In this document: piece by piece, positions 1-64,000 of the stretch
How the letters are laid out: each line of letters begins with the position of its first letter
Numbering within the stretch: the stretch's first letter is position 1
Assembly (NCBI GenBank): GCA_022868165.1
Contig: JALHYA010000004.1
Coordinates: forward strand, 83,432 to 147,431
DNA length: 64,000 bases
Direction of reading: 5' to 3'
DNA from: Patescibacteria group bacterium
GTDB lineage: Bacteria > Patescibacteriota > Microgenomatia > UBA8517
Notes under the pieces: model-generated
What the model saw: the letters and a program-made list of their open reading frames with translations, nothing else
Databases searched by the model: none
Told to the model about the DNA's origin: nothing
Made by a program: the position numbers and the translations under genes

Positions 1-347
1 TGCTCGTCGTAAATAAGAAAACTTTTCGGAATTCCGATTTGGTATCCGTCGATTCTTAGTACTTTGGCGCAAAAAGAGTGGAAGGTTCCTGCGAATTTTG
101 GCATCTGTCCGATTAGATTGACGACCCTTTCTTTCATCTCGTTGGCGGCCTTATTGGTGAAAGTAAGAAGAAGAACGTTGTCGGGTTTTACCGCCCCTGT
201 ATAAATAAAGTAGGCAACTCTATGGGTAAGTACTCTGGTTTTACCGCTTCCTGCTCCGGCGAGAACCAAAAGCGGACCTTTGTCATAGGTTACGGCCTCT
301 CTCTGCTGTCTGTTTAAGTCCGAAAGGAGCTTGTTTGTTGTATCCAT
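1..347 (-). CDS. UvrD/PcrA/Rep-family ATP-dependent DNA helicase, N-terminal part (gene continues past window edge)
   Basis: Reverse-strand translation from ATG (rev-comp of 345-347): MDTTNKLLSDLNRQQREAVTYDKGPLLVLAGAGSGKTRVLTHRVAYFIY...LLLTFTNKAANEMKERV. Contains the Walker A GAGSGKT and motif Ia typical of UvrD/PcrA. Not in the ORF track because it is truncated by the window edge. Confidence 0.8.
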   Translation of the reverse strand, partial: MDTTNKLLSDLNRQQREAVTYDKGPLLVLAGAGSGKTRVLTHRVAYFIYTGAVKPDNVLLLTFTNKAANEMKERVVNLIGQMPKFAGTFHSFCAKVLRIDGYQIGIPKSFLIYDE

Positions 348-387
348 CTGAAATAGAATATCACTTACTGGAACCTACGATTTTAGC

Positions 388-1428
388 ATGGAAGACGAGG
401 CAAAGAAGAACAAAAAAGATTTTGGTTGGGGACCAAAGACAATACTTATTGTCTTTATTCTTCTATTCTCCTACTTCATTTATTTTTCTATAAACAACCT
501 TTGGGTTAAAAGTGGAAAAGTCAATTACCTTGCACTTGTTGATGATTTTATTCTTACCCCCGCAAGCCAAATAGCCGCTGTCAATGGGAGAACCAACATT
601 CTTGTAATGGGCAAGGCTGGAAAGGGACAAACGGCTCCCGACTTGACGGACACGATTATGGTTGTCTCCATTTCGCATTCGAAACCGGCGATTTCATCTG
701 TTTCTTTTTCCCGCGATATTTGGATTCCCGAGATAAGGGCAAAAATAAATAGCGCCTATTATTGGGGAAACCAGAAATCCCTTCGCGGAGGACTTAATTT
801 GGCTAAAGAAACCGTAGGAAAAATTTTGGGACTTCCCATTCAATATGCTGTGGTAGTGGATTTTTCGAGCTTCAAAGATATTATCGATGTTTTGGGCGGA
901 ATAAACGTTAATGTTGAAAAATCTTTTACGGATACCCAGTTTCCTATTGTCGGCAAAGAAAATGACACATGCGGAGGAGATCCGCAGTTCAAATGCCGAT
1001 ACGAAACAATTCACTTCGACAAGGGAATGCAATTTATGGATGGCGACACCGCTCTGAAGTTTGTTCGTTCAAGAATGGCAAAAGGCGATGAAGGAACGGA
1101 TTTTGCAAGGGAGAAAAGACAGCAGGAAGTAATGGAGGCGATAAAAGAAAAGGTAATGAATACCCAAACGCTTTTGAATCCGACAAAACTCTGGGGTTTG
1201 TGGCAAGTAGCATCGAAAAATCTGGAAACAGACGTTCCACTCCCGGCAGGGGCAATTTTAGCCAGACGGGTAGTTGATGCAAGGGGTAAAGTCGCGTCTT
1301 TTGTTATTCCCGAGGAACTTTTGTATAACCCGCCGATTTCGGCAAGATACGATTTTCAATATGTTTTTATTCCGAAGGCCGGGGACTGGAGTAAAGTGCA
1401 GGACTTCATACAAAAAGCGCTTCCCTAG
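388..1428 (+). CDS. LytR-CpsA-Psr (LCP) family cell-envelope phosphotransferase with N-terminal TM anchor
   Basis: N-terminal TM segment followed by the LCP core: NILVMGKAGKG...DTIMVVSISH...IQYAVVVDFSSFKDIIDVLGGINVNV...HFDKGMQFMDGDTALKFVRSR. Confidence 0.8.
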   Translation: MEDEAKKNKKDFGWGPKTILIVFILLFSYFIYFSINNLWVKSGKVNYLALVDDFILTPASQIAAVNGRTNILVMGKAGKGQTAPDLTDTIMVVSISHSKPAISSVSFSRDIWIPEIRAKINSAYYWGNQKSLRGGLNLAKETVGKILGLPIQYAVVVDFSSFKDIIDVLGGINVNVEKSFTDTQFPIVGKENDTCGGDPQFKCRYETIHFDKGMQFMDGDTALKFVRSRMAKGDEGTDFAREKRQQEVMEAIKEKVMNTQTLLNPTKLWGLWQVASKNLETDVPLPAGAILARRVVDARGKVASFVIPEELLYNPPISARYDFQYVFIPKAGDWSKVQDFIQKALP

Positions 1429-1431
1429 AGA

Positions 1432-2571
1432 TTAAAAGGCCCACTGTCCTGTTACATAAGACAATGTGAGGTAAGAAAGAAGAATTGTCGATATAAATAT
1501 CCAGACGGTATAGACAATTTTATTTTTCGTTAAGTGCGTAAGAAAAATAAAAAACGGAGGAATAGACAGAAGGTAGCGCGGGGTACTCAAGATAAAACTT
1601 GTCGAGGAGAGGAAGATAACCCCCAGAAGGTAATAAACAAAATAGGATTTGCGCAGTTTTTTATAGGCATAGGGGATTAATAACCACAGCAAAGTTGCGG
1701 AAACCGCTTCGGCCCAGCCAATCATCACTCTAAAAAATATTGTTCCGCTTCCCAGTGCGATTCGCCAGCTATCGGCTATTGATTGCCAGGGGAATGCAAA
1801 ATGTTTTTGCCAGTTGTTGACCAAAATTCTTTGAAAGGCCAGAGCGTTGCCATAAATTTTTTGATTGATAACCAAATAGATTATTATGGCAATTAAAGTG
1901 GGAAGAAAAATCGCCGCAAACTGCCAAACTTTTTTGTTTTTTTCCTTTCGCCAATCAAAAAATATCGCAGGGGCAAATAAGATTCCGAAGGGCCGAGTCA
2001 ATACTGCCAGTCCGCTAAAAAATCCCGAAAGTCCCCAATTGCTTTTTCTTCCAAAGTAGAAGGACAAAGCAAAAAGAAGAATAAATAGAGACTCTGTATA
2101 TGGAGCTCCAAAAAAATATGAAGTTGGGAAAATCAATAGAAGAATCAAAAACCTTTCAACAAATTTTTCCTCATAATCTAAGCGTAAGAGTTTATACAAA
2201 AAAATGCATGCGAGTGCAAAGGAGGCTGTCGAAATTAATATTCCCACGGCTTCCGCGTTTTTTACGAAATTAAAAAGCGCCAAGATAAGTGGATAAAGGG
2301 GCATAAAAACAATAAAATTTGCAGGGTCGCCAACATTGGTATAACCATGAGTTACCAAATAAAGATAATGGGGCGCATCCCAATAGTTCCAGGAGTAACC
2401 CTTTCCGGGTAGAAGAAGTACCTGAACGAGCATTGGAACAAGAATGAGTGCTATTCTAGAAATAATGAGCAGAATTAAAAATTTCTTTAAGAACGAATTC
2501 ATGATGTTCTTTCTTATTCTACTGACTTTTGCAGTTAAATTTGTACTCTCATATCTTCCGAGCTTTGACAT
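1432..2571 (-). CDS. Polytopic membrane protein, GT-C fold glycosyltransferase-like (DUF2029/GT87-like mannosyltransferase family)
   Basis: 379 aa, about 10 predicted TM helices, aromatic-rich loops (FFGAPYTESLFILLFALSFYF) typical of GT-C lipid-linked sugar transferases. An alternative start MNSFLKK at 2502 would abut the divergent gene. Confidence 0.5.
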   Translation of the reverse strand: MSKLGRYESTNLTAKVSRIRKNIMNSFLKKFLILLIISRIALILVPMLVQVLLLPGKGYSWNYWDAPHYLYLVTHGYTNVGDPANFIVFMPLYPLILALFNFVKNAEAVGILISTASFALACIFLYKLLRLDYEEKFVERFLILLLIFPTSYFFGAPYTESLFILLFALSFYFGRKSNWGLSGFFSGLAVLTRPFGILFAPAIFFDWRKEKNKKVWQFAAIFLPTLIAIIIYLVINQKIYGNALAFQRILVNNWQKHFAFPWQSIADSWRIALGSGTIFFRVMIGWAEAVSATLLWLLIPYAYKKLRKSYFVYYLLGVIFLSSTSFILSTPRYLLSIPPFFIFLTHLTKNKIVYTVWIFISTILLSYLTLSYVTGQWAF

Positions 2572-4957
2572 AGATATGGGAACATGGATTGCATGGGCTC
2601 ATAGGCTTGCCGAAATAGGCCCCTGGAAATTTTACAGCGATGCTGTTTGGACTCAATACACTCCGGGATTTTTGTATTGGCTTTGGCTTTTAGGAAAGGC
2701 GGGGCTTGCGAATGCGCTTTCCATAAAATTGCCGGTCGTGATTGCGGAAGTTGCAACGGGGGTAATCATTTGGTCGGTACTTAGAAAGGTCGATGAAAAG
2801 TTCGCTTCCCTGGCTCTTTTATTTTATGCCTTAAATCCTGCAATTATTTTTGACGGCTCCGTTTGGGGACAGGTAGACGGGATTTTGGCGCTGTTTTTGT
2901 TCTTGAGTGTTTACTTTTTGACCTTCAAAGAAAAGCCAATTTTATCTGGTCTTTTTTGGGGACTTGCATTTCTGGTTAAACCCCAATCCTTTGCAATCTT
3001 GCCAGCCATTATCTTTATTTTGGCAATAAAGTTTTCGGCGAGGCGGGTTGTCAAATTTGTTCTATCCTCCGGAGCAACAATTTTTCTTTTGGGGCTTCCT
3101 TTCTTTCCACAAAATCCTATTTTCGGACTTGTCCAACTGGTTTTTGAGATGAGTTCCTATTATTCTTACACTTCTGTTTTTGCCTTTAATTTCTGGTCAA
3201 TTGTCGTAGGAATGTGGAAGTCGGATTCGATAATTTTTTTGGGAGTCCCCCTTTTCTTCTGGGGAATTTCTTTATACCTTGCATCCTTGGTATTGATATT
3301 TTTTGTTTTTAGAAAGAAAAGGGAAGTCGGGTATCTTTATTTGGTAACTGCACTTACCCTATTTGCATTTTTTCTTTTTCCGACCAGGGTTCACGAAAGA
3401 TACCTTCTTCCGATTTTTCCGTTTCTTTTAACCGCGGCAGGACTTCTTAAATCAAAAAAGCTTACTTGGGCGTTTATCGGAGTTTCCGTCTTGAGTCTTG
3501 CTAATCTTTACCACCCTTACGCCTATTACTCAAAGAATTACTTAGTAAGTAGCGGTCTTTTGCAATTTAGCGGAAATTTTGCTCCCTTTATCGGTGCGGC
3601 ATTTTTGGTTTTGTTTTTCGGTATGATATTTGATTGGAGATTGCCCGAAATAAAAATGAAATTTCCAAAATATTCCTCAAGGTTCTGGCTTTTTATAATT
3701 GTCGGCTTTGCACTGCTTACGAGAATTTTATTTTTGGGAAGTCCACAGAGCGAATATTTCGATGAGGTTTATCACGCCTTTACCGCAAGACAAATTCTTC
3801 ACGGGAACAAAATGGCTTGGGAATGGTGGAATGTTCCTCCCAAGGGTTTTGCCTATGAGTGGACCCACCCGCCATTGGCAAAACTCGGGATGGTTTTGGG
3901 AATGCTTATTTTTGGAGAAAACTCTTTCGGCTGGAGAATTCCCGGAGCGCTTTTGGGAGTGGGGAGTGTTTATCTTGTTTATTTGATTGCCAAAAAATTA
4001 TTCGACGATGAAAAAATTGCTCTTTTGTCGGCAGGAGTTTTTGCGCTTGATGGATTGCCGCTTGTGATGTCAAGAATAGGAATGAACGACAGTTATATTT
4101 TGTTTTTTGCCCTTGCCTCAATCTATCTCTTCATGGAACAAAAAAATCTTTTTTCGGCAATTGCTTTCGGACTTGCGCTTTCTTCCAAATGGTCGGCCCT
4201 TTGGGCGATACCAATCTTGGGACTTCTGTATTTGCAACGAAAAGATAACATCTTCCGCGGATTAAAATCCGCGGCTTTGTCCCTAAGGAAAGATGTTGAT
4301 ACAGCTTCAATTCATCCCCTCGACTTCGCTCGGGGTTTTCTTGAAGCTTTTAATAAATTCGAGAAAGGTTTACTCTGGTTTATTGTATTAGTTCCTGCGG
4401 TTTATCTGGCAATCTATGTACCATTCTTTTTGTCGGGACACGGATGGCCCACCTTTATCGAACTTCAAAAACAAATGTGGTGGTATCACACAAGGCTTAA
4501 GGCAACTCATCCTTATACATCTACATGGTGGGAATGGCCATTTCTCGTCCGTCCGATTTATTTGTATACAAGCGGTTACGCAAAGGGAGTTGTTGCAAAT
4601 ATTTATGCGATGGGAAATCCCGCGGTATTTTGGGGAGGCTTGGCTGCAGTAGTTTGGGGAATTTACTATGCATACGTAAATAAAATTAAAAGTCTCGGCC
4701 TGGTAATTTTTTCCTACTTGGTATTTTTTGTTCCTTGGGCGCTTTCTCCGAGAATAATGTTTCTCTATCACTATCTCCCGTCGATTCCTTTTTTGGCAAT
4801 TGCCACGGGATATTTTCTTAAAAGGACACCAAAAGCGATTATTCCCTTCTTCCTTATCGCAGGAATTTTGTTTATCTATTTCTTCCCGCACTGGACGGGA
4901 ATGACGATTCCGCAAAGTTTGGACTCTTTATACTATTGGTTCCCATCATGGCGGTGA
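2444..4957 (+). CDS. Large polytopic membrane glycosyltransferase: N-terminal GT-C/DUF2029-like module fused to a C-terminal PMT/ArnT-like (GT39/GT83) module
   Basis: 837 aa. The C-terminal half (FGSPQSEYFDEVYHAFTARQIL...WTHPPLAKLGMVLGMLIFGENSFGWRIPGALLG...) matches the dolichyl-phosphate-mannose/undecaprenyl-phosphate-sugar-dependent glycosyltransferase family. The N-terminal half is a second GT-C-like TM bundle. A start at ATG 2501 (MMFFLILL) is equally plausible. Confidence 0.6.
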   Translation: MSAILEIMSRIKNFFKNEFMMFFLILLTFAVKFVLSYLPSFDIDMGTWIAWAHRLAEIGPWKFYSDAVWTQYTPGFLYWLWLLGKAGLANALSIKLPVVIAEVATGVIIWSVLRKVDEKFASLALLFYALNPAIIFDGSVWGQVDGILALFLFLSVYFLTFKEKPILSGLFWGLAFLVKPQSFAILPAIIFILAIKFSARRVVKFVLSSGATIFLLGLPFFPQNPIFGLVQLVFEMSSYYSYTSVFAFNFWSIVVGMWKSDSIIFLGVPLFFWGISLYLASLVLIFFVFRKKREVGYLYLVTALTLFAFFLFPTRVHERYLLPIFPFLLTAAGLLKSKKLTWAFIGVSVLSLANLYHPYAYYSKNYLVSSGLLQFSGNFAPFIGAAFLVLFFGMIFDWRLPEIKMKFPKYSSRFWLFIIVGFALLTRILFLGSPQSEYFDEVYHAFTARQILHGNKMAWEWWNVPPKGFAYEWTHPPLAKLGMVLGMLIFGENSFGWRIPGALLGVGSVYLVYLIAKKLFDDEKIALLSAGVFALDGLPLVMSRIGMNDSYILFFALASIYLFMEQKNLFSAIAFGLALSSKWSALWAIPILGLLYLQRKDNIFRGLKSAALSLRKDVDTASIHPLDFARGFLEAFNKFEKGLLWFIVLVPAVYLAIYVPFFLSGHGWPTFIELQKQMWWYHTRLKATHPYTSTWWEWPFLVRPIYLYTSGYAKGVVANIYAMGNPAVFWGGLAAVVWGIYYAYVNKIKSLGLVIFSYLVFFVPWALSPRIMFLYHYLPSIPFLAIATGYFLKRTPKAIIPFFLIAGILFIYFFPHWTGMTIPQSLDSLYYWFPSWR

Positions 4958-4979
4958 AGGGAAGTTTGACGCCCGAAGC

Positions 4980-5420
4980 TTAAAGCGCTAATACCGCGGA
5001 GACAATAAGGAGAAGAATTCCCGCTCCAATTCCTATGACTGTCGGTAAAGATGTTCCCGAGCTTGGAAGTTGAGGGGCGGGTGTAGGTGTTGGCGCCAAA
5101 GGAGTCGCTGTTGAAGCAGGAGTTGCGGTTGGTGTGGCGCTTGGTGTGGGAGTTGCGGTGCCCGAAGGCGTAGGTGTTGGAGTTCCGCTAGGAGTTTCAG
5201 TCGGTGTTGGTGTCGGCGTTGCCGCAGAAATTGTAAATGTCAAAGCACTGCAGGCAATAGGGGCAGCAGCCGCCGGCTTCGAAGTAGGAACATTAGGTGC
5301 AACAGTGGTCTGCCTTAGTTGGTAGAGTCTAATTGCCGTAAATATCGCAATACCTGCCAACCCGACCGTTGCTATCAGGATTATTACCGTTACTATTCTT
5401 TTTCTAAAGAAATCCCTCAT
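4980..5420 (-). CDS. Small bitopic surface protein: N-terminal signal-anchor, Pro/Thr-rich stalk, C-terminal hydrophobic segment after LPSSG
   Basis: MRDFFRKRIVTVIILIATVGLAGIAIF... then (TP)n-rich linker ... QLPSSGTSLPTVIGIGAGILLLIVSAVLAL. Last gene of the minus-strand operon 9752->4980. Confidence 0.5.
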   Translation of the reverse strand: MRDFFRKRIVTVIILIATVGLAGIAIFTAIRLYQLRQTTVAPNVPTSKPAAAAPIACSALTFTISAATPTPTPTETPSGTPTPTPSGTATPTPSATPTATPASTATPLAPTPTPAPQLPSSGTSLPTVIGIGAGILLLIVSAVLAL

Positions 5421-5440
5421 TTTTTATTTTTATTTACTCC

Positions 5441-5470
5441 AGCTTCTAATCTCTAACTTCCAACTTCCAA
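5441..5470. repeat. Copy of the dispersed intergenic motif (AGCTTCTAATCTCTAACTTCCAACTTCCAA) between two surface-protein genes
   Basis: Reverse complement GGAAGTTGGAAGTTAGAGATTAGAAGCT. Matches the copies at 17955-17980 and 20636-20680. Confidence 0.5.
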
Positions 5471-5471
5471 A

Positions 5472-6842
5472 CTAGAACCAACCTAAAACCGTATTGTGTA
5501 ATTGGGCTCCGACAGTAAAGCTTGAGACTCCTTCGGGAATCGTATATTCATCATAATATTCTTCCGTTCCTGGTTTTTTCTGGGTAACCTCGGACCTATC
5601 GACTCCGTTTATTTTAAATTTGGCTTTATCATTTGTGCCCGTTGTGGCGGTCCCGCCGATTGCGAACCTCACAATATCTCCGACTTTAAGAGTGGAAAGT
5701 TTATCGGCGGTTAATAGCGTCCAGCTGGAATCGAATGCTTGGACGGCCAGACACTGAGCGGATTCTTCTCCTCCCGGGGGAGGTGTTGGAGTTTCTGTTA
5801 TTGTTCCCCCTCCGGTTCCTGTACACTGATAACACCAGTTTGGAATTGTAGCGGTTCCCGCATTAACTATAGTTGCATTTTCGCATATTCGGTTGGCGGT
5901 CGGCGTTTCTCTGACTCCGCAAACTCCCTCGCAAGCCTCTTCCGCAGCATCACGATTGCTTCCTCCGGAGGTATATCCAGTCGGACAAAGTTGGGTAGTT
6001 GTGGTAGAAACACATTCATTTGCCCAACAGCGCTCTCCTGTTGCGCATGCTCTTCCGCAGGAACCGCAGTTGCGGCTGTCGTAGCGGGGGTCGACACAAC
6101 TTCCGTTGCATACGATTTGTCCTGTCTGACAGGTAGTAGTTGCCGTTGCAGTTGGACTGGGTGAGGCAACTCTAGGCAGACAATTGTTGGCAGACCAATA
6201 ACAATCAGACCTGGCTTGACAGACAGAAATACCCAGTCCCAGACAGTTGGGTTGCGCTGTAGACGTAGGTATTGGAGTGGCTGTGGCTGTTGGACAGCCC
6301 GCCCTGCACTCCGTGGCGCTGTTACCTCTACAAAGACAGTTATTATAGCAACTGCCGCTGTTACAATCGATACAACATCCAATATTTTGGCCAGCGGGGG
6401 AAACACATCCTCCACTACTGGTACCCTTAAACGTTTTATTGGCTAGAGTGCATGCTCCGCCGGTGGTACATGTTCCAGTTTGACCACTAACAGTACATGA
6501 CTGACCGGGCCCCGCGGCTTTTTCCCTTATATCCTGTTGTTGTTGCACAAGGACTACTCCTGCTCCCAGACCTCCCACCAAAACGAGGATTCCCAAAATT
6601 GTTGCGACCATACGGCGACTTACTCTGCCTTTCGGTTTTGATGGAGTGATTACGGGAGGAATTCCGAGTCCTTGTAAATCACCAACCGGGCCTGCTCCGC
6701 CGGTCGGTTCGGGAGGCGACGGGGGAACATCGGAATCCATCGACGGCAAAGTTGGAGGAGCAGGTTCGGTTGGAGGAGTTTCACCAAAGATAGGTGTGAC
6801 CGGGACTGGTTTTATTGCGTTCGGGTCAGAATTATCGGGCAT
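5472..6842 (-). CDS. Cysteine-rich extracellular protein with Pro-rich cytoplasmic N-tail and a single TM anchor
   Basis: About 110 aa Pro-rich N-terminus, TM segment RRMVATILGILVLVGGLGAGVVLVQQQQ, then an ectodomain of about 330 aa with about 45 Cys in CxxC / NCGSCG / CxxGxxC arrays (e.g. CQTGQIVCNGSCVDPRYDSRNCGSCGRAC). Overlaps the upstream gene by 11 nt. Confidence 0.5.
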   Translation of the reverse strand: MPDNSDPNAIKPVPVTPIFGETPPTEPAPPTLPSMDSDVPPSPPEPTGGAGPVGDLQGLGIPPVITPSKPKGRVSRRMVATILGILVLVGGLGAGVVLVQQQQDIREKAAGPGQSCTVSGQTGTCTTGGACTLANKTFKGTSSGGCVSPAGQNIGCCIDCNSGSCYNNCLCRGNSATECRAGCPTATATPIPTSTAQPNCLGLGISVCQARSDCYWSANNCLPRVASPSPTATATTTCQTGQIVCNGSCVDPRYDSRNCGSCGRACATGERCWANECVSTTTTQLCPTGYTSGGSNRDAAEEACEGVCGVRETPTANRICENATIVNAGTATIPNWCYQCTGTGGGTITETPTPPPGGEESAQCLAVQAFDSSWTLLTADKLSTLKVGDIVRFAIGGTATTGTNDKAKFKINGVDRSEVTQKKPGTEEYYDEYTIPEGVSSFTVGAQLHNTVLGWF

Positions 6843-8190
6843 ATTTGAAAATAAAGAAACTTAGGCCCAAAAAGCCTATACCCATCATAGAAAGAAGCAG
6901 AGTTGGAGTCAAGCTGCCAGTCTGAGGAATTCCTGAGGCAGTTGAGATTGGAGTAGTAGTTGGCGCAAGCGTCGGCGTTGCCGAGACGGTAGAAGTAGGA
7001 GTTGGAGTAATTATTGGCGTCGGAGTCGGCGTCGGAGTCGGGGAAGGTGTGGTCGATGCAGACGGAGTGGAAACGAAAGCCGGTCCTTCCGCTGCTTGAA
7101 CGACAAATGTTCTTGTTAAAGTCCTTAAGATTCCGGAAGCATCGGTCCAGCTGATGGTTATAGTGTGGCTTCCGGCAGGAAGATTGGATGGTGGATCCCA
7201 AACCCAGTTGCCGCTGGCATCGACAATTGCTGTTCCGGTCACTGCTTCCGATTGAACCGTGATTGTAAGTTTCGTTCTGGGCGGTCCTTCTCCAAAAAAT
7301 TCCGGCTTGGTGCTGGTAACAATTTCCCCGCTGGAAACGCTTTTTAGCGTGACCGTTTGCGCCGATGGGGTTGCGATTTGCGAAGGAACATTAAATCCGG
7401 AAGACGGGGTGGATTCGTTGGGAAGTCCGACGTTTGCCGAAGGAACTTCGCTTGAATTGGAAGGAGGAAGGCTTGTAAAATCATGGGTTTTCCCAATAGT
7501 CATGGCAGGTGCCGGCTTTGCGGATTGAGGATAAATTTGAGCGCTTGAGGTGTTGCCCAGTCCGGCATCAACCGATATTTCGACCAAGGTTTTTGTATCG
7601 TCTATCACAATGTAATTTGTAAGGTCCGCCGTCCTTGCGGCAGATATTGGAACTACCCAATTTCCGTTTTGGGAAGTAAATGTCGAAAGAAGACTTCCTC
7701 CACTTACCGTTACATAAACTAAAGCATTTTGCACAGGGTTTCCGTCGTCACCCAAAACAGTTCCTGAAATTGTGTCCGCTTGTGTTGAAGCGGCAAGGGA
7801 AGGACCGGTTGATGTTTGCCAAGGGGAGCCGCTATCGTCATAAACCGTTCCGCTTGAATTTATTTTGAAAAAAATTGTTTGTCCTGCCGAAAGACCGTTT
7901 ATGGTTACGCGATGTGTAATGTTGGTTCCCACCAGTTCGTCGTTCTCGTTTCTGGATATTGTGCCTTGGGAGGTTCCCCAAAAGACAAAGCTTTCCGTTT
8001 TAGTGTCTGTTACCCAAGAAACCGCAAGAGATGTATCGCTAATATTGGATATCTTTACGTTTTTGGGTGCGGTATCTCCGGTTGCTCCCAATTTGAAAAT
8101 TTGCCTATATTGCACCAAAAATACTCCTGCGGCGAGGCCGATTATTAAAATTATTACCCCGATTATTGTCGGAATTCTACTTGGTTTCAT
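6832..8190 (-). CDS. Sortase-anchored cell-surface protein (FN3-like, CarboxypepD_reg-like and Ig-like beta domains; C-terminal IPQTG sorting signal)
   Basis: N-terminal signal/anchor MKPSRIPTIIGVIILIIGLAAGVFLVQ. Beta-rich domains (DTSLAVSWVTDTKTESFVFWG; ISGTVLGDDGNPVQNALVYVTVSGG; TKLTITVQSEAVTGTAIVDASGNWVW). PT-rich stalk. C-terminus ...STASGIPQTGSLTPTLLLSMMGIGFLGLSFFIFKYAR, i.e. an LPXTG-type motif, hydrophobic span and basic tail. ATGA overlap with the upstream gene. Confidence 0.6.
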   Translation of the reverse strand: MKPSRIPTIIGVIILIIGLAAGVFLVQYRQIFKLGATGDTAPKNVKISNISDTSLAVSWVTDTKTESFVFWGTSQGTISRNENDELVGTNITHRVTINGLSAGQTIFFKINSSGTVYDDSGSPWQTSTGPSLAASTQADTISGTVLGDDGNPVQNALVYVTVSGGSLLSTFTSQNGNWVVPISAARTADLTNYIVIDDTKTLVEISVDAGLGNTSSAQIYPQSAKPAPAMTIGKTHDFTSLPPSNSSEVPSANVGLPNESTPSSGFNVPSQIATPSAQTVTLKSVSSGEIVTSTKPEFFGEGPPRTKLTITVQSEAVTGTAIVDASGNWVWDPPSNLPAGSHTITISWTDASGILRTLTRTFVVQAAEGPAFVSTPSASTTPSPTPTPTPTPIITPTPTSTVSATPTLAPTTTPISTASGIPQTGSLTPTLLLSMMGIGFLGLSFFIFKYAR

Positions 8191-8537
8191 GGTGTTGGTG
8201 TAGCGCTTGCCGTTGCTGTTGGTGTTGCACTGGGACTTGCGGAAGGAGTCGGGGTAATGGTTGGAGATGGGGTTGGAGTTGTAGTTGCGGACGGCGTTGC
8301 TCCCGTAATCTTGGTCCCCCCAATTTCACCTTCGGATAAAAATGTTCTTGATTGAATCTTGGAAAGGGAATCGGTGTCGAGAGTAGGAGTTAAGGCCTGC
8401 AGAATATCTTCAGGAACGCTAGGAGAAGGTTTGGTTGTAAATGCTCTATAAGCGGTGAAAAATACCCAAAAGACAAGCGTTATTGCGGTCAAAACTGCGA
8501 TTGTAACTAAACTTGGGACTCTAGATTTTTTCTTCAT
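8187..8537 (-). CDS. Small membrane-anchored Pro/Thr-rich protein
   Basis: MKKKSRVPSLVTIAVLTAITLVFWVFF anchor followed by a T/P/S/A-rich low-complexity tail. 3-nt gap from the PilO-like gene; ATGA overlap with the next gene. Confidence 0.45.
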   Translation of the reverse strand: MKKKSRVPSLVTIAVLTAITLVFWVFFTAYRAFTTKPSPSVPEDILQALTPTLDTDSLSKIQSRTFLSEGEIGGTKITGATPSATTTPTPSPTITPTPSASPSATPTATASATPTP

Positions 8538-8540
8538 GAT

Positions 8541-9194
8541 TTAATTAGGGTAATAAGGAACTCTCCCCGAAATTACCAGCACCAAAGTTTTTCCGCCTTG
8601 GGTTTTGGAAGAGCTTATATTAAACACATCAATCTTTATAGGCCTTCTTAGGTTTTCGATGTTTGTCATAAACGCAGTCAGAGAAGAATAGTCGCCCTCA
8701 ATACTTACCGAGAAGGAAACTTCTTTTGCTCCCTCCGGAAGGGGAGCAAAATCGCTTTGTTTTACGGCCTCTTGCGACTTGCCCACAAGTGTTACGTCGC
8801 CGATTGAAACCCCAAGAAGTTTTGCGGAGGTTTTTTTGGAGATTCCTTCTATTTGTCGGGCAAACGTATCCGGGCTCGGGTCCGTTGGTACCGCATCGGG
8901 GACTAATAAAATAGTTGTCGGGTTGGCGTTAAAAAGACCCTCGGCCGTCTGAATATCGTTAATTTTTTGATTCATCTGGCTTATGGTTTGTTCGCGGCTT
9001 TTAAGCTGATTAATCAAATCGATAATTGTGAGAAGCGTCGGTTTTATGGCAAAAACTACGAAAATCGAAATAGTTGCTGCGGAAAGCAATATCTCCAAAA
9101 ACATCTTTACATCCTGTTTTTGTTTATAGACATTAACGATGTTTAGGAAATAATCCCTGTAGCGAAGATATGCCCCACGCCAACCGAGTGCCAT
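8541..9194 (-). CDS. pilO: Type IV pilus assembly protein PilO-like
   Basis: N-terminal TM, coiled-coil region, C-terminal segment SFSVSIEGDYSSLTAFMTNIENLRRPIKIDVFNIS resembling the conserved PilO core (SLSGSYHDLATFVSGVSSLPRIV...). Sits directly downstream of the PilN-like gene (9194/9195). Confidence 0.6.
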   Translation of the reverse strand: MALGWRGAYLRYRDYFLNIVNVYKQKQDVKMFLEILLSAATISIFVVFAIKPTLLTIIDLINQLKSREQTISQMNQKINDIQTAEGLFNANPTTILLVPDAVPTDPSPDTFARQIEGISKKTSAKLLGVSIGDVTLVGKSQEAVKQSDFAPLPEGAKEVSFSVSIEGDYSSLTAFMTNIENLRRPIKIDVFNISSSKTQGGKTLVLVISGRVPYYPN

Positions 9195-9752
9195 TTAAAG
9201 TTGTACTCCTTTCGGCCCCAAGATTATTTTGAGATTAAATTCAATCAAAGAACTTTCGCTTTGTGTTTCGGCCTGAGTAAGGGTTACGCTTTTGAAACTT
9301 TTTTCCGAAGAGAGATTGGTAATAAATTGCCCTACTTCTACCTCGGTTGGAGCGACTCCTTTAATTTGGATTGTGTCGTTGGATAGGGTAACGGCCGTAA
9401 GAATTACACTACTGGGTTGGTATTGGGTTATCGTGTTAAGGATATCGGTTGCGGCAGGCTGTGAGGAAAGTGAAGAAAATATTTTGAGCTGTTTTTGGAT
9501 TAAGCGGAACTGTTTTTCAAAATCGCTGGTTGCGGCAAGAACCGCCTGTTTTGTTTTAATCTCGTCATCCAAATCGCTTCTTCTTGAGTCAAGCCAAAAG
9601 CGGGACAAGAAAGCAATCATGACAATCATTTCGGTTGCGATAACGAGAATTCTAAATGTGGAAAGAAGCCACTTAAAAATTCGTCCGAAAGTTGATGCTT
9701 CGAACTCCTCCTGTGGTAATAAATTTATCTGGCGCTGTTTTTGGGCAGCCAT
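9195..9752 (-). CDS. pilN: Type IV pilus assembly protein PilN-like
   Basis: Begins MAAQKQRQINLLPQEEFE... with the hallmark PilN INLLP motif, followed by a single TM (FRILVIATEMIVMIAFL) and a periplasmic alpha/beta domain. Confidence 0.65.
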   Translation of the reverse strand: MAAQKQRQINLLPQEEFEASTFGRIFKWLLSTFRILVIATEMIVMIAFLSRFWLDSRRSDLDDEIKTKQAVLAATSDFEKQFRLIQKQLKIFSSLSSQPAATDILNTITQYQPSSVILTAVTLSNDTIQIKGVAPTEVEVGQFITNLSSEKSFKSVTLTQAETQSESSLIEFNLKIILGPKGVQL

Positions 9753-9757
9753 ACAAG

Positions 9758-9783
9758 CTAAGCGCTATTTAGCCAAGCGCTAA
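9758..9783. repeat. Two copies of AAGCGCTA (AGCGCT palindromic core) immediately upstream of the pilN-like start
   Basis: ctAAGCGCTAtttagccAAGCGCTAAcc at 9758-9783. A third near-copy AAAGCGCTAAT sits at the stop of gene 4980..5420 (about 4981-4993). Candidate operator. Confidence 0.3.
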
Positions 9784-9824
9784 CCTCAATATAGCACAAG
9801 TAAAAGAGTGAAAGAAGCTCGCAA

Positions 9825-10118
9825 TTATTTTTTCTTGGGAGTTTTTTTAGGAGCCTTTTTGACTTTCGGCATTAGTTTTGTCAGAGAACTTTTAATTCTT
9901 GCGGCTTTATTTTTGTGGATGGCCTTTTTCTTTGCGGCCTTATCCGCCAACGAAACGGCCGCGATAATATCTTTTGAAGACTTGCTCTTTTTCGCACGGC
10001 GCACAGCGACTTCCAATTTTGTAACCGTAATTTTATTAATGGAAGCCTTTTTCTTGGAACCTCTGAGCGCCCTTTTGGCCGTTTTAGTTACAGGCATGGC
10101 GAGAGTATAATCGAACAA
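9825..10118 (-). CDS. rpsT: 30S ribosomal protein S20 (bS20) with Lys-rich C-terminal extension
   Basis: ...AAVSLADKAAKKKAIHKNKAARIKSSLTKL matches the bS20 signature (IHKNKAARHK...L). The start may be the internal Met (MPVTKTAKR..., about 10097). Confidence 0.75.
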   Translation of the reverse strand: MFDYTLAMPVTKTAKRALRGSKKKASINKITVTKLEVAVRRAKKSKSSKDIIAAVSLADKAAKKKAIHKNKAARIKSSLTKLMPKVKKAPKKTPKKK

Positions 10119-10133
10119 GATTGAAATTTCAAC

Positions 10134-11864
10134 ATGGTTAATCGACTTTTCTCCAAAGGCAAAAACATATTATTTTCCCAACAATCTTCTGTTCTCTCGG
10201 CGGCATCTTTGATAATGCTGATGGTTGTTGTTTCGAGTATTCTCGGACTTGTAAGACAAAGGGTTCTTGCATACTTTTTTGCGCCGAGCGACCTTGCTCT
10301 CTTTTTTGCCGCCTTTAGACTTCCGGATACTATCTTTGAAGTTTTGGTTTACGGAACGTTTTCTTCGGCTTTTATACCGGTTTTTACCAGGTCCTTAAAA
10401 AAAGGCAACAAAAAAGCTTGGGAGGTTGCCGGAACGGTAACAAATATCGGGCTTATTCTTTATCTGATTTTTGTTGCCATCGTCTTTTTCTGGACAGATA
10501 AAATTTATAGTGTTCTTGCTCCGGGATTTACTCCTTTCGAAAGGCAAAAAATCGTTGGAATGGCAAGAATCCTTTTTGCTTCAGAAGGCTTCTTTATTGT
10601 GAGCTACGTCTTAACCGGCGTTTTGGAGTCTCTAAGAAGATTCTTGGTTCCGGCGTTGGCTCCGCTTTTTTACAATTTAGGAATAATTTTAGGCACCGTC
10701 ATATTCTCGCAGTCAATGGGTTTAACCGCACCTGCTCTAGGAGTATTTATCGGGGCTTCTTTACATTTCCTTATTCAGTTTCCTCTTGCAACGAAACTGG
10801 GTTTTAGATTTTCTCCGAGGATAAAAGTGACGGAAGACGTTAAAGCAATCGGAAAACTGGCCGCGCCAAGAGTTATCGAACTTTCGGTAACTCAGGTGGT
10901 GGAGGGGGTGCAGCTTTTCTTGGCCTCATTGATTTCTAAAGCAGCCTATACCTATTTTATTTTCGGCAATACCCTACAGGTTTTTCCTGTAGCCCTTTTT
11001 GGAACTTCGATTGCCAAAGCTGCACTGCCGACGCTTTCGAGACAGGTTGATACACCATCCAAGTTTAGAAGAACACTACTTCGCGCTCTTTATCAGATGA
11101 TTTTTGCGATTTTGCCGATAGCTACTGTACTTGCGGTTTTAAGAATTCCAATAGTAAGACTTGTATATGGGACAAACATTTTTACTTGGGAGGCAACTGT
11201 TCAGACCGGCATGGTCCTTTCCGCTTTTGCTTTTGGTATTGTTTTCCAGGCAGCGGCCGGCCTTTTGGCGAGAGGATTTTATGCACTTCACGATACAAAA
11301 ACCCCTGTTATAATTTCAGTCGGCTCTCTGATTCTAAACATTATTTTAGATTTTGTTTTTATTAAAGGTTTCGGTCTTCCGGCATGGGGACTTGCCTTGG
11401 GTTTTTCTTTGGGGAATGCCGTCCAGGCAAGCGCTCTTTATTGGTTTTTAACAAAAAGGATTGACGGCTATTCGCAACTGAAGACTTTCATCCCTATTGC
11501 CAAAGCAATTGTAGCCTCCGTCGCATCCGGCTTTGTGATGTATATTGTTTTGAGGATTTTTGACAGGAGTGCTTGGGTAAAACGACTTTCCTTCTTGGGT
11601 AAGATAGATATTGCAAAAAACATACCTTTTGAGAAGTTTGTGTTGGACACGCAGTACACGATAAATCTGTTGATACTCACGGTCTTTGTATGCGCAATAG
11701 GAGCCTTGGTTTACATTTTGATTTCTCTCATTCTTAGGAGTGAGGAACTTTGGGATTTTGTAAGGCTAATAAGAAGACTTATAACCAAGCGGTTGGGGAT
11801 TGGAATTCCCACAAAAGAACCCGAACCGGTTGCTCCTAGCCCCACAGACTCCAGGACCCCTTGA
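10134..11864 (+). CDS. murJ: Lipid II flippase MurJ (MviN)
   Basis: 576 aa, about 14 TM. N-terminus ...LIMLMVVVSSILGLVRQRVLAYFFAPSDLALFFAAFRLPDTIFEVLVYGTFSSAFIPVFT is the conserved MurJ start. Confidence 0.85.
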   Translation: MVNRLFSKGKNILFSQQSSVLSAASLIMLMVVVSSILGLVRQRVLAYFFAPSDLALFFAAFRLPDTIFEVLVYGTFSSAFIPVFTRSLKKGNKKAWEVAGTVTNIGLILYLIFVAIVFFWTDKIYSVLAPGFTPFERQKIVGMARILFASEGFFIVSYVLTGVLESLRRFLVPALAPLFYNLGIILGTVIFSQSMGLTAPALGVFIGASLHFLIQFPLATKLGFRFSPRIKVTEDVKAIGKLAAPRVIELSVTQVVEGVQLFLASLISKAAYTYFIFGNTLQVFPVALFGTSIAKAALPTLSRQVDTPSKFRRTLLRALYQMIFAILPIATVLAVLRIPIVRLVYGTNIFTWEATVQTGMVLSAFAFGIVFQAAAGLLARGFYALHDTKTPVIISVGSLILNIILDFVFIKGFGLPAWGLALGFSLGNAVQASALYWFLTKRIDGYSQLKTFIPIAKAIVASVASGFVMYIVLRIFDRSAWVKRLSFLGKIDIAKNIPFEKFVLDTQYTINLLILTVFVCAIGALVYILISLILRSEELWDFVRLIRRLITKRLGIGIPTKEPEPVAPSPTDSRTP

Positions 11865-11889
11865 CAAGAGTTAGCACTCGTGCTAATTT
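11861..11889 (+). promoter_or_regulatory. Sigma-70-type promoter (TTGACA-N17-TAATTT) overlapped by a shortened CIRCE-like palindrome TTAGCAC-TC-GTGCTAA
   Basis: -35 TTGACA 11861-11866, -10 TAATTT 11884-11889. The palindrome at 11871-11886 matches both CIRCE half-sites (TTAGCACTC / GAGTGCTAA) but with a 2-nt instead of 9-nt spacer. It sits directly upstream of hrcA-grpE-dnaK-dnaJ. Confidence 0.5.
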
Positions 11890-11896
11890 ACTGCTA

Positions 11897-11920
11897 AGCG
11901 CGAAGGCGCTGTTATTCATT
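11897..11920 (+). promoter_or_regulatory. Leader hairpin AGCGC-GAAG-GCGCT followed by a U-rich tract, ending 5 nt before the hrcA start
   Basis: Seen in sequence: stem 11897-11901 / 11906-11910, then GTTATTCATT. No Shine-Dalgarno sequence before ATG 11925. Confidence 0.35.
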
Positions 11921-11924
11921 AAAC

Positions 11925-12653
11925 ATGACTGACGGGCTAACCGCTAGACAAACACAAATTCTTAAGGCTTTAATCGATGAGTATATCGAAACCGCCGAGC
12001 CTGTCGGGTCCGAGAATTTGGACAAGAAATTTAATCTTGGAGTTTCCCCGGCAACAATACGAAACGAGATGGTAGATTTAACAAAAATGGGATATCTAAG
12101 ACAACCCCATACCTCGGCAGGAAGAATTCCCTCGCCCCGCGCAATAAAGTTTTATGTCGATACTCTTATGGAAGAAAAACAAATGAGTCTTGCCGATGAA
12201 GTAAAAGCAAAAGAGGAAGTTTGGGATTCCAGGGACGATATTGACGAACTTATTGCGGAGGCGACAAAAGCGCTTGCCGAAAGAACAAGTGAGCTTGCGG
12301 TCGCAGCGACCGATGAAGGTAAGGTTTGGCACGCCGGCTATTCGAACGTTTTTTTAAATCCTGAATTTGCAGATATCGAAATGTGCTCCAATTTATTTTC
12401 GTTTTTGGAAGAAGCCCAAGGAATTCATGATCTTTTCTTTGCCCACAAGTTTACCTCTCCAATCGAGGTTCTTTTTGGGGAAGAACTGGGTTGGCGTGAA
12501 CTTGCGCCTATTGGGATAGTTGCCACGCATTTTAATGCGAAAGGACGAAATGGGGCCTTGGGGATAATCGGTCCGACAAGATTAAGTTACCCGACAATTA
12601 TTCCCGTTTTGCGATATTTTGGTAATTTAATAGAAGAGGTTGCCGGAAAATGA
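11925..12653 (+). CDS. hrcA: Heat-inducible transcription repressor HrcA (short form)
   Basis: MTDGLTARQTQILKALIDEYIETAEPVGSENL...VSPATIRNEMVDLTKMGYLRQPHTSAGRIP is the HrcA winged-helix N-terminus. Lies upstream of grpE-dnaK. Confidence 0.8.
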   Translation: MTDGLTARQTQILKALIDEYIETAEPVGSENLDKKFNLGVSPATIRNEMVDLTKMGYLRQPHTSAGRIPSPRAIKFYVDTLMEEKQMSLADEVKAKEEVWDSRDDIDELIAEATKALAERTSELAVAATDEGKVWHAGYSNVFLNPEFADIEMCSNLFSFLEEAQGIHDLFFAHKFTSPIEVLFGEELGWRELAPIGIVATHFNAKGRNGALGIIGPTRLSYPTIIPVLRYFGNLIEEVAGK

Positions 12654-13072
12654 GTAAAATAAAAGAGTTAGATTTACTCAAGGAACAACTTGCAAGGGCA
12701 TTGGCGGATTATGATAATTTAAGAAAGAGGGCTGAAACCGAAAAACTTTCTTGGGCAAAGTTTGCAAGTCAGGGGATTTTGATAAAATTATTACCGGTTT
12801 TGGATATTTTGGAGTCGGCCAATTCGCACCTTGGGGATAAGGGACTTGAGATTGCACTTGCGGAATTTAAGAAAATCTTGGGAGAAGAGGGTCTTATTGA
12901 AGTCAATCCAAAAAGTGGACAGGTCTTTGACCATTCCGACCAAGAGGCAATAGAGTCGCTAGATGGGGGCAAGAAAGGAACGGTTGCGGAGGTTGTGCTT
13001 CCGGGATGGAAGTTTGTGGACGGACCGGTTGTGAGAGTTGCTAAAGTTAAAGTGTTTGGAAAGGGAAAATAA
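12650..13072 (+). CDS. grpE: Nucleotide exchange factor GrpE (short)
   Basis: ...[19 protein letters not shown]...[11 protein letters not shown]...[26 protein letters not shown]. 4-nt overlap with hrcA. Confidence 0.85.
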
Positions 13073-13077
13073 TTAAT

Positions 13078-15039
13078 ATGTCAAAAATCGTCGGAATTGA
13101 TTTAGGAACAACAAACAGCGTTGTGGCCGTAATGGAAGGGGGACATCCAAAAGTTATCCCCGCAGCCGATACCGGCAGAAATATTACGCCTTCCGTTGTC
13201 GAGCCCGTCAAAAACCTGGTCGGCGATGTGGCCAAAAGACAGGTAATCCTAAATCCCAAAAACACAATCTATTCGGTTAAGCGTCTTATGGGTAGGCGCG
13301 CCGACGATAAAGAGGTTGCAAGAACCAAAGAAATGGTTCCTTACGAAATTAAAGCCGGCAAAGACGGAATGGCGGTTGTCGAAGTTGAAGGCAAAACCTA
13401 CACCCCGCAGGAAATTTCGGCAAGAATCTTAATGAAGCTCAAAAAAGACGCGGAAAGCTATCTCGGCGAGAGTGTTGATAGTGCCGTAATTACGGTTCCC
13501 GCTTATTTTGATGATTCCCAGCGTCAGGCAACAAAGCAGGCTGGAGAAATCGCGGGGCTTAAAGTCGAAAGAATCATAAACGAACCAACAGCATCGGCCT
13601 TGGCCTACGGACTCGAAAAGGCTGCTCCGCAGAAAGAAAAACTTGAAAAAATCGCCGTTTACGACCTTGGGGGAGGAACTTTCGATATTTCTATCCTGGA
13701 GTTGGGGGATGGGGTTTTCGAAGTTAAAGCTACAAACGGAGATACACACCTAGGAGGAGACGATTTTGACGAAAAAATAGTTGACTGGATAGCGTCGGAG
13801 TTCAAAAAAGAATATGCGGTGGACCTTAAGGCCGACAAACAGGCGCTCCAGAGGGTCCGCGACGCAGCCGAGAAAGCAAAGATTGAACTTTCTGCGGCCA
13901 ACGAGATTGAAATAAACCAGCCCTACATTACCCAAAAAGACAGTCAGCCTCTTCATTTAACAATGAAGTTGACTAGGGCAAAATTGGAAAGCATTGTTTC
14001 CGATTTAATAGAAAAAACAATGAAGCCGGTTGAGTCGTGTTTTAAGGATGCAAAACTTGACCCGCACGATATTGATGAGGTAATTCTTGTAGGTGGAATG
14101 ACAAGAATGCCGAAAGTTGTAGAGACTGTTAAAGAATATTTTGGTAAAACTCCGAATCAATCGGTAAATCCGGACGAAGTAGTTGCCGTCGGAGCCGCTA
14201 TACAGGCCGGAGTTTTGGGTGGAGAAGTAAAAGACATTCTTCTGTTGGATGTGACTCCCCTGACTTTGGCAATAGAAACAATGGGGCAAATTGCAACCCC
14301 AATGATTCCTAGAAATACGACTATCCCGACTTCAAAGACCGAAATATTTTCAACCGCGTCGGATAATCAGACTCAGGTGGAGATAAATATAACCCAAGGG
14401 GAGCGTCCAATGAGCGTGGATAATAAGAGTCTTGGAAGATTTATCCTTGACGGTATTCCTCCGTCTCCCCGCGGGGTTCCGCAGATTGAAGTGACATTCG
14501 ATATTGATGCCTCGGGGATTTTGAAAGTTACGGCCAAGGATAATGCAACCGGAAAAACTCAAAACATCACAATTTCAGGTGCAATCGGACTTTCGGATGA
14601 CGAAGTCAAAAGAATGCAGGATGAGGCGGAAAAGCACAAGGAAGAAGACAAAAAGAAAGCAGAACAGGTTGAGGGCAAGAATCGTGCCGATGCGATGATT
14701 GCAGCTTCCGAGAAGGCTCTTAAGGACGCCGGAGATAAAGCTCCAAAAGAAGTAAAGGAGAAAGTGGAAGAGAAGATTAAAGCCTTAAAGGATATTCTGG
14801 AGACCGGCAGCAAGGAAGATTTGGAAGCAAAAACCAAAGATTTGTCGGACACTCTAAGTCAGGTTGGACAGGCAATGTATCAAGGCAAGCAAGGCGAAGA
14901 GAAGAAAGCCGAAGGTGCCGAGCAAAGTCGAGGAAACAAAGGCCCTGAGGACGTTCGACAAGGCTCAGTCGATAACCCCGCCGAAGGGGAAGACAAGAAA
15001 AAAGAAGAGAAGGTGGAGGAAGGCGAAGTTGTAAACTAA
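13078..15039 (+). CDS. dnaK: Chaperone DnaK (Hsp70)
   Basis: [15 protein letters not shown]...[12 protein letters not shown]...[13 protein letters not shown] plus C-terminal lid and EEVN-like tail. Confidence 0.95.
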
Positions 15040-15048
15040 GAATGTTAA

Positions 15049-15927
15049 ATGGCTGCAAAATCCGATTACTACGACATCCTCGGGGTTACTAAAAACGCTT
15101 CAGCCGAAGAATTAAAAAAGGCATACAGAAAGCAGGCTCTTGAGTGGCATCCCGATAGACACAAAGACGAGAAAGAAGTTGCAGAAAAACGCTTCAAAGA
15201 AATAAACGAGGCCTATCAGGTTTTGTCGGACTCGCAAAAACGTTCGGCCTATGACCAGTTTGGCCATCAAGCATTTACACCGGGAGGCGGATTTGCGGGC
15301 GCTAATCCGTTTGCTCAGAGTGGAAGGGCAGGCCCTTTTACCTATACTTACACAACTTATGGCGGTGGCCAAGACTCCCCCTTTGCCGGATTTGATTTTG
15401 GCGACCCGTTTGAAATTTTTGAACAGTTTTTTGGGGGAGGTAACCCATTTAGACAGCAGCAAAGAAGTGTTCCGCGCTATTCGATAAAAATTGATTTTAT
15501 TGAGGCTATGAAAGGGACAACAAAAGAAGTGGTTATCGAAAGGGAAAAACGGACGATAAAAATACCTGCAGGTGTGGATGAAGGTTCAAGGATTAATTTT
15601 GGAGATTTCCAGCTCTCGATTAATATAAAACCAAGCAATACATTTGACAGAGACGGAGACGATATTTATGCAACACTCAAGGTTCCCTACTCAATGCTGG
15701 TTTTGGGCGGAGAAACCCAAGCTCCGACCATCGATGGAGATATAAAAATAAGAATTCGTCCAGGAACACAGCCGGGAACGATGCTTAGAATTAGGGAAAA
15801 AGGAGTCCCCAGGCTTCACGGTCGTGGTCGTGGAGATGAGTATATTCGCATTAATATTTTGGTTCCCGATAAGCCAACGAGGGAACAAAAGCATCTTATA
15901 GAGGAGATGGGGAAAAGGGGTTTATAA
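15049..15927 (+). CDS. dnaJ: DnaJ-family co-chaperone lacking the Cys-rich zinc-finger domain
   Basis: J-domain DYYDILGV...HPDR, G/F-rich region, C-terminal substrate-binding domain ([15 protein letters not shown]...). No CxxCxGxG repeats and no Cys at all. Confidence 0.8.
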
Positions 15928-15936
15928 TATTTCGAG

Positions 15937-16674
15937 ATGACTGAAACAGGCGACATAGGTGAAAGAAAGGTTCCTTGTACCATTTCTCCCGAGTGGAATA
16001 AGACTATTCTTGCGCAGCAGAGGATTAAAGAGAGGGGTTTCTATGAGGAAGCCGATCGGGAATCCCCAAAGGGTTACTATTTAGGTAGACCGATAATAGG
16101 AAGAGACACTGCAATTAATGGAGGGGTGTATCTTGGCGGCGGCGAGAGAGAGGCAATTGTTGTTGACGATTCCTTGCCCAAAAGTCCGTTAAATAATGTG
16201 TACAGCGAATTACTGGCAATGAGGGCGAGGGCTGTTCAAAGAGGAGAACATTTCAAAGAAACCCTGCTGAGCGATGTTTTTGATCTCGTGCGACATAGAC
16301 TACCTTATAACGAACGGAGAGTGCGGGAAATTGGAGCCGCAATAGGCATAAAACCTGACCAGAAAGTGTCTTTGGGGGTATACATAACTGAAAAAACTGG
16401 GGTTTGCAGGCACCAGGCCCTTCTGGTTGCTTATCTTTTAGAAAGGCTTCGTAACGAGGGCCGGGTTAAAGGTAAAGTTTCGGTCGATAGGAATTATATT
16501 CCAGGAATAGGCGGGCACGCTTGGGTTAGATATATAAATTCTGCTGGAGAGGTAATAATAATAGATCCTGCGCGTGAACTAATTGATGATCTGCAACACA
16601 TAAAACCAGAACTAAGGGTGTTTTATGAAAGACCGCAAGAGCAGGGTTTTATACGCAAGCTCCTAAAGAAATAG
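15937..16674 (+). CDS. Cytoplasmic transglutaminase-like (TGc) Cys-His-Asp superfamily protein
   Basis: Core ...EKTGVCRHQALLVAYLLERLRNEG...GGHAWVRYINSAGEVIIIDPA matches the TGc signature (G-C-x-x-h-A; GHAW; hh-DP). No signal peptide. Starts 9 nt after the dnaJ stop. Confidence 0.5.
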   Translation: MTETGDIGERKVPCTISPEWNKTILAQQRIKERGFYEEADRESPKGYYLGRPIIGRDTAINGGVYLGGGEREAIVVDDSLPKSPLNNVYSELLAMRARAVQRGEHFKETLLSDVFDLVRHRLPYNERRVREIGAAIGIKPDQKVSLGVYITEKTGVCRHQALLVAYLLERLRNEGRVKGKVSVDRNYIPGIGGHAWVRYINSAGEVIIIDPARELIDDLQHIKPELRVFYERPQEQGFIRKLLKK

Positions 16675-16681
16675 TTTTAGA

Positions 16682-16710
16682 TTGACTTGTTTCTGCTTCT
16701 GGGGTAAACT
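16682..16710 (+). promoter_or_regulatory. Candidate sigma-70 promoter for nusA-infB (TTGACT-N17-TAAACT)
   Basis: -35 at 16682-16687, -10 at 16705-16710. Followed by leader hairpin GGTGGG-ATTTTTG-CCCGCC + ATTTTTTG (16734-16760) ending 10 nt before ATG 16771. Confidence 0.4.
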
Positions 16711-16770
16711 TGAGCAGGTTTTGTGAGTTTGATGGTGGGATTTTTGCCCGCCATTTTTTGTAAAAGACAT

Positions 16771-17913
16771 ATGCAAACACCGAGAACAGAATTTGCTCAA
16801 GCACTAACAGCCATCGCAACAGAGCGAGGGTTGGATGTCTCCGTGATTTTGGATACCATCAAGCAGGCAATTATTGCGGCTTACAGGAGAGATGCCCGTG
16901 AGCGCGGTGAAGATACGGAAACATCTGATTTTGACGCAGAAATTGACCCCGTAAACGGCGAAACCAAGATTTTCTCCTGGCCTTTGGAAAAGCCTGAAGA
17001 AAGAAAAGACGTTACTCCTCCGGGATTTGGCCGAATTGCAGCACAAACCGCAAAGCAGGTAATTCATCAGAAGATTCGTGAGGCTGAAAAAGGTGCGATT
17101 ATGGAGGAATTTGGAGAAAGAGTCGGAACCTTAATTTCCGGTATGGTTCTTCGCTTCGATGGTCCCAATGCACGCGTGGATATTGGCCGAACGGAGGCTA
17201 TTTTGCCGGCAGAGGAAAGGATACCCAACGAGCGATTGAATCTTAACCAGCGTATGACTTTTCTATTGAAAGATATAAAAGAAGGCTTAAAGGGTAAAGA
17301 AATTGTTCTTTCCAGGGGAGACCCAACTTTTGTCGAAAAGCTCTTTGCCAGGGAAGTTCCGGAAGTTGCCTCGAAGAGCGTAATTGTCAAGGCAATTGCC
17401 AGAGAACCCGGAATAAGAACCAAGATTGCTGTTGCCTCCGCGCAATCCGGCGTTGACCCCGTAGGAAGTTGTGTGGGCCAAAAAGGAGTAAGAGTTCAAG
17501 CCGTAACCAATGAGCTTGGGGGAGAGAGAGTTGATATTATTCCTTGGAGCGAGGATTCGGCTGAGCTTATCAAAGCTTCTCTTTCTCCGGCCGAAAACAT
17601 GGTGGTCGAGTTGGACGAAAAGAACAAAGTAGCCAAGGTTAAAGCTCCCGAAGATCAGCTTTCTTTGGCAATAGGCAAGGAGGGACAAAATGCAAGGCTT
17701 TGTGCGAAGCTAACCGGCTACAGGATTGAAGTCGAAGGACTCCCTGTTGAGTTTGCGAAGGAAGAGAAACCTGTTGAGGAAGAGGAAAAACCCAAAAAAG
17801 AGAAAAAGGTCAAAAAGGCTAAAAAATCAAAGCAGGCTAAGGCTAAAGAGTCTCAAGAAGTGGAAGAAGAGAAAACTGAAGATGGAAGTAAGAAGCTCGA
17901 TGCTGGAAAATGA
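16771..17913 (+). CDS. nusA: Transcription termination/antitermination factor NusA with Lys/Glu-rich C-terminal tail
   Basis: N-domain, S1 and two KH domains (...GVDPVGSCVGQKGVRVQAVTNELGGERVDII...). The ORF-track start 16723 was trimmed to the Met preceding FAQALTAIATERGL because the promoter and leader hairpin lie inside the longer ORF. Confidence 0.85.
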   Translation: MQTPRTEFAQALTAIATERGLDVSVILDTIKQAIIAAYRRDARERGEDTETSDFDAEIDPVNGETKIFSWPLEKPEERKDVTPPGFGRIAAQTAKQVIHQKIREAEKGAIMEEFGERVGTLISGMVLRFDGPNARVDIGRTEAILPAEERIPNERLNLNQRMTFLLKDIKEGLKGKEIVLSRGDPTFVEKLFAREVPEVASKSVIVKAIAREPGIRTKIAVASAQSGVDPVGSCVGQKGVRVQAVTNELGGERVDIIPWSEDSAELIKASLSPAENMVVELDEKNKVAKVKAPEDQLSLAIGKEGQNARLCAKLTGYRIEVEGLPVEFAKEEKPVEEEEKPKKEKKVKKAKKSKQAKAKESQEVEEEKTEDGSKKLDAGK

Positions 17914-17954
17914 AATTAGAAGTGAGAATGTGTAATTTCAAACATCGAACTTCA

Positions 17955-17980
17955 TAGTCTAATCTCTAGCTTCCAACCTC
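17955..17980. repeat. Copy of a dispersed ~20-nt intergenic motif (TCTAATCTCTAGCTTCCAAC) in the nusA-infB spacer
   Basis: 19/20 identical to 5447-5466 (TCTAATCTCTAACTTCCAAC). Its reverse complement (TTGGAAGYTAGAGATTAGA) is also found in the rpsO-pnp spacer. Confidence 0.5.
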
Positions 17981-17989
17981 TACCTTCGA

Positions 17990-19420
17990 TTGGTAAATAT
18001 GAAGACTATTATATCTAAAATGCAAACAACACAGACAAGGCCGCCTATTGTTACAGTACTAGGACACGTAGACCACGGTAAAACAACACTGCTTGATGCT
18101 ATTCGAAAGAGCAATGTAGCTTCGAAGGAAGCCGGCGGAATTACACAAAGTATAGGAGCTTCCACTGTTACCACAAAAGAGGGAAAGACAATAACATTTA
18201 TAGATACTCCCGGGCATGCGGCTTTTTCTAAAATGCGCTCAAGAGGTGCAAAAGTGGCTGATTTGGCGCTTCTGGTTGTTGCAGCAGATGATGGGGTAAA
18301 GCCCCAAACAATCGAGGCACTTCAATTGATTAAAGCGGCTAATATACCATTTATAGTAGTAGCTTCCAAGGTGGATTTACCCTCGGCTTCAGTTGAAACA
18401 CTCTATGGGCAGCTTGAGAAGGAACAAGTGTTGTTTGAAAATCGGGGAGGAGCTACTCCTTTGGTTCAGGTATCGGCAAAGAACGGAACAGGAATTGAAG
18501 AAATTCTTGAGATGATTAGCCTTGTGGCCGACCTCGAAGAAATTAAGGCGGATCCTAAAGCGATTCTCGAGGCTGTTGTAATCGAAACCACCAAAAACAC
18601 AAGGGGTCTTTTGACATCGGCGGTTGTTAGAAACGGGACTTTAAAAGTCGGACAAGAAGTGTATTGCGAGGGACTAAGGGCAAAAGTGCGAGGACTTTTT
18701 GATGACAAGGGCCAGAGTGTAAAAGAAATTATCTGCGGGTTTCCCGCTCAAATACTTGGATTTGAAAAATTACCTTCAGTCGGAGCCGTAATTAGCGGTT
18801 CGGAAGCTAGTATGGCACTTCAGGTTGAGGGCAAGAAAGAACTTCAGATTAAGGTAGAAGAAGGCCAGCTTCCGGTTATAGTTAAAGCCAAAAACGCCGG
18901 AAGTTTGGAAGCTATCATTGCGGGATTACCAAAAGATGTTGTGGTTCTTGATTCGGGGGTTGGAGACGTATTTGAATCCGATGTGCTTTTGGCAAGATCC
19001 TCCGGGGCAAAATATATTTTAGCTTTCGAGTCCAAGGCACCTACATCGGTCATGAAGCTGGCCGAAGCCGAAGGGGTAAAAATAGAAGCTTTTCAAATAA
19101 TCTACGAGCTTTTCCAAAAGGTTGAAGAAATTCTTAAGGGCGGGCAAATCGAGATATTGGGTAAGGCCGAAATTGTTGCTTCTTTTCCTTTCAACAACAA
19201 AAAAGTAGCAGGATGTAGGGTTACTCTAGGCAGAATTAATAAAACGGATACTTTAATTGTTCAGCGGGGAGAGAAAGAGTTGGGCAGAGTAAAAATTGTA
19301 TCCCTTAAGAAACAAAAACAAGACATTGCGGAGGCAAAGATAGGCGAGGAATTTGGAGTGATTTTTGCACCGCAACTTGATTTTGCTGAAGGCGATGTGA
19401 TAGTATCGGTGCGAAAGTAA
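17990..19420 (+). CDS. infB: Translation initiation factor IF-2 (short form lacking N-terminal domains)
   Basis: G-domain right at the N-terminus ([19 protein letters not shown]...DTPGHAAF...SKVDL), domain II beta-barrel, and the C-terminal fMet-tRNA-binding domain. 476 aa. Confidence 0.9.
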   Translation: MVNMKTIISKMQTTQTRPPIVTVLGHVDHGKTTLLDAIRKSNVASKEAGGITQSIGASTVTTKEGKTITFIDTPGHAAFSKMRSRGAKVADLALLVVAADDGVKPQTIEALQLIKAANIPFIVVASKVDLPSASVETLYGQLEKEQVLFENRGGATPLVQVSAKNGTGIEEILEMISLVADLEEIKADPKAILEAVVIETTKNTRGLLTSAVVRNGTLKVGQEVYCEGLRAKVRGLFDDKGQSVKEIICGFPAQILGFEKLPSVGAVISGSEASMALQVEGKKELQIKVEEGQLPVIVKAKNAGSLEAIIAGLPKDVVVLDSGVGDVFESDVLLARSSGAKYILAFESKAPTSVMKLAEAEGVKIEAFQIIYELFQKVEEILKGGQIEILGKAEIVASFPFNNKKVAGCRVTLGRINKTDTLIVQRGEKELGRVKIVSLKKQKQDIAEAKIGEEFGVIFAPQLDFAEGDVIVSVRK

Positions 19421-19424
19421 AACA

Positions 19425-20270
19425 GTGGAAAATTCATTTAAATCTTTAATTGATTCTGCCTCATCAATATTAATTCTTCTGCCTTCCAAACCTTACTTCG
19501 ACCAGGTAGCGGCAGGGCTTTCTCTTTATCTGTCCCTAATGGGGCAAAAGAATGTCAACATTTCCTGTCCTTCTCCGATGTTGGTTGAGTTTAATAGGCT
19601 GGTTGGAGTAAATAAAATTGTTACGGAGACAGGGAACAAGAATTTGACTTTAAAATTTTCCGATTACCCGGCCGATAATATAGAAAAAGTCAGTTACGAT
19701 ATTGAAAACGGTGAGTTTAAGCTTATGGTTGTACCAAAGCCGGGTTTTACTTCACCAAAAAAGGAGCAGATTGATCTTAACTATTCGGGAGTTTCGGCAG
19801 ACACGGTAATTCTTGTGGGCGGAGCCAACGAGTCACACTTTCCCAATCTAAGCACTAAAGATTTTGAGGCAGCAAAATTAATCCACATAGGCGTCAGAGG
19901 GCTTTCTCTTGGAAACAAACAAATTATGTCATTTGCCAAACCGGCCTCCTCGGCCTCGGAGCTGGTTGCCACTTTAATTAAACAAAGCGGTTATAGCCTC
20001 GATGCGGATATCGCCACAAACCTAGTGATGGGGATAGAAGAAGGAAGTAACCGTTTTACAAACTCCGATGTTACTGCGGAAACCTTCGAAATTTTTGCAC
20101 AGTTATTGAAAGCTGGAGGCCAAAGACTTCCAACACAAAAAGTCGAGAGGGCTCCCTTCCCGCAAGGAGCAATTCCCGGAGAGGAAATAAAACTTGAGAA
20201 AGTTGAGAAGAAGGAAGCACCGAAAGACTGGCTGGAGCCAAAAATCTTCAAAGGTACCTCGGTAAGTTAA
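19425..20270 (+). CDS. Degenerate DHH-family (NrnA-like) protein lacking the catalytic motifs and the DHHA1 domain
   Basis: Aligns with the NrnA DHH domain (SILILLPSKPYFDQVAAGLSLYLSL; ADTVILVGGANE; LIHIGVRG in place of the IDHH motif; GIEEGSNRF in place of GDTGRF). No DHHA1/GGGH domain; Lys/Glu-rich C-terminus. Occupies the slot where rbfA/DHH/truB usually lie between infB and rpsO. Confidence 0.45.
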   Translation: MENSFKSLIDSASSILILLPSKPYFDQVAAGLSLYLSLMGQKNVNISCPSPMLVEFNRLVGVNKIVTETGNKNLTLKFSDYPADNIEKVSYDIENGEFKLMVVPKPGFTSPKKEQIDLNYSGVSADTVILVGGANESHFPNLSTKDFEAAKLIHIGVRGLSLGNKQIMSFAKPASSASELVATLIKQSGYSLDADIATNLVMGIEEGSNRFTNSDVTAETFEIFAQLLKAGGQRLPTQKVERAPFPQGAIPGEEIKLEKVEKKEAPKDWLEPKIFKGTSVS

Positions 20271-20358
20271 TATTGTTTTGTCAATATTTGTGTGTTATTA
20301 TACCCAAGATGTAGACAAGGTTTTTCGATGAAACGAATTACTTTGTTTAACACGACTT

Positions 20359-20628
20359 ATGGCATTAGAATCAGAAGAGAAGATTGATATAATCAAAAAG
20401 TTTGCCCGCGAAAAAGGCGACACAGGTTCTCCTGAAGTACAAATCGCCCTTCTTTCAGCTCAAATCGACAAACTTGTTGCGCATTTGAAGGAACATAATA
20501 AAGATGTTCATTCAAGGCGCGGGCTTCTTAGTATGGTTGCCAAAAGAAGAAGGCTTTTGACCTATCTTCACAAACGTGATGAGGAACGCTACAAGAAATT
20601 GATTTCAGAATTGAAACTTGAAAAATAA
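20359..20628 (+). CDS. rpsO: 30S ribosomal protein S15
   Basis: ...[47 protein letters not shown]... Confidence 0.9.
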
Positions 20629-20635
20629 GGAGAGG

Positions 20636-20680
20636 GGAAGTTAGAATTTAGAAGCTAGAAAAGAAATTGGAAGTTAGAAA
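20636..20680. repeat. Two tandem copies of the dispersed intergenic motif (GGAAGTTAGA-ATTTAGAAGCTAGA ... TTGGAAGTTAGA) in the rpsO-pnp spacer
   Basis: GGGAAGTTAGAATTTAGAAGCTAGAA is 21/23 identical to the reverse complement of 5441-5463 (GGAAGTTAGAGATTAGAAGCTGG). Confidence 0.5.
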
Positions 20681-20713
20681 GATCTCAAATCAAACTTCAA
20701 AATCTAGCTTCTA
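20649..20713 (+). promoter_or_regulatory. Long-range hairpin in the rpsO-pnp intergenic leader (11-bp perfect stem TAGAAGCTAGA / TCTAGCTTCTA, 43-nt loop)
   Basis: Seen in sequence. This is the same position as the RNase III-processed pnp leader hairpin known from E. coli. The right arm is an inverted partial copy of the dispersed motif. Confidence 0.45.
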
Positions 20714-20742
20714 GCATCAAACATCTCACTTCAAAGAATCTA

Positions 20743-22989
20743 ATGAAGAAAACAGAAAAAAGTATCGAGTTAGGAGGAAGAAAATTAACCCTTCAAACTG
20801 GAATTTTAGCCCAACAGGCTTCCGGCGCCGTTGTGGCCACCTATGGAGAAACCGTTGTCTTGGCAACGGTTGTTGCGTCTCCCATGAAGGTGGATCCCGG
20901 ATATTTCCCACTCTTTGTTGAGTATCAAGAAAGGTTATATGCCGGAGGAAGAATAAAAGGTAGCCGTTGGGTTAAGCGTGAAGGCCGTCCGACAGACGAG
21001 GAAATTCTTTCGGCCAGATTGATAGACAGGTCGGTTCGCCCTCTTTTTCTTGAGAACTACAAAAAAGACGTACAGGTAATGATTACAGTTCTTTCGGTTG
21101 ATATTGAAAATGACCCTTCAATTCTTTCGGCAATTGCAGCTTCTGCGGCCATTGCAATCTCCCCCATTCCCTGGAAGGGACCGGTGGGAACCATAAGAGT
21201 CGGCAAAAAAGACGGAACTTATTTTACAAACCCATTGGATTCGGAACAAGCCTTTTCGGAGATGGATTTGGTTGTTTCATCCACAAAAGATGCGGTTTTG
21301 ATGGTTGAGGCCGGAGCCAAAGAAGTTGGCGAAGAAGATATTTTGGCTGGAATTAAATACGCCCAAGACGAGACGAAGAAGGTTATAGAGGCAATTGAAG
21401 ATTTGGCCAAAGAAGTCGGTGTTAAAAAAGAACCGGCTCCCGAGGCAGAAGTTAATGCGGGAGTTAAGTCTAAGGTCAAGAAGTTGCTTGACGGAAGGGA
21501 AGACAAGTTAATCGAAAGCATGGCTGCCCATGAAGGTGGTCTAATTGAGCTTGATGAAATAAAGGCGGCCATTTCACAAGAGCTTGCGGAAGAAAATCCC
21601 CAAGTTATATCTACCGCAATAGAGAAGATTCTCAAAGAAAAAGCCCGAGAAATCACAATTAAAGGAAAGAGAGTCGATGGAAGAAAGACCGATGAAATAA
21701 GACCGCTTTCGAGTCAAGTTGGAGTATTACCAAGAACACACGGAAGCGCAATTTTCCAAAGAGGTCAAACCCAGGTATTGACTGTAACAACTCTTGGTGC
21801 CCCGTCTATGGAACAGCTTCTGGAAAGCGCCGAAGGCGAAGAATCTAAGCGCTATATCCACCATTATTCAATGCCTCCTTATTCAACCGGCCAGACTGGC
21901 AGGGTGGGCTATCCTTCAAGGCGGGAAATTGGACACGGAGCGTTAGCCGAAAAAGCTCTCGAGCCGTTGCTTCCTTCCGACGAAAAGTTTCCTTATACAA
22001 TTAGGGTAGTTTCCGAAGTAACCAGCTCAAACGGGTCGACCTCTATGGCTTCGGTTTGCGGCTCAACGCTTTCTCTTATGGATGCAGGAGTTCCCATAAC
22101 AGCCCCTGTTTCCGGAATAGCAATGGGATTGGTTATAGAGGATGCAAAGAAATTCGTAGTTTTGTCGGACATTATGGGTATGGAAGATTATATGGTCGGC
22201 GATATGGATTTTAAGGTTGCCGGAACCAAAAAAGGAATCACCGCACTTCAACTCGATGTCAAAACCCTAAATCTCAATCTTGATATTCTTGAAAAGGCCT
22301 TGGCCCAAGCAAAAGTTGGACGCGCACTTATCCTCAAATCAATTCTAGAGACATTAGAAGAGCCGAGAAAGAATGTTTCTGCATACGCGCCGAAGATTAA
22401 AGTTTTGAAAGTATCCCCCGAGAAAATTGGAGGGGTTATTGGACCAGGGGGCAGGATGATAAAAAAGATTATTGCAGAGACCGGTGCGGAAGTTGATATC
22501 GAAGATGACGGGAGTGTAAATATCTCTGCTACTACAGAAGAAGCGGTAAATAAAGCAACTGAAATGGTAGAAGCTTTGACAAAGGAAGTTGTTGCGGGTG
22601 AGATTTATGAGGGAGTTGTTAAAAGAATTCAGCCGTTTGGAGCTTTTGTTGAGATTTTGCCGGGGAAGGATGGACTAGTTCATGTTTCCGATATGTCGGA
22701 GGAATTTGTCAAAAATCCCGAGGATGTGGTCAAAATCGGCGGCAAAGTTCAAGTTAGAGTCAAGGAGATTGATGACCTTGGAAGAATCAATCTTTCAATG
22801 GTAATGAATCCGGAATTTGACAAAAAGAAAGCAGAAAGAGGAGGATTTCAGAGGGGTGGAAGACCCCAACAGAGTAGAGGTTTTGGCGGTGGCGGAAGAA
22901 GATTTGACTCAAGGGCTGGTGGTCGACCGTCGGGACCTCATTTTCCGACAAGCCGATTCTTAGGTCCCAAGAAGGACTTCAATAGGTAA
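20743..22989 (+). CDS. pnp: Polyribonucleotide nucleotidyltransferase (PNPase)
   Basis: Two RNase PH-like domains, KH, S1, Gly/Arg-rich tail. ...GSMPPYSTGQTGRVG... and ...SNGSTSMASVCGSTLSLMDAGVPI.... Confidence 0.95.
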   Translation: MKKTEKSIELGGRKLTLQTGILAQQASGAVVATYGETVVLATVVASPMKVDPGYFPLFVEYQERLYAGGRIKGSRWVKREGRPTDEEILSARLIDRSVRPLFLENYKKDVQVMITVLSVDIENDPSILSAIAASAAIAISPIPWKGPVGTIRVGKKDGTYFTNPLDSEQAFSEMDLVVSSTKDAVLMVEAGAKEVGEEDILAGIKYAQDETKKVIEAIEDLAKEVGVKKEPAPEAEVNAGVKSKVKKLLDGREDKLIESMAAHEGGLIELDEIKAAISQELAEENPQVISTAIEKILKEKAREITIKGKRVDGRKTDEIRPLSSQVGVLPRTHGSAIFQRGQTQVLTVTTLGAPSMEQLLESAEGEESKRYIHHYSMPPYSTGQTGRVGYPSRREIGHGALAEKALEPLLPSDEKFPYTIRVVSEVTSSNGSTSMASVCGSTLSLMDAGVPITAPVSGIAMGLVIEDAKKFVVLSDIMGMEDYMVGDMDFKVAGTKKGITALQLDVKTLNLNLDILEKALAQAKVGRALILKSILETLEEPRKNVSAYAPKIKVLKVSPEKIGGVIGPGGRMIKKIIAETGAEVDIEDDGSVNISATTEEAVNKATEMVEALTKEVVAGEIYEGVVKRIQPFGAFVEILPGKDGLVHVSDMSEEFVKNPEDVVKIGGKVQVRVKEIDDLGRINLSMVMNPEFDKKKAERGGFQRGGRPQQSRGFGGGGRRFDSRAGGRPSGPHFPTSRFLGPKKDFNR

Positions 22990-23019
22990 CCAGGCCGTGC
23001 TAATCTGATATAGATATTT

Positions 23020-24066
23020 ATGGATGCTGCCTCTGCCGAAATTAGTTCATTAGAACAAAAAGTTAAAACCGCAAATATTCCCGATAAGCTCAGGGAAATT
23101 GTAGAAGTTAGACTTGAGCAGTTAACAAAGCTGACAAACTCTCCCACTTTCCTTCCGGAGTTTGACACGATAAGCCGTTATATCGATTGGATAACAACTC
23201 TTCCATGGAACATGCGAACTCAGGACAATTTGGACTTGGAAAACGCCAAGAAGATTTTGGACAAGAACCATTACGGTCTCGCCGATATTAAAATTAGGAT
23301 CTTGGAATATATTTCTGTGATGAAACTAAAGCAAGAGAAAGGAGAAGGGCAAGATATTTACAGAGCTCCAATACTTTGCTTTGTCGGCTTGGTCGGAACG
23401 GGTAAGACTACCATTGCTTTCTCCATAGCCGAGGCTTTGGGCAGAAAGTTTGCCAGGATTCCTTTCGGCGGAATGGGCGACCCGTTGGATTTAAGGGGCC
23501 AGTCGCGAATGCATCCCGAGGCCGAGCCGGGAAAAATAATTAAATCCCTAAAAACCACGCAAAGCAAAAATTCGGTTATCCTTTTGGATGAAATCGACAG
23601 GGTAACGGATATGGGAAGAGCTTCAATAATGGGAGTTTTGGTTGAACTACTGGATCCCGAGCAAAATCACGAATTTATCGATCACTATATCGACTATCCT
23701 TTTTACCTTTCCGAAGCTCTTTTTATTGCTACCGCAAACAATACAACAAATATTTCAACAGCCGTTTTGGATAGGTTGGAGCCTATCGCCATGCCTTCAT
23801 ATTCGGATACCGAAAAAATCGCAATTGGCTCAAGATATGTTTTTCCCAGGGCGCAAGTTCAAGCGGGGATACCACAGGGAGCATTGACGATTGACGAAGA
23901 CGTTTGGCCGTTTATTGTAAGACCTTTAGGATACGATGCAGGTATAAGGACGCTGGAGCGTACAATCGAAGGTATTGTTAGAAAAGTTGCCATGATGATG
24001 GTAGAAGGCAAGGGCAAATCCTTCAGAATTACCCAAGCCAATGTAAAAGAATTTTTGCCCCAGTAA
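23020..24066 (+). CDS. Lon-like AAA+ ATPase module without LON N-domain and without S16 protease domain
   Basis: YIDWITTLPW..LDLENAKKILDKNHYGLADIKIRILEY (Lon pre-AAA helical region). Walker A GLVGTGKTT, Walker B VILLDEIDR, sensor-1 FIATANN, sensor-2/Arg in DAGIRTLER. The ORF ends cleanly after ...VKEFLPQ with TAA, abutting the UDG start. No serine-protease domain. Confidence 0.7.
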   Translation: MDAASAEISSLEQKVKTANIPDKLREIVEVRLEQLTKLTNSPTFLPEFDTISRYIDWITTLPWNMRTQDNLDLENAKKILDKNHYGLADIKIRILEYISVMKLKQEKGEGQDIYRAPILCFVGLVGTGKTTIAFSIAEALGRKFARIPFGGMGDPLDLRGQSRMHPEAEPGKIIKSLKTTQSKNSVILLDEIDRVTDMGRASIMGVLVELLDPEQNHEFIDHYIDYPFYLSEALFIATANNTTNISTAVLDRLEPIAMPSYSDTEKIAIGSRYVFPRAQVQAGIPQGALTIDEDVWPFIVRPLGYDAGIRTLERTIEGIVRKVAMMMVEGKGKSFRITQANVKEFLPQ

Positions 24067-24068
24067 AG

Positions 24069-24692
24069 ATGACGAGAGAAGAAAAACAGAAATTGCTCGA
24101 CGATTTAAAAGAAAAGATGCTCCACGACGAAAGTCTTCCTTTAAAGCATGGCGCGACCAATTTGGTTTTCGGAGAAGGTAACCCGGAGGCACAAATCTTC
24201 TTTTTAGGCGAAGGACCGGGATACTGGGAAGATATTAAAGGAAGGCCCTTTGTAGGGAATGCCGGGGCGCTTCTAAATCAGTTGCTTTATTCGATTGAAT
24301 TGCCCAGGGAGGAAGTATTCATAACGAATGTTGTTTGTTTTCGGCCTCCCAACAATAGGGATCCGGAGCCGGCAGAAATTGAGGCTTTTCAAAAATATAT
24401 TGATGAAATGATAAAAATAATCGGGCCAAAAGTTATTGTAACTTTGGGCAGGTTTTCTATGGGAAAGTTTTTGTCCGGCGCAAGAATTAGTTCTGTCCAT
24501 GGCAAAACTTTCAGAGTAAACTGGAAAGTAAGCGAGATTACTGTGGTTCCCATGTACCATCCCGCTGCCGCACTAAGAAACGGGGAGGTAATGGCGCAGA
24601 TTAAGGCAGACTTTTTGAAGCTGCCGGAGGTGTTAAAGGAAGTTGAAAACTCGGATGAGAAATTATCCTCCGAGCAAATGAGTTTGGTATGA
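24069..24692 (+). CDS. Uracil-DNA glycosylase, family 4
   Basis: ...GATNLVFGEGNPEAQIFFLGEGPGYWEDIKGRPFVGNAGALLNQLL...FITNVVCFRPPNNRDP...MYHPAAALRN (GEGPG and HPS/A motifs of UDG family 4). Confidence 0.8.
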   Translation: MTREEKQKLLDDLKEKMLHDESLPLKHGATNLVFGEGNPEAQIFFLGEGPGYWEDIKGRPFVGNAGALLNQLLYSIELPREEVFITNVVCFRPPNNRDPEPAEIEAFQKYIDEMIKIIGPKVIVTLGRFSMGKFLSGARISSVHGKTFRVNWKVSEITVVPMYHPAAALRNGEVMAQIKADFLKLPEVLKEVENSDEKLSSEQMSLV

Positions 24693-26353
24693 AAGACAAA
24701 CAAACCGCTCTAAAATTTATTGCGCTCTCCGGAACAACGGGAGTGACGGAAAATTTTTATATTTATGAATACGGCGACGATATGATTGTCGTCGATTGTG
24801 GCGTGGGATTCCCCGAGCCCGAAATGTTCGGAGTTGATTTGGTTATTCCGGATTTTACCTATGTAAAAAATAATGCCAGGAAGCTTCGGGGAATTTTGAT
24901 TTCGCATGGACATGAAGACCACTTGGGAGCTTTACCGTTTCTTATGAAGCAGGTAAGAGCTCCAATTTATGCTTCGAAATTGGTAGCAGGTTTAATCAGG
25001 GATAAATTTGTGGATTACGACGCAAAAGTAGACAACCTACAGGTTTTCGACCCGGAAAAAGATATTTTATCGCTTGGAGTTTTTAGGGTTACACCGTTTA
25101 GAGTTTCCCACTCAATTCCGGACGCAGTAGGTTTTTGTATAGATACACCCGAAGGAAAAGTGTTCCATGTTCCGGATTATAAATTCGACTGGACGCCGGT
25201 TGACGACCGTCCGTTTGATATAGCAAAAGCTGCAATCTTGGCATCCAACGATACTTTGGCATTGGCCTCGGACTGTATAGGGGCAACCTCTCCGGGATAT
25301 ACGGAAAGCGAAGCTGCGATAGAAGGAAGAATTGAGGAAATTGTCAGAAAAGCCGTGGGCCAAATTTTCTTTACCACAATTTCCTCAAATATTTCCAGAA
25401 TGCAGCAGGCTCTAAATGTAGCATTAAGGCTTGGCAGAAAAGCAGTTTTTATCGGCCGCTCGATTGATAGAAAGTCCGCGATTGCCAAGGAGCTGGGATA
25501 TCTGCATTATCCGGAAGATTTGGTAATTTCTTCAAAGAAGATAGGCAAAATGCCGAAAAATAAACTTATGTACATTATCTCCGGCAGCTATGGTCAGCCG
25601 GGTAGCGCTCTCTATCGTTTGGCTATGGGAGAACACGAATTTTTGAAGTTAAGTCAGGAAGACGTGGTTGTTTTCTCTTCCGACCCGGCGCCTCCCGGTT
25701 CGAAAGCAAACGTAGATTCTGTTGTGGACAAGCTTATTGAATCCAACGCCGATGTTCATTATTACGACATGCAGGAAGATTTGCATGTTTCCGGCCACGG
25801 AAGCATGAAAGATATAGAAATGTTATTTGCCGTCATTAAACCAAAATATTTTATCCCAATAGGGGGAACAATAAGGCACATGAGGGCATACAGTTTGATA
25901 GCCCAGTCGATGGGAGCAACACCCGAAAGGGTTTTCAAGCTTCTTCCTGGACAAGTTGTTGAATATAAAAACGGCAGTGCGCGGCTGGCCGGGAAAGTTC
26001 AAGTCAAAGATGTCTTGGTTGACGGTCTTGGAATAGGAGACGTAGGAAATGTTGTTTTGAGAGATAGACACATACTTGCCAAGGACGGAATTGCGATAGC
26101 TCTTTTGCAGTTTGATAGGAATGAAGGCAGGTTATTAAGCGAGCCGGATATTTTAAGTAGAGGTTTCGTTTATGAAGCTAAAGGAAAAGATTTTCTGAAT
26201 AAAGCATCCAGGTCTCTTAGACAGGAATTGGATAAACACGGAAAAATCGATGCCAAAAGAACAAGAGATATTTCTATAGACTTTCTTGAAAGATTCTTCT
26301 TTACGGAGATTGGCCGAAGACCAATGGTACTACCTGTAGTGGTAGAGGTCTAA
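24689..26353 (+). CDS. rnj: Ribonuclease J (metallo-beta-lactamase / beta-CASP RNase)
   Basis: ...ILISHGHEDHLGALPFL... MBL motif HxHxDH, beta-CASP region, C-terminal domain. 554 aa. Confidence 0.85.
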   Translation: MKDKQTALKFIALSGTTGVTENFYIYEYGDDMIVVDCGVGFPEPEMFGVDLVIPDFTYVKNNARKLRGILISHGHEDHLGALPFLMKQVRAPIYASKLVAGLIRDKFVDYDAKVDNLQVFDPEKDILSLGVFRVTPFRVSHSIPDAVGFCIDTPEGKVFHVPDYKFDWTPVDDRPFDIAKAAILASNDTLALASDCIGATSPGYTESEAAIEGRIEEIVRKAVGQIFFTTISSNISRMQQALNVALRLGRKAVFIGRSIDRKSAIAKELGYLHYPEDLVISSKKIGKMPKNKLMYIISGSYGQPGSALYRLAMGEHEFLKLSQEDVVVFSSDPAPPGSKANVDSVVDKLIESNADVHYYDMQEDLHVSGHGSMKDIEMLFAVIKPKYFIPIGGTIRHMRAYSLIAQSMGATPERVFKLLPGQVVEYKNGSARLAGKVQVKDVLVDGLGIGDVGNVVLRDRHILAKDGIAIALLQFDRNEGRLLSEPDILSRGFVYEAKGKDFLNKASRSLRQELDKHGKIDAKRTRDISIDFLERFFFTEIGRRPMVLPVVVEV

Positions 26354-26384
26354 TATTGTGCTTCTTGTATAATGTAGTTAAGCC

Positions 26385-28475
26385 ATGGCCAAAAAACACA
26401 GACGCGGTGGAAGAAGGTCATTTAACCTCAAATTAAAAAAGGGGACCGTATATTCGATTGCCCAAGTTGTATTTTTTGCTCTTGCGGGTTTAATTTTTAT
26501 TTCTTTTGCCAGGCGGGGAGCGGCACTTGTTTTTATAAATAACTTTCTGGTTGCAAATTTCTCCTGGACTGTAGTATTTTTGCCTTTTATTTTTCTTGCA
26601 TTTGCTCTTCTGGTTTCCAAAATAAGAACTCCTTTAAGCCAGCCGAATGTGATTGTCGGAGGCTTGTTATTTTTTATTTCCCTTGTAAGTATCTCAAGGG
26701 CGGGGACTGTGGGAAGAGCGGCTTGGGACGGCGTTTCATCTTTGGTTACCGGAGTCGGAGCGTTTATTATTCTTCTCGGACTTTGCATGGTAGGGCTTAT
26801 TGTTCTTTTTAATACCTCAATAGACCAAGTCGTTACTTTTATTCTTTCCTTGTTTAACCAGTCGAGGCGCTACGTTACGGGTGCTCAAACCGGAGGCGGA
26901 GCTTTTACGAGAGGGGGGTTAAAAGTATCCGGCGGCCAGCCTTTTTCCAAAGAACCGGCGAAAAGTTCTCAAAGGGTTAACGAGGAGCCTTTGGCGCCCA
27001 AATTGGTGAGTAATGTTCCAGGAGAAGAACGGGTTTGGAAATATCCGCCGATTAGCCTTCTTAGCGATACCGAAACCGGCAAGGCCGACAGGGGTGACAT
27101 CAAAGGCAACGCCGCAACTATTGAGAAAACCCTTGAATCTTTCGGTATAACGGCGCGGGTTGTTGAAGTTAATATGGGTCCGGCGGTTACGCAATATGCT
27201 CTTGAAGTTGCGCTTGGCACAAAACTATCCAAAATTACCTCACTCGAAAGGGACCTTGCTCTGGCTCTTGCGGCACCCACCGGAACTATAAGAATTGAGG
27301 CCCCAATCCCCGGAAGGAATTTGGTGGGTATTGAGCTTCCAAACCGTTCTCCCGAATTTGTGCCTCTGAGGAAAATGCTCGAATCAAACGAAATGCGCGA
27401 GAGCCATTCAAAATTGGAGGTTTCTTTGGGATTGGATGTTTCTGGGAAGCCAGTTGTTTCGGATATCGGCAGAATGCCCCATGTCTTGATTGCGGGGCAG
27501 ACCGGTTCGGGAAAAAGCGTTTGTATAAATTCTTTCCTGGGCTCTATTCTTTTTAGGGCAACACCTTCGGAAGTTAAATTAATTCTGGTTGACCCTAAGA
27601 GAGTTGAACTTACCGGCTATAACGGTGTTCCCCATCTTCTTTCTCCGGTAATTGTGGAGCCCGAAAAGGTCATTTCGGCCCTAAGATGGATTCTTTCGGA
27701 GATGGACAGGAGATATAAGCTTTTTCAGCAGGCCGGCGTCAGAAATATTGACGCATATAATGAAATGTCAGGTTTCCAGGCTCTTCCATACATAGTTTTA
27801 ATTATCGACGAATTGGCGGATATTATGCTTTTTTCTCCAGTTGAAGTTGAAGACAATGTTACCAGAATTGCACAAATGAGCCGAGCAACCGGAATTCATA
27901 TGGTTTTAGCCACCCAAAGACCCTCGGTCGATGTTATTACGGGACTTATCAAGGCAAATATTCCTTGCAGAATTGCATTTGCCGTCGCTTCACAAGTTGA
28001 TTCCAGAGTTATTCTTGATACTCAGGGAGCCGAGAAACTTCTGGGTCGCGGAGATATGTTGTATCTTCCCCCGGAACAGGCAAAACCGCTCAGACTTCAG
28101 GGCGCATTTGTCTCGGATAGGGAAATAAATCAGCTTGTGGAATTTTTGAAGAATCAGGGAGTTACTCCGCAATATACGGAAGAAGTAATAAAGATGACGA
28201 AATCCGGAGTTCCTCAAGTTCCGGGACTGGATGGGGACATGGATGATTTGTTCCAGGAGGCAGTCAAGACAGTTTGTCAGTATGAAAGAGCTTCGGCCTC
28301 CCTTCTTCAAAGAAGGCTTTCTATTGGCTATGCCAGGGCAGCGCGAATTTTGGACCAGCTGGAAGCCACAGGGGTTGTTGGGCCCGCGGAGGGAAGTAAA
28401 CCAAGAGAAGTTTTGATTCAAAACGCAGATGAATTTTTAAATAGGTCTGCCCCACCCGAGTCTCCGCAGTCATAA
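26385..28475 (+). CDS. ftsK: DNA translocase FtsK/SpoIIIE
   Basis: N-terminal 4-5 TM, linker, motor domain HVLIAGQTGSGKSVCINSFL...LILVDPKRVEL...IVLIIDELADIM, C-terminal gamma winged helix (ASLLQRRLSIGYARAARILDQLE). Confidence 0.9.
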   Translation: MAKKHRRGGRRSFNLKLKKGTVYSIAQVVFFALAGLIFISFARRGAALVFINNFLVANFSWTVVFLPFIFLAFALLVSKIRTPLSQPNVIVGGLLFFISLVSISRAGTVGRAAWDGVSSLVTGVGAFIILLGLCMVGLIVLFNTSIDQVVTFILSLFNQSRRYVTGAQTGGGAFTRGGLKVSGGQPFSKEPAKSSQRVNEEPLAPKLVSNVPGEERVWKYPPISLLSDTETGKADRGDIKGNAATIEKTLESFGITARVVEVNMGPAVTQYALEVALGTKLSKITSLERDLALALAAPTGTIRIEAPIPGRNLVGIELPNRSPEFVPLRKMLESNEMRESHSKLEVSLGLDVSGKPVVSDIGRMPHVLIAGQTGSGKSVCINSFLGSILFRATPSEVKLILVDPKRVELTGYNGVPHLLSPVIVEPEKVISALRWILSEMDRRYKLFQQAGVRNIDAYNEMSGFQALPYIVLIIDELADIMLFSPVEVEDNVTRIAQMSRATGIHMVLATQRPSVDVITGLIKANIPCRIAFAVASQVDSRVILDTQGAEKLLGRGDMLYLPPEQAKPLRLQGAFVSDREINQLVEFLKNQGVTPQYTEEVIKMTKSGVPQVPGLDGDMDDLFQEAVKTVCQYERASASLLQRRLSIGYARAARILDQLEATGVVGPAEGSKPREVLIQNADEFLNRSAPPESPQS

Positions 28476-28481
28476 TTTTTA

Positions 28482-29105
28482 ATGAAAACAATAGGCGAGG
28501 CTATCAAAAATGCCCGGTCGAAGAAAAGATATTCTTTGGCAAAAGTCGAGGACGAGACAAAGATAAAAAAGGAATTTGTAGAGGCAATCGAAAATGAAAA
28601 GTGGGAGCAACTCCCCGAATATCCGGTTCTGGTTGGATTTGTCAAGAATTTGAGCAGATTTTTAGGGTTGGAAGAACGAAGCACGGTCGCGCTTTTGCGC
28701 CGGGATTATCCTCCGAAGAAGCTTTCTATAAATCCCAAACCGGATGTCTCCAGTAAATTTTCGTGGAGCCCAAAACTGACATTTTTTGTGGGAATAGCGG
28801 TTGTACTGGTTGCAATTTTTGGGTATTTGGCATTCCAGTATTACAAGTTTATTACTCCACCCCGCCTCTCGGTAAATGAACCGCAGCAAAATGAGGTAGT
28901 CAAAGTCCGAGATTTCAAGGTTTTTGGCACGACCGATCCTGACGCAACGGTGAGAGTAAATAATCAGCCTGCCTTGGTAAATGACGACGGAAGCTTTACT
29001 GTTGATATTGCAATTTATGAAGGAACAAACGAAATTGTGATAAGTGCAACTTCTCGCTCTGGAAAAACAACCACAATACATCGTAATATAAAGCCTGAAC
29101 TGTAA
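28482..29105 (+). CDS. rodZ: RodZ-like protein (N-terminal XRE-type HTH, single TM, C-terminal beta domain)
   Basis: MKTIGEAIKNARSKKRYSLAKVEDETKIKKEFVEAIENEKWEQLP (HTH), then TM LTFFVGIAVVLVAIFGYLAF, then extracytoplasmic domain. Confidence 0.5.
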   Translation: MKTIGEAIKNARSKKRYSLAKVEDETKIKKEFVEAIENEKWEQLPEYPVLVGFVKNLSRFLGLEERSTVALLRRDYPPKKLSINPKPDVSSKFSWSPKLTFFVGIAVVLVAIFGYLAFQYYKFITPPRLSVNEPQQNEVVKVRDFKVFGTTDPDATVRVNNQPALVNDDGSFTVDIAIYEGTNEIVISATSRSGKTTTIHRNIKPEL

Positions 29106-29362
29106 TGGACGGAGTTCAAACACTTTTAGTAATCGTAGTAGTTTCTTTAACCCTTCTTCTTTTGGTGGTCGGAATTCAGGTTTTGATGATAATTATCGAT
29201 TTGAGGAAAGCAATAAAGCGGCTAAATAGTATTTTGGAGGATGCAATTTTGGGGGGAGGTTTAATCCGGCCCGAAAAACTTACAGGCGTAGTTGAAATTT
29301 TCAGAAAAAATAAAAAGATGGAAACCTTCGGCCAGGAATCTTCTCCTCACACTCCCAAATGA
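29105..29362 (+). CDS. Small hypothetical membrane protein (one TM)
   Basis: TAATG overlap with the rodZ-like stop. TM LLVIVVVSLTLLLLVVGIQVLMIIIDL. No homolog recognised. Confidence 0.35.
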   Translation: MDGVQTLLVIVVVSLTLLLLVVGIQVLMIIIDLRKAIKRLNSILEDAILGGGLIRPEKLTGVVEIFRKNKKMETFGQESSPHTPK

Positions 29363-29387
29363 CCTCCATTCGTCGTATACTTTAGCC

Positions 29388-31199
29388 ATGACCACGGACG
29401 AAATTCGCGAGAGGTATTTGAAATTTTTTGAAGGCAAAGGACACGTTCGAATCGAGCCTGCCCCTCTTGTATTGGAAAACGACCCCACCACCCTTTTTAC
29501 TTCGGCCGGAATGCAGCCTCTTATTCCTTATCTCAAAGGAGAACCGCACCCAAAAGGGAAAAGGCTTGTCGATTCTCAGCTCTCATTGAGACTCCAAGAT
29601 ATCGAAGAAGTCGGCGATAATCGTCATACAACATACTTTGAGATGTTGGGCAACTGGTCTTTAGGAGATTATTTCAAAAAGGAGCAGCTCGAGTGGTGTT
29701 TGGAGTTTTTTACCAAAGAATTGGGATTGCCCAAAGAGAAACTTTGGGTTTCGGTTTTTGAAGGAACGAAGGAAGTTTCTAAAGACGAAGAGTCGGCATC
29801 GAGATGGAAAGAATTGGGAATCCCCGAAGATAGAATTTTCTTTTACGGAGTCGACAAAAATTGGTGGAGTAGAAGCGGGGAGCCGGATAAAATGCCGGCC
29901 GGGGAAATTGGCGGCCCGGATTCGGAAACCTTTTTCGATTTTGGAACGCCGCACAACCCTAAATATGGCAAGGAGTGCCACCCGAACTGCCAATGCGGAA
30001 GGTTTTTGGAAATAGGCAACTCGGTTTTTATTCAATACCAGAAAAACAAAGACGGAACTTTGTCCGAACTTCCACAGAAAAATGTCGATTTCGGAGGGGG
30101 GCTCGAAAGAATTTCCGCCGTCGTGGATGGTTTATCCGATGTTTTCCTGATTGATGTTTATACCCCAGTTATCAAAGTTTTAGAAAAAGAGACTGGGATT
30201 AAATATGGTTCCTCGGATGGAAACACAACCAGCTTCAGAATTATCGCCGACCATTTAAGGGCGGCTGTAGCAATTGCCAGCGAGGGGGTCGAACCGTCAA
30301 ACCGCGGGCAAGGATATATTTTAAGAAGACTGTTAAGAAAAGCAATTGTCCGTTATTCGCGATTAACAGACAAAGAAATTAAAGATTTTCTAAAGTCTAA
30401 TAGCCTGGACACAATTGTCGAGGCTCTAGGTGGGGCAAAGGTAAAAGAGTTATTCCAGGCAGAGTGGGACAAATTCGAAAGAACGTTTTGTACAGCCTAT
30501 CCTGCGATTATGAAACTGGCTACGAGAGAAAATAATATAGTAAGCGGAGAAGAAGCTTTCGAGTTATTCGAATCTCACGGTCTGTTGCCAGATGTCCAGA
30601 AGGAGGTTTTAGAGACAAGATTTGGAAAAAGAATCGATTGGGATAAATTTAAAGAACTTTTTGAAAAACACCAGGAGCAATCAAGAACCGCCTCTGCCGG
30701 TATGTTTAAAGGTGGACTAGCGGATACATCGGAAGAAGTAACCAAACTCCATACGGCAACACATCTTTTACACGCGGCCTTAAGAAAAGTTTTGGGCGAA
30801 CACGTTTCCCAAAAAGGTTCAAATATTACTGCCGAAAGGCTTCGATTCGATTTTTCGCACCCACAGAAACTGACGGAGGAAGAAATCAAAAAGGTCGAAG
30901 ATTTGGTTAATGAACAAATTAAAGAAGATTTGCCCGTCTCTTTTGAAACAATGAGCCTGGACGAGGCAATCAAAAAAGGCGCACTCCATTTCTTCGGGGA
31001 AAAATACGGCAAAGAAGTCAAAGTCTATACAATTGACCCTTCGACTCGCCCTGCTCGCTCAGGACTTGCTCCCTTTAGTCGCGAAGTTTGCGGGGGACCC
31101 CACGTTTCCCACATCGGCGAGCTTGGCCGTGTTAGAATTATTAAACAAGAAAAGGTCGGGGCAGGCATAGTTCGAATCTATGCCACAACCGGAAAATAA
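29388..31199 (+). CDS. alaS: Alanine--tRNA ligase (short form lacking C-Ala domain)
   Basis: MTTDEIRERYLKFFEGKGH...NDPTTLFTSAGMQ (class II catalytic core). Editing-domain motifs HTATHLLHAALRKVLG and CGGPHV. The ORF-track start 29292 was trimmed to the homologous N-terminus. Confidence 0.9.
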   Translation: MTTDEIRERYLKFFEGKGHVRIEPAPLVLENDPTTLFTSAGMQPLIPYLKGEPHPKGKRLVDSQLSLRLQDIEEVGDNRHTTYFEMLGNWSLGDYFKKEQLEWCLEFFTKELGLPKEKLWVSVFEGTKEVSKDEESASRWKELGIPEDRIFFYGVDKNWWSRSGEPDKMPAGEIGGPDSETFFDFGTPHNPKYGKECHPNCQCGRFLEIGNSVFIQYQKNKDGTLSELPQKNVDFGGGLERISAVVDGLSDVFLIDVYTPVIKVLEKETGIKYGSSDGNTTSFRIIADHLRAAVAIASEGVEPSNRGQGYILRRLLRKAIVRYSRLTDKEIKDFLKSNSLDTIVEALGGAKVKELFQAEWDKFERTFCTAYPAIMKLATRENNIVSGEEAFELFESHGLLPDVQKEVLETRFGKRIDWDKFKELFEKHQEQSRTASAGMFKGGLADTSEEVTKLHTATHLLHAALRKVLGEHVSQKGSNITAERLRFDFSHPQKLTEEEIKKVEDLVNEQIKEDLPVSFETMSLDEAIKKGALHFFGEKYGKEVKVYTIDPSTRPARSGLAPFSREVCGGPHVSHIGELGRVRIIKQEKVGAGIVRIYATTGK

Positions 31200-31205
31200 T
31201 ACCTC

Positions 31206-33377
31206 ATGGATTTAAAGAGCATTTTAGGTGGCCGCGAAGAAAAAAGCAGAGAGCTCTACTGGGCTTTGGTAATTGAACCCTCTTGGATTCAAGCTGGTAT
31301 TTGGGAAATTGTTGCCGGTAAAGCAAACGTAACTTCAATCAGTCCCTCCGCGGCTTGGGAAACCGAAGAGGAAATGATTGCCGCTGCGGATACCGCCCTA
31401 TCGGCTTCTGTTCAAAGCCTTCCCGAAGAAGCCCCCGAGCCTTCAAAGACGGTTTTTGGCGTTGCCTCCCTATGGGTTGCCAATGGACAGATTAAAGATG
31501 AATATCTTTCAAAAATCAGGAAAATCTGTGCGGAACTTTCTCTCCAACCTGTTGGTTTTGTCGTAATTCCGGAAGCGGTTGCCCATCTTGTCAAATCCGA
31601 AGAATCCACCCCCCTAAACGGGATAGTTGTAGGCATCGGGGCTGAAGAACTGGAGCTTTCCCTCTTTAGATTGGGAAACCTGATAGGAACAACGCAGGTT
31701 TCAAGAAGTGTTTCTTTGGCAGAGGATGTTACCGAAGGGCTTACCCGCTTTAACCAAACGGAGCCTCTTCCTTCAAGAATTTTGATTTATGACGGTAAAG
31801 AAGGAGAGTTGGAGGACGAAAGGCAAAGCCTGATAAAAACAAATTGGGAAGATTTCGAGAAGCTTAAATTTTTGCATACTCCAAAAGTTGAAGTCTTGGA
31901 GCCGGATAGAAAGGTTCTGGCAACATCATTGGCTGGAGCATCGGAGATTGCTAATGTTTCTGCGGTCGAAAGCCCGAAAGTAGAACGCTTTACCGGGGAG
32001 GACGAAACCCAGGAAGACGTAGAAAACGTAAAGGCTCCGGAAAAAGAAGTTACCGCAGAGGAGCTGGGGTTTGTGGTTGGACAGGATGTCAGAACAAACC
32101 AAGAAGTGCCGCAGCCAGTTGCCCCAACTTTACCCCCGAAGGAAATTCCTCGTCCTGCCGCAAGCGTTCGTCATCTCAAGCCGCCCGCCATATTAGGTTT
32201 TTTTAAGAAAATCCATTTGCCGAAATTCCGGTTGCCGATTTTGGGAACTCAGCCATTTATTGTCGCCGGAATTTTCCTTGGTCTTCTTTTTATTGCAGGT
32301 TTTATCTATTGGTGGACCGTTCCAACTGCCGACGTAACAATCTTTGTTTCTCCCAAGAAATTGAATGAGAATGTTTCGATGAAAATTTCCACCAGTGTGA
32401 CCAATCCGGATATAAACGCCAAGGTTCTTCCCGGCAAAGTTTTGACGACTGATGTTTCGGGAGATAAGACAATCCAAACGACCGGCACAAAGGTGATTGG
32501 GGACAAGGCAAAGGGCTCGGTGAATATAAGAAACGGAACTGCATCTGCCTTGGATCTTCCGGCCGGAACCGTAATTTACGGAACAAACGATCTTCAGTAC
32601 ACCCTGGATCAAGAAGCTTCGGTTTCGGCACAAATTTCCCCGGGTACCCCCGGCACAGCGACCGTTAACGTGACTGCTTCGGATATCGGCACTCAATATA
32701 ATTTGGATAAGGACGTGTCTTTTAAGGTTTCAAATTATCCGCAGTCAGTGGTCGATGCCGTTTCGACCGCAACATTCGCCGGGGGTTCGAGCCGTGATAT
32801 TTCTTCGGTTTCCGAAGACGACCAAAAAAATTTGGAGAAAACGCTTACCGATGAACTTTTGGATAAGGCTAAAGATAAACTGTCCAAATTGGTTGACCAA
32901 GGAATGTATTTTGTTGGCGACGGCCTTGTTTTAACAGAAGTATCGAAAGATTTCAGCAACAAAGTTGGAGACGAGGCCTCAAATCTTAAACTTTCGCTTT
33001 CCCTTAGTGTCCAGGGTTTGGAGGTAGATAAAAAAGCATATGTGGAATTGGCCAAATCCGCTCTTTCCGCGAAAGCTCCCTCGGGGTTTGTTTTAAGGGA
33101 AGACCAAATAAAAGGAAATTTCGATTTCAAGAAAAAAGACGGCAACACTTATTTTTTCGACATAGCATTTAGCGCCAACTTGCTTCCACAAATAAACACG
33201 GCGGATATCACAAAGAACATTGTTGGGAGGCAGCAATCCGTTGCGGAAACCTATCTTACCAGTATTCCCGGCTTCTCGCGGGTTGATATTAATCTAAAAC
33301 CCCGTCTGCCGGGAAGACTCGGAAGCCTTCCGAGAATAGAAAAGCATATTCATATCACTATTGACTCCGAACGATGA
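31206..33377 (+). CDS. Large bitopic membrane protein: cytoplasmic domain with faint actin-like (PilM/FtsA-like, degenerate) features, one TM, large extracytoplasmic beta-rich domain
   Basis: About 340-aa N-terminal domain (ELYWALVIEPSWIQAGIWEIV...; VVGIGAEELELSLFRLGNLIGTT... reminiscent of actin-fold phosphate motifs but degenerate), TM FIVAGIFLGLLFIAGFIYWW, about 350-aa exported domain. 4-nt overlap with the downstream sortase gene. Confidence 0.4.
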   Translation: MDLKSILGGREEKSRELYWALVIEPSWIQAGIWEIVAGKANVTSISPSAAWETEEEMIAAADTALSASVQSLPEEAPEPSKTVFGVASLWVANGQIKDEYLSKIRKICAELSLQPVGFVVIPEAVAHLVKSEESTPLNGIVVGIGAEELELSLFRLGNLIGTTQVSRSVSLAEDVTEGLTRFNQTEPLPSRILIYDGKEGELEDERQSLIKTNWEDFEKLKFLHTPKVEVLEPDRKVLATSLAGASEIANVSAVESPKVERFTGEDETQEDVENVKAPEKEVTAEELGFVVGQDVRTNQEVPQPVAPTLPPKEIPRPAASVRHLKPPAILGFFKKIHLPKFRLPILGTQPFIVAGIFLGLLFIAGFIYWWTVPTADVTIFVSPKKLNENVSMKISTSVTNPDINAKVLPGKVLTTDVSGDKTIQTTGTKVIGDKAKGSVNIRNGTASALDLPAGTVIYGTNDLQYTLDQEASVSAQISPGTPGTATVNVTASDIGTQYNLDKDVSFKVSNYPQSVVDAVSTATFAGGSSRDISSVSEDDQKNLEKTLTDELLDKAKDKLSKLVDQGMYFVGDGLVLTEVSKDFSNKVGDEASNLKLSLSLSVQGLEVDKKAYVELAKSALSAKAPSGFVLREDQIKGNFDFKKKDGNTYFFDIAFSANLLPQINTADITKNIVGRQQSVAETYLTSIPGFSRVDINLKPRLPGRLGSLPRIEKHIHITIDSER

Positions 33378-34063
33378 AGAAAAAACTTCTTTCAAGAATT
33401 TTTGCGGGGGTATTGGGCATCTTCGGCTTGGCAATTTTAATTGCCATTATTGTTCCGCTTGCGAATTATCAAAGAATTTCTTCGCAGAAGTACCCGAAAC
33501 TTCTAAGTCCGATTCCGGATAAGGGTGGCTCTACCCTTGGGGAGGAAAGCGATTTAACTAAAGCCTCGAACTGGTTTGTTGGTGGGGCCAAAAGCGGAGA
33601 TTTTACCTCATCAAGTGTTTCTTTTTATACGATTTCAATTCCTAAACTAAAAATCGATTCGGCCTCTGTGGCCTTTGGAGGAGAAGATTTGTCCAAAAGT
33701 CTAATCCATTATCCGGGTACCGCGCTCCCTGGGCAAAAAGGCAATGCCGTAATTTTCGGCCACTCCGTTCTTCCTTTGTTTTTTGACCCTAAAGATTATT
33801 TAAAGATTTTTTCAACGCTGCCGAGCCTAAACAAGGGAGATGAAATTTTGGTTAATTATGACGGTGTTTCCTATAAATACCGCGTCGAAACAATGCAGGA
33901 AATTTTGCCGACCGATTTGCAGGTTTTGGATCAGGACAAAAGCGATTCATTTTTAACGTTGGTTACCTGCGTCCCGCCGGGAGACCCCAGAAAACCATTT
34001 AGACTAATCGTTCGTGCTAGAATAGTTCCACTTGCGCAGACAAATGCGAATACTTGGAATTGA
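33374..34063 (+). CDS. Sortase family transpeptidase (membrane-anchored)
   Basis: N-terminal TM. Catalytic His in AVIFGHS, TLxTC motif in FLTLVTC, conserved Arg in LIVRARI. Confidence 0.8.
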   Translation: MKKKLLSRIFAGVLGIFGLAILIAIIVPLANYQRISSQKYPKLLSPIPDKGGSTLGEESDLTKASNWFVGGAKSGDFTSSSVSFYTISIPKLKIDSASVAFGGEDLSKSLIHYPGTALPGQKGNAVIFGHSVLPLFFDPKDYLKIFSTLPSLNKGDEILVNYDGVSYKYRVETMQEILPTDLQVLDQDKSDSFLTLVTCVPPGDPRKPFRLIVRARIVPLAQTNANTWN

Positions 34064-34439
34064 TTACGGAAGAAAAAAAATAGGCCTTGCTTTTGCGGAC
34101 TCAAAATTGGCTGACCCTTTAGCTGTTGTTCACGGAGAGACAACCGAGGAGCTGATCGAAGACCTCAAAAAGATTATTATAAAGAATCAGGTTGAAAAGA
34201 TTGTGGTCGGGATTTCGGAAAACGAAATGGGGGAAGAGTCGAAGAGATTTAGTCTGAGTCTAAAAGAGAAATTAAAAATACCGGTAGAGACTTTCGATGA
34301 AACTCTAACTACCCAGGAGGCCCAAAAATTGGCCATCGAGGCCGGCATAAAAAGACAAAAAAGAAAAGAGCTGGAGGATGCATACGCAGCCGCGCTTATG
34401 TTACAATCCTACTTAGACGAGAAGGAGATAAATGTTTAA
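34044..34439 (+). CDS. ruvX: Putative pre-16S rRNA nuclease / Holliday junction resolvase-like YqgF (RuvX)
   Basis: MRILGIDYGRKKIGLAFAD...KIVVGISEN...AAALMLQSYLD. RNase H-like fold signature. Confidence 0.8.
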   Translation: MRILGIDYGRKKIGLAFADSKLADPLAVVHGETTEELIEDLKKIIIKNQVEKIVVGISENEMGEESKRFSLSLKEKLKIPVETFDETLTTQEAQKLAIEAGIKRQKRKELEDAYAAALMLQSYLDEKEINV

Positions 34440-34632
34440 GAACGTAATTGCACCGATTCAGGCTTGGCTTCTTTCCCAAAAACGCTGCGTTGGTTGCGGA
34501 AAAGAGCTCGCCGATGCCAAAAGAGGTAAGGCAAAGGGAGGCGAAGAAAAAGTCACTTGTTTCTGCGGCCGTATTTATATTCACGACACAAAAACCGACA
34601 AATACAGGCGCGCTCTCTTGGAAGAAGTTTAA
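34432..34632 (+). CDS. Small Cys4 zinc-ribbon protein, hypothetical
   Basis: 66 aa. CVGC...(19)...CFC. 8-nt overlap with the ruvX end. Confidence 0.35.
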   Translation: MFKNVIAPIQAWLLSQKRCVGCGKELADAKRGKAKGGEEKVTCFCGRIYIHDTKTDKYRRALLEEV

Positions 34633-34706
34633 CCTCAATAACATCCTCCGCAGGCTAAAGCGTGCGGTTTCCTTTGAAGGAGGATGATATATCAGGTTCA
34701 ATTCCT

Positions 34707-34728
34707 CCACGAATTAAAAAATTCGTGG
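34707..34728. promoter_or_regulatory. Perfect 9-bp inverted repeat CCACGAATT-AAAA-AATTCGTGG 17 nt upstream of mltG
   Basis: Seen in sequence. Preceded by a GC-rich imperfect hairpin (CATCCTCC ... GGAGGATG, 34642-34686). Candidate operator or attenuator. Confidence 0.35.
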
Positions 34729-34744
34729 TATCCTTGAAACTGTT

Positions 34745-35734
34745 ATGAAGCGCACAATTCTTGTTTTATTTGTACTGGCCATAGCTGTTTTGGGAATCTT
34801 TTGGTGGAGGGAAAATACAAAGTCGGTTTCGGCCGATAAGGCGTTGAAAAGTATTGTTATACCCAGAGGTTCAAGTGCGGGTGCAATAGGCACGCGTCTT
34901 GCCCAGGCGGGGTTGATTAAAAACTCTTTGATTTTCAGAATTTATACAAGGATTACCGGAACGGCCGGAAAAATCCAGGCGGGAGAATATCTTCTTTCGC
35001 CAAGTTTCCCGTTAACAAAAATTGTTGAATATCTAACAAATGGGCCTGTCGAAGTCTGGGTTACGGTACCCGAAGGAATGCGAAGAGAAGAAATTGCCGA
35101 TAAATTTATATCGGGGCTCGGCAAGAACGGGGAGGATGCGACGGTCTTTAGAGACGAATTCTTAAATCGCTCAAGCGGACTTGAAGGTTTTCTTTTCCCC
35201 GATACATACCTATTTCCCAAGGACGCAAGTGCATCCGCAGTCGTTGCCAAATTAAGATCGACATTTGATTTACGGGTGGATTCAAAAATGAAAGAGGATA
35301 TTTCCAAGTCCGCATACGATTTGGGTCAGATTATTAGTTTGGCCGCCATTATCGAAAGGGAAACGATCACGTCTGGTGAGCGTCCGGTGGTCGCAGGCAT
35401 TTTATATAAAAGATTAAAAGCCGGATGGCCTCTCCAGGTGGATGCGACAATCCAATATGCACTCAGTAGCCAAAAATGCTCGGTCGGTACGGGATGCAAT
35501 TGGTGGCCGAATGTATCAATAGACGATAGAGCCATAAATTCTAGATACAACACATACAAATTTGCCGGCTTGTCGCCAACACCCATTGCCAGTCCCGGTC
35601 TTTCGTCAATTAAGGCGGCAATTTACCCGGAAGATTCGCCATATTGGTACTATCTTCATGATTCAAAAGGAGTAATTCATTATGCACGGACGTTGGAAGA
35701 ACATAACCAGAATATCAATAAATACATAATGTAA
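34745..35734 (+). CDS. mltG: Endolytic murein transglycosylase MltG (YceG-like)
   Basis: N-terminal TM, then VTVPEGMRREEIA...FLFPDTYLF...AAIIERET...GWPLQVDATIQYAL...NTYKFAGLSPTPIASPG. Confidence 0.85.
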   Translation: MKRTILVLFVLAIAVLGIFWWRENTKSVSADKALKSIVIPRGSSAGAIGTRLAQAGLIKNSLIFRIYTRITGTAGKIQAGEYLLSPSFPLTKIVEYLTNGPVEVWVTVPEGMRREEIADKFISGLGKNGEDATVFRDEFLNRSSGLEGFLFPDTYLFPKDASASAVVAKLRSTFDLRVDSKMKEDISKSAYDLGQIISLAAIIERETITSGERPVVAGILYKRLKAGWPLQVDATIQYALSSQKCSVGTGCNWWPNVSIDDRAINSRYNTYKFAGLSPTPIASPGLSSIKAAIYPEDSPYWYYLHDSKGVIHYARTLEEHNQNINKYIM

Positions 35735-35754
35735 GGATATGAGAAAGTTTCCCC

Positions 35755-35782
35755 TTGACACGAGCGTGCTGTTTTGTATAAT
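35755..35782 (+). promoter_or_regulatory. Strong consensus sigma-70 promoter for the rpoB-rpoC operon (TTGACA-N16-TATAAT with upstream TG)
   Basis: TTGACA 35755-35760; TGTATAAT 35775-35782. Confidence 0.5.
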
Positions 35783-35811
35783 CCACCCTAGGCGTACGTA
35801 AGTACGTTGTT

Positions 35812-35842
35812 CCCGCTTCATTCTGCGGGGGTTTTGTGTTTG
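35812..35842 (+). promoter_or_regulatory. Leader hairpin CCCGC-TTCATTCT-GCGGG followed by GGUUUUGUGUUUG, ending 4 nt before the rpoB ATG
   Basis: Seen in sequence. Attenuator-like structure. No Shine-Dalgarno sequence before ATG 35847. Confidence 0.4.
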
Positions 35843-35846
35843 TAAA

Positions 35847-38800
35847 ATGAGCCAACCAAAAAGAATAAATTTTGGAAAAGAAGAGAAAAATTTGCCGGAG
35901 CTGGACCTAAGCTTCGTTCAAAGGCAATCATGGGAATGGTTTCTAACAGAAGGCATTGCCCAGGAACTTACGGAAATTTCTCCAATTGATGACTTCACAG
36001 GTAAAAACTGGCAGCTTATATTAGGTAAGCATGTATTGGGCGAGCCGACAATTTCTCCAAGAGTTGCCCAAGTAAAAGGAATAAATTATTCTTCCCCTCT
36101 TAAAATTGATGCAACACTTATCAACAAAAAGACAGGCAAGGAAGTAACGCAGGAGGTATTCTTGGGAGACCTTCCTCAGATGACTTCGCAAGGAACTTTT
36201 GTCATAAACGGAATCGAAAGATCGGTTATTAATCAGATTGTAAGAAGTCCGGGGGTTTATTTTTCCGGCGACTTGGACGCATCCTCGGGAAGAATGCTTT
36301 ACCATGCGGAAGTTAGACCCTTGCACGGTTCGTGGCTAGAATTCGAAGTTGCCAGAAACGATGTGATTTCGGCAAGAATTGATAGGCGAAGAAAAGTCTT
36401 GGCCACAATTCTTTTGCGTGCAATGGGGGTAGAAAGTGACACCGAAATTTTGGAATATTTCAATGACGTCGATAAAAACCCAACCCATAAATACGTTAAA
36501 GCCACACTGGAAAAGGATTCTACAAAAACAAGAGACGAAGCTCTTTTGGAAATTTACAGAAAAATGAGGCCTGGGGAGCCGGCAATTTTGGAGAATGCCG
36601 AAGCCCTTTTTGCCAGCCTTTTCTTGGAGCCCAGAAGATACGACTTGGGTAAGGTGGGAAGGTTCAAGATAAATAAAAGACTGGGTCTTACAATCCCCAA
36701 CGAAAAAGCGACATGGATACTTACAAGGCAGGATGTGTTGGGAACAATTGCTTATCTCATCGGATTGCAAAACGGTCAGGGCAGGGTTGACGATATCGAC
36801 CATTTGGCAAATAGACGCCTCAGAAGGGTTGGGGAGTTGGTTGCCACAAATGCATTTAGAGTTGGCCTTTTAAGACTCGAACGCTCGGTAAAGGAAAAAA
36901 TGAGTCTTATTTCACCGGACGATAAACCCCTTCCGGCAAACCTTATCAATGCCAGACCCTTGATTGCCGCGTTGAATGAATTTTTCAGAAGCAATCAGCT
37001 ATCCACAATCTTGGATAACACCAATCCTTTAAGCGAAATAGACAACCTTAGGCGTGTTTCTGTCTTGGGACCGGGCGGAATTAATAGAGAAAGGGCATCT
37101 TTTTCTATCCGCGACGTAAATTCTTCCCAATACGGAAGAATAGATCCGGTTAGGAGCCCCGAGGGACCGAATATCGGACTGGTTACCTATCTCGCATTGT
37201 ATGCAAGGGTCAACGAGTTCGGATTTTTGGAGACTCCTTATAGAAAAATCGAGAAAGTCAAAAGAGGAAGCAAAACTCTGGTTCGTATTACGGATGAGGT
37301 TGTATATCTTACCGCCGACGACGAAGAAGAGTATCACGTCACCCATTCGGGGGTGGGAATTGATAAAAACGGTTACATAACCGACGAAAGAGTTCCTTAT
37401 AGATATAGGGGAGCTTTCTTGGAAGGGGCGGCCCAACTGGTTGATTTTGTCGATGTTACCCCCAGACAGGTAGTCGGGGCCTCGGCATCTCTTATTCCGT
37501 TTTTGGCGCACGACGAGGGAAACCGGGCGCTCATGGGTTCGAACATGCAATGTCAGGCAGTTCCTTTGGTTGTCCCCGAGTCTCCGGTGGTTGGAACCGG
37601 AATGGAAGAAAAGATTGCCGAGGGAATGGGTAGAGTGATTAAAGCAAAACACGCAGGAACGGTTTTGTATGCGGATGCGGAAAGAATTGAGGTAAAACTT
37701 GACAAAAAAGTAGCGGAAACTTCCATTGCCGAAGATGTCGAGCTGGCAGATGGTGGCAAAAGAGAAATATATTATTTGACTAAGTTCAAAAGAACAGCCC
37801 ATTCAACCTGTTACAACCAAAGGGCAATGGTGGAAGCGGGTCAGAAGGTAAAAGAGGGAGACCTTTTGGCAGATGGTCCTGCAATTGACGGCGGAGAATT
37901 GGCTTTGGGAAGGAATTTGGTCGTCGCATATGCTTCTTTTGAAGGATACGGTTTTGAAGATGCGATTTTAGTTTCGGAAAAATTGGTAACAAACGACCTT
38001 CTTACATCAATCCACATAGAAGAGTACGAAGCCGACGTTGTTGATACTAAACTCGGTCCGGAAGAGCTAACCCGTGATATTCCCAATGTTGCCGAGACAG
38101 AGCTTGCAAATTTGGCGGAAGACGGAATTGTAGTAATTGGGGCCAAAGTTGGCCCGAATGATATTTTGGTGGGTAAAATCGCTCCAAAGGGAGAAACGGA
38201 GCTCACGGCAGAGGAAAGGCTTCTCCGCGCAATTTTTGGAGAAAAGGCCAGGGAGGTTCGGGATACGTCCCTAAGAGTTCCCCACGGAGAGAAAGGAATT
38301 GTGGTAGATGTTCAGATTTTGGATAAAGACAAGGGAGATGAACTTGGACCCGGGGTTATCAAGAAAGTCATTGTCAGGGTTGCACAGATGAGAAAAGTGA
38401 TGGTTGGAGACAAAGTAGCCGGACGCCACGGAAATAAAGGAGTTATTGCCAAGATTTTACCGGTAGCCGACATGCCTTATTTGGCCGATGGCACCCCAGT
38501 TGATATTATTATTTCCCCGCTTTCGGTTCTTTCCCGTATGAACTTGGGACAGCTTTTGGAAACTCACTTGGGCTGGGCGCTTTCCAAAAAGGCTGTCAAA
38601 GCCGCTCTTCCCGTATTTGACAAGATTAGTGAGGATGCAATTTCCAACGAACTTAAAGCTGCGGGTCTTCCCTTAACCGGGAAATCAAGACTCTATGACG
38701 GGAGAACCGGCCAGCCGTTTAAGGAAGACACGGTTGTTGGTATCGGCTACATAATGAAGCTTATCCACATGGTTGAGGACAAAACCCACGCGCGTTCAAC

Positions 38801-39224
38801 CGGACCGTATTCTTTGGTCACACAACAGCCTTTGGGAGGTAAAGCACAGATGGGAGGTCAACGTCTCGGAGAGATGGAGGTTTGGGGGCTTGAGGCACAT
38901 CGCGCCGCATACACTCTGCAGGAAATGCTGACTATAAAATCCGACGATATCCTGGGACGTGCCCGCGCATTCGAAGCAATCGTTAAGGGTGTTGATATTC
39001 CCGAAGCCACAGTTCCGGAATCGTTCAAAGTTTTAGTCAGAGAGCTAAATTCCCTAGGGCTTTCTATAGAAGCCAGGGGAGCAGTTGTTGTCAAAGAGAC
39101 CGAAGAGGGCGAAAAGACGGAAGAAGAAGCAAAAGAAATTGCAAAAGCGGCCGGCGCAAAATTGGTTGCAACTGAGGAGCTACTTAAACCCGAAGGGCCT
39201 ATGGAAGTGGAGGAACAAGCCTAA
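35847..39224 (+). CDS. rpoB: DNA-directed RNA polymerase subunit beta
   Basis: 1125 aa. Conserved blocks ...GPGGINRERA... and ...MVGDKVAGRHGNKGVI.... Confidence 0.97.
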   Translation: MSQPKRINFGKEEKNLPELDLSFVQRQSWEWFLTEGIAQELTEISPIDDFTGKNWQLILGKHVLGEPTISPRVAQVKGINYSSPLKIDATLINKKTGKEVTQEVFLGDLPQMTSQGTFVINGIERSVINQIVRSPGVYFSGDLDASSGRMLYHAEVRPLHGSWLEFEVARNDVISARIDRRRKVLATILLRAMGVESDTEILEYFNDVDKNPTHKYVKATLEKDSTKTRDEALLEIYRKMRPGEPAILENAEALFASLFLEPRRYDLGKVGRFKINKRLGLTIPNEKATWILTRQDVLGTIAYLIGLQNGQGRVDDIDHLANRRLRRVGELVATNAFRVGLLRLERSVKEKMSLISPDDKPLPANLINARPLIAALNEFFRSNQLSTILDNTNPLSEIDNLRRVSVLGPGGINRERASFSIRDVNSSQYGRIDPVRSPEGPNIGLVTYLALYARVNEFGFLETPYRKIEKVKRGSKTLVRITDEVVYLTADDEEEYHVTHSGVGIDKNGYITDERVPYRYRGAFLEGAAQLVDFVDVTPRQVVGASASLIPFLAHDEGNRALMGSNMQCQAVPLVVPESPVVGTGMEEKIAEGMGRVIKAKHAGTVLYADAERIEVKLDKKVAETSIAEDVELADGGKREIYYLTKFKRTAHSTCYNQRAMVEAGQKVKEGDLLADGPAIDGGELALGRNLVVAYASFEGYGFEDAILVSEKLVTNDLLTSIHIEEYEADVVDTKLGPEELTRDIPNVAETELANLAEDGIVVIGAKVGPNDILVGKIAPKGETELTAEERLLRAIFGEKAREVRDTSLRVPHGEKGIVVDVQILDKDKGDELGPGVIKKVIVRVAQMRKVMVGDKVAGRHGNKGVIAKILPVADMPYLADGTPVDIIISPLSVLSRMNLGQLLETHLGWALSKKAVKAALPVFDKISEDAISNELKAAGLPLTGKSRLYDGRTGQPFKEDTVVGIGYIMKLIHMVEDKTHARSTGPYSLVTQQPLGGKAQMGGQRLGEMEVWGLEAHRAAYTLQEMLTIKSDDILGRARAFEAIVKGVDIPEATVPESFKVLVRELNSLGLSIEARGAVVVKETEEGEKTEEEAKEIAKAAGAKLVATEELLKPEGPMEVEEQA

Positions 39225-39226
39225 AA

Positions 39227-42200
39227 ATGGAACCGCTAACAGACCTTAAAACATTGGCAGATTTTAAGAGTTTAATTATTAAACTTGCGTCTCCCGAAGA
39301 CATTAGGAAGTGGTCGCGTGGGGAAGTCACAAAACCCGAAACAATCAACTATCGCACCCTCAAGCCGGAAAAAGATGGCCTTTTTGACGAAAGAATCTTC
39401 GGTCCCACAAAAGACTGGGAATGTTACTGCGGAAAGTACAAAAGAATCAGGTACAAGGGAGTAGTCTGCGACAAGTGCGGCGTTGAAGTTACACAGTCCA
39501 GAGTCAGACGCGAGCGTATGGGCCATATTACATTGGCAACCCCGGTTATCCACGTTTGGTTTTTCAAAGGCGCGCCCAGCAAGATTTCGCTTCTTTTGGG
39601 TATTCCTCCCAGAGCTATAGAGCAGGTTATCTACTTTGCCAGATATTTGGTTAGCGAAGTTGACGAAAAGGGCAGAAAAGAAGCCATCAAGGTTCTCGAA
39701 AGGGTAAAAGCGGAACGCGAGAAAGAGGTTTCGGACGGATTTACCGAAAGAAAAGACCAGCTCAAACTTGAGGCGAAGGAAGCTAAAGATAAGATTCAAA
39801 ACAAAATTAAAGACAAAGAGCAGCTTTCTTTGGCACTTTCAGAGATTGACCTGGATCTTAGGAAGAAAGAGACGGGATTGGGCGAAGAAGAAAAAGGCAC
39901 AACAGAAAAAACGGGTCAGCTTTTCGAAAACTTACTCACAATAGTTAGATCGGTTAAGCCCTTGAGTGTTCTTACCGAGGAAGAATACGACGAAATGGCC
40001 AACCATGGGGCGGCAGAGTTCATGACGGTAAAAATGGGTGCCGATGCAGTTCTTTCGGCTATAGAGAAAGTTAATCTGGAAGAGCTGGCCGCGGGATTGA
40101 GAAAAGAACTCGATGAAGCCAAAGGTTCTTCGGCCAGATATATTAAACTTGCAAAAAGATTGAAGCTTATCGACGGATTAAAAAGAGCAAAGGTTGAAGC
40201 CACATGGATGGTACTGAGGGTTCTTCCGGTTCTTCCTCCGGACTTAAGGCCGATGGTTCAACTTTCTGGGGGCCGTTTTGCCACAAGCGACTTAAACGAC
40301 CTTTATAGAAGAGTCATAAATAGAAACAACCGTTTGAAGCACTTAATTTCTCTTGGTGCACCGGAGATAATTTTACGAAACGAAAAAAGAATGCTTCAGG
40401 AAGCGGTGGATTCTTTGATTGATGCGTCCCAGCGCAAAGCTACGAGAAAAGGAAGAGGAAAACAGGTATTGCGCTCTCTTTCCGATATGCTCAGAGGCAA
40501 GCAAGGACGATTTAGACAAAATCTTTTGGGGAAAAGGGTCGATTATTCGGGAAGAAGCGTAATTATAGTTGGACCGGAGCTTAAGCTTACCCAGTGCGGA
40601 CTTCCTAAAGAAATGGCCCTGGAGATGTTCAAGCCTTTTGTCTTAAGGGAGATGATTATCAAGGGAATTGCCCCGAACGTCAAAAGTGCCAAAAACATGC
40701 TTGAAAGAAGGCCGCCTGAGGTTTTTGATATTTTGGAAGAGATTACAATAAACCATCCTGTTCTTCTTAATCGTGCTCCTACTTTGCACAAACTTTCAAT
40801 TCAGGCATTTTATCCGGTACTTATCGAAGGAAACGCTATTCGTATTCATCCTGCAATCTGTTCGGGATTCAACGCCGACTTCGACGGAGACCAGATGGCT
40901 GTTCATGTCCCGCTTTCCTCAAGGGCAATAGAGGAAGCTAAAAACTTAATGCTTCCGTCGAACAATTTGCTTAGACCGTCGGACGGCTCTCCGGTTGCCA
41001 CCCCGGCATCTAAAGAAATGGCCCTCGGTGTTTATTATTTGACCAGCGACGACCCAAGGCTTAAACCTTTTGAGACTATTTTTTCGGATATAGACGAAGC
41101 AATTTTTGCCTATCAGGCAGGTAAAATTGAGCTTAGGCAGAAAATCTTTGTAAGAATCGGCAAGGAAATGGTCGAAACAACCGTAGGGAGAATTTTCTTC
41201 AACGAGATTTTGCCAGAAGATTTCGGTTATGTGAACGAGGCAGTTACCTCTACGGTTATCAAAAAACTCTTTACTCAAGCTTATCGGATTGTCGACAAAG
41301 ATAGAATTGTGCAAATGGTTGACGACATCAAGGACTTGGGCTTTAGGGGCGGAACCCTTTCCGGTATTTCCTTCGGAATTTTTGATGCACAAATTTTGCC
41401 CGAAAAAAAGGCACTTCTTGATGAGGCGGAGGCAAGAATTACCGAGATTGAAAGCACTTTCTCACAAGGTCTTATCACTGCGGAAGAGAAAAAGAGATTG
41501 TCGCAGGAAGTTTGGATAGAAGTTTCCGAGGATTTGGCGGATAAAACTTGGGAAGCCTTTGACGCGACAAATCCGATTAAGGTTGTTATTGATGCCAAAG
41601 TCGGTCGGGCATCTCGCGACCAAGTTAAGCAGTTGGCCGCTATCAGAGGTCTTGTTGTAGATCCTCTAGGAAAAATTGTGGAGCTTCCTATCAAATCCAA
41701 CTTTAGGGAAGGCCTTTCGGTTTTTGAATATGTCACCTCCTCCAGAGGTTCCAGAAAGGGTCTAACCGATACCGCTATTAAGACCGCAGATGCCGGTTAC
41801 TTGACCAGAAGATTGGTTGATGTAGCCCACGACGTAATTGTCAGAATGGAAGATTGCGGAACCAAAGACTTTATAACAATAAGTAAGGGTTCAAGACCCA
41901 ATATATTTACCCAGAGAATTTTTGGAAGGATAGCGGCTAAGGATATATCTGCTCCAAAAGGCGGTAAAATCATTGTTGGAAAGGGAGATATTATTACGGA
42001 AGCCAATGCGGCAGAAATCGATGCGGCCGGCATTACGGCCGTTGAAATTCGTTCTCCTCTTGCCTGTGCGGCGAGATACGGAATTTGTGCAAAATGCTAC
42101 GGTTGGGACCTATCAACCAAAGATATGGTTCAGTTGGGTTCTCCGATGGGAGTTGTCGCAGCCCAATCGATTGGTGAGCCGGGAACTCAGCTGACTCTTA

Positions 42201-42958
42201 AGACCAAACACGCCGCAGGAATTGTGGGGCTTGATGTTACTCAGGGCTTGCCTAGGGTTGAGGAACTGTTTGAAGCACGAGTTCCGAAAGTTCTTTCCCC
42301 TCTTTCCGAAATTGCGGGTAGGGTAAGGGTTGTTGAAACCGATGAAGGTTGGAAGGTGACGGTTACTTCGGTCGGCTCCAAAGTCAAAGAGGAAAGAGAA
42401 TATCTGATTCCGAAAACCATCAAGCTCGCCGTTGAGGATAAACAACTTATTGATGCCGGAATGCAGCTTGCACAAGGCGCATTGGATATTAAGGAAATTC
42501 TTTCCATAAGAGGCTTGAAGCAGGCACAAGAATATTTGGTTAATGAGATCCAGAAAGTTTATGAATCACAAGGCATTCCCATAAACGATAAACACTTCGA
42601 GGTGATGGTCAGAAAGATGAGCGACGAAGTTAAAATTATAACTCCGGGAGATACGCCCTTCCTTCCGGGCGATATTGTCGATAAATCTACATTTGATGAA
42701 GAAAACGAGAAGGTTTTGGCAGCCGGAGGCGAACCCTCAAGTGCTCAACAGGTAATCTTGGGAATAACAAGAAGGGCACTAAGAACCGAAAGCTGGCTTT
42801 CTGCAGCTTCATTCGAACAGACTACGGACGTATTAACTGAAGCCGCCTTGTACGGAAAAGAGGATAAATTGATAGGACTCAAGGAGAATGTTATTATAGG
42901 ACGCCTTATCCCGGTAACCGCCGAGAGGGCAGCAATGTTGCAGGAGGTAAGCAAATAA
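39227..42958 (+). CDS. rpoC: DNA-directed RNA polymerase subunit beta'
   Basis: 1243 aa. Zn-finger [23 protein letters not shown]; catalytic [16 protein letters not shown]. Confidence 0.97.
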
Positions 42959-43422
42959 TGCCTACAGTTTCTCAACTGGTTAGAAAAGGAAGAAAAAGAA
43001 TTACCAAGAAAACCAAAACTACGGCTCTTAGGCGCTGGTTTAGTGCCAAAGACCGAAAGTTTTCTGAATCGGCCTCTCCATTCAAAAGAGGTGTTGTCTT
43101 GGCGGTAAGAACTATGACTCCCAAAAAACCGAATTCGGCTCTAAGAAAAGTAGCCAGGGTAAGATTTTCAAATAAACAGGAAGTTACCGCATACATTCCC
43201 GGCGAAGGCCATGAACTTGCGGAGCATTCGATAGTTTTGGTCCGCGGAGGAAGGGTCAAGGACCTTCCGGGAGTAAAGTATCATGTAGTCCGAGGGAAGT
43301 ACGACACAACCGGAGTTGTCGGAAGGCAATCGGCAAGAAGTAGGTACGGAGCAAAGAAAGCCATGCCTGCCGGCAGGCAGGGAGGAGCGGCTCCAAAGGA
43401 AGCTAAGGAGGCAGCAGCTTAA
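42958..43422 (+). CDS. rpsL: 30S ribosomal protein S12 (uS12) with ~10-aa internal insertion and C-terminal extension
   Basis: [13 protein letters not shown]...[59 protein letters not shown].... Confidence 0.9.
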
Positions 43423-43426
43423 TATT

Positions 43427-43906
43427 ATGGCAAGAAGAGGAGCCACAAGAATAAAATCGGTTGAGCCCGACCCTATTTACAAAAGCGAAGTTGTAACAAA
43501 GCTGGTAAACAGGTCTATGTTGGACGGGAAAAAAAGTGTTGCCCAAAAGGAAGTCTACAGGGCTTTTGAGGCAGTTAAAGAAAAAACTGGCGAAGATGCT
43601 CTTAGTGTGTTTGATCGGGCTTTGGAAAATATTAAACCCACAATGGAAGTTCGTCCCAGGCGTGTCGGAGGTGCCGCCTATCAGGTTCCGATGAGCGTTC
43701 GCGGTCCGAGGAGGGAGTCTTTGGGAATCAGGTGGATGATTATGGCAGCCCGCTCGCGTTCAAATTCCGAATATCATACATATGCCGAAAAATTGGCAGC
43801 AGAGATAATCGACGCTTCAAAAGGAGAGGGAGTTGCAGTCAAGAAACGCAAGGATATGGAAAGAGTGGCAGAAGCGAACAGAGCCTTTAGTCACTTCAGA
43901 TGGTAA
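43427..43906 (+). CDS. rpsG: 30S ribosomal protein S7
   Basis: MARRGATRIKSVEPDPIYKSEVVTKLVNRSMLDGKKSVAQKEVY.... The ORF-track start 43316 was trimmed. Confidence 0.9.
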   Translation: MARRGATRIKSVEPDPIYKSEVVTKLVNRSMLDGKKSVAQKEVYRAFEAVKEKTGEDALSVFDRALENIKPTMEVRPRRVGGAAYQVPMSVRGPRRESLGIRWMIMAARSRSNSEYHTYAEKLAAEIIDASKGEGVAVKKRKDMERVAEANRAFSHFRW

Positions 43907-43925
43907 TTTCCAGTTAAAATAAATT

Positions 43926-46088
43926 ATGGCAGAGCAAGCAAGGAAAAAAGCAGCTATGATTGTGACGGTTACCAAAGACCGCGATGTTCCATTGGAAAGA
44001 ATAAGAAATATCGGAATTATCGCCCATATCGACGCCGGCAAAACCACGACAACCGAGCGGATTCTTTTTGAGACAGGCAAGACATATAGGATAGGCTCGG
44101 TTGACGAAGGAACAACGGTTACAGACTGGATGGCGCAGGAGCGCGAGCGCGGAATTACTATCGTTTCCGCAGCCATCACTACCTTCTGGGACCTGAAAAA
44201 CAAATCTTCTGTCGAGCCAGGCCATTATCGAATAAATATCATTGACACTCCGGGACATATCGACTTTACCGCAGAGGTTGAGAGGAGCTTGAGAGTTTTG
44301 GACGGGGCGGTAATGGTTTTTGACGGTTGTACGGGAGTTGAATCCCAGTCCGAAACCGTTTGGCACCAGGCAGATAAATATAATGTTCCAAGAATTTGTG
44401 TTCTTAACAAGCTAAATCTTATTGGGGCGGATTTTGAGGGAAGCATCAAATCCATCCACGAGCGCCTTGGGGCAAATGCTAGCCCAGTGAATATTCCTAT
44501 TGGGGTTGAACATGCCCATAGAGGAGTAGTTGACCTTATCAAAATGAAAGCCTTTACTTATAAAGACATTTCCGACAATAAGCTTACCGAGGAAGAAATT
44601 CCGGCTGACTTGGTCGAAGAAGCTAAAAAATACAGGCACGAGCTTATAGAAAAAGTTGCTGAGTACGACGATGTCGCTCTTACAAAATATCTCGAAGGCC
44701 AAGAGCCAACAGAGGAAGAATTGAAAAGGGCAATAAGGGCCGGGGTTGTGGCCGGCAGGTTTTTCCCAATTTTTGGCGGGGACAACAGGACCGTGGAGGT
44801 TCAGATTCTTTTGGACGGCGTTGTGGAATATCTTCCTTCTCCTTTGGACTTGCCTGCAGTTATCGGAACTAATCCCAAAACAGGCGAGAAAGAAACCAGA
44901 GAAAGGAAAAACGAGGTCCCCTTTAGCGCCTTGGCATTTAAGGTTATGACCGATCCTCACGTTGGCCGTTTAGTCTACTTAAGAATTTACTCCGGCAAAC
45001 TTTCAACGGGCCAGGTTATTTATAATTCAACCTCCCAGAAGCAGGAAAGAATAGGAAAGTTGGTTCTTTTGCATGCTGACCAGAGGGAGCTTATCGAAAA
45101 CGCATTCGCCGGAGAAATAGTGGCTGCAGTCGGAATCAAAGATACCACAACCGGAGATACTCTTTGCGACCCGTCCAGTCCGATTCTTCTTGAGTCAATT
45201 TCTTTCCCGGAGCCCGTTATTTCTTTGGCCATTGAGCCGGCAACAAAGAGCGACCAGGAAAAAATGGGCATGGCTTTAGGTAAACTTTCCGACGAGGACC
45301 CGACCTTTAGAATTAAATCCAACCCCGAAACTGGACAAACAATAATTTCCGGAATGGGAGAGTTGCAGCTTGAGGTTCTTGTGGACAGAATGAAGCGCGA
45401 ATTCGGAGTTGTTGCCACAACCGGAGCCCCACAGGTTGCCTATAAGGAAACGGTTAAAAAAATTGGTCAGGGAGAAGGGAAGTATATTCGCCAAACTGGA
45501 GGAAGAGGGCAATATGGGCATTGTTTACTTCGGGTTGAGCCTCGCGGGCGCGGTGAAGGATTCGAATTTAAGAGCGAAATAAAAGGTGCTGCAATTCCTT
45601 CCGAATTTATTCCTGCTATCGAAAAGGGAGTCAAAGAGAAGATGGAGAACGGAATTATGGCGGGTTTCCCAATGGTCGATATATTGGTGGCGGTTTATGA
45701 CGGGAGCTTCCACGAAGTCGACTCCAGCGAAATAGCCTTCAAAATCGCCGGTTCTTTGGCGGTTGAAGAAGCGGCCAGAGCCGCCGAAATGATACTTTTG
45801 GAGCCCATTATGAAACTGGAAGTTTCCACCCCGGAAGAGTTTATGGGAGATGTCATCGGAGATTTATCCTCTAAGCGCGCCCAGATTCAGGGAACGGAGA
45901 AAAAGGGAAAAATGACGGTTATTTTGGCCCAGGCACCATTGGCCGAGCTTTCCGGGTACGCCACAAAGCTGCGTTCGATTTCTCAAGGAAGAGCCAGCTA
46001 TTATATGGAGCCTTCTCACTACGAAGAAGTTCCCAAAAATATTGCCGAGCAAATAGTTGCCAAGAGCGGGAAGCAACCTGCCTCTTGA
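43926..46088 (+). CDS. fusA: Elongation factor G
   Basis: G-domain [22 protein letters not shown]...[10 protein letters not shown]. 720 aa. Confidence 0.95.
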
Positions 46089-46114
46089 CAGGCTTATTTA
46101 GCCTCGATTATAAT
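46085..46114 (+). promoter_or_regulatory. Candidate promoter for tuf (TTGACA-N18-TATAAT) overlapping the fusA stop codon
   Basis: TTGACA 46085-46090, TATAAT 46109-46114. Confidence 0.4.
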
Positions 46115-46123
46115 ACGAGTTAG

Positions 46124-46150
46124 TAAGGGCTTCTATGCCCTTATTTATTT
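46124..46150 (+). promoter_or_regulatory. Hairpin TAAGGGC-TTCTAT-GCCCTTA followed by UUUAUUU, 12 nt upstream of the tuf ATG
   Basis: Seen in sequence. A perfect 7-bp stem and a T-run; intrinsic-terminator-like element located in the tuf leader. Confidence 0.45.
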
Positions 46151-46162
46151 CGGAAACTTAAA

Positions 46163-47362
46163 ATGGCAGGTGAAGCAAAACAAAAATACGTTAGATCTAA
46201 GCCGCACGTAAACGTTGGAACCATCGGTCATGTTGACCATGGTAAAACCACTTTGACAGCGGCTATTACCTCTGTTTTATCCAAACAGCCCGGCAATCCT
46301 ACAAAAGCCCTTAAATTTGACGAAATTGATAATGCTCCAGAGGAAAAGGAAAGAGGAGTTACTATCAATATTTCCCACATAGAGTACGAAACAGACAAGC
46401 GCCACTATGCTCATATTGACGCTCCGGGACACGCCGATTACATAAAAAACATGATTACCGGTGCGGCACAGATGGACGGAGCAATATTGGTTATCTCCGC
46501 AGCCGATGGTCCAATGCCTCAAACCCGCGAGCATGTTATTTTGGCCAGACAAGTCAATGTTCCCGCAATCGTGGTTTTCTTAAACAAGGTTGATACGGTT
46601 GATGACCCCGAAATTATTGATTTGGTTGAAGCTGATGTTCGTGATCTTCTTAAGAAATACGAATATCCCGGAGATGAAGTTCCGATAATCAAAGGAAGTG
46701 CTCTTAAAGCCTTGGAGGGCGATGCTGAAGCCGAAAAGCAAATTTTGGAGCTTATGAAAGCAGTAGACGAATACATTCCGGAACCTAAACGCGATGTTGA
46801 TAAGCCCTTCCTGATGCCTATAGAGGATATTTTTGCAATCAAGGGTCGCGGAACGGTTGTTACCGGCCGCGTAGAACGCGGTAAATTAAAGGTTAACGAG
46901 GAAGTTGAAATCGTCGGACTTAGGGAAACCAAAAAAACGGTTGCAACCGGGCTTGAAATGTTCAGAAAAACTTTGGACGAAACTCAGGCAGGAGACAATG
47001 TAGGAGTTCTTTTGAGGGGAATTGAAAAAGACGATGTTGAGCGCGGACAGGTTTTGGCAAAGCCGGGCACAGTTACTCCTCATACGGAATTCGAAGCCGA
47101 AGTTTATATTCTTTCTAAAGAGGAAGGTGGAAGGCATACACCGTTCTTTACCGGATACAAACCGCAATTTTATGTAAGAACAGCCGATATTACCGGAGAA
47201 GTTAAGCTTCCGGAGGGAATTGAAATGGTTATGCCTGGAGACAACGCCAAAATGCACATCAAACTCATTCAGCCCGTATCTATGGAGGAAGGTTGGAGAT
47301 TTGCTATTCGTGAGGGCGGACAAACCGTTGGAGCCGGCGCCATCACAAAGATAGTTGCGTAA
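46163..47362 (+). CDS. tuf: Elongation factor Tu
   Basis: ...[21 protein letters not shown]...[25 protein letters not shown].... Confidence 0.97.
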
Positions 47363-47372
47363 AGCACATTAA

Positions 47373-47681
47373 ATGCCTACTGGTAGACTTCGCGTCAAGC
47401 TTAAAAGCTACGACCACCGCGTCATTGACGAAGCGGCTCTGAAGATATTGGATTCAGTTTTGGCTACCGGGGCAAAGATTATTGGTCCGACCCCTCTTCC
47501 TACCAAAAGAACTCTCATGGCTGTCAAAGAATCTCCTTTTACGGATAAAGATGCCCAGGAACATTACGAAATATTGGTCCACAAGCGCCTGATTGACATT
47601 CTGGACCCTTCCGAACGCACAATCGACGCCCTTAGCAATCTCGACCTCCCTGCGGGGGTGTCAATCGAGATAAAGATGTAA
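47373..47681 (+). CDS. rpsJ: 30S ribosomal protein S10
   Basis: ...RLRVKLKSYDHRVIDEAALKILDSVLATGAKIIGPTPLPTKR...HYEILVHKRLIDIL.... Confidence 0.9.
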   Translation: MPTGRLRVKLKSYDHRVIDEAALKILDSVLATGAKIIGPTPLPTKRTLMAVKESPFTDKDAQEHYEILVHKRLIDILDPSERTIDALSNLDLPAGVSIEIKM

Positions 47682-48804
47682 GTTTTGTTTTCGTAAGCAG
47701 GTAAACGTTTATTCCCCACAAAATTACGGCTCCATAAAATTGGTTAGACAAAAGCAATATTTTCGGAAAACCTAAATATAGAGAAGGATTTTTGAAATTC
47801 CAGCTAACCAGTAAATAGGCGACTCCTAGTAAAATCCACAACCAAATTTTCTTTATAGTCAAAGCGTATCTACAAAGAACGACGAACGGAAAGATTAGCC
47901 AGACAAAGTGATGTTGCCAGGAGAGTGAATCAACCAAAAGAAGAGAGATAAGGAAAAGTGAAAACAGTAGTTGTTTGTTATTTTTCTTAAAAGCCAAGAA
48001 GGAGCTTGACCCAACAACCAAGATAGAAATCAAAATTGTGGCGAGCCCTCGAATAGTAGGGTTCTGTGTAAGCCTAGAAATAAAACCAGAGATGCCTTGG
48101 TTATAATAAACTTCCCTGCCACCCATTCCCAAAAGGGGAGGAAAAACCTTTTCTATCCAGTACTGATAAAGTGCAATATTTGAGACTAAGATTGAAAGAA
48201 GAAAGCCTCCGATTAGGGTGCCAAGAATATACAAAATTACTCTCCGTTCGTGCTCCAGCAGGAAAAATAAAAGAAGAAATCCAAATATTGGTTTGGAGAT
48301 AATACTCAACCCTAATAGTATTCCGGCAATTTTGTAACTTCTTCTAAGATAAAAATAGAAACCCGAAAGAAGAATGAAAAGCGAAATTGTGTTTACCTGC
48401 CCCATGCCTAGAGTATATTTTGTTGGGAAGGCTGTGAGAGCCAAGAATAGAACAAGTAGAAAATAATGCCATGGAATTTTGTCGAAAGTGATTTTTAGAG
48501 AAATGAGGGCTGTTCCCACAATTGAAGCGAATGACAGTAAAATGAATATAGCCTGAGCGTATCGATAAAAAATTAGGGACAGAGGAATATAAAATACTAG
48601 TGTTATGGGAGGCTGGAGTAACTGATAGACAAGATCAGGGTTACTGTATAGATTTTTCCTGGCCAGGAAATCTTTTGAGGCCATCCAGAAAACAGAGAAG
48701 TCTGGAGCGGTTGTAGAAACTATTTTGAGAATTGACCAGCAAATCCAGGCAAAGCTGAACAAAAATAGAACTACAACTGCTAATTTCAGCAATCTCCTGC
48801 TCAT
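47632..48804 (-). CDS. Polytopic membrane protein, GT-C/DUF2029-like glycosyltransferase, inserted antisense between rpsJ and rplC
   Basis: 390 aa, about 11 TM. ...SYKIAGILLGLSIISKPIFGFLLLFFLLE... resembles the GT-C modules at 1432-4957. Its 3' end overlaps the rpsJ 3' end convergently by 50 nt. Confidence 0.55.
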   Translation of the reverse strand: MSRRLLKLAVVVLFLFSFAWICWSILKIVSTTAPDFSVFWMASKDFLARKNLYSNPDLVYQLLQPPITLVFYIPLSLIFYRYAQAIFILLSFASIVGTALISLKITFDKIPWHYFLLVLFLALTAFPTKYTLGMGQVNTISLFILLSGFYFYLRRSYKIAGILLGLSIISKPIFGFLLLFFLLEHERRVILYILGTLIGGFLLSILVSNIALYQYWIEKVFPPLLGMGGREVYYNQGISGFISRLTQNPTIRGLATILISILVVGSSSFLAFKKNNKQLLFSLFLISLLLVDSLSWQHHFVWLIFPFVVLCRYALTIKKIWLWILLGVAYLLVSWNFKNPSLYLGFPKILLLSNQFYGAVILWGINVYLLTKTKLTSLSRLTPPQGGRDC

Positions 48805-48824
48805 TTGGCGCTAGTATACCACCC

Positions 48825-48853
48825 TTGCAAGCTTGAGCCTGCTCTGATATAAT
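48825..48853 (+). promoter_or_regulatory. Promoter restarting the ribosomal protein cluster (TTGCAA-N17-TATAAT with extended -10 TG)
   Basis: TTGCAA 48825-48830; TGATATAAT 48845-48853. Confidence 0.5.
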
Positions 48854-48919
48854 TTCGCCATCGTGGAGGTGGTTTTCTCGAATTAACCACTGTTTAGAAT
48901 TGCGGGACGGCGTTTACAA

Positions 48920-48941
48920 GGTGCCTCCGGCACCTTTTTTT
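48920..48941 (+). promoter_or_regulatory. Hairpin GGTGCC-TCC-GGCACC followed by a U7 tract, 13 nt upstream of the rplC ATG
   Basis: Seen in sequence. A canonical intrinsic-terminator shape placed inside the S10-operon leader, i.e. attenuator-like. Confidence 0.45.
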
Positions 48942-48954
48942 GTGTCTTTAAAAA

Positions 48955-49734
48955 ATGATTAACACTATTTTAGGAGAAAAAGAGAAAATGAGCCAGGCCT
49001 TTGTCAAGGGACTGCGAGTCCCGGTGACTAAAGTTTTGGCCGGTCCGTGCGTGGTAACACAAGTTAAAAAGATGGATAAGGACGGATATTGGGCTGTTCA
49101 GCTAGGCTTCGGACAAAAGAAAATCAAAAATGTAAGCAAAGCTCTTCAAGGACACCTCAAAGCCATAATTAAAGAAGGAAAAGCCCCAAGATATATCGCA
49201 GAAGTCAGACTAGACAAAGAACCTGAATTCAACGTCGGAGACGAAATTAAAGCCTCCGACATTTTTCGTGTTGGAGATGTCGTAAATGTAACCGGAATTT
49301 CCAAAGGTAAGGGCTTTGCAGGAGTAGTTAAAAGGCACCACTTCCACGGCGGACCCCATACTCACGGTCAATCCGACAGGGAACGCGCCCCCGGTTCAAT
49401 CGGTCAAACCACCACACCCGGAAGAGTTCTCAAAGGAAAGAAAATGGCCGGAAGAATGGGAGGAGATACGGTAACCGTCAGAAACCTTCATATTATTTCC
49501 GTAAATCCCGAGACAAACGAAATTCAAATTTCAGGCCAGATTCCGGGAATACCCGGCGGATTTGTCCGTGTCAAAAGAGTTCATGCAGGGAGCCTTGAGG
49601 AATTGGAACACGAGACAGTCGAAAAAATAGTCGAAGGTGAGGCACCCGCCGGAGAAGGCGGGGAGGCGGCAGGGGCGGAGGGACAAGTTCCGTCACCGGA
49701 GGTGCCCAAACAGGAGGAAAAAGCAAATGAGTAA
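48955..49734 (+). CDS. rplC: 50S ribosomal protein L3 with Glu/Ala-rich C-terminal extension
   Basis: MINTILGEKEKMSQAF...VVNVTGISKGKGFAGVVKRHHFHGGPHTHGQSDRERAPGSIGQTTTPGRVLKGKKMAG.... Confidence 0.9.
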   Translation: MINTILGEKEKMSQAFVKGLRVPVTKVLAGPCVVTQVKKMDKDGYWAVQLGFGQKKIKNVSKALQGHLKAIIKEGKAPRYIAEVRLDKEPEFNVGDEIKASDIFRVGDVVNVTGISKGKGFAGVVKRHHFHGGPHTHGQSDRERAPGSIGQTTTPGRVLKGKKMAGRMGGDTVTVRNLHIISVNPETNEIQISGQIPGIPGGFVRVKRVHAGSLEELEHETVEKIVEGEAPAGEGGEAAGAEGQVPSPEVPKQEEKANE

Positions 49735-50332
49735 AGTTGACGCATATTCGGCCAAGGGAACTAAACTTCCCGCATTCACACTCCCTAAGGGATTTGAAGA
49801 AAAAGGGAGCATGAATCTGTTGGCCCAAGCAATCAGAGTTTATGAAGCAAGAGGTCATTTTGGATTGGCAAAGGCACAAACCCGAGCCGAGGTCAATAGA
49901 ACAAAGAAAAAGGTTTACAAACAAAAAGGCACCGGTGGAGCCAGACACGGAAGCCGAAGCGCTCCGATTTATGTAGGAGGCGGAAAAGCCCACGGCCCGA
50001 GACCTGTTGAGCGTGCTTTACACCTGCCGGAAAAGATGAGGCAAAAAGCTCTGAAAATTGCATTGGGGCTAAAAGTTGCAGACGGCAAAGTGGTTTTTGT
50101 CAGTGATTTGGGAAAGATTAAAAAGACGAAAGAAGCACAAAACTTGATGGATAAAATAGGTGCCAAAGGAAGAGTAGTTTTTGTTTTGAAGGGCGAAGTA
50201 TCAAAAAAATCGTTTATAAATATTCGGGGCTCACAGGTAATTTTTTACAGGGACCTTAATGCATACAATGCCTACTTGGGAGGAACTTTAATTTTCGACA
50301 AAGCCATTTTTGAGAAAGAGGCGAAGAAATGA
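49727..50332 (+). CDS. rplD: 50S ribosomal protein L4
   Basis: MSKVDAYSAKGTKLPAFTLP...TRAEVNRTKKKVYKQKGTGGARHGSRSAPIYVGGG.... SD GGAGG upstream. ORF-track start trimmed. Confidence 0.9.
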   Translation: MSKVDAYSAKGTKLPAFTLPKGFEEKGSMNLLAQAIRVYEARGHFGLAKAQTRAEVNRTKKKVYKQKGTGGARHGSRSAPIYVGGGKAHGPRPVERALHLPEKMRQKALKIALGLKVADGKVVFVSDLGKIKKTKEAQNLMDKIGAKGRVVFVLKGEVSKKSFINIRGSQVIFYRDLNAYNAYLGGTLIFDKAIFEKEAKK

Positions 50333-50622
50333 AGCTTATACCAATATTAACTGAAAAAAGTTTGGAAGAGGCCAAGAAGGGAAAATACACCTTTTTGGTC
50401 GACTCAGATATGAACAAGCCGGATGTGAAGTATGTTATCGACACGGTTTTTAAAGTTCATACGAAGCGTGTTCGCATAATTTCTTCTCAAGGAGGAACAA
50501 AGAAGAATTCGAAAGGGATAATCCAAAAAATTGCTCGAAGAAAGAAAGCGATAATTTCTCTTAAAAGTGGAGAAAAGATAGATTTGTTTGAGGAAAAAGC
50601 AAAGGGTAAAAGTAAAAAATAA
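50329..50622 (+). CDS. rplW: 50S ribosomal protein L23
   Basis: MKLIPILTEKSLEEAKKGKYTFLVDSDMNKPDVKYVIDTVFKVHTKRVRI.... Confidence 0.9.
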   Translation: MKLIPILTEKSLEEAKKGKYTFLVDSDMNKPDVKYVIDTVFKVHTKRVRIISSQGGTKKNSKGIIQKIARRKKAIISLKSGEKIDLFEEKAKGKSKK

Positions 50623-50628
50623 AATGCA

Positions 50629-51378
50629 ATGAAGCTAAAAAGAATTTTGCAAAAACATAGCGGAAGAGGTGTTAGCGGAAGTATTACCGTCAGGCACCAA
50701 GGCGGCCGTGCCAAGAGGTTTTTGAGAGATATTGATTTTAAAAGGGACAAAAGGGATATTTGGGGCAAAGTTGTAAGTATAGAATATGACCCGAATAGAA
50801 GTGCCGATATTGCCCTGGTTGTTTACGAAGACGGAGAAAAGCGCTATATATTAGCACCCAACGGGCTAACGATTGGACAAAAGGTAATTTCGTCCGAAGT
50901 AGCACCGATTGAGGTTGGTAATAGTCTTCCCCTCAGCAAAATTCCGGTGGGTACCCAAATCCACAATATCGAAATAAGTAGGGGAAAAGGTGGACAAATG
51001 GTTAAAAGTGCCGGAAGTGTTGCGGTTTTGCAGGGTAAGGAAGGCGGCTGGGTTTTGGTCAAGCTTCCTTCAGGAGAGATTAGAAGGTTTGACCCGGGGG
51101 CATATGCAACAGTGGGGCAGATTGGAAGAGTGGACGCGAAAGCACGAAATTTCGGCAAGGCAGGAAGAAAAAGATGGATGGGAATAAGGCCGACTGTAAG
51201 AGGAGTTGCAATGCATCCTGCGGCACATCCGCACGGGGGAGGAGAAGGAAGAAGCTCTGTAGGGTTAAAATATCCGAAAACAGTTTACGGAAAGAAAGCG
51301 GTCGGAAATACAAGAACTAAGAATAAATATTCGAACCGACTAATAGTTTCCAGAAGAAAGCTGGGTAAACACCATTAA
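50629..51378 (+). CDS. rplB: 50S ribosomal protein L2
   Basis: ...[21 protein letters not shown]...[51 protein letters not shown].... Confidence 0.9.
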
Positions 51379-51383
51379 TAAGC

Positions 51384-51665
51384 ATGTCTAGAAGCGCCAA
51401 AAAAGGACCATTTGTAGACGAACGCCTTGTAAAAAAGGTGAAGGCCGGTATGGGGACAAAAGAAACGCCTATTAAAACCTGGTCTAGAAATTGCCAGCTT
51501 CCCCCGGAATTTGTGGGGAAGTATTTCCAGGTTCATAACGGAAGAGTATTCATAGATGTTTTTGTGACGGAAGACATGGTTGGTCATCGGTTGGGAGAGT
51601 TTGCGCCGACTAGAACTTTCAGGGGCCACGGAGAAATAGTCAAGAGAATATTAGAAAAAACCTAA
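51384..51665 (+). CDS. rpsS: 30S ribosomal protein S19
   Basis: [19 protein letters not shown]...[32 protein letters not shown]. Confidence 0.9.
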
Positions 51666-51682
51666 GCCGGAGGCTGTTATTC

Positions 51683-52096
51683 ATGGAAATTGTAGCAACA
51701 CAGAAGTATTTATTGATGTCACCCAAAAAAATTAGGGTTGTTGCCGATCTGGCCAGAAAATTAAAGCCCGTGGTTGCAATCGAGACGCTTCCGTTTACAA
51801 ACAAAAGAGCCTCCGAGCCCTTGATAAAAGTAATCAAATCGGCAATCGCAACAGCCAAAGCCAAAGGAATTAGCGAGACGGACTTGGTTTTCAAGGAAAT
51901 ACAAATCGGCGAGGGACCAAGACTCAAAAGAGGAAGACCGGTTTCAAGAGGCATGTGGCACCCGATAAAGAAAAGAATGAGCCATATAAGAGTTGTATTG
52001 ACAGCAGTTGAGAAGCAGGTTGCACCTGCCAAGAAAAATGTGGTTTCAGAGAAAGGTGGAGGCAGAGGAGGAAAGTCCTCCTCTGGTAAATCATGA
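51683..52096 (+). CDS. rplV: 50S ribosomal protein L22 with Gly/Lys-rich C-terminal extension
   Basis: ...MSPKKIRVVADLARKLKPVVAIETLPFTNKRASEPLIKVIKSAIATAK.... Confidence 0.9.
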   Translation: MEIVATQKYLLMSPKKIRVVADLARKLKPVVAIETLPFTNKRASEPLIKVIKSAIATAKAKGISETDLVFKEIQIGEGPRLKRGRPVSRGMWHPIKKRMSHIRVVLTAVEKQVAPAKKNVVSEKGGGRGGKSSSGKS

Positions 52097-52746
52097 GTCA
52101 GAAGATTAATCCAATAGGTATAAGAGTCGGAACGTTTTTGCCTTGGAAATCCCGTTGGTTTTCCGACGACAAAACTTTCAAGGACAATCTTATTGAAGAC
52201 ATAAGGATAAGAAAGGCCTTGATGGAAAGGCTTAAACTAGCGGGCATTACCAGCGTCGAAATTGAAAGATTGCCCAAAAGCATGGTAATTGTTATGACAG
52301 TTTCCCGGCCCGGAGTTGTTATCGGACGAGGCGGAACGGGAATAGAAGATGTCAAAAAGTTTGTTTTGGAAGAAATAAGCAAAGTTCGAGGCAAGAAGAT
52401 TAAGGATTTAAAGATCGATTTAAGGGTCAACGAGGTAAAAAATCCGGAACTCTCGGCACACCTAGTTGCATCGAGGATTGTTGGCGAACTGGAACGAAGA
52501 ATGCCATCAAGACGTGTTGTTACAAGAGTTATGGAGAGAGTTATGCAATCCGGTGCTTTGGGGGTAAAGATAGTTTTGGGGGGTCGCGTCGACGGAGCCG
52601 AAATCTCCAGAGTAGAAAAGTTTAAGACGGGATCGGTTCCCAGCCAGACTTTGCGCGCAGATATAGATTATGCCTCAGTTCCGGCACTTTTGAAAAGAGG
52701 ATACGTGGGAGTAAAAGTCTGGATTCATAAAAAGCCCGAGGAGTAA
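52093..52746 (+). CDS. rpsC: 30S ribosomal protein S3
   Basis: MSQKINPIGIRVGT...KH domain...GALGVKIVLGGRVDGAEISRVEKFKTGSVPSQTLRADIDYA. Confidence 0.9.
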   Translation: MSQKINPIGIRVGTFLPWKSRWFSDDKTFKDNLIEDIRIRKALMERLKLAGITSVEIERLPKSMVIVMTVSRPGVVIGRGGTGIEDVKKFVLEEISKVRGKKIKDLKIDLRVNEVKNPELSAHLVASRIVGELERRMPSRRVVTRVMERVMQSGALGVKIVLGGRVDGAEISRVEKFKTGSVPSQTLRADIDYASVPALLKRGYVGVKVWIHKKPEE

Positions 52747-52748
52747 TT

Positions 52749-53159
52749 ATGTTGCAACCAAAGAGATCCAAATACAGAAAAACATTTAGAGGAAAAAGAA
52801 GGGGAATTTCTACGCGTGGGGCGACGCTGGCTTTCGGGGAATTCGGTTTAAAGGCGACAACCCGAGGTTGGGTATCGGCGGGGCAATTGGAAGCGGCTAG
52901 AAAAACAATTACCCACGGACTCAAAAAAGGCGGGCGAATTTGGCTAAGAGTTTTTCCGGATAAGCCTATCACCGCAAGGGCGGCAGGGCACAGAATGGGC
53001 GGAGGAAAGGGAGAAGTAAGTAAATATGTCGTTGTTATCACGCCCGGCAAAATTATCTTTGAGGTTGCTGGAGCCCAAGAAGAAATAGTCACAAGGGCTT
53101 TTGAAAAAGCAGCTGTAAGACTTCCGGTAAGAACCAGAATGATTAAAAAGGAGGGATAA
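52749..53159 (+). CDS. rplP: 50S ribosomal protein L16
   Basis: MLQPKRSKYRKTFRGKRRGIS...RMGGGKGEVSKYVVVITPGKIIFEV. Confidence 0.9.
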   Translation: MLQPKRSKYRKTFRGKRRGISTRGATLAFGEFGLKATTRGWVSAGQLEAARKTITHGLKKGGRIWLRVFPDKPITARAAGHRMGGGKGEVSKYVVVITPGKIIFEVAGAQEEIVTRAFEKAAVRLPVRTRMIKKEG

Positions 53160-53389
53160 TGAAAAAGAAAGATTTTGTAGCCGTGAGAGCAAAAAAGGCA
53201 GACGAGATTAAAAAAAGCATTCGCGAAAAGAAAAATGAGCTTGCCCAGATAGCCGGAAAAGTAAAAATCGGGGAGGAAAAAAATTTGAAAAAGATGCATA
53301 ATTTGAGACTCGAAATTGCCAGACTCTTGACCATAATTAGAGAGAAAGAGATATTGGAGCAAGAGGGGTCCAGTAAGGAAGCAAAATGA
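53159..53389 (+). CDS. rpmC: 50S ribosomal protein L29
   Basis: 76 aa, helical. Fits the L29 profile (KADEIKKSIREKKNELAQ...LRLEIARLLTIIREKE). Sits in the canonical slot between L16 and S17. Confidence 0.85.
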   Translation: MKKKDFVAVRAKKADEIKKSIREKKNELAQIAGKVKIGEEKNLKKMHNLRLEIARLLTIIREKEILEQEGSSKEAK

Positions 53390-53625
53390 AGATTTTAATA
53401 GGAAAAGTCATATCAACAAAAATGCCTAAAACCGCAACGGTTGCGGTCGAAAGGGTTGTGGTCCACCCCTTATATAAAAAGAGATTCAAAAAGATTAGGA
53501 AATATCACGTTCACGACGAAAACAGTGTTGCCAAGGTGGGGGACAGAGTTAAATTTGTCGCATCCAGGCCCTACAGCAAATTAAAGAAATGGGTTTTAGT
53601 TCAAGAAGTAGGGAAAGGTAAATAA
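53386..53625 (+). CDS. rpsQ: 30S ribosomal protein S17
   Basis: ...GKVISTKMPKTATVAVERVVVHPLYKKRFKKIRKYHVHDENSVAKVGDRVKF.... Confidence 0.9.
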   Translation: MKILIGKVISTKMPKTATVAVERVVVHPLYKKRFKKIRKYHVHDENSVAKVGDRVKFVASRPYSKLKKWVLVQEVGKGK

Positions 53626-53628
53626 ACA

Positions 53629-53994
53629 ATGGTACAAGTAAGAACAATGTTAAATCCTGCCGATAATTCCGGAGCAAAGAAGCTCATGCTAATCGGAATG
53701 TCTTCTAAAATTGGTACGAAGGCCAGTTTGGGGGATGTTGTTTTGTGTGTTGTTAGGGGGGCCGACCCCGCCGGAGTTGTTACGGACAGAGAAAAAGTTA
53801 GGGTTCTTATTGTCAGAACCAAAAAGGAAGTAAGACGAAAAGACGGAAGCTATGTGAGATTTGACGACAATGCCGGAGTAGTAATCGACAAATTGGGACT
53901 TCCGCGAGGAACCAGAGTATTGGGACCAATTGCAAGAGAAGTTAAAGAAGCCGGATATAACAAAATTGCATCATTGGCAAGGGAAGTTGTCTAA
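53629..53994 (+). CDS. rplN: 50S ribosomal protein L14
   Basis: [24 protein letters not shown]...GDVVLCVV...[12 protein letters not shown].... Confidence 0.9.
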
Positions 53995-53998
53995 AAAT

Positions 53999-54313
53999 AT
54001 GTTGAAATTTAAAAAAGGAGACACGGTTAAAATTACGGCAGGAAAAGATAAAGGCCGTGAGGGAAAAATCGAAAAGATTTTGCCCCAAGAAGGCCTTGCG
54101 ATTATTCCTGAGGTAAATATTTACAAAAAACACGTAAAAGGTTTTCAGGGACAAAAGGGAGGAATTTATGATTTGCCCCGACCTCTTCCTTTTGCCAAAA
54201 TTGCGCTTATTTGCCCAAAATGTAAAAAGGTAACCCGAGTTTCATTTAGGTTTGTTGGAGCCGAGAAAGTCAGGGTTTGTGCCAAATGCAAAAAGGAAAT
54301 CGATACGAAATAA
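53999..54313 (+). CDS. rplX: 50S ribosomal protein L24 with an unusual C-terminal CxxC...CxxC zinc-ribbon-like extension
   Basis: KOW motif MLKFKKGDTVKITAGKDKGREGKIEKIL, then ...ICPKCKKVTRVSFRFVGAEKVRVCAKCKKEIDTK. ORF-track start trimmed. Confidence 0.85.
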   Translation: MLKFKKGDTVKITAGKDKGREGKIEKILPQEGLAIIPEVNIYKKHVKGFQGQKGGIYDLPRPLPFAKIALICPKCKKVTRVSFRFVGAEKVRVCAKCKKEIDTK

Positions 54314-54329
54314 CTATCAACAATTAACT

Positions 54330-54878
54330 ATGAAATCCAAACAAAGATTACAAGAAAGATATATCAAGGAGATTGCACCCAAAATTGCCCAGGAGTTCGG
54401 CATAAAAAATCCTATGTCTTATCCCAAAGTGGTTAAGGTTGTTTTAAATATGGGTGTCGGTCAGGCGGTAAAAAATAAGGAAATTTTAGAGACATTAAAG
54501 AAAGACCTAGCTGCCATAACAGGACAACTGCCGTCGGTGAGGCGTGCCAATGTTTCTATTGCAAGTTTTGGAATCAGGGCCGGAATGCCGGTTGGCTTAG
54601 CGGTTACCTTAAGGGGAGACAGAATGTATGCTTTTTTGGACAGGTTATTTTCAATAGTGCTGCCAAGACTTAGAGATTTTCGAGGGGCTCCTTTGAAAAA
54701 TTTCGATCAGTCAGGAAATTATACGTTAGGAATGAGCGAACAGACAATTTTTCCCGAGCTTGAAGGCAAAACGTCAACCGTTCACGGATTGGAAATTGTT
54801 ATAGTGACCAATACTAAAGATAAAGAAAAATCAAAAAGATTTTTGGAAGAATTGGGCATGCCTTTTGAGAAGTCTTAA
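54330..54878 (+). CDS. rplE: 50S ribosomal protein L5
   Basis: [44 protein letters not shown].... ORF-track start trimmed. Confidence 0.9.
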
Positions 54879-54889
54879 GGGAGAAAGTT

Positions 54890-55075
54890 ATGAGTACTAC
54901 AGCAAAAGAAGTCAGAGAAACGAAAAAATTAAAATATAAAGTCAGATACAGAAACAGATGCAGAATCTGTGGACGCAGCCGTGGATATATGCGAAAATTC
55001 GGACTCTGCAGACTTTGCTTTAGGGAATATGCACTAAAGGGTGAAATCCCTGGTGTTAGAAAGGCCAGTTGGTAA
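54890..55075 (+). CDS. rpsZ: 30S ribosomal protein S14, zinc-binding type Z
   Basis: 61 aa. [23 protein letters not shown]. Confidence 0.9.
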
Positions 55076-55079
55076 CAAC

Positions 55080-55457
55080 ATGACTAATTATCCATTGGGC
55101 GATTTTCTTATAAGGGTTAAAAATGTTTCGATGGCCCGCGGCAGGGAAGTTAGTGTCAGGAATACAAGGCAAATAGAAGAAGTTGCCAAATGTCTTAAAA
55201 GAGCCGGATTTTTGGCCGAGGTAAAAAAGGAAAAAGATACCCTTACGGTAAGCTTGGCCTATGCCAAAAAAGTACCCGTTATGATGGGTTTGAACCTTGT
55301 GTCGAAACCTGGACTCAGGATTTACAAGAGTGTCGGAGATTTGATGAAGGAGAAGGGTCCTTCGATACTTCTGTTGCACACACCGAAAGGTATTTATTCA
55401 TCCAAAGAAGCCAAGAAAGAAAATGTTGCCGGAGAAGTAATAGCAAAGGTTTGGTAA
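55080..55457 (+). CDS. rpsH: 30S ribosomal protein S8
   Basis: MTNYPLGDFLIRVKNVSMARGREVSV.... ORF-track GTG-start 55041 trimmed. Confidence 0.9.
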   Translation: MTNYPLGDFLIRVKNVSMARGREVSVRNTRQIEEVAKCLKRAGFLAEVKKEKDTLTVSLAYAKKVPVMMGLNLVSKPGLRIYKSVGDLMKEKGPSILLLHTPKGIYSSKEAKKENVAGEVIAKVW

Positions 55458-55461
55458 CCAT

Positions 55462-56019
55462 ATGAGCAAAATCGGAAAAGCACCGGTAGTTTTACCTAAC
55501 GGAGTAACCTTCGAAAACGAGGGTCATGATGTAGTGGTTACGGGGCCAAAGGGAACTATTAAGATGAAATTTCCCAGAGAAATCTCCTTTGAAAAGAAAG
55601 ATAACCAAATTTTAGTTTCCTTAAAAGACGGCCAAAAAACCAATCTTCACGGAACGGCGAGGGCACTCCTGAACAATATGGTTAAAGGAGTATCGGCGGG
55701 ATGGCAAAAACAGTTGGAATTGGTAGGAACCGGTTATCGTGCCGAAACAGACGGAAAAACATTAACTTTGACGGTCGGATTTTCTCACCCGGTGAAGATA
55801 GAGGCACCCGAGGGAATATCTTTTAAAGTAGAGAAATCACTTATCACAATTGAAGGAGCCGACAAAGAAACCGTAGGACAGGTTTCGGCAAATATCAGAT
55901 CGGTTCGCCCTCCGGAGCCCTATAAAGGCAAGGGAATAAAATATGTCGGAGAGGCAATTCGGAGAAAAGCAGGAAAGGCGGCCAAAGTAGGAGGACCGGG
56001 AGCCCTGGGGGCAGCATAA
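55462..56019 (+). CDS. rplF: 50S ribosomal protein L6
   Basis: [37 protein letters not shown].... Confidence 0.9.
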
Positions 56020-56372
56020 TGTCAAACAAAAAGTATTCGCAGAGAAAAAATAGAGTAAGAAAAACCGTCAGGGCAGTCGCGGATAGACCGAGACTATCCG
56101 TTTTTCGTTCAAACAAATTTATTTATGCTCAAATAATTGACGACGCGAAAGGCAAAACTTTGGCATCATTTTCCGAGAAAAAGCTGGCAAAAGAAGTTTT
56201 ATCAAAAGCAAAAACCAAATTGGAAAAAGCGTCTTTGGTGGGGGAAGAAATTGCCAAGCTTGCCAAAAAAGCCAAAGTGACAAAGGTTGTTTTTGATAGG
56301 GGAGGATATAAATATCACGGAAGAGTCAAGGCTTTGGCCGAGGCAGCAAGAAAAGGAGGACTGGAATTTTAA
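56019..56372 (+). CDS. rplR: 50S ribosomal protein L18
   Basis: ...[28 protein letters not shown]...[27 protein letters not shown]. Confidence 0.9.
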
Positions 56373-56376
56373 AATC

Positions 56377-56871
56377 ATGAATAATCAAAGAAGCAATTAT
56401 AATTTTCCCAGAGAGATAAAAGAATTTGAGGAAACCGTTGTTCAAATAAACCGTATTTCCAAGAAAACCAAAGGTGGTAACCAAATAAGGTTTTCGGCCC
56501 TGGTTGTTATTGGAGACAAAAAAGGCAAAGTGGGGGTAGGACTTTCAAAAGCCCCTGATGTAAGAAGTGCCATACGCAAGGCCATATCCAGTGCGAAAAA
56601 GAGATTGATTACGGTGCCCCTAAAAGGTACGACGGTTCCTTACTCCGTAAGAGAGAAATTTTCGGCAGCAGAAATTTTGCTTAAACCCGCACCGGCCGGA
56701 AGCGGTATTATTGCAGGAGGACCGATGAGAGTTGTTTTGGAATCCGCGGGCATAAGAGATGTAGTCGGAAAAATTTTGGGAACAAAAAATAAAATTTCCA
56801 ACGTTTATGCAACACTAAAAGCCCTCGAGACAATTTCCGAAATGAGTTCAAGAAGGGAAAGAAATGACTGA
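56377..56871 (+). CDS. rpsE: 30S ribosomal protein S5
   Basis: ...VVQINRISKKTKGGNQIRFSALVVIGDKKGKVGVGLSKAPDVRSAIRKA.... ORF-track start trimmed. Directly followed by L15 with no L30 gene. Confidence 0.9.
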   Translation: MNNQRSNYNFPREIKEFEETVVQINRISKKTKGGNQIRFSALVVIGDKKGKVGVGLSKAPDVRSAIRKAISSAKKRLITVPLKGTTVPYSVREKFSAAEILLKPAPAGSGIIAGGPMRVVLESAGIRDVVGKILGTKNKISNVYATLKALETISEMSSRRERND

Positions 56872-57304
56872 CTTACCTAAAATTGTAACAAAAAGAGATA
56901 AAAGAGTGGGTCGGGGTTATGGAAGCGGCAAGGGTGGACACACAACCGGTAGGGGTCAAAAAGGACAAAAGGCGCGGGGCGGAGTTTCGATTCTTTTCGA
57001 AGGAATGAAAGTCAAAAAGTCTCTTATAAAAAGACTTCCCTTCAGACGTGGAAAAGACAAGTTAAAAGCGGCAGATAAACCGGTAATAATTAAGCTTGGC
57101 GCTCTAGAGCTTTTGTCTTCGGGTTCCACCGTTAATGTCGATATCCTTATTAAGGAAGGTATTGTTAATGCGTCGGATGCCAAAAAATTTGGGGTAAAGA
57201 TTTTAGGGGACGGCAAGATTTCCAAGAAATTGAATATTAGTGTTCCTATTTCCAAAAGTGCAGCAAAATTAGTTGAACAGGCAGGCGGTAAAATACTAAA
57301 GTAA
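56864..57304 (+). CDS. rplO: 50S ribosomal protein L15
   Basis: ...KRVGRGYGSGKGGHTTGRGQKGQKARGG.... Confidence 0.9.
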   Translation: MTDLPKIVTKRDKRVGRGYGSGKGGHTTGRGQKGQKARGGVSILFEGMKVKKSLIKRLPFRRGKDKLKAADKPVIIKLGALELLSSGSTVNVDILIKEGIVNASDAKKFGVKILGDGKISKKLNISVPISKSAAKLVEQAGGKILK

Positions 57305-57307
57305 ATT

Positions 57308-58591
57308 ATGTTTTCCTCGATTGCCCATTTTTTTGTTAGGGTAGCAAAATCCCCCGACATTAGAAAAAAGCTAATCATAACAGCCGTTGTCCTTTTGGTT
57401 TTTAGAATTGTTGCTCACGTCCCCGCTGCGGGGATAGATAGAACTTCCCTTTCCGCTCTATTTACCGGAAGCCCGTTTCTTTCTCTACTGGATATATTTT
57501 CGGGGGGAACTCTGGCCAATTTTTCGATAATGGCCCTGGGGCTTAATCCTTACATCAACGCGTCAATTATTCTCCAGCTTCTTTCCTATGTGGTTCCTTC
57601 TTTGGAAGAGTTGCAAAAAGAGGGTGAGTACGGTCAGGAAAAAATTGACCAATACACGCGCTTTTTGACGGTACCTTTAGCCGCTCTTCAGGGCTTTGGA
57701 ATGTATTCCCTTCTTAAAAGTCAACACATTATCCAGACATTTTCGCCTCTGGCGCTTTTGTCTTTGGTTTTGACAATGACGGCCGGAACCGTATTTGCGG
57801 TTTGGCTGGGAGAACTCATCACGGAATACGGAGTAGGAAACGGAGTATCTCTTCTTATTTTTGCGGGAATTGTGGCAAGGCTGCCCGTTTCTTTGGGACA
57901 ATCCGCAACTATAGTCCAAACGTCGGATCTTCTAAAGATTTTGGTATTTGTTGTTTTGGCGATTGTTATTATCGGGCTTATTGTTTTTATGAACGAAGCA
58001 ACGCGGCAAATTCCCGTGAGTTATGCAAGGAGGGCCGGTAGGGAAACTTTGCCATTTTCCTCATATCTTCCCTTGAGGCTTAACCAGGCAGGGGTAATTC
58101 CTATTATCTTTGCGGTTTCGTTGGTTCTTTTGCCGTCACTTCTTAGCCAGTTTTTGGCAGGAGTTCCAAATCTTGTGATTTCGCAACTTGCAAGCCGGAT
58201 AGCCCAAGTTTTTAATCCCCAATCCCTTGTTTATAATTTGACATACTTCTTCTTGGTTTTTGGTTTTACTTATTTTTATACAGCGGTTGTTTTTAACCCC
58301 GAAAAAATCTCGGAAAATTTACAAAAGAACGGAGGATTTGTTCCCGGAATCAGACCGGGTCCCCAAACGACCAAATATTTATCTTTCGTACTTTCGAGAA
58401 TAACACTGGCCGGAGGGATATTTTTGGGTTTTGTGGCGATATTGCCATCTTTTTTCCAAAAATTTCTCGGCATAGCCAATCTCGCCATAGGAGGAACAGG
58501 AATACTGATTGTGGTGTCGGTAGTTTTGGAGGCAGTCAGGGATCTTGAAGCGCAATTGGTGATGAGAAAGTACGAAAGTTTCCTTAGATAG
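57308..58591 (+). CDS. secY: Protein translocase subunit SecY
   Basis: 427 aa, 10 TM. ...FSGGTLANFSIMALGLNPYINASIILQLL.... Confidence 0.95.
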   Translation: MFSSIAHFFVRVAKSPDIRKKLIITAVVLLVFRIVAHVPAAGIDRTSLSALFTGSPFLSLLDIFSGGTLANFSIMALGLNPYINASIILQLLSYVVPSLEELQKEGEYGQEKIDQYTRFLTVPLAALQGFGMYSLLKSQHIIQTFSPLALLSLVLTMTAGTVFAVWLGELITEYGVGNGVSLLIFAGIVARLPVSLGQSATIVQTSDLLKILVFVVLAIVIIGLIVFMNEATRQIPVSYARRAGRETLPFSSYLPLRLNQAGVIPIIFAVSLVLLPSLLSQFLAGVPNLVISQLASRIAQVFNPQSLVYNLTYFFLVFGFTYFYTAVVFNPEKISENLQKNGGFVPGIRPGPQTTKYLSFVLSRITLAGGIFLGFVAILPSFFQKFLGIANLAIGGTGILIVVSVVLEAVRDLEAQLVMRKYESFLR

Positions 58592-58594
58592 TAG

Positions 58595-59224
58595 ATGAAT
58601 ATTATTATTTTAGGTCCGCAAGGCTCCGGGAAAGGTACTCAGGCGCGGCTTTTATCAGAGAAGTTTGGGTTATTTTATCTTGAATCCGGAGATTTTCTGC
58701 GGGAGATTGCCAAAAAAGATAAAGAAGTTAACGAAATTATAAATGTTCAAGGAAAGCTTCTTCCCGACGAACAGACATTTTCCCTAATAAAAAACTATTT
58801 GGAAGAAAAAGCACCGCTGGCAACAAATTTACTTTTTGACGGCTATCCGCGCTCGGTTAAGCAATACCAGCTTTTAAAAGATTGGCTTATCCAAAAAAGT
58901 CAAAAAATTGACATAGCATTCCTGCTTGAAATCAGCGAGGAGGAATCTATCCGTCGGCTTTCGGCACGCAGGGTTTGCGAAAAAGACGGGAAAGTTTGGA
59001 ATTTAATTACCAATCCGCCGCCATCAGATGAATGTAGTTGTGGAGGAAATCTGATTCAAAGACCGGACGATACACTCGAAAAAATAAAAGTAAGGTTGTC
59101 CGAATATCGAAAAACAACAGAGCCTCTGGTTTCTCTATTGGAAAAAGAAAATTTATTGATAAAAATTAACGGCGAAAGACCCATCGAGGTTATTTTCCAC
59201 GATTTGGTTAATTATGTTAAATAA
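58595..59224 (+). CDS. adk: Adenylate kinase (with Cys-containing lid)
   Basis: MNIIILGPQGSGKGTQA...DGYPRSVKQ...RRVCEKDGKVWNL...CSCGGNLIQRPDD. Confidence 0.9.
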   Translation: MNIIILGPQGSGKGTQARLLSEKFGLFYLESGDFLREIAKKDKEVNEIINVQGKLLPDEQTFSLIKNYLEEKAPLATNLLFDGYPRSVKQYQLLKDWLIQKSQKIDIAFLLEISEEESIRRLSARRVCEKDGKVWNLITNPPPSDECSCGGNLIQRPDDTLEKIKVRLSEYRKTTEPLVSLLEKENLLIKINGERPIEVIFHDLVNYVK

Positions 59225-59981
59225 AATTTCAATAAAAACCAAAGAAGAGGTTGATGTTATGGCCGAAGGCGGAAAAAAGTTGGGTCGAATCAACAAAGCC
59301 TTGATGGATGCCGTAAAAATTGGGGGAAACGCATATGAAGTTGAAGAGTTGGCAAATAAGCTTATTGCCAGAGAAGGCGCCGAGGCATCTTTTAAAATGG
59401 TGCCCGGATACAAGTGGGCTACTTGCGTGAATATAAATGACGGCCTTGTTCACGGAATACCCTCAAAGGATGTAGTTTTTCATAAAGGCGACGTGGTCAG
59501 CATTGATGTGGGCATATACTACAAAGGTTTCCACACCGACACCTCCGATACCAAAGGATTGGAAGTAGATAAACAAACGAGAATGTTTTTGGAAGCAGGT
59601 CAAAAAGCTCAAAAAAAAGCAATAAGCGTGGCTAAACCCGGGGGCAGGATTTATGACATATCGAAGGCCATGGAAGATGTAATCCGAGGCGAGGGGTATA
59701 CTCCCATTGAGGCTCTTGTTGGTCACGGAGTAGGCAGAGAGCTTCATGAAGGCCCGCCAATTCCCTGCCTTGTTCGGGCAAGTAGTGAGGCTACCCCACA
59801 AATTACTCCTGGAATGGTGCTGGCGATCGAGGTTATGTACGCACAAGGCGAGCCTGATGTGGAAATTACCAAGGATGGGTGGACAATTCGCATGCGCGAT
59901 GGTAAAATATCAGCGCTCTACGAGGAGACCGTAGCGGTTACACCGAACGGTCCCCTTGTTTTGACGGAGGCTAAAAGTTAA
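59214..59981 (+). CDS. map: Methionine aminopeptidase type I
   Basis: ...[33 protein letters not shown]...[15 protein letters not shown]...AIEVMY.... Confidence 0.9.
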
Positions 59982-60199
59982 TGTCAAAAGGCGAAAATAT
60001 TACAACCTTTGACGCAGTTGTAACTCAGGCTTTGCCCAATACCATGTTCAAGGTCGAGCTTGAAGGAGGAAAGGTTATTTTGGTTACCCTAAAAGGAAGA
60101 ATGAGGAGAAATTATATCCGAATTTTTCCTGGCGACAGAGTCAAAGTTGAAATGACGCCCTATGACACAGAACGAGGAAGAATTGTATACAAATATTAA
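59981..60199 (+). CDS. infA: Translation initiation factor IF-1
   Basis: ...[59 protein letters not shown].... Confidence 0.9.
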
Positions 60200-60202
60200 A
60201 AA

Positions 60203-60316
60203 ATGAAAGTTATTAGCTCAATTCAAAAACGCTGTAAAGATTGCAAAATCGTTAAAAGACGAGGAGTTTTGTATGTAATTTGCAAAAACCCCCGTCATAA
60301 GCAACGACAAGGGTAA
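60203..60316 (+). CDS. rpmJ: 50S ribosomal protein L36 (zinc-ribbon type)
   Basis: Hand-translated: [37 protein letters not shown]. Absent from the ORF track (too short). Sits in the canonical slot between infA and rpsM. Confidence 0.85.
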
Positions 60317-60322
60317 CCCCAT

Positions 60323-60736
60323 ATGGCAAGAATCGCAGGAATCGAACTGGCTGACAATTGGAAGGTAGATTTTGCACTAACCCGCATTTACGGGATAGGA
60401 TGGTCGTTGTCCAAAAAAATAGTTTCCAAGCTTAAAATTGATTCGAAGAAAAGGATTTCCGATCTTTCTGCTGAGGAGATAGCCGCTATTTCCGGCGAAC
60501 TTGATAAATATTCAACCGAAGGAGAATTGGCAAGAAGTGTAAAGAGCAATATCTCGAGACTCCAGGCTATAGGTAGCTACAGAGGTCTAAGACACACAAA
60601 GAACCTTCCCGCCCGCGGACAGAGAACCAGGACAAATGCGCGCACCAAAAGAGGAAAAAGAAAGACCGTCGGAGCATTTAAGAAAGAGATTCTTAACAAA
60701 TTGACCCAAACAAAAGAAGCGGAGACTAAAAAATAA
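60323..60736 (+). CDS. rpsM: 30S ribosomal protein S13
   Basis: MARIAGIELADNWKVDFALTRIYGIG...GLRHTKNLPARGQRTRTNARTKRGKRKTV. Confidence 0.9.
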   Translation: MARIAGIELADNWKVDFALTRIYGIGWSLSKKIVSKLKIDSKKRISDLSAEEIAAISGELDKYSTEGELARSVKSNISRLQAIGSYRGLRHTKNLPARGQRTRTNARTKRGKRKTVGAFKKEILNKLTQTKEAETKK

Positions 60737-61107
60737 TGGCTGAGGCAAAGAAAAGACAATCCGGCATAGGAAGAGCATATATTTCCGCGTCGTTTAATAA
60801 CACACTTGTGACCGTTACCGATGAAAGCGGAAAGACCTTGGTCTGGGGTTCATCCGGAGCATCCGGATTTAAAGGAACCAGGAAGGCAACTCCCTATGCG
60901 GCAACGACAGCGGTTGATAGGGTTATAAAGAAAGCCAAAGACGAGCATGGAATCAACGAGGTAGAAATCTACGTCAAAGGCCCAGGTCCCGGCCGCGATG
61001 CGGCGCTACGGGCGATTCGTGCAGCCGGAGTAAAAATTTCAATGATTGCGGATGTGACACCGATCCCGCACAACGGCCCAAGGCCGAAGAAGAAAAGGAG
61101 AATTTAG
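60736..61107 (+). CDS. rpsK: 30S ribosomal protein S11
   Basis: ...GRAYISASFNNTLVTVTDESGKTLVWGSSGASGFKGTRKATPYAA.... Confidence 0.9.
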   Translation: MAEAKKRQSGIGRAYISASFNNTLVTVTDESGKTLVWGSSGASGFKGTRKATPYAATTAVDRVIKKAKDEHGINEVEIYVKGPGPGRDAALRAIRAAGVKISMIADVTPIPHNGPRPKKKRRI

Positions 61108-61108
61108 T

Positions 61109-61708
61109 ATGGCGCGATATACAGGACCGAAAGACAGATTATCAAGAAGAGAGGGGTTTGACCTCTTTAGTAAAGGTGCTAAACTTACGCGTCTTGCGGT
61201 TCCGCCTGGTGTTCATGGGTCTACAAGGGCTCGGATGCCTTCACAGTACGGACGACAACTTAGGGAAAAACAGAAAGTAAAAAGGATTTACGGCATTTTA
61301 GAGAAACAGTTTAGGAAATATGTGGAGTCGGCATTAAAAACCAGAGGCAACACCGGAGAAAAGCTTTTAATCCTGCTAGAGAAGCGCCTTGATAATGTGA
61401 TTTATAGATTGGGTTTTGTCCCGACCCGGCCTGCCGCAAGGCAGCTGGTTTCCCATAGACATGTTTTGGTAAACGGCAAGAAGGTCAATATTCCTTCTTT
61501 TGAAGTTTCCGTTGGCGAGGTAGTAGGTATTTCGGATAAGGCCGCAGAAATTCCTGCAATAAAACAATCGATGGCGGAAAAAGACAGAAAGATTCCCGGC
61601 TGGTTGGAGAAAAAAGCCACACTTGGAAAAGTTGTTAAAGAACCTATCCGTGAAGATATTACGGAGCCAATTTCTGAACAGGATATAGTAGAGTTCTATT
61701 CGCGTTAG
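61109..61708 (+). CDS. rpsD: 30S ribosomal protein S4
   Basis: MARYTGPKDRLSRREG...LEKRLDNVIYRLGFVPTRPAARQLVSHRHVLVNGKKVNIPSFEV.... Confidence 0.9.
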   Translation: MARYTGPKDRLSRREGFDLFSKGAKLTRLAVPPGVHGSTRARMPSQYGRQLREKQKVKRIYGILEKQFRKYVESALKTRGNTGEKLLILLEKRLDNVIYRLGFVPTRPAARQLVSHRHVLVNGKKVNIPSFEVSVGEVVGISDKAAEIPAIKQSMAEKDRKIPGWLEKKATLGKVVKEPIREDITEPISEQDIVEFYSR

Positions 61709-61729
61709 TTTTGAAGGAGGTGATAGGTA

Positions 61730-62641
61730 ATGAATGAACCGATGTTTGAAATAAAACAAGAAACTAAAGAGGGAAACTATGGCAAGTTTGTAGTTTCTCC
61801 ATTAGAAAACGGTTACGGAAACACCTTGGGAAATTCCTTGAGGAGAGTATTATTGACTTCTCTTCCTGGGGCAGCCATAACCAATGTAAAAATTTCGGGA
61901 GTAAAACATCAATTTACAACCCTTAAGGGAATGAAGGAGGATGTTGTTGAATTTTTGTTAAACCTCAAAAAGGTGCGTTTAAGCTATTCGGGAGAAAAGC
62001 CGGTTAAGGCTAGCATCTCGGTCAAAAGCGCAGGAGAGGTAAAAGCAAAAGATATCAAGGTTCCCGCTAATGTTAAGATTGCTAATCCGGAATTAGTTTT
62101 GGCAAATTTAGCGAAGGGAGCAAAGCTCGATGCAGAAATGGAAATCGAGGGAGGTACAGGATACTCGCCCGCCGAAGACAGAATGACCTCGACAGTGGGG
62201 TTAATTCCTCTTGATGCCGCATTCTCTCCCGTTTTACGAGTTAACTATAAAGTTGAGGAAACCCGCGTAGGGCGACTCACCAACTATGATAAGTTGACTT
62301 TGGAAATTTGGACGGACGGAACTATTGAACCGAAGGAAGCTTTTACACAGGCTTCAAAGGTTTTGGTTTCATACTTTAACCAAATAGTTTCTCCCAAAAA
62401 GGTTGTTAAGACCGAAGAAAAAGAAACTGACACTCTTGGACCGGTAGGAAAGCTTTCGGTCGAAGAGATTGGTCTTCCGACTAGGGTTGCAAATGCTCTT
62501 CTTAAGGCAGGGTACGAAACTGTCGAGCAATTGGTCAAAGCCAAGAAAGAGGATTTGGTCAAAGTAAGAAATCTCGGCGAGAAATCCATAAAGATTATCG
62601 CAGTCGCGCTTAGCGAAAAAGGGGTTCCTTTCGGACAGTAA
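61730..62641 (+). CDS. rpoA: DNA-directed RNA polymerase subunit alpha (compact, 303 aa)
   Basis: NTD ...GNTLGNSLRRVLLTSLPGAAIT... and CTD helix-hairpin-helix ...EIGLPTRVANALLKAGYETVEQLV.... Confidence 0.9.
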   Translation: MNEPMFEIKQETKEGNYGKFVVSPLENGYGNTLGNSLRRVLLTSLPGAAITNVKISGVKHQFTTLKGMKEDVVEFLLNLKKVRLSYSGEKPVKASISVKSAGEVKAKDIKVPANVKIANPELVLANLAKGAKLDAEMEIEGGTGYSPAEDRMTSTVGLIPLDAAFSPVLRVNYKVEETRVGRLTNYDKLTLEIWTDGTIEPKEAFTQASKVLVSYFNQIVSPKKVVKTEEKETDTLGPVGKLSVEEIGLPTRVANALLKAGYETVEQLVKAKKEDLVKVRNLGEKSIKIIAVALSEKGVPFGQ

Positions 62642-62645
62642 TGCC

Positions 62646-63089
62646 ATGAGAAAGCAGGTTTTTGGGCGAAAATTCAGCCGTGACAAAGGTTCTCGGCAAG
62701 CGCTTTTTCGGTCTTTAATCAAGGCCTTTATTGCTAATGGGAAAATTGAAACAACCAAAGCCAGAGCAAAAGCGATATCCGGAGAAATTGATAAAATTGT
62801 TACTTCAACCAAAGGGAGTAATATCGTTTCGGCGAAAAGAAAAGTTTTGAGTTTTCTCGCAAACGATGGGAAAACCACGGAGTTTTTATTCAAAAATGTT
62901 ACCCCGGCTTTTGCCGAAAGAAAAAGCGGTTTCACAAAAATTACCTATCTACCGAGAAGAATGGGCGATGGCGCCGAAATGGCAAGGCTCGAGTGGGTTG
63001 TCGAAATAAAAACCGAGGAAGAAAAAAATAAGAAGAAAGAAAAGAAAAACGAATCCAAAAGTAAAAAAGAAGTTAAAGCGAAGAAATGA
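62646..63089 (+). CDS. rplQ: 50S ribosomal protein L17 with Lys-rich C-terminal extension
   Basis: MRKQVFGRKFSRDKGSRQALFRSLIKAFIANGKIETTKARAKA.... Confidence 0.9.
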   Translation: MRKQVFGRKFSRDKGSRQALFRSLIKAFIANGKIETTKARAKAISGEIDKIVTSTKGSNIVSAKRKVLSFLANDGKTTEFLFKNVTPAFAERKSGFTKITYLPRRMGDGAEMARLEWVVEIKTEEEKNKKKEKKNESKSKKEVKAKK

Positions 63090-63556
63090 ACAAAACTTTC
63101 CAGCCAAAAGAAAAAGAAATCAAAAGAGTCTGGCACCTAATTGATGCCAAAGGCCAGGTATTGGGAAGACTTGCAACGAAAGTCTCGGGTCTTCTTATGG
63201 GCAAGGGAAAAGCCACCTATGCACCCCACCTGGACAGCGGCGATTTTGTGGTTGTCACAAATGCCGAAAAGATTACGGTAACCGGCAAGAAAGCATTACA
63301 AAAGGTTTATCGCGGCCATTCCGGATATCCCGGCGGATTCAAAGAAGTTTCTTTTGAGAAAATGCTAAAAGAGCACCCGGAAAGAATAATCGAACACGCG
63401 GTTAAAGGAATGCTTCCCGACAATCGTTTAAAGAAAGATAGAATGACAAGATTAAAAGTTGTAGTTGGAGACAAGAATCCTTTTGAGAATAAATTTATGA
63501 GTTCTGGTGTTAGTGGGGCCCCCGATTCCGTCGCAGACGGAATGGGGGTGATATAA
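63086..63556 (+). CDS. rplM: 50S ribosomal protein L13
   Basis: ...KRVWHLIDAKGQVLGRLATKVSGLLMGKGKATYAPHLDSGDFVVVTNAEKI.... Confidence 0.9.
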   Translation: MNKTFQPKEKEIKRVWHLIDAKGQVLGRLATKVSGLLMGKGKATYAPHLDSGDFVVVTNAEKITVTGKKALQKVYRGHSGYPGGFKEVSFEKMLKEHPERIIEHAVKGMLPDNRLKKDRMTRLKVVVGDKNPFENKFMSSGVSGAPDSVADGMGVI

Positions 63557-63961
63557 ATGGCTAAAAAATTAAATATCACTTACGCAATCGGGAAAAGAAA
63601 AAATGCATCCGCAAGGGTAAGACTTTTTCATGGAAAGGGCGAGAACATAGTTAATGAAATGCCGATTGAGAAATACTTTCCTGGAGAAATAAACAAAACC
63701 TTTTGGAGTAAACCCTTTGATTTGACGGAAACAGCAGATAAATATTATGTAACCGTCAGAGTTTTTGGTGGAGGACTGCATGCACAATTGGAAGCGGTTG
63801 TCCAGGGAATTGCCAAAGCGCTTTCTTTGGCCAAAAAAGAAGAGTTTCGGCCAATCCTCAAAAAAGCCGGGCTTCTTACGCGCGACTCTCGAATCCGCCA
63901 AAGACGTATGGTAGGTATGGGCGGAAAGTCTCGAAGAATGAAGCAGTCTCCGAAGCGTTAA
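63557..63961 (+). CDS. rpsI: 30S ribosomal protein S9
   Basis: ...YAIGKRKNASARVRLF...GGGLHAQLEAVVQGIAKAL...LTRDSRIRQRRMVGMGGKSRRMKQSPKR. Confidence 0.9.
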   Translation: MAKKLNITYAIGKRKNASARVRLFHGKGENIVNEMPIEKYFPGEINKTFWSKPFDLTETADKYYVTVRVFGGGLHAQLEAVVQGIAKALSLAKKEEFRPILKKAGLLTRDSRIRQRRMVGMGGKSRRMKQSPKR

Positions 63962-64000
63962 TTTGGTCGGGGAGCCGGGAATTGGACCCGGTCCAGACGC

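What the first reader, a model, noticed from the sequence alone, without database searches (positions are those of the whole stretch)
4980..9752. PilN/PilO-like pair co-operonic with four membrane-anchored Pro/Thr-rich surface proteins, including an IPQTG sortase substrate and a ~45-Cys protein
Six minus-strand genes are tightly packed, with ATGA or 11-nt overlaps and 0-3-nt gaps. The first carries the INLLP PilN hallmark and the second the PilO core. The next four, which sit where pilP/pilQ would follow pilO in the classic pilMNOPQ order, share an N-terminal signal-anchor and PT-rich stalks. One ends in IPQTG + TM + KYAR, a textbook sortase signal. One is extremely Cys-rich with a 110-aa Pro-rich cytoplasmic tail. 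No pilM, pilin (G|FTLIE) or secretin is present. This could be an uncharacterised coupling of T4P-type alignment proteins with sortase-dependent surface appendage or adhesin proteins, plausibly for host or episymbiont attachment in a CPR-like organism.
Basis: partly seen in the sequence, partly recalled or inferred. Interest (0 to 1): 0.6.

Follow-up and report, generated by a model that had tools for sequence, protein, structure and literature searches.

The report
PilN/PilO operon with four envelope proteins
A candidate-phylum (Microgenomates/Woesebacteria) bacterium carries a conserved six-gene operon joining two type IV pilus platform proteins (PilN, PilO) to four uncharacterised membrane- or wall-anchored surface proteins, which may show how a single-membrane cell ties its pilus machine to the cell wall.

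Summary
Six tightly packed minus-strand genes (4980-9752) encode a genuine PilN, a genuine PilO and four bitopic Pro/Thr-rich proteins (p3-p6). The Cys-rich protein has 31 Cys, not about 45, and its cytoplasmic tail is about 76 aa, not 110. A second sorting-signal protein (p6, LPSSG+TM), a sortase gene at 33374-34063 and an adjacent protein O-mannosyltransferase were missed.

The linkage is not fortuitous. In 46 related genomes with enough flank, 39 keep pilN-pilO-p3-p4-p5-p6 in order, with conserved start/stop overlaps. In the reverse test, 51 of 52 metagenomic p4 homologues sit directly behind pilN-pilO-p3. The cassette extends to Chisholmbacteria, where PilN is 31% identical.

PilM, pilins, PilB/PilC and sortase are never nearby. 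PilN nevertheless keeps its invariant PilM-binding INLLP motif. p3 and p4 are as conserved as PilN/PilO, whereas the p5/p6 stalks are hypervariable.

Best reading (about 0.45): a lineage-specific envelope module of the type IV pilus platform, partly sortase-linked to peptidoglycan and probably O-glycosylated, filling the role of PilP/PilQ/TsaP in diderms. Rivals are co-regulated adhesins or a repurposed PilNO scaffold. It is a new variant of a known kind, of moderate interest.

The parts
9195..9752 (-). pilN (185 aa): cytoplasmic N-terminus with INLLP (residues 9-13, nt 9714-9728), one TM/coiled-coil helix and a ferredoxin-like ectodomain
   Evidence: PF05137 at 44.7 bits. N10/L11/L12/P13 are invariant in 20 homologues (that alignment's numbering is offset by -1). 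The AF2 model has pLDDT 82, with a helix at 20-95 plus an alpha-beta-beta-alpha-beta-beta domain. Foldseek top hits are the T4aP machine PilO, the EpsL/PulL/XcpY ectodomains and T. thermophilus PilN.
8541..9194 (-). pilO (217 aa): TM + coiled coil + PilO core; it starts directly after the pilN stop codon
   Evidence: PF04350 at 23.4 bits against a cut-off of 22. Family profile A2 hits 3jc8 PilO at 1.1e-8, plus 2rjz and 5uvr. 36 of 56 members hit PF04350, best E=6e-13.
8187..8537 (-). p3 (116 aa): N-in bitopic protein with a conserved TM, a ~45-aa juxtamembrane ectodomain (VPxEIxxPLxPTLD...) and a variable Pro/Thr tail. It occupies the gene position of pilP.
   Evidence: Present after pilO in 45 of 46 loci. 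The median pilO-p3 junction is -4 nt, with 38 of 59 overlapping. It is retained in the most distant loci, L062, L064 and L065. No Pfam or PDB relative was found.
6832..8190 (-). p4 (452 aa): conserved Gly-rich N-terminal TM, FN3 domain (~41-130), prealbumin-like CarboxypepD_reg domain (~140-190), Ig-like Big_13 domain (~288-361), Pro/Thr stalk, and the sorting signal IPQTG + TM + KYAR (nt 6835-6930)
   Evidence: The family alignment has 47% mean column identity, with the P and G of the motif (near-)invariant. xPx[TS]G + TM + 1-2 K/R occurs in 41 of 53 members. The N-terminal TM is as conserved as the folded domains.
5472..6842 (-). p5 (456 aa): ~76-aa Pro-rich cytoplasmic tail, TM (residues ~77-101, nt ~6540-6614), hypervariable Cys-rich (31 Cys)/Pro-Thr stalk, and a conserved C-terminal Ig/FN3-like domain (nt 5475-5789)
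4980..5420 (-). p6 (146 aa): very conserved N-terminal TM + 'FTAIRLYQLRQxxVAPNVPxSxPxA', a variable Pro/Thr (Cys-rich in relatives) middle, and a C-terminal LPSSG + hydrophobic end with no basic tail (nt 4983-5069)
   Evidence: The alignment is. LPx[AS]G-type motif + TM with 0 K/R occurs in 47 of 48 members. p6 is present in 44 of 46 loci.
2444..4957 (+). Protein O-mannosyltransferase-like GT-C enzyme (837 aa), convergent with the operon (22-nt gap). It is the likely glycosylating enzyme for the Pro/Thr stalks (inferred).
   Evidence: PMT_2, PMT and PMT_4TMC hits. It is convergent in 36 of 46 loci. Where it is absent, other GT-C proteins (PMT_2, DUF2298) follow p6.
33374..34063 (+). Sortase (229 aa), the only sortase in the window and a candidate trans-acting enzyme for p4 and p6 (inferred)
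   Evidence: PF04203 at 91 bits. It reaches TIGR01076 but no class-specific model. p4 and p6 are the only two LPXTG-like C-termini in the window.

Best explanation
The six genes form one operon that builds a lineage-specific (Microgenomates) envelope module of the type IV pilus (T4P) machine.

Proposed roles:
- PilN and PilO form the usual membrane platform. PilN's cytoplasmic INLLP peptide docks a PilM that is encoded elsewhere.
- p3 is a third small bitopic subunit, in the gene position that pilP holds in diderms.
- p4 is a rigid FN3/Ig-type strut. Its conserved Gly-rich N-terminal helix is proposed to pack with the PilN/PilO/p3 helices, and its C-terminus is handed by the housekeeping sortase to peptidoglycan.
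- p5 (membrane-anchored, with a conserved distal Ig-like domain) and p6 (sorting-signal-like C-terminus) carry fast-evolving Pro/Thr- and Cys-rich stalks. These pass through or decorate the wall around the pilus exit and are probably O-mannosylated by the adjacent PMT.

Together they would tie the pilus platform to the cell wall and carry it across the wall, which is the job done by PilP-PilQ/TsaP/FimV in diderms. Pelicic (2019) speculated that the C-terminal extension of monoderm PilO does the same.

Shown: gene identities, domain content, sorting signals, conserved operon structure, and conservation patterns.
Inferred: physical association, sortase linkage, glycosylation, and the link to an actual pilus.
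For: PilN/PilO identity:
- Both are bona fide family members.
- INLLP is invariant in 20 homologues, so a PilM partner is still being selected for.

Operon conservation:
- Of 46 loci, pilO follows pilN in 46, p3 in 45, p4 in 43, p5 in 43 and p6 in 44; all five follow in 39.
- Median junctions are 2, -4, -4, 5 and 4 nt, against 63 nt for the upstream rpsT.
- The cassette is intact in Chisholmbacteria at 31% PilN identity. pilN-pilO-p3 plus an FN3 protein persists at 28-32% identity.
- Reverse test: 51 of 52 p4 homologues lie directly behind pilN-pilO-p3.

Conservation pattern:
- p3 and p4 evolve like machine parts. They are 81% and 77% identical in the nearest relative, against 71% and 72% for PilN and PilO. 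p4 has 47% mean column identity over its full length.
- The N-terminal TM helices of p4, p5 and p6 carry near-invariant Gly/Pro positions and are as conserved as the folded domains. This is unlike disposable signal peptides.

Sortase and glycosylation context:
- p4 has a canonical sorting signal conserved across the family, and p6 has a related one. A sortase is encoded in the window.
- Sortase is near-ubiquitous in Microgenomates (PMC6744442).
- GT-C/PMT genes consistently flank the cassette.

Open question in the field:
- How monoderm T4P cross or anchor to peptidoglycan is unresolved, and an extra PilO domain has been proposed for it (PMC6916266).
Against: - There is no direct evidence that p3-p6 contact PilN/PilO.
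- No PilM, PilB/T-type ATPase or pilin lies within 10 kb of the cassette in 65 genomes (1.07 Mb) or in the 64-kb window. I could not check whether these genomes have a T4P at all, or a second pilMNO set.
- The whole neighbourhood (hrcA, murJ, rpsT, cassette, PMT, LCP) is collinear in this clade, so part of the conserved order could be general synteny.
- p4 is missing or truncated in a few lineages.
- The p5/p6 stalks are hypervariable, as in adhesins.
- p4's TIGR01167 score is just under its cut-off (14.9 against 15.9).
- p6 lacks the basic tail that classic sortase signals have.
- Whether the N-terminal helices are retained or cleaved was not determined.
Confidence: 0.45

Rival explanations
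1. Co-regulated adhesin set. PilN/PilO serve an ordinary T4P, and p3-p6 are independent surface adhesins or wall glycoproteins. They would be transcribed with pilNO only so that pili and adhesins appear together for attachment to a host or partner cell, with no physical complex.
For: - p4 has adhesin-type domains (FN3, Big_13/SiiE-like Ig, Ca-tandemer-like repeat).
- The p5/p6 stalks are hypervariable in length and Cys content, and p5/p6 are duplicated or shuffled in some loci.
- The C-terminal p5 domain is a generic Ig-like module.
- CPR T4P are implicated in episymbiosis (PMC9894109 and PMC11623550).
Against: - p3 and p4 are as conserved as PilN/PilO or more so, which is atypical for host-facing adhesins.
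- The N-terminal helices and juxtamembrane motifs are strongly conserved.
- The overlapping start/stop codons are conserved.
- p4 was never found away from pilN-pilO-p3.
Confidence: 0.25
2. Repurposed scaffold. This PilN/PilO pair no longer works in a pilus. Instead it organises export, glycosylation or sortase-dependent wall attachment of p4-p6, as a dedicated surface-protein assembly platform or a T2SS-like conduit through the wall.
For: - The cassette always lies apart from every other T4P gene, among cell-envelope genes (murJ, PMT, LCP).
- T4P proteins, including PilN and PilO, aid secretion of a matrix protein through the wall in C. perfringens (PMC11580942).
- 17 of 56 PilO-family members also touch the DivIC coiled-coil model.
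Against: - The PilM-binding INLLP motif is invariant.
- PilN/PilO retain the canonical architecture.
- CPR genomes generally encode full T4P sets (PMC6744442).
- No sortase or secretion ATPase is linked to the cassette.
Confidence: 0.17
3. Sortase-dependent pilus. p4, perhaps with p6 as base or tip, is polymerised by sortase into a Gram-positive-type covalent pilus, and the PilNO adjacency is incidental to that.
For: - p4 and p6 have LPXTG-like signals.
- p4's second domain belongs to the prealbumin-like group that, from my own knowledge of Pfam clans, also includes CnaB/SpaA.
- The window sortase scores best against the class C model, although far below its cut-off.
Against: - No Cna_B, SpaA, FctA or pilin-motif hits were found.
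- The sortase reaches no class model (59 bits against a cut-off of 160). It is 24 kb away, and no sortase lies within 8-10 kb of the cassette in 145 loci, whereas pilus-specific sortases are normally clustered with their pilins.
- p4 has no Cys and no recognisable isopeptide domain.
Confidence: 0.06
4. Fortuitous adjacency preserved only by general genome collinearity.
For: Unrelated neighbours (hrcA-grpE-dnaK, murJ, rpsT) are also syntenic.
Against: - Junctions inside the cassette are overlaps or a few nt, while the junction to rpsT is about 63 nt.
- Linkage survives to 28-31% PilN identity.
- The reverse test gave 51 of 52.
Confidence: 0.05

Closest known systems
T4aP alignment/assembly subcomplex PilM-PilN-PilO-PilP(-PilQ) of diderms (P. 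aeruginosa, M. xanthus; PDB 3jc8, 2rjz)
   Same: PilN and PilO are homologous, with the same TM/coiled-coil/ferredoxin-like build and the N-terminal INLLP motif. The genes are adjacent and followed by further envelope genes, in the order where pilP and pilQ would lie.
   Different: There is no adjacent pilM. p3 is not PilP: it has no lipobox Cys and no PilP domain. There is no secretin and no outer membrane. The downstream proteins are bitopic or sortase-type proteins found, as far as sampled, only in Microgenomates.
Monoderm T4aP machines (S. sanguinis, Clostridium): PilM-PilN-PilO with an enlarged PilO (Pelicic 2019, PMC6916266)
   Same: Both are single-membrane envelopes and both need to cross or anchor in the wall. 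The extra function is proposed to be attached to PilO.
   Different: Here PilO is of canonical size (217 aa). The extra mass is supplied by four separate genes, two of which carry sortase signals. pilNO is detached from the rest of the T4P locus.
T2SS GspL-GspM-GspC inner-membrane platform
   Same: The PilN model superposes best on the GspL/EpsL/PulL/XcpY ectodomains (TM-score 0.71-0.78 on the target). A third bitopic partner (GspC) follows the pair.
   Different: There is no GspL cytoplasmic domain, and no HR/PDZ domain in p3. No secretin or pseudopilins are nearby.
LPXTG cell-wall-anchored surface proteins of Gram-positives (MSCRAMM-like; TIGR01167) and the A. oris SrtA/LCP glycoprotein GspA pathway
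   Same: p4 has an N-terminal hydrophobic leader, Ig-like domains, a Pro/Thr wall-spanning region, and xPxTG + TM + basic tail. Sortase, LCP and a glycosyltransferase are encoded in the same window.
   Different: The motif is degenerate ([IVLT]Px[TS]G). The N-terminal helix is unusually conserved. The genes are operonic with pilNO. The p6 signal lacks the basic tail. Linkage and glycosylation are untested.
Actinobacterial Pmt-dependent O-mannosylation of Pro/Thr-rich secreted proteins
   Same: A PMT-family GT-C enzyme is encoded next to proteins with long (T/S)P repeats.
   Different: The enzyme is 837 aa, with an extra N-terminal membrane half. No biochemical evidence exists, and the association rests on conserved adjacency only.

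Membership tests
PilN (PF05137) | Profile match above the curated cut-off | tested here: met
   44.7 bits against 22.8, E=1.4e-11. All 120 listed homologues carry PF05137.
PilN (PF05137) | Short cytoplasmic N-terminus with the conserved INLLP PilM-binding motif | tested here: met
   QINLLPQ is at residues 8-14. N, L, L and P are invariant in 20 sequences.
PilN (PF05137) | Single TM/coiled-coil helix followed by a ferredoxin-like ectodomain | tested here: met
   The AF2 model has pLDDT 82. Foldseek hits are 3jc8, EpsL, PulL, XcpY and 4bhq PilN.
PilN (PF05137) | A PilM partner, usually encoded immediately upstream | tested here: not met
   The upstream gene is rpsT. No PilM-like ORF was found in the window or seen in the flanks of 65 loci. 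Presence elsewhere in the genome could not be tested.
PilO (PF04350) | Profile match above the curated cut-off | tested here: met
   The single sequence is marginal (23.4 against 22). The family profile hits PilO structures 3jc8 (1.1e-8), 5uvr and 2rjz. 36 of 56 members hit PF04350, best E=6e-13.
PilO (PF04350) | Bitopic topology, adjacent to and co-transcribed with pilN | tested here: met
   One TM lies at about residues 28-62. The gap to pilN is 0 nt, and the median is 2 nt in 60 loci.
PilP / secretin module of the diderm T4aP | Lipoprotein PilP (lipobox Cys, PilP domain) and secretin PilQ downstream of pilO | tested here: not met
   p3 has no Cys and no Pfam, NCBIfam or PDB match. No secretin is present in the window.
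Type IV pilins / minor pilins | Class III signal peptide (G|F/M-x-x-x-E followed by a hydrophobic helix) | tested here: not met
   The motif is in no frame of the window and in none of 1175 ORFs in 65 loci. The p3-p6 N-termini lack it.
LPXTG sortase substrates (TIGR01167) | C-terminal LPXTG-like motif + hydrophobic segment + basic tail | tested here: met
   p4 has IPQTG + 23 hydrophobic residues + KYAR. The pattern is conserved in 41 of 53 homologues. The TIGR01167 score is 14.9 against a cut-off of 15.9, so the curated model is just missed.
LPXTG sortase substrates (TIGR01167) | The same tripartite signal in p6 | tested here: inconclusive
   LPx[AS]G + hydrophobic end occurs in 47 of 48 members, but with no K/R tail in any. 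The segment after the motif (SL(T)PT...G.G) resembles that of p4.
LPXTG sortase substrates (TIGR01167) | A sortase encoded by the organism | tested here: met
   33374-34063: PF04203 at 91 bits and TIGR01076 at 59.3 bits against 39.35. Its class is unresolved.
LPXTG sortase substrates (TIGR01167) | Covalent attachment to peptidoglycan | not testable with these tools
   This needs biochemistry.
Sortase-dependent (Gram-positive) pilins | CnaA/CnaB-type isopeptide domains, pilin motif Lys, and a clustered class C sortase | tested here: not met
   No such Pfam or NCBIfam hits were found. The class C model scores 59 bits against a cut-off of 160. No sortase lies near the cassette in 145 loci.
Pmt O-mannosylation substrates | Ser/Thr-Pro-rich secreted segments modified by a PMT-family enzyme | not testable with these tools
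   Only the sequence context and the conserved adjacency of PMT are shown (36 of 46 loci).

The most novel reading that the evidence does not exclude
A 'sortase-stapled' type IV pilus platform. p4 (and perhaps p6) would keep its conserved N-terminal helix inside the PilN/PilO/p3 membrane complex while sortase covalently links its C-terminus to peptidoglycan. This would give a monoderm cell a covalent stator and wall conduit for a retractile pilus. It would be a mechanistic answer, not described so far, to how single-membrane bacteria anchor T4P machines in the wall and pass pili through it.
Probability: 0.15. Interest if true: 0.8.

Novelty: new variant of a known kind. Interest (0 to 1): 0.55.

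Why it matters
Type IV pili are thought to be central to how CPR/Patescibacteria attach to and live on other cells. How any single-membrane bacterium gets a T4P through its wall and anchors it there is an acknowledged open question (PMC6916266).

This cassette offers a defined, widely conserved candidate set of four proteins for that role, in a major uncultivated lineage. It shows that PilN/PilO can be genetically uncoupled from PilM and the rest of the machine, yet tightly coupled to sortase-type wall proteins. It also assigns context to four families currently annotated as 'hypothetical' or 'Ig-like domain-containing'.

If instead the pair has been repurposed, it would be an example of PilNO acting outside a pilus.

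Tried and rejected
1. g723 (31206-33377, upstream of the sortase) as the missing PilM. By eye, its N-terminal 340 aa looked actin-like. A search of 1.84 billion representatives found a large family (1310 clusters). The family profile hits no PilM/FtsA/GspL structure, and members hit only Baseplate_J in the ectodomain.
3. p3 against PDB and Pfam: nothing found.
4. The L052 333-aa ORF upstream of pilN as PilM: by its sequence it is not PilM-like.
5. The afdb50 fold library was unavailable.
6. The full p4 alignment was too divergent for the metagenome scan, so a closer subset was used.
7. The single-sequence search with the p5 domain returned only 7 hits, so it was repeated with a profile.
8. Walking off the window ends. 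The LCP protein is not on record. The right flank shows recA-recX-rny and no T4P genes.
9. The promoter/terminator scan gave nothing decisive inside the cluster. The best promoter-like site precedes rpsT.

Full report
**What is there.**
Six minus-strand ORFs occupy 4980-9752. They are separated by 0 nt, 3 nt, a 4-nt overlap, an 11-nt overlap and 51 nt.

- The first gene (9195-9752, 185 aa) matches Pfam PilN at 44.7 bits against a cut-off of 22.8. The second (8541-9194, 217 aa) matches PilO at 23.4 bits against 22.
- The marginal PilO call is firm at family level. A profile of 56 orthologues hits the M. xanthus and P. aeruginosa PilO structures (3jc8 at 1.1e-8; 5uvr; 2rjz), and 36 of 56 members hit PF04350, best E=6e-13.
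- An AlphaFold model of PilN (pLDDT 82) shows a long TM/coiled-coil helix followed by an alpha-beta-beta-alpha-beta-beta domain. Its best structural matches are the T4aP machine PilO, the GspL-type ectodomains (EpsL, PulL, XcpY) and T. thermophilus PilN.
- PilN carries QINLLPQ at residues 8-14. N, L, L and P are invariant in 20 homologues of 47-71% identity. Alignments A1-A4 lack Met1, so their numbering is one lower than the true numbering.

**The four downstream proteins.**

- p3 (116 aa) has one N-terminal TM, a conserved ectodomain of about 45 aa and a Pro/Thr tail. It has no relatives in Pfam, NCBIfam or the PDB.
- p4 (452 aa) has an N-terminal TM, an FN3/Pur_ac_phosph_N domain, a CarboxypepD_reg-type domain, a Big_13/SiiE-like Ig domain, a Pro/Thr stalk and IPQTG + hydrophobic segment + KYAR.
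- p6 (146 aa) has a strikingly conserved N-terminal TM plus 'FTAIRLYQLRQxxVAPNVPxSxPxA', a Pro/Thr middle, and LPSSG + a hydrophobic C-terminus.

p4 and p6 are the only LPXTG-like C-termini in the whole window. No class-III pilin signal occurs in any frame.

**Surroundings.**

- rpsT lies upstream on the same strand, 72 nt away. murJ and hrcA-grpE-dnaK diverge from it.
- Downstream, an 837-aa protein O-mannosyltransferase-like GT-C enzyme converges on the operon. It is followed by another putative glycosyltransferase and an LCP ligase.
- A sortase lies at 33374-34063 (PF04203, 91 bits). It overlaps the end of a 723-aa bitopic protein with a Baseplate_J-like ectodomain.
- The rest of the window is housekeeping: nusA, infB, pnp, rnj, ftsK, alaS, rpoBC, and the ribosomal operon with secY.
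- The record is an NCBI MAG, 'Patescibacteria group bacterium'. NCBI names the six products PilN domain-containing protein, type 4a pilus biogenesis protein PilO, hypothetical protein, Ig-like domain-containing protein, hypothetical protein and hypothetical protein.

**Is the linkage real?**

- A scan of 185,579 species genomes with a PilN profile gave 65 loci, all Woesebacteria, Microgenomates or unclassified Patescibacteria.
- Of 46 loci with at least 5.5 kb downstream, pilO follows in 46, p3 in 45, p4 in 43, p5 in 43 and p6 in 44. All five follow in order in 39. PMT converges in 36. Where PMT does not converge, other GT-C proteins (PMT_2, DUF2298) follow.
- Median junctions inside the cassette are 2, -4, -4, 5 and 4 nt, with many ATGA-type overlaps. 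The rpsT-pilN spacer has a median of 63 nt.
- A Chisholmbacteria locus with 31% PilN identity keeps the full cassette and the convergent PMT. Loci at 28-32% identity keep pilN-pilO-p3 plus an FN3 protein.
- In the reverse direction, a metagenome scan with p4 gave 80 loci. 51 of the 52 with at least 1.8 kb upstream have pilN-pilO-p3 directly upstream, and 62 of 63 have p3.
- Because unrelated neighbours are also syntenic in this clade, order alone is not proof of function. The conserved translational coupling and the two-way exclusivity argue for one functional unit.

**What is never there.**
No pilin-type leader and no PilB/PilT-type Walker box occurs in 1175 ORFs (1.07 Mb) flanking the cassette. 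No PilM-like ORF was seen. No sortase lies within 8-10 kb in 145 loci. The cassette is therefore systematically detached from the rest of any T4P locus and from its presumed sortase. In other CPR these T4P parts usually co-localise (PMC6744442; TM7x loci, PMC11623550).

**Conservation pattern.**

- In the nearest relative (PilN 71% identical), PilO is 72% identical, p3 81% and p4 77%.
- p5 is only 40% identical: its ends are conserved but its Cys-rich stalk is completely reshuffled. p6 is 59% identical, with an inserted Cys module.
- Across the family, p4 is constant in length (median 446 aa, no Cys). p5 ranges over 134-734 aa with 1-48 Cys, and p6 over 134-435 aa with 0-29 Cys.
- The N-terminal helix of p4 is as conserved (0.63) as its folded domains (0.56-0.66), with near-invariant Pro/Gly positions. 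p5 and p6 show the same pattern.
- Sorting motifs: p4 has [IVLT]Px[TS]G + TM + 1-2 basic residues (41 of 53). p6 has LPx[AS]G + TM with no basic tail (47 of 48).

**Interpretation.**

- The best-supported reading is that PilN/PilO, p3 and p4 are parts of one envelope complex belonging to a T4P machine whose PilM, ATPases and pilins are encoded elsewhere. p5 and p6 would add variable, probably O-glycosylated, wall-spanning or surface-exposed stalks. p4, and possibly p6, would be fixed to peptidoglycan by the housekeeping sortase.
- This would supply in trans the wall-crossing or wall-anchoring function that Pelicic proposed for the enlarged PilO of Firmicutes (PMC6916266). PilP/PilQ/TsaP provide that function in diderms.
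- Physical association, sortase linkage, glycosylation and the existence of the pilus are inferences.
- Three rivals remain. The four proteins could be co-regulated but independent adhesins. The PilNO pair could be a repurposed scaffold for surface-protein assembly; compare T4P-assisted secretion in C. perfringens (PMC11580942). p4 could form a sortase-dependent pilus, which is weakly supported. Pure chance adjacency is disfavoured.

**Novelty.**
The PilN/PilO identity is already annotated. The conserved coupling to four lineage-specific proteins, two of them with sortase signals, and the detachment from pilM, appear undescribed in the literature I could search. I rate it a new variant of a known kind, with moderate interest. 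It would rise sharply if covalent wall-stapling of a T4P platform were shown.

Noticed in passing
window 31206-34063 (+): A 723-aa bitopic protein has a ~340-aa cytoplasmic domain of unknown fold, a TM at 343-374 and a Baseplate_J-like ectodomain. It overlaps by 4 nt the start of the window's only sortase gene. Its N-terminal domain defines a large family (1310 clusters at 50% identity, mostly ~700-780 aa). A family profile finds no PilM/FtsA/GspL relative.
   Followed up: partly
window 388-4957: A cell-envelope glycosylation block sits next to the cassette: an 837-aa PMT-like GT-C enzyme whose PMT domains occupy only the C-terminal half, a 379-aa multi-TM putative glycosyltransferase (LA_3751/AZOBR_p60025-like) and an LCP ligase. 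PMT converges on the cassette in 36 of 46 related loci.
   Followed up: partly
L053:14662-14949, L008:14683-14949 and about 10 other loci; absent from the window: A small (~88-97 aa) two-TM ORF with a conserved 'YPF..F.P.SG.W' loop follows p6 in many relatives. It has no Pfam hit.
   Followed up: no
L012:12979-14412; L027, L010, L017, L028, L139: p5/p6 are modular and duplicated in some genomes. Chimeras carry the p6-type N-terminus with the p5-type C-terminal Ig-like domain, and there are tandem extra copies. This suggests domain shuffling within the cassette.
   Followed up: partly
window 6540-6680 (p5 residues ~55-101) and homologues: The cytoplasmic juxtamembrane segment of p5 ('..GSAAP..(D)IPPV(I/V)T..KKKFGGGK-IIATILGLLLLVGGIGAGV..LxQQQQ') is conserved across the family although the rest of the Pro-rich tail is not. 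This hints at a cytoplasmic binding partner.
   Followed up: no
alignment A2 (PilO family): 17 of 56 PilO-family members also match the DivIC/septum-formation-initiator model (best E=1e-5). This presumably reflects the shared TM + coiled-coil region.
   Followed up: no
window 9753-9824: The rpsT-pilN spacer contains a direct repeat of TAGCGCTT and a TATATT -10-like box. The best sigma-70-like promoter in the region lies upstream of rpsT (10104-10132). No convincing terminator was found inside the cluster.
   Followed up: no
window 15937-16674 and 19425-20270 (+): Two conserved-looking ORFs (245 aa and 281 aa) have no significant Pfam match; the 245-aa ORF has only a very weak transglutaminase-like hit. 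They sit between dnaJ/nusA and infB/pnp.
   Followed up: no
L148:10997-12712 (just beyond the right end of the window): recA-recX follow the ribosomal operon. In Saccharibacteria TM7x a recAX operon sits inside a T4P locus, but no T4P genes accompany it here.
   Followed up: no

Follow-up and report, generated by a model that had tools for sequence, protein, structure and literature searches.

Strain-specific heptanucleotide-repeat inserts, probably STRR-like, at three intra-operon junctions of a patescibacterial genome

Three spacers in a stretch of patescibacterial DNA from a Woesebacteria (CPR) genome (the window, meaning the whole 64 kb analyzed) carry degenerate tandem repeats of seven nucleotides. 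These sites probably represent a recently gained, non-coding heptanucleotide-repeat insert, similar to the STRR of cyanobacteria and with MITE-like spread or turnover, rather than a conserved regulatory or processing signal. The 20-nt motif that was first noted at these positions is the best-preserved part of this small insert, and the element belongs to a general kind of bacterial repeat already known. The tally for the window is two full copies and one solo array, in three spacers.

The shared motif is part of degenerate heptamer arrays

The original prediction described a free-standing motif of 20 to 25 nt at three sites, and direct inspection of the sequence found the motif at all three. 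The shared motif is thus real, but it does not stand alone: it belongs to a larger unit, an array of degenerate repeats with a period of 7. The 21-mer GGAAGTTAGAGATTAGAAGCT matches, with at most three mismatches, at 5441–5461 (− strand) and 20636–20656 (+ strand), where shuffled sequences lead to an expectation of 0.00. Moreover, TTGGAAGYTAGAGATTAGA has an exact match in sites 1 and 2, on the − strand in both. The site 2 copy noted earlier lies in a 3′ pyrimidine arm and hence reads as the reverse complement of the other copies.

Across the sites the heptamer consensus is R-T-T-R-G-A-R. TRF reports period 7 at 5455–5470 and at 20637–20679, with 6.4 copies at site 3. The lag-7 autocorrelation is 0.52–0.68 in each arm, compared with 0.25 ± 0.07 for the background, the lag-14 autocorrelation is 0.45–0.67 in all arms (background 0.25), and the top-scoring lag-7 tiles of the window are almost all at the three sites. 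A regular-expression scan for arrays of three to five heptamers found two, with 0.015 expected. Each site fits precisely between the stop codon of one gene and the start codon of the next, and the genes on its two sides are co-directional. The sites and their neighbors, with the evidence for each, are as follows.

4980–5420, − strand: 146-aa protein with a hydrophobic N-terminus, flanking site 1 (ORF list, Pfam search)
5437–5471, − strand: site 1, solo array of five heptamers (regular-expression scan, TRF period 7, lag-7 autocorrelation 0.68)
5472–6842, − strand: 456-aa protein with a Stig1-like Cys-rich domain, flanking site 1 (ORF list, Pfam)
16723–17913, + strand: nusA (translation compared with L048; Pfam NusA domains, same gene in L001)
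17852–17990, + strand: site 2, copy A (fold, extra sequence relative to sibling L048, alignment to copy B, nhmmer)
17999–19420, + strand: infB (IF-2), the gene that follows copy A (the sequence itself; gene calls and Pfam domains in L001)
20359–20628, + strand: rpsO (S15), upstream of copy B (Pfam Ribosomal_S15, same gene in L001)
20629–20742, + strand: site 3, copy B, the whole rpsO–pnp spacer (fold, TRF, sibling spacers)
20743–22989, + strand: pnp (PNPase), downstream of copy B (Pfam RNase_PH/KH/S1; homologues carry the name PNPase in Candidatus Woesebacteria)

The array at site 1 consists of the units TTTGGAA, GTTGGAA, GTTAGAG, ATTAGAA and GCTGGAG, is purine-rich in the sense of the neighboring − strand genes, occupies most of a 51-nt spacer and has no inverted partner with which to form a hairpin. 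The same five units are identical in strains L087 and L088 (96.5% identity), and the length of this array appears not to be rapidly variable.

Two full copies form long imperfect hairpins

In the full copies, a purine-rich array, a loop and an inverted pyrimidine-rich array together give one long imperfect hairpin. The 5′ purine-rich heptad arm of copy A (~17858–17927) lies in the last nusA codons and the stop, and is followed by a loop (~17928–17945) and a pyrimidine-rich 3′ arm (~17946–17988); the hairpin is predicted at 17877–17988 (−28.7 kcal/mol, z = −2.3), and the nhmmer match spans 17878–17990. Copy B has a 5′ purine-rich arm at 20629–20684 and a 3′ pyrimidine-rich arm at ~20699–20732. 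Its predicted hairpin (20629–20732) stops 10 nt short of the pnp ATG and has a fold of −29.6 kcal/mol (z = −3.4), with 0 of 200 shuffled sequences as stable. The stem that had been noted at site 3 is borne out, with 11–12 bp between TAGAAGCTAGA and TCTAGCTTCTA.

The two copies, ~110 nt each, align over 106 columns at 76% identity (composition-preserving, block-wise shuffles give z = 10.6) and have in common both the order of unit variants and the loop sequence. Their predicted imperfect stems comprise ~33–35 pairs and their consensus hairpin 22 pairs. Compensatory substitutions or covariation between copies A and B were not found, nor did the sense strand fold consistently better than the antisense strand; selection for RNA structure therefore gains no support. 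The divergence of 24% between the copies is above the 5–9% between sibling genomes, so that a single very recent burst would need fast neutral decay or different source copies.

Copy A also changes a protein: the final 16 codons of nusA, ending in SQEVEEEKTEDGSKKLDAGK and the stop, come from its 5′ arm, and NusA of sibling L048 ends in EPKEA. Downstream, infB has two candidate ATG starts, at 17999 and 18020, neither of which has a Shine-Dalgarno sequence close upstream. Two results are compatible with a placement of the sites inside probable operons, as first proposed: a scan for intrinsic terminators (a G+C-rich stem followed by a T run) found none at any of the three sites, and copy B carries stop codons in all six frames.

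The inserts are absent from sibling strains

Sibling L048 is collinear with the window over 22 kb at about 91–95% nucleotide identity. Its nusA–infB spacer is 24 nt long, and the window has ~133 nt extra there; the rpsO–pnp spacer is 5 nt in both L002 and L048. The sibling L085 has 21 nt and no array at the site 1 spacer. Hence, the orthologous junctions of siblings at ~92–95% identity lack the three inserts (site 1 in L085, sites 2 and 3 in L048, site 3 in L002). Some 30 more distant relatives likewise lack them and mostly have rpsO–pnp spacers of 0–12 nt, which makes gain in this lineage the parsimonious reading. At the pnp/AAA junction, it is a sibling that has a different heptad-periodic hairpin of ~100 nt, and the window has 30 nt. 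Heptad-periodic hairpin inserts thus appear, from these comparisons, to be under ongoing turnover.

When ~500 kb of related Woesebacteria loci were searched with an nhmmer profile of copies A and B, no additional copy came up. Comparison of filled with empty junctions gave no clean target-site duplication or defined termini, the alignments being ambiguous and the flanks locally diverged. These alignments also contain no clean whole-unit differences; the siblings lack entire arrays.

A possible origin and its effect on the transcript

We infer that the arrays would have been born and extended by slipped-strand duplication of 7 nt, and that the hairpin unit would then have been copied and pasted to new stop–start junctions, by ectopic recombination or by MITE-like mobilization in trans. 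The insert may be tolerated for two reasons: it has stop codons in six frames, and it folds back on itself. Since it would fold out of the stop–start junction, the upstream stop and the downstream start are predicted to stay ~10–35 nt apart in the folded mRNA, which is probably why it is tolerated. The six-frame stops and the fold-back together suggest that its main effect would be that of a passive stem-loop spacer in the polycistronic mRNA. As a side effect, such a structure may change the translational coupling of its neighbors, act as a barrier to 3′ exonucleases or draw in RNase III, and incidental RNase III cleavage of the predicted imperfect stems (~35 bp) is possible.

Alternative explanations

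It could be argued that there was no copying between sites, and that each arose by independent slippage or expansion of a Shine-Dalgarno-like heptamer, the resemblance being low-complexity convergence. Polymerase slippage has been given as the reason why heptameric repeats are over-represented in bacteria (PMC4692102), and since this unit class recurs in unrelated phyla, there must be either convergence or a shared generative bias. Site 1 moreover ends in GCTGGAG, which contains GGAG, beside a stretch that resembles the TAGGAG spacer of the sibling. However, the unit order and loop that copies A and B have in common, with 76% identity over ~106 nt, would be hard to obtain by independent expansion, and whole-unit differences are not seen cleanly between filled and empty junctions. 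We consider this account unlikely, although it survives better than the others.

Somewhat less likely still is that the hairpins are selected determinants for RNase III or another RNase, which uncouple or regulate infB and pnp in the manner of the E. coli pnp leader. In principle the predicted stems, with ~35 paired positions, are long enough (at least about two helical turns), the full copies lie within probable operons at sites free of terminator features, and copy B occupies the very position of the pnp leader that RNase III cleaves in E. coli (PMC5371410). The E. coli analogy invoked in the original prediction holds for the pnp 5′ UTR, an RNase III target, but fails at the other junction: the known site in the metY–nusA–infB operon lies in the metY–rimP interval and not at the nusA–infB junction (PMC5371410). 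Site 1, moreover, has no hairpin partner. The structure is not kept at the orthologous junctions, being absent at 92–95% identity and from ~30 relatives, and compensatory changes between copies A and B are missing. A search of the whole window against Rfam gave no match at the gathering threshold, and relaxing the cutoff to E ≤ 1 added just one hit, a hairpin that by chance resembles a plant miRNA (21 bits, where the threshold is 100). The absence from siblings and relatives leaves a conserved RNase III or regulator site unsupported.

It is improbable that the motif is bound by a trans-acting protein or RNA (for example an RNA-binding protein with a 7-nt register, CsrA, Csp or S1) and so defines a small regulon. 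Repeated short units do look like multivalent binding arrays, similar proposals have been made for the TAACTGA and Nostoc heptamer repeats, and start codons lie immediately downstream of all three sites. Against this, the sites are not kept in sibling strains, the three downstream genes are unrelated in function, the best-conserved motif copy at site 2 is antisense, opposite to sites 1 and 3, and in other phyla solo arrays occur upstream of genes in either orientation.

Finally, chance resemblance of A/G-rich intergenic sequence, which short, degenerate units and a 43% GC genome might invite, is refuted by the shuffle controls (zero 21-mer matches expected; 0.015 arrays against 2; full-length alignment z = 10.6) and by a lag-7 signal essentially limited to the three sites, and it can be set aside with near certainty.

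Heptamer arrays in other phyla

Outside this phylum, the shared 19-mer was found at 42 loci, which represent at least five phyla; each time it lies within longer heptamer arrays of 21–140 nt, several of which fold into comparable long hairpins. Arrays of R-T-T-R-G-A-R are present in Patescibacteria, Chloroflexota, Bacteroidota, Clostridia, Acidobacteriota and a gammaproteobacterium. Where an array is paired with an inverted one, the purine arm comes first in 17 of 18 cases. Other heptad-periodic inserts were detected at 21 places in 523 kb of CPR loci, compared with 2 in shuffled sequences.

It is tempting to regard these arrays and the purine-arm-first hairpins as one cross-phylum class of interspersed element, in which the unit and the arm order reflect a dedicated mechanism; we offer this only as a tentative reading, with the odds clearly against it. 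Candidate mechanisms would be a conserved factor with a 7-nt register of nucleic-acid recognition, a mobilization system that has heptamer arrays as its ends, or birth from a Shine-Dalgarno heptamer followed by selection on co-transcriptional folding.

Implications

For annotation, the long nusA–infB and rpsO–pnp spacers are best treated as strain-specific inserts and not as conserved regulatory leaders, and one insert, copy A, has given NusA a new C-terminus. Even very compact CPR genomes appear to gain and lose heptad-periodic hairpins of ~100 nt at stop–start junctions between strains as close as ~92–95% identity. At least six phyla share one class of heptamer, with a near-fixed arm order (17/18). 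If this regularity has a mechanistic cause, it would bear on why heptanucleotide repeats are over-represented in bacteria and on what role, if any, they play.

Comparison with known systems

Heptanucleotide repeats in intergenic DNA have been described as a class before (PMC4679880, PMC4692102, PMC2700814). The TAACTGA repeats of Beggiatoaceae, Cyanobacteria and Bacteroidetes (MacGregor 2015, PMC4679880) resemble the present arrays in that heptamers lie a few nucleotides upstream of starts and that one unit is common to distant phyla without a known transfer mechanism; they also occur in ribosomal-protein operons, and their function is unknown. They are, however, near-perfect, forward-biased and almost always direct (169 direct sets, one indirect; PMC4679880), whereas the present arrays have degenerate units and mixed orientation, with full copies made of inverted pairs. 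The GGGAATC/GGGGAYT repeats of Xanthomonas and Nostoc (Rehm 2015, PMC4692102) are likewise intergenic heptamers that vary between close strains, and some are inverted pairs with the potential to form stem-loops. Those repeats are G-rich, form G-quadruplexes and are largely kept between the same genes in related species (PMC4692102); the present unit cannot form a G-quadruplex and its sites differ between siblings.

E. coli, too, has a long imperfect hairpin in its rpsO–pnp spacer, preceding the pnp start (PMC5371410), but it has no sequence or Rfam relationship to copy B. Copy B is not an inherited element of pnp autoregulation, since it is absent from siblings at ~92–95% identity and from most relatives.

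Among the three options first put forward, a REP/MITE-like repeat comes closest: the element is multi-copy, forms hairpins and is polymorphic for presence or absence. REP features are missing, however, a target-site duplication is not clearly seen, and the arms, as heptanucleotide tandem arrays, fall into a different known class, the STRR-like repeats. REP and REPIN sequences are imperfect palindromes of 20–40 bp with a GTAG or CGTC head, arranged in doublets; the present arms are non-palindromic, purine- or pyrimidine-rich heptamer arrays without such a head. MITE-type hairpin inserts include Correia/NEMIS, RPE, BOX, RUP and ERIC elements as well as REPIN (PMC3116915). Similar to these, the full copies are non-coding hairpins of the ~100–150-nt kind, strain-polymorphic and probably co-transcribed in operons, with more than one full copy and empty sites in L048, L002 and L085. 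Copy A lengthens NusA just as RPEs can lengthen open reading frames, and Correia elements are RNase III substrates. The arms are terminal inverted repeats, yet they make up the entire element and not short termini. In contrast to MITE-type inserts, the arms are heptad-periodic, no defined terminal inverted repeat with a target-site duplication was seen, no transposase was noticed in the 64-kb window, and the window shows two full copies only.

The STRR of heterocystous cyanobacteria have units such as CCCCAGT, TTGGTCA and CAACAGT, and in a 1997 paper listed by title in PMC2858038 Vioque reportedly found that their arrays can be helix extensions inside a structured RNA, RNase P RNA. The present arrays, which have other units and belong to another phylum, are degenerate and of short length; in two cases they make up a hairpin unit of ~110 nt that has been copied. 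What they have in common with STRR are tandem 7-nt units, repeated head to tail and dispersed at many loci in non-coding DNA; at the present sites these units lie in spacers, with copy A overlapping the last 16 nusA codons only.

Three arrays with a 7-nt period

The original prediction placed a motif of ~20-25 nt in three intra-operon spacers, and the motif was recovered at the predicted position in all three. All three are degenerate tandem arrays whose units repeat every 7 nt (consensus R-T-T-R-G-A-R):

Site 1, 5437-5471 (-): solo array of five units, TTTGGAA GTTGGAA GTTAGAG ATTAGAA GCTGGAG
Site 2, 17852-17990 (+): copy A of a hairpin element, nusA-infB junction
Site 3, 20629-20742 (+): copy B of the element, rpsO-pnp junction

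With up to three mismatches allowed, the 21-mer GGAAGTTAGAGATTAGAAGCT matches at 5441-5461 (-) and 20636-20656 (+) and nowhere in shuffles of the window, and TTGGAAGYTAGAGATTAGA is an exact match at sites 1 and 2. Period 7 is reported by TRF for 5455-5470 and 20637-20679. Moreover, the autocorrelation of site 1 and of all arms of sites 2 and 3 reaches 0.52-0.68 at lag 7 and 0.45-0.67 at lag 14 (background for 55-nt tiles, 0.25 +/- 0.07), and 13 of the 15 top-scoring tiles in the 64 kb lie at the three sites. The PNPase homologues point to Candidatus Woesebacteria (Patescibacteria/CPR); a Logan contig from SRR19116065 overlaps the window.

Sites 2 and 3 as copies of one hairpin element

Copies A and B (17877-17990 and 20629-20742) are 76% identical over 106 columns, loop included, with an alignment z of 10.6 relative to shuffles that preserve local composition. 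Each is predicted to fold into a single long imperfect hairpin (site 2, -28.7 kcal/mol, z = -2.3; site 3, -29.6 kcal/mol, z = -3.4), and the stem formed at site 3 by an inverted partial copy is as originally described. In both copies purines make up 74-77% of the 5' arm, with 2-3 C, and the 3' arm is pyrimidine-rich with scarce G (3-4 G). The motif first noticed at site 2 belongs to the 3' arm and is therefore the reverse complement of those at sites 1 and 3. The 5' arm of copy A occupies the final nusA codons, and each of the six frames is interrupted by stop codons in both copies. The copies have 22 consensus pairs in common and no compensatory changes between them; the conservation of structure thus reflects common descent and does not demonstrate selection. 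Likewise, of 13 hairpins, 8 fold better as the sense strand and 5 as the antisense strand, with no consistent bias, which makes this comparison uninformative on RNA-level selection.

Searches for known signals and families gave little. Rfam returned no match at the gathering threshold across the window and nothing meaningful at E <= 1 for 17700-20900; no tRNA or tmRNA genes were found in the window, and no terminator-like feature at the sites. The only promoter-like match, TTGAAA-18 nt-TAGAAT at 20618-20647 (10/12), shows no excess over shuffles. Its -35 hexamer derives from the rpsO end and its -10 hexamer from the first units of copy B; if it is active, transcripts would begin within the 5' arm of copy B. 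The 19-mer core of the motif is absent from IMG/VR viral contigs, blastn of the 114-nt element against plasmids and phages gave no match, and a two-copy nhmmer profile found no additional copy in ~500 kb of related Woesebacteria loci.

Presence and absence among related strains

A related locus, L048 (JGI Ga0315288), is collinear with 10346-32784 of the window at 91-95% identity, and L085, which spans site 1, is 92-98% identical. These siblings, together with L002, lack the inserts.

Junctions in the window and in sibling loci
Junction; window; siblings
Site 1; 51-nt spacer including the array; L085, 21-nt spacer, TAGGAGTTTTGAATAACAGAA
nusA-infB (site 2); ~133 nt longer than L048; L048, 24-nt spacer
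NusA C-terminus; 16 additional residues; L048 ends ...EPKEA (stop)
rpsO-pnp (site 3); 114-nt spacer; L048 and L002, 5-nt spacer
pnp/AAA ATPase; 22990-23019, 30 nt; L048 12249-12376 and L002 3768-3896, ~100-nt hairpin insert
29105/29106; no insert; L048 18462-18568, unrelated 108-nt multi-hairpin insert

Of about 30 additional relatives, most have 0-12 nt between rpsO and pnp. At site 1, the five-unit array is present unchanged in two further strains at 96.5% identity (L087, L088). Parsimony favors a gain of the inserts in the lineage of the window. Looked up by exact sequence, the S15 and PNPase encoded in the window led only to the SRR19116065 Logan contig and hence to no other strains for sites 2 and 3. 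The sibling insert at the pnp/AAA ATPase junction is itself heptad-periodic (lag-7 0.47, CTAAWAG-like units), with no significant similarity to the window element (z 0 to 2.6). The insert at L048 18462-18568, without a 7-nt period, is a different kind of junction insert; it contains several short G+C-rich hairpins (CTCCCGAC...GTCGGGAG and TCCTCGT...ACGAGGA). Such inserts evidently turn over rapidly at the junctions of this clade.

Beside copy B, ~36 nt at the rpsO 3' end and ~20 nt at the pnp 5' end (window 20590-20628 and 20743-20765, L048 9955-10025) have diverged from the sibling far beyond the surrounding genes, with the S15 C-terminal peptide nearly unchanged. The flanks of copy B appear to have undergone local acceleration or recombination.

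The gene in the dnaJ-nusA gap (window 15855-16732) is not alignable by blastn with the sequence at this position in L048 (5450-6233); the window version (ORF 15937-16674, 245 aa) has no Pfam match, and the position looks like a variable gene slot. The spacers 9753-9807 and 11865-11924, which flank a 576-aa gene (10134-11864), have GCTAAGCGC-type words and short palindromes (AGCGCT, TTAGCAC/GTGCTAA) in common and are a separate small intergenic motif family. Upstream of site 1 (8541-9752 and 6832-8190), PilN-like and PilO-like genes adjoin large secreted proteins with Big_13, fn3, and CarboxypepD_reg domains, a type IV pilus and surface-protein neighborhood.

The heptamer class in other phyla

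A search for the 19-mer across 185,579 species genomes gave 42 loci, where roughly 9 matches are expected by chance (our own arithmetic, equiprobable bases). None is from Woesebacteria, and the collection appears not to include the source genome. The loci belong to Clostridia and other Bacillota, Bacteroidota, Chloroflexota (many Anaerolineae), Acidobacteriota, and one gammaproteobacterium. All 42 matches are embedded in arrays of three or more units. In 31 loci the array measures 28 nt or more, and the longest arrays reach 140 nt. These arrays are mostly intergenic, often directly 5' of a start codon and in either orientation, and several are followed by an inverted array, giving very stable predicted hairpins (z to -8.7). 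In an Anaerolineales MAG (L038 6389-6416) the array lies between two apparent tRNA genes, and both this array and that of a Bacillota MAG (L040 4616-4650) begin directly after apparent tRNA 3' ends (GGTTCGAATCC...); the heptamer class thus also occurs in tRNA spacers.

Where two inverted arrays of at least two units each are adjacent, the purine arm comes first in 17 of 18 pairs, and it does so in all 10 pairs whose arrays have three units or more. Copies A and B and the L048 insert are likewise purine-first. Since the arm order reads the same on both strands, it is not an effect of transcription orientation. This order and the reappearance of one heptamer class in several phyla are worth pursuing.

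Five contigs of the Clostridia MAG Lapin-002 bin17 (L017, L024, L030, L044, L045) have a common repeat of >100 nt that includes the 19-mer. Read on the pyrimidine strand, it encodes ...NLISNFQPLTSDHRGITLIALVITIIIMLI, which resembles a prepilin-type N-terminus. Judged from sequence, the repeat is the 5' portion of a family of pilin-like genes; the array would then lie within a multi-copy gene or at its start. The flanking ORFs match Fic, thioredoxin, or no Pfam family, and no transposase was found nearby. In the CPR loci, heptad-periodic segments with other units (CGTAATA, CCGAAAT, AGTCAAA, AGTAATT, CTAAWAG) occur at 21 places in 523 kb, versus 2 in shuffled sequence. Two distant CPR loci (L066 6231-6300, L080 8037-8106) carry four tandem AGTCAAA units at the same relative position in the pnp-matching region, which could reflect either a split gene or a spacer within it.

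Comparison with known elements

Among the origins originally proposed, a REP/MITE-like repeat comes nearest. Like MITE-type hairpin insertions, the inserts form a ~110-nt hairpin, are polymorphic for presence, and extend an ORF; they differ in having no REP heads, no known transposase, and no clear target-site duplication, the alignments of filled and empty junctions being ambiguous. [quoted passage not shown] A conserved processing or binding site is not supported, the inserts being strain-specific and missing in siblings.

We consider it rather probable that the sites represent a lineage-specific, STRR-like heptanucleotide-array element. Its hairpin form would have been copied at least once; we propose that folding out is what makes it tolerated at stop-start junctions. 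RNA-level effects of the inserts are plausible. None of the papers searched contains this element's own strings, among them TTAGAGGTTAGAGG, TTAGAAGTTAGAAG, and CTTCCAACTTCCAA. Intergenic heptanucleotide repeats are an already described, poorly understood class, to which the cyanobacterial STRR repeats belong. Geobacter has heptanucleotide elements (PMC2700814). The TAACTGA repeats of Beggiatoaceae, Cyanobacteria, and Bacteroidetes lie just 5' of start codons, cross phyla, and have no known function (PMC4679880). In Xanthomonas and Nostoc, the GGGAATC/GGGGAYT repeats differ from one related strain to another and are sometimes inverted, and polymerase slippage has been proposed to explain the excess of heptamers (PMC4692102). 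For promoter-proximal heptamers in Nostoc, effects on expression have been reported (bioRxiv 10.1101/2022.06.06.494920).

Follow-up and report, generated by a model that had tools for sequence, protein, structure and literature searches.

The window analysed here, a stretch of 64,000 nt, comes from the Patescibacteria group bacterium assembly GCA_022868165.1 (contig JALHYA010000004.1, positions 83,432-147,431, forward strand), and the host is a Woesebacteria-like (Microgenomates, CPR) bacterium. All promoters and leader elements described below lie on the + strand, and transcription starts are throughout predictions from the -10 positions. An initial annotation had described a common layout at the heads of five operons, those beginning with hrcA, nusA, rpoB, tuf and rplC. 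The sequences of all five sites were confirmed in place in the window, and a hairpin was confirmed by folding at each of them (z-scores of -2.2 to -3.9 for four short leaders), with 14-18 nt between the stem and the ATG in every case. However, only nusA, rpoB, tuf and rplC share the layout, in which a strong sigma-70-type promoter is followed by a compact G+C hairpin, a T-run directly adjoining it and an ATG that lacks a Shine-Dalgarno (SD) sequence. In these four, the stems are 8-9 bp long including G-U and A-U pairs, with 4-5 G-C pairs (the core stem at rpoB is 5-6 bp). The U-run 3' of the stem is clear at nusA and rplC, interrupted at rpoB and tuf, and at hrcA too poor to qualify. Terminator strength, expressed as an approximate d-score, is marginal for nusA and rpoB (about +5), borderline for tuf (about -2) and highest of the five for rplC (about +37).

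The nusA promoter, identified by promoter scan, is TTGACT-N17-TAAACT (16682-16710; -35 at 16682-16687, -10 at 16705-16710), and the pattern TTGACT(TC)-N17-TAAA(A/C)T is kept at nusA in about 25 Woesebacteria-like relatives. The terminator that follows, recognized by scan, folding and comparison with relatives, has the stem GAUGGUGGG/CCCGCCAUU and a 7 nt loop (hairpin 16731-16755, T-run to 16760). The start of nusA is the ATG at 16771, which is supported by homology, and the GTG at 16723 is not the start. In the relatives, the two arms of the stem covary, with 85.9 % of cells paired and a score of 0.268 compared with 0.125 in shuffles, none of 500 of which scored as high. One pair of the stem is UG in 21 cases, UA in 14, GC in 7 and CG in 5. 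Slid registers all score far below the true register, and G-U wobbles are common. This covariation is evidently the product of RNA-level selection on the sense strand. When hairpins were chosen in the relatives without a T requirement, the nusA stem was followed by T in 84-100 % at positions +2 to +6, compared with about 20-45 % elsewhere, and the T-run is restricted to the 6-9 nt adjoining the stem. The stem-adjacent run is, on this pattern, part of the nusA element and the signature of a terminator. The gap between promoter and hairpin is 7-38 nt in about 50 nusA leaders, and the order, promoter then terminator, is invariant in more than 50. Of 46 nascent leaders folded, 42 keep the hairpin intact at minimum energy, and no competing antiterminator structure was apparent among the 46. 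The RNA 5' of the hairpin (median 18 nt) is unstructured and contributes about -0.3 kcal/mol; the hairpin lies about 13-30 nt from the predicted transcription start and is not 5'-terminal.

In the first 60 kb, promoters matching at 12/12 positions are found only at the rpoB and tuf sites. The one at rpoB, TTGACA-N16-TATAAT (35755-35782; promoter scan), has identical hexamers and spacing in nine rpoB heads (the window and relatives L001-L005, L007, L009 and L027). Folding and comparison with relatives revealed a 5' hairpin, P1 (GGCGUAC-GUAA-GUACGUU; 35791-35808), which begins a few nucleotides from the predicted transcription start. L001-L004 keep the stem sequence of P1, L005 has the stem swapped, and the loop varies. 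P1 is followed by a terminator-like hairpin, UCCCGC...GCGGGG (hairpin 35810-35831, U-rich run to 35842; scan, folding and relatives), the counterparts of which in relatives have different stem sequences, and then by the ATG at 35847. The gene upstream of rpoB in the window is yceG, not rplL.

The tuf promoter P1 is TTGACA-N18-TATAAT (46085-46114; promoter scan), and the TGA stop codon of fusA lies inside its -35 box. The 12/12 hexamers are found in ten tuf heads (the window and nine relatives), and conservation extends to the spacer motif TTAGCCTCG. A 5'-terminal hairpin, AGUAAGGGC...GCCCUUAUU, with an interrupted U-run (46122-46151, hairpin to 46145; folding and relatives) precedes the ATG at 46163. 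It begins 7-10 nt past the -10 box in 10 lineages, and its stems covary. It is missing from four Woesebacteria relatives, in which the ATG lies 13-16 nt past the -10 box, and is evidently dispensable. A second TATAAT was found 3' of the hairpin in all nine of the relatives that keep it, where the role of the hairpin may be no more than to terminate transcripts from P1 or fusA.

The promoter of rplC is TTGCAA-N17-TATAAT (48825-48853; promoter scan), its -10 box preceded by TG; a TATAAT is kept at the matching position in most of the Woesebacteria-like relatives examined. The leader contains an upstream hairpin, also labelled P1 (GGUGGUU...AACCAC; 48868-48891; folding and relatives), which is overlapped by an SD-like GGAGGUG (48866-48872). 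The GUGG...CCAC core of this hairpin is kept in L002, L003, L156, L159 and L161-L165; L001 keeps GGAGGUG...CCAC and lacks the GUGGUU arm. The terminator, AAGGUGCC-UCC-GGCACCUU followed by U7 (48918-48943, hairpin to 48936; scan, folding and relatives), lies about 57 nt from the predicted transcription start and is thus not 5'-terminal. The ATG is at 48955. A hairpin with a T-run is also present in L156-L163. In L164 and L165 the hairpin is kept and the U-run is degenerate, which points to a possible protein-binding or translational role of the rplC hairpin beyond termination. In the window, the gene upstream of rplC is divergent and has a Pfam match to GT87; it lies between rpsJ, which accompanies tuf, and rplC, as it does in some relatives.

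The hrcA site is not of the same class. Its heat-shock promoter, TTGACA-N17-TAATTT (11861-11889; -35 at 11861-11866, -10 at 11884-11889), carries a CIRCE/HrcA operator, the inverted repeat TTAGCACTC-N9-GAGTGCTAA (11871-11897; 2 mismatches, 0.01 chance matches expected), and the gene downstream of it, with its ATG at 11925, encodes HrcA domains. The hairpin, AGCGC-GAAG-GCGCT with the tail GTTATTCATT (11897-11910), was rejected as a terminator because it is only 5 bp long, has a poor T-run and a d-score of about -34, and is not conserved. No such hairpin was found in the relatives, where CIRCE adjoins the ATG. It is a lineage-specific insertion beside the operator.

Strong terminator-like hairpins, defined as those with at least 6 bp, at least 4 G-C pairs and at least 5 T in 8, number 12 on the + strand of the window. 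Four of these fall inside the five head regions, which make up 0.77 % of the window (binomial p ~1.6e-6). Among Microgenomates relatives, a terminator-like hairpin (hairpin plus T-run) no more than 100 nt 5' of the start was found for nusA in 48 of 58, rpoB in 18 of 27, rplC in 9 of 13 and tuf in 7 of 16, and for 16 neighbouring genes in 0-27 % (only 0-11 % for the strong class). The promoter is 5' of the hairpin in every case in both the window and the relatives. For non-coding hairpins at other genes of the relatives, a promoter just 5' of the hairpin was found in only 3 of 51. Conservation of the hairpin follows the downstream gene, and the gene upstream varies among the relatives. A leader terminator is absent from the heads of hrcA, rpsO, pnp, yceG, murJ and rpsL. 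The leader layout is under selection and gene-specific. The 'systematic attenuation' of core operons proposed as one reading in the initial annotation stands in a narrower form, as conserved terminators at nusA, rpoB and rplC and, variably, at tuf, but not as a general rule for operon heads. Searches of the whole window with Rfam covariance models found nothing at gathering score, and when ranked by E-value the matches at the nusA, rpoB and rplC heads were only at noise level.

The absence of an SD is a separate matter. SD-like matches (duplex dG of -6 or below) precede about 31 % of the 62 genes in the window, compared with a background of 17 %, leaving about 70 % of the genes without one. 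The latter include the internal genes dnaJ, rpsG, fusA, rpsJ, rplB, secY, adk and map, and the relatives exhibit the same pattern. In distant relatives, a clear GGAG SD is found 3' of the same nusA terminator, and some relatives lack any tuf or hrcA leader, with the ATG only 8-16 nt past the -10 box. SD absence is a genome- and lineage-wide trait that is unrelated to the hairpins. The suggestions that it is restricted to first cistrons, and that first cistrons use a special SD-independent mode of initiation, are therefore not supported.

We think it probable that the nusA, rpoB, tuf and rplC hairpins are conserved promoter-proximal intrinsic terminators, serving as gene-specific leader attenuators of operons for the transcription-translation machinery. 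Assignment to this class is firm for nusA, rpoB and rplC and less firm for tuf. Most likely, these hairpins restrain transcription by feedback of a known type rather than representing a new mode of translation start.

An alternative is that the hairpins are the terminators of the co-directional units upstream (murJ, the dnaK operon, yceG and fusA), with the next promoter squeezed between stop codon and terminator and its transcripts largely ignoring the terminator. Four of the five window sites do have an upstream gene on the same strand that ends 0-80 nt before the promoter, the TGA stops of murJ as well as fusA lie inside -35 hexamers, and in a co-directional array of about 37 kb no strong punctuation was found other than these hairpins and one at 34648-34667 (after a small ORF, upstream of yceG). 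However, hairpins are kept beside a divergent gene, as at rplC in the window and, with opposite-strand neighbours taken as ORF calls of at least 100 aa (the window GT87 gene alone being Pfam-confirmed), in relatives at nusA (8/8), rpoB (2/3), tuf (2/2) and rplC (3/3), and so cannot be merely terminators for the gene upstream. The fixed promoter-then-terminator order at nusA is also unexpected, as the reverse order would avoid self-attenuation, and what is conserved is tied to the downstream gene. Termination of upstream transcripts, which the initial annotation had named as the counter-case to its reading, was thus tested and rejected as the sole explanation, and we regard this alternative as unlikely.

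It is similarly doubtful that the hairpins are 5' stabilizers that protect the mRNA from 5'-end-dependent RNases, such as RNase J, with the U-rich run forming an unstructured S1 or standby landing pad in place of the SD. The landing pad corresponds to the second reading of the initial annotation. This would account for the uniform spacing of the five SD-less ATGs in the window and for the hairpins of tuf, rpoB (P1) and hrcA, which begin 7-10 nt past the -10 box, i.e. at the predicted 5' end, and RNase J is retained in CPR genomes (PMC12641178). It does not fit the position of the nusA and rplC hairpins, away from the predicted start, or the confinement of the T-run to the nucleotides beside the stem. 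In relatives the distance from stem to ATG ranges from 9 to >100 nt, and both the GGAG following the nusA terminator in distant relatives and the equal frequency of SD-less internal genes argue against it as well. Chance likeness among a handful of functionally unrelated AT-rich intergenic regions could be entertained for hrcA, where the hairpin is weak and not conserved, and loose consensus scans did find promoter- and terminator-like sites to be as numerous in shuffled sequence as in the window. For the other four sites it is contradicted by the strong positional enrichment and by conservation and covariation over dozens of relatives, and as an overall explanation it is extremely improbable.

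Under the attenuator interpretation, RNA polymerase would start at the strong sigma-70-type promoter, transcribe about 15-100 nt and meet the G+C hairpin and U-run, where the transcript would be either released or extended into the gene. The fraction reading through would then set expression of the operon, i.e. transcription attenuation. Since every promoter lies 5' of its hairpin and the hairpin is kept beside divergent neighbours, it is the transcripts of the operon itself that would be affected. Because the nusA leader, with only some 18 unstructured nt before the hairpin, is too short for an antiterminator to form, trans-acting factors working on a marginal terminator most likely decide the outcome, and the marginal d-scores of nusA, rpoB and tuf fit partial, factor-tunable termination. 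Termination in vivo, its partial character and the factor that might control each site are all inferred from sequence. By analogy with B. subtilis, nusA could be controlled by its own product, NusA. At rpoB the controlling variable could be how well RNA polymerase performs or how abundant it is, as for E. coli tL7 and P. aeruginosa P26, and at rplC a ribosomal protein could bind the conserved hairpin 5' of the terminator, on the pattern of L4/S10-type control. Next to a co-directional upstream gene, the hairpin would additionally block read-through from that gene, which would explain the compact order of stop codon, promoter, terminator and start.

The four leaders might even constitute one minimal homeostatic regulon, in which a single general factor (NusA, or RNA polymerase itself through its elongation properties) tunes marginal terminators that lack antiterminators, though we consider this improbable. 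If true, the regulon would cover nusA-infB, rpoBC, tuf-rpsJ and the S10-spc ribosomal-protein cluster in reduced genomes, and one feedback loop, rather than separate regulators, would couple the output of all the gene-expression machinery.

Stem-loops at the 5' terminus stabilize some mRNAs, e.g. those with the E. coli ompA and B. subtilis aprE leaders. The tuf, rpoB P1 and hrcA hairpins resemble these in starting at the predicted mRNA 5' end. However, the window elements have an adjacent U-run, and those of nusA and rplC are not 5'-terminal.

The B. subtilis nusA operon leader contains an attenuator that is a NusA-stimulated intrinsic terminator (Mondal et al. 2016, summarised in PMC12288461). 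The nusA leader here is similar, with an intrinsic terminator of marginal strength between the promoter and the first gene and no apparent antiterminator. It differs in belonging to the CPR/Microgenomates phylum and in that nusA is the first gene, rimP/ylxS not being found upstream. In both P. aeruginosa and E. coli, the level of RNA polymerase is buffered by an attenuator that lies upstream of rpoB (PMC4324240, PMC6181997). Like E. coli tL7 and P. aeruginosa P26, the rpoB element is a predicted partial intrinsic terminator directly 5' of rpoBC that could provide homeostatic feedback on polymerase levels. However, the arrangement typical of tL7 and P26, a terminator between rplL and rpoB in an rplJL-rpoBC unit, was not found; rpoB does not follow rplJL here, it has a consensus promoter of its own, and its leader carries a conserved hairpin at the 5' end, ahead of the terminator. 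Control of the E. coli S10 leader by L4 and NusA takes place at a terminator hairpin and requires a further hairpin 5' of it (PMC3616713). The rplC leader likewise has an upstream hairpin followed by a terminator hairpin, both conserved in Woesebacteria relatives, and rplD, the L4 gene, is in the controlled operon. Unlike the S10 leader, it is located 5' of rplC rather than rpsJ, shares no sequence or Rfam similarity with it, and has a U-run that is degenerate in some relatives.

The heads of five operon-first genes, hrcA (11897-11920), nusA (16734-16760), rpoB (35812-35842), tuf (46124-46150) and rplC (48920-48941), had been assigned a common layout in the initial annotation, namely a promoter, then a hairpin with a U-tract, then an ATG without a Shine-Dalgarno (SD) sequence. 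All five sequences were found at these coordinates. Each site has a sigma-70-like promoter, a hairpin, a T-rich tail and an ATG 14-18 nt past the stem, with no SD. Consensus promoter scans were non-discriminating overall, with counts equal to those in shuffled sequence, and the top-ranked sites alone were used; in the 60 kb scanned, only the rpoB and tuf promoters match TTGACA/TATAAT at 12/12 positions. The hairpins fold cleanly, and z-scores for the four short leaders range from -2.2 to -3.9. Under a strict definition of a terminator-like hairpin (6 bp or more, no fewer than 4 G-C pairs, and 5 or more T in 8), 12 were counted on the + strand of the window. Of these, 4 lie in the five head regions, together 0.77% of the window (enrichment p ~1.6e-6). 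The hairpin of hrcA, with 5 bp and the tail GTTATTCATT, does not comply with this definition, and the common layout is retained for nusA, rpoB, tuf and rplC but not for hrcA. Terminator scores of the d'Aubenton-Carafa type, which are approximate, were ~-34 (hrcA), ~-2 (tuf), ~+5 (nusA and rpoB) and ~+37 (rplC, the strongest of the sites).

RpoC of the window is 79% identical to RpoC of Candidatus Woesebacteria UBA5073 in a genome scan, with other Woesebacteria and Microgenomates genomes as the next-best matches, and by sequence the source organism is a Woesebacteria-like member of the Microgenomates (CPR/Patescibacteria). The G+C content of the window is ~44%. Its + strand gene arrays (10134-47681, and 48955 to the window end) are almost unbroken and co-directional, and MurJ, HrcA, NusA, IF-2, YceG, RuvX, L3 and a divergent GT87 glycosyltransferase have Pfam support. 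NusA is encoded at 16771-17913 and L4 at 49727-50332. Intergenic compaction is extreme, in that murJ and fusA each end in a TGA that falls within the -35 hexamer (TTGACA) of the promoter that follows (11861-11866 and 46085-46090, respectively). Relatives' loci, designated L001 to L165, came from one RpoC genome scan and one NusA metagenome scan (155 loci) and from L3 homologues (ten further loci). Synteny is well kept among them in two blocks, murJ-hrcA-grpE-dnaK-dnaJ-...-nusA-infB-...-rpsO-pnp and rpoB-rpoC-rpsL-rpsG-fusA-tuf-rpsJ-...-rplC.

Operon heads were compared with other genes across this family rather than in one genome, counting distinct upstream regions in which a terminator-like hairpin lies no more than 100 nt from the start. 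Hairpins were present in 48/58 regions for nusA, 18/27 for rpoB, 9/13 for rplC and 7/16 for tuf, as against 0-27% (strong hairpins, 0-11%) for 16 other genes; hrcA, with 2/18 and no strong hairpin, does not belong with the four. Leader stems vary in sequence among relatives yet retain pairing. In an alignment of 50 nusA sequences, 85.9% of cells are paired, and the covariation score of 0.268 (0.125 in shuffles) was reached by 0/500 shuffles, while all slid registers score far lower. The G-U pairs are frequent (one stem pair is UG in 21 sequences, UA in 14, GC in 7 and CG in 5), and the structure is therefore that of the sense-strand RNA. Though hairpins were picked without a T requirement, T makes up 84-100% of the 5-6 nt that follow the nusA stem and ~20-45% elsewhere, which identifies the T-run as a component of the element, like that of an intrinsic terminator. 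Ahead of the nusA hairpin is ~18 nt of unstructured, C-poor RNA, and as 42/46 nascent leaders keep the terminator intact in their minimum-energy fold, there is no antiterminator.

The possibility that the four leaders are copies of one sequence family was rejected. A covariance model of the nusA hairpin, run against the window and 33 loci, matched only the nusA head in the window and gave two further weak matches, both to rplC-head terminators in relatives. The leaders are thus separate elements with a common terminator shape. Rfam returned no match at gathering score in the whole window, and E-value searches with three heads returned only noise, mostly terminator ends of sRNA families.

A natural alternative is that these hairpins are simply the terminators of the upstream genes. 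The upstream gene is indeed co-directional at four of the window sites, and murJ and fusA end within the next promoter. However, the hairpin is retained beside an opposite-strand neighbour in 8/8 cases for nusA, 2/2 for tuf, 3/3 for rplC and 2/3 for rpoB, and in the window the rplC hairpin follows the verified opposite-strand GT87 gene. On this ground upstream termination was rejected as the sole explanation, and the result indicates an element that goes with the downstream gene and would act on transcripts from that gene's own promoter. The promoter is always upstream of the hairpin, which lies 7-38 nt past the -10 box at nusA, ~26-33 nt at rpoB (with a 5' hairpin between), 7-10 nt at tuf and ~30-75 nt at rplC. 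The leader promoters are kept in relatives while the flanking sequence diverges, and a 12/12 promoter is found in nine rpoB heads (the window and eight relatives) and ten tuf heads (the window and nine relatives). Where there is read-through from upstream, the hairpins probably also insulate against it.

The further proposal in the initial annotation, systematic attenuation of core operons, survives in a gene-specific form, as conserved, promoter-first hairpins, but does not extend to every operon head. The infB, rpsO, pnp, yceG and murJ heads of the window depart from the leader-terminator layout. Among 128 distinct non-coding hairpins recovered by a de novo scan of Microgenomates loci, 33 are preceded by a strong promoter no more than 100 nt away, against 5 with one downstream and 3 in shuffles, and nearly all of the 33 are at nusA, rpoB, rplC, tuf or infB heads. 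Outside these heads a strong promoter precedes only 3/51 hairpins, and the idea of a promoter-then-terminator rule for the whole genome was rejected. The pnp leader (rpsO-pnp gap, 20629-20742) forms a long imperfect hairpin of ~100 nt without a U-run (dG -29.8 kcal/mol, z -4.1), which we take to resemble the RNase III-processed pnp leader of E. coli.

The alternative reading of the layout, SD-independent initiation specific to first cistrons, finds no support in SD statistics for the window and for relatives, which show the same SD pattern. With SD-like sites defined by duplex energy against ACCUCCUUU (dG -6 or lower), 31% of 62 window genes have one, compared to 17% of random positions, so that five SD-less heads out of five are unremarkable (roughly 0.69^5, ~0.16). 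Internal genes such as dnaJ, rpsG, fusA, rpsJ, rplB, secY, adk and map also lack an SD. In more distant relatives (L109, L112-L116 and L132-L135), the nusA terminator is kept and a clear GGAG SD follows it, and the distance from stem to ATG in relatives ranges from 9 to >100 nt; the hairpin and U-run are thus no substitute for a ribosome-binding site. SD absence is a lineage-wide trait that is not tied to the hairpins. Some relatives have no leader at all at hrcA or at tuf, and the tuf ATG comes 13-16 nt after TATAAT in L157, L159, L161 and L162. Three window genes have a -10 hexamer, perfect or nearly so, that ends only 8-11 nt ahead of the start codon, at 15929-15936 (orf245), 26374-26384 (the gene at 26385) and, on the minus strand, 48805-48818 (GT87). 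We suggest that this organism commonly makes leaderless or near-leaderless mRNAs, consistent with its low SD use.

The least secure of the sites is tuf. Its hairpin begins at the predicted 5' end in ten lineages and is missing from four. In all nine hairpin-bearing relatives (L001, L002, L003, L005, L010, L156 and L163-L165), there is a second perfect TATAAT past the hairpin, with 8-18 nt between it and the ATG (43 nt in L003), and in 7/9 the 3' end of the stem and the T-run form the -35-like TTGTTT or TTGTTA of this second promoter (TTGTGT in L002). Such tandem promoters imply a predicted leaderless or very short-leader tuf mRNA, and possibly an RNA of ~30 nt from the first promoter (P1) to the terminator. 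A TTAGCCTCG motif is conserved in the P1 spacer. The window tuf head (46085-46162) is without the second promoter and has the weakest U-run, and its hairpin may be mainly a weak attenuator or a 5' stem-loop.

At hrcA, a CIRCE operator (11871-11897; TTAGCACTC-N9-TACTGCTAA, 2 mismatches) overlaps the -10 box. In relatives, the ATG comes directly after CIRCE and 7-11 nt past the -10 box, so that their hrcA mRNA would be leaderless or nearly so, and the short hairpin is an insertion specific to the window's lineage. Inserts of 70-90 nt with long inverted repeats occupy the same spot in L085, L086 and L088. The window HrcA is short (242 aa).

The rplC leaders were compared by reading sequences. Across Woesebacteria they share an upstream hairpin with a conserved GUGG...CCAC core (48868-48891 in the window), a UAGUCUUCGAAGGAUGC motif, a GCGCC/GGCGC terminator, a UUGUUUAAUG motif, a third hairpin, and an A/C-rich start region, UCCAAAACCAAAAUG. 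MAFFT and RNAalifold applied to 11 rplC leaders gave a poor consensus structure of only 4 pairs. An antiterminator pairing of GGAGGU (48866) with GCCUCC (48922) was rejected because, unlike the GUGG...CCAC hairpin, it is not kept in relatives, and, for relatives, a small ORF that would lie after the terminator and ahead of rplC was rejected because the frame is not conserved, e.g. in L156. L164 and L165 retain the hairpin with a degenerate U-run, which hints at a possible protein-binding or translational component. In this lineage, in which SD use is rare, a perfect SD-like GGAGGUG is found at the 5' end of the leader in the window (48866-48872), L001 and L015 (GGAGGUA in L028 and L029); it is ~85 nt upstream of the AUG and overlaps the upstream hairpin in its 5' arm. 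In the window (47373-48954) and in L159-L161 and L163, rpsJ is co-transcribed with tuf and split from rplC. Between rpsJ and rplC lies the divergent GT87 gene, whose overlap with the 3' end of rpsJ is 50 nt in the window; several Woesebacteria relatives have the same GT87 insertion, in some cases along with an epimerase gene.

Other features were recorded. Low-complexity intergenic motifs, TTAGAA/TTGGAA and their complement (TCTAATCTCTAGCTTCCAAC), recur in several operon heads (window 5421-5471, 17914-17998 and 20629-20742; nusA leaders of L092 and L093) and may represent a repeated intergenic element specific to the lineage. Ahead of yceG, a gap of 305 nt (34440-34744) is highly structured (z -5.8 for 34630-34747), with a terminator-like hairpin (34648-34667) that CCUCC...GGAGG pairing encloses, as well as a 9-bp hairpin (34707-34728), and an apparent small Cys-rich (CxxC) ORF lies upstream of these. 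The longest stem in the terminator scan of the window is an 11-bp near-perfect palindromic hairpin (TTTTGCTCCCTCCGGAAGGGGAGCAAAA, 8724-8751) inside a minus-strand ORF (8541-9194). In L112 (~4330-4445) and L115 (~3700-3820), a promoter is followed after ~50-60 nt by a strong terminator with no ORF, and these units could be small RNA genes.

To our knowledge, CPR bacteria are uncultured, have few recognisable regulators, and their gene regulation is almost wholly unstudied. The conserved cis-elements before nusA, rpoBC and the main ribosomal-protein operon are new, absent from Rfam and testable, and they suggest that reduced CPR genomes, too, use the classic feedback brakes on the expression machinery. 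A tempting misreading is also corrected, as the lack of SDs is lineage-wide, accompanied by leaderless or near-leaderless starts in relatives, and is no feature of the hairpins.

Leaders of this kind can be set against known systems. For nusA, the precedent is the leader of the B. subtilis nusA operon, a NusA-stimulated intrinsic terminator (Mondal et al. 2016, as reviewed in PMC12288461). The rpoB leader has a consensus promoter, then a 5'-terminal hairpin and then a marginal terminator; the sequence of the 5' hairpin is kept in close relatives, with the stem swapped in L005, and Levybacteria-like and other relatives have hairpins plus U-runs of unrelated sequence. In E. coli and P. aeruginosa, a partial terminator directly upstream of rpoB buffers RNA polymerase levels (PMC4324240, PMC6181997). 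The window leader differs from this rplL-rpoB attenuator in having no rplL upstream and a promoter of its own, and was not classed with it. The E. coli S10 leader, which is controlled by L4 and NusA (PMC3616713), has an upstream hairpin plus a terminator hairpin, like the rplC leader. However, its position differs, the window element preceding rplC because rpsJ is attached to tuf, and the rplC leader was likewise kept apart. By analogy, the leaders would nonetheless work like known leader attenuators, a mechanism that should be no surprise to a specialist.
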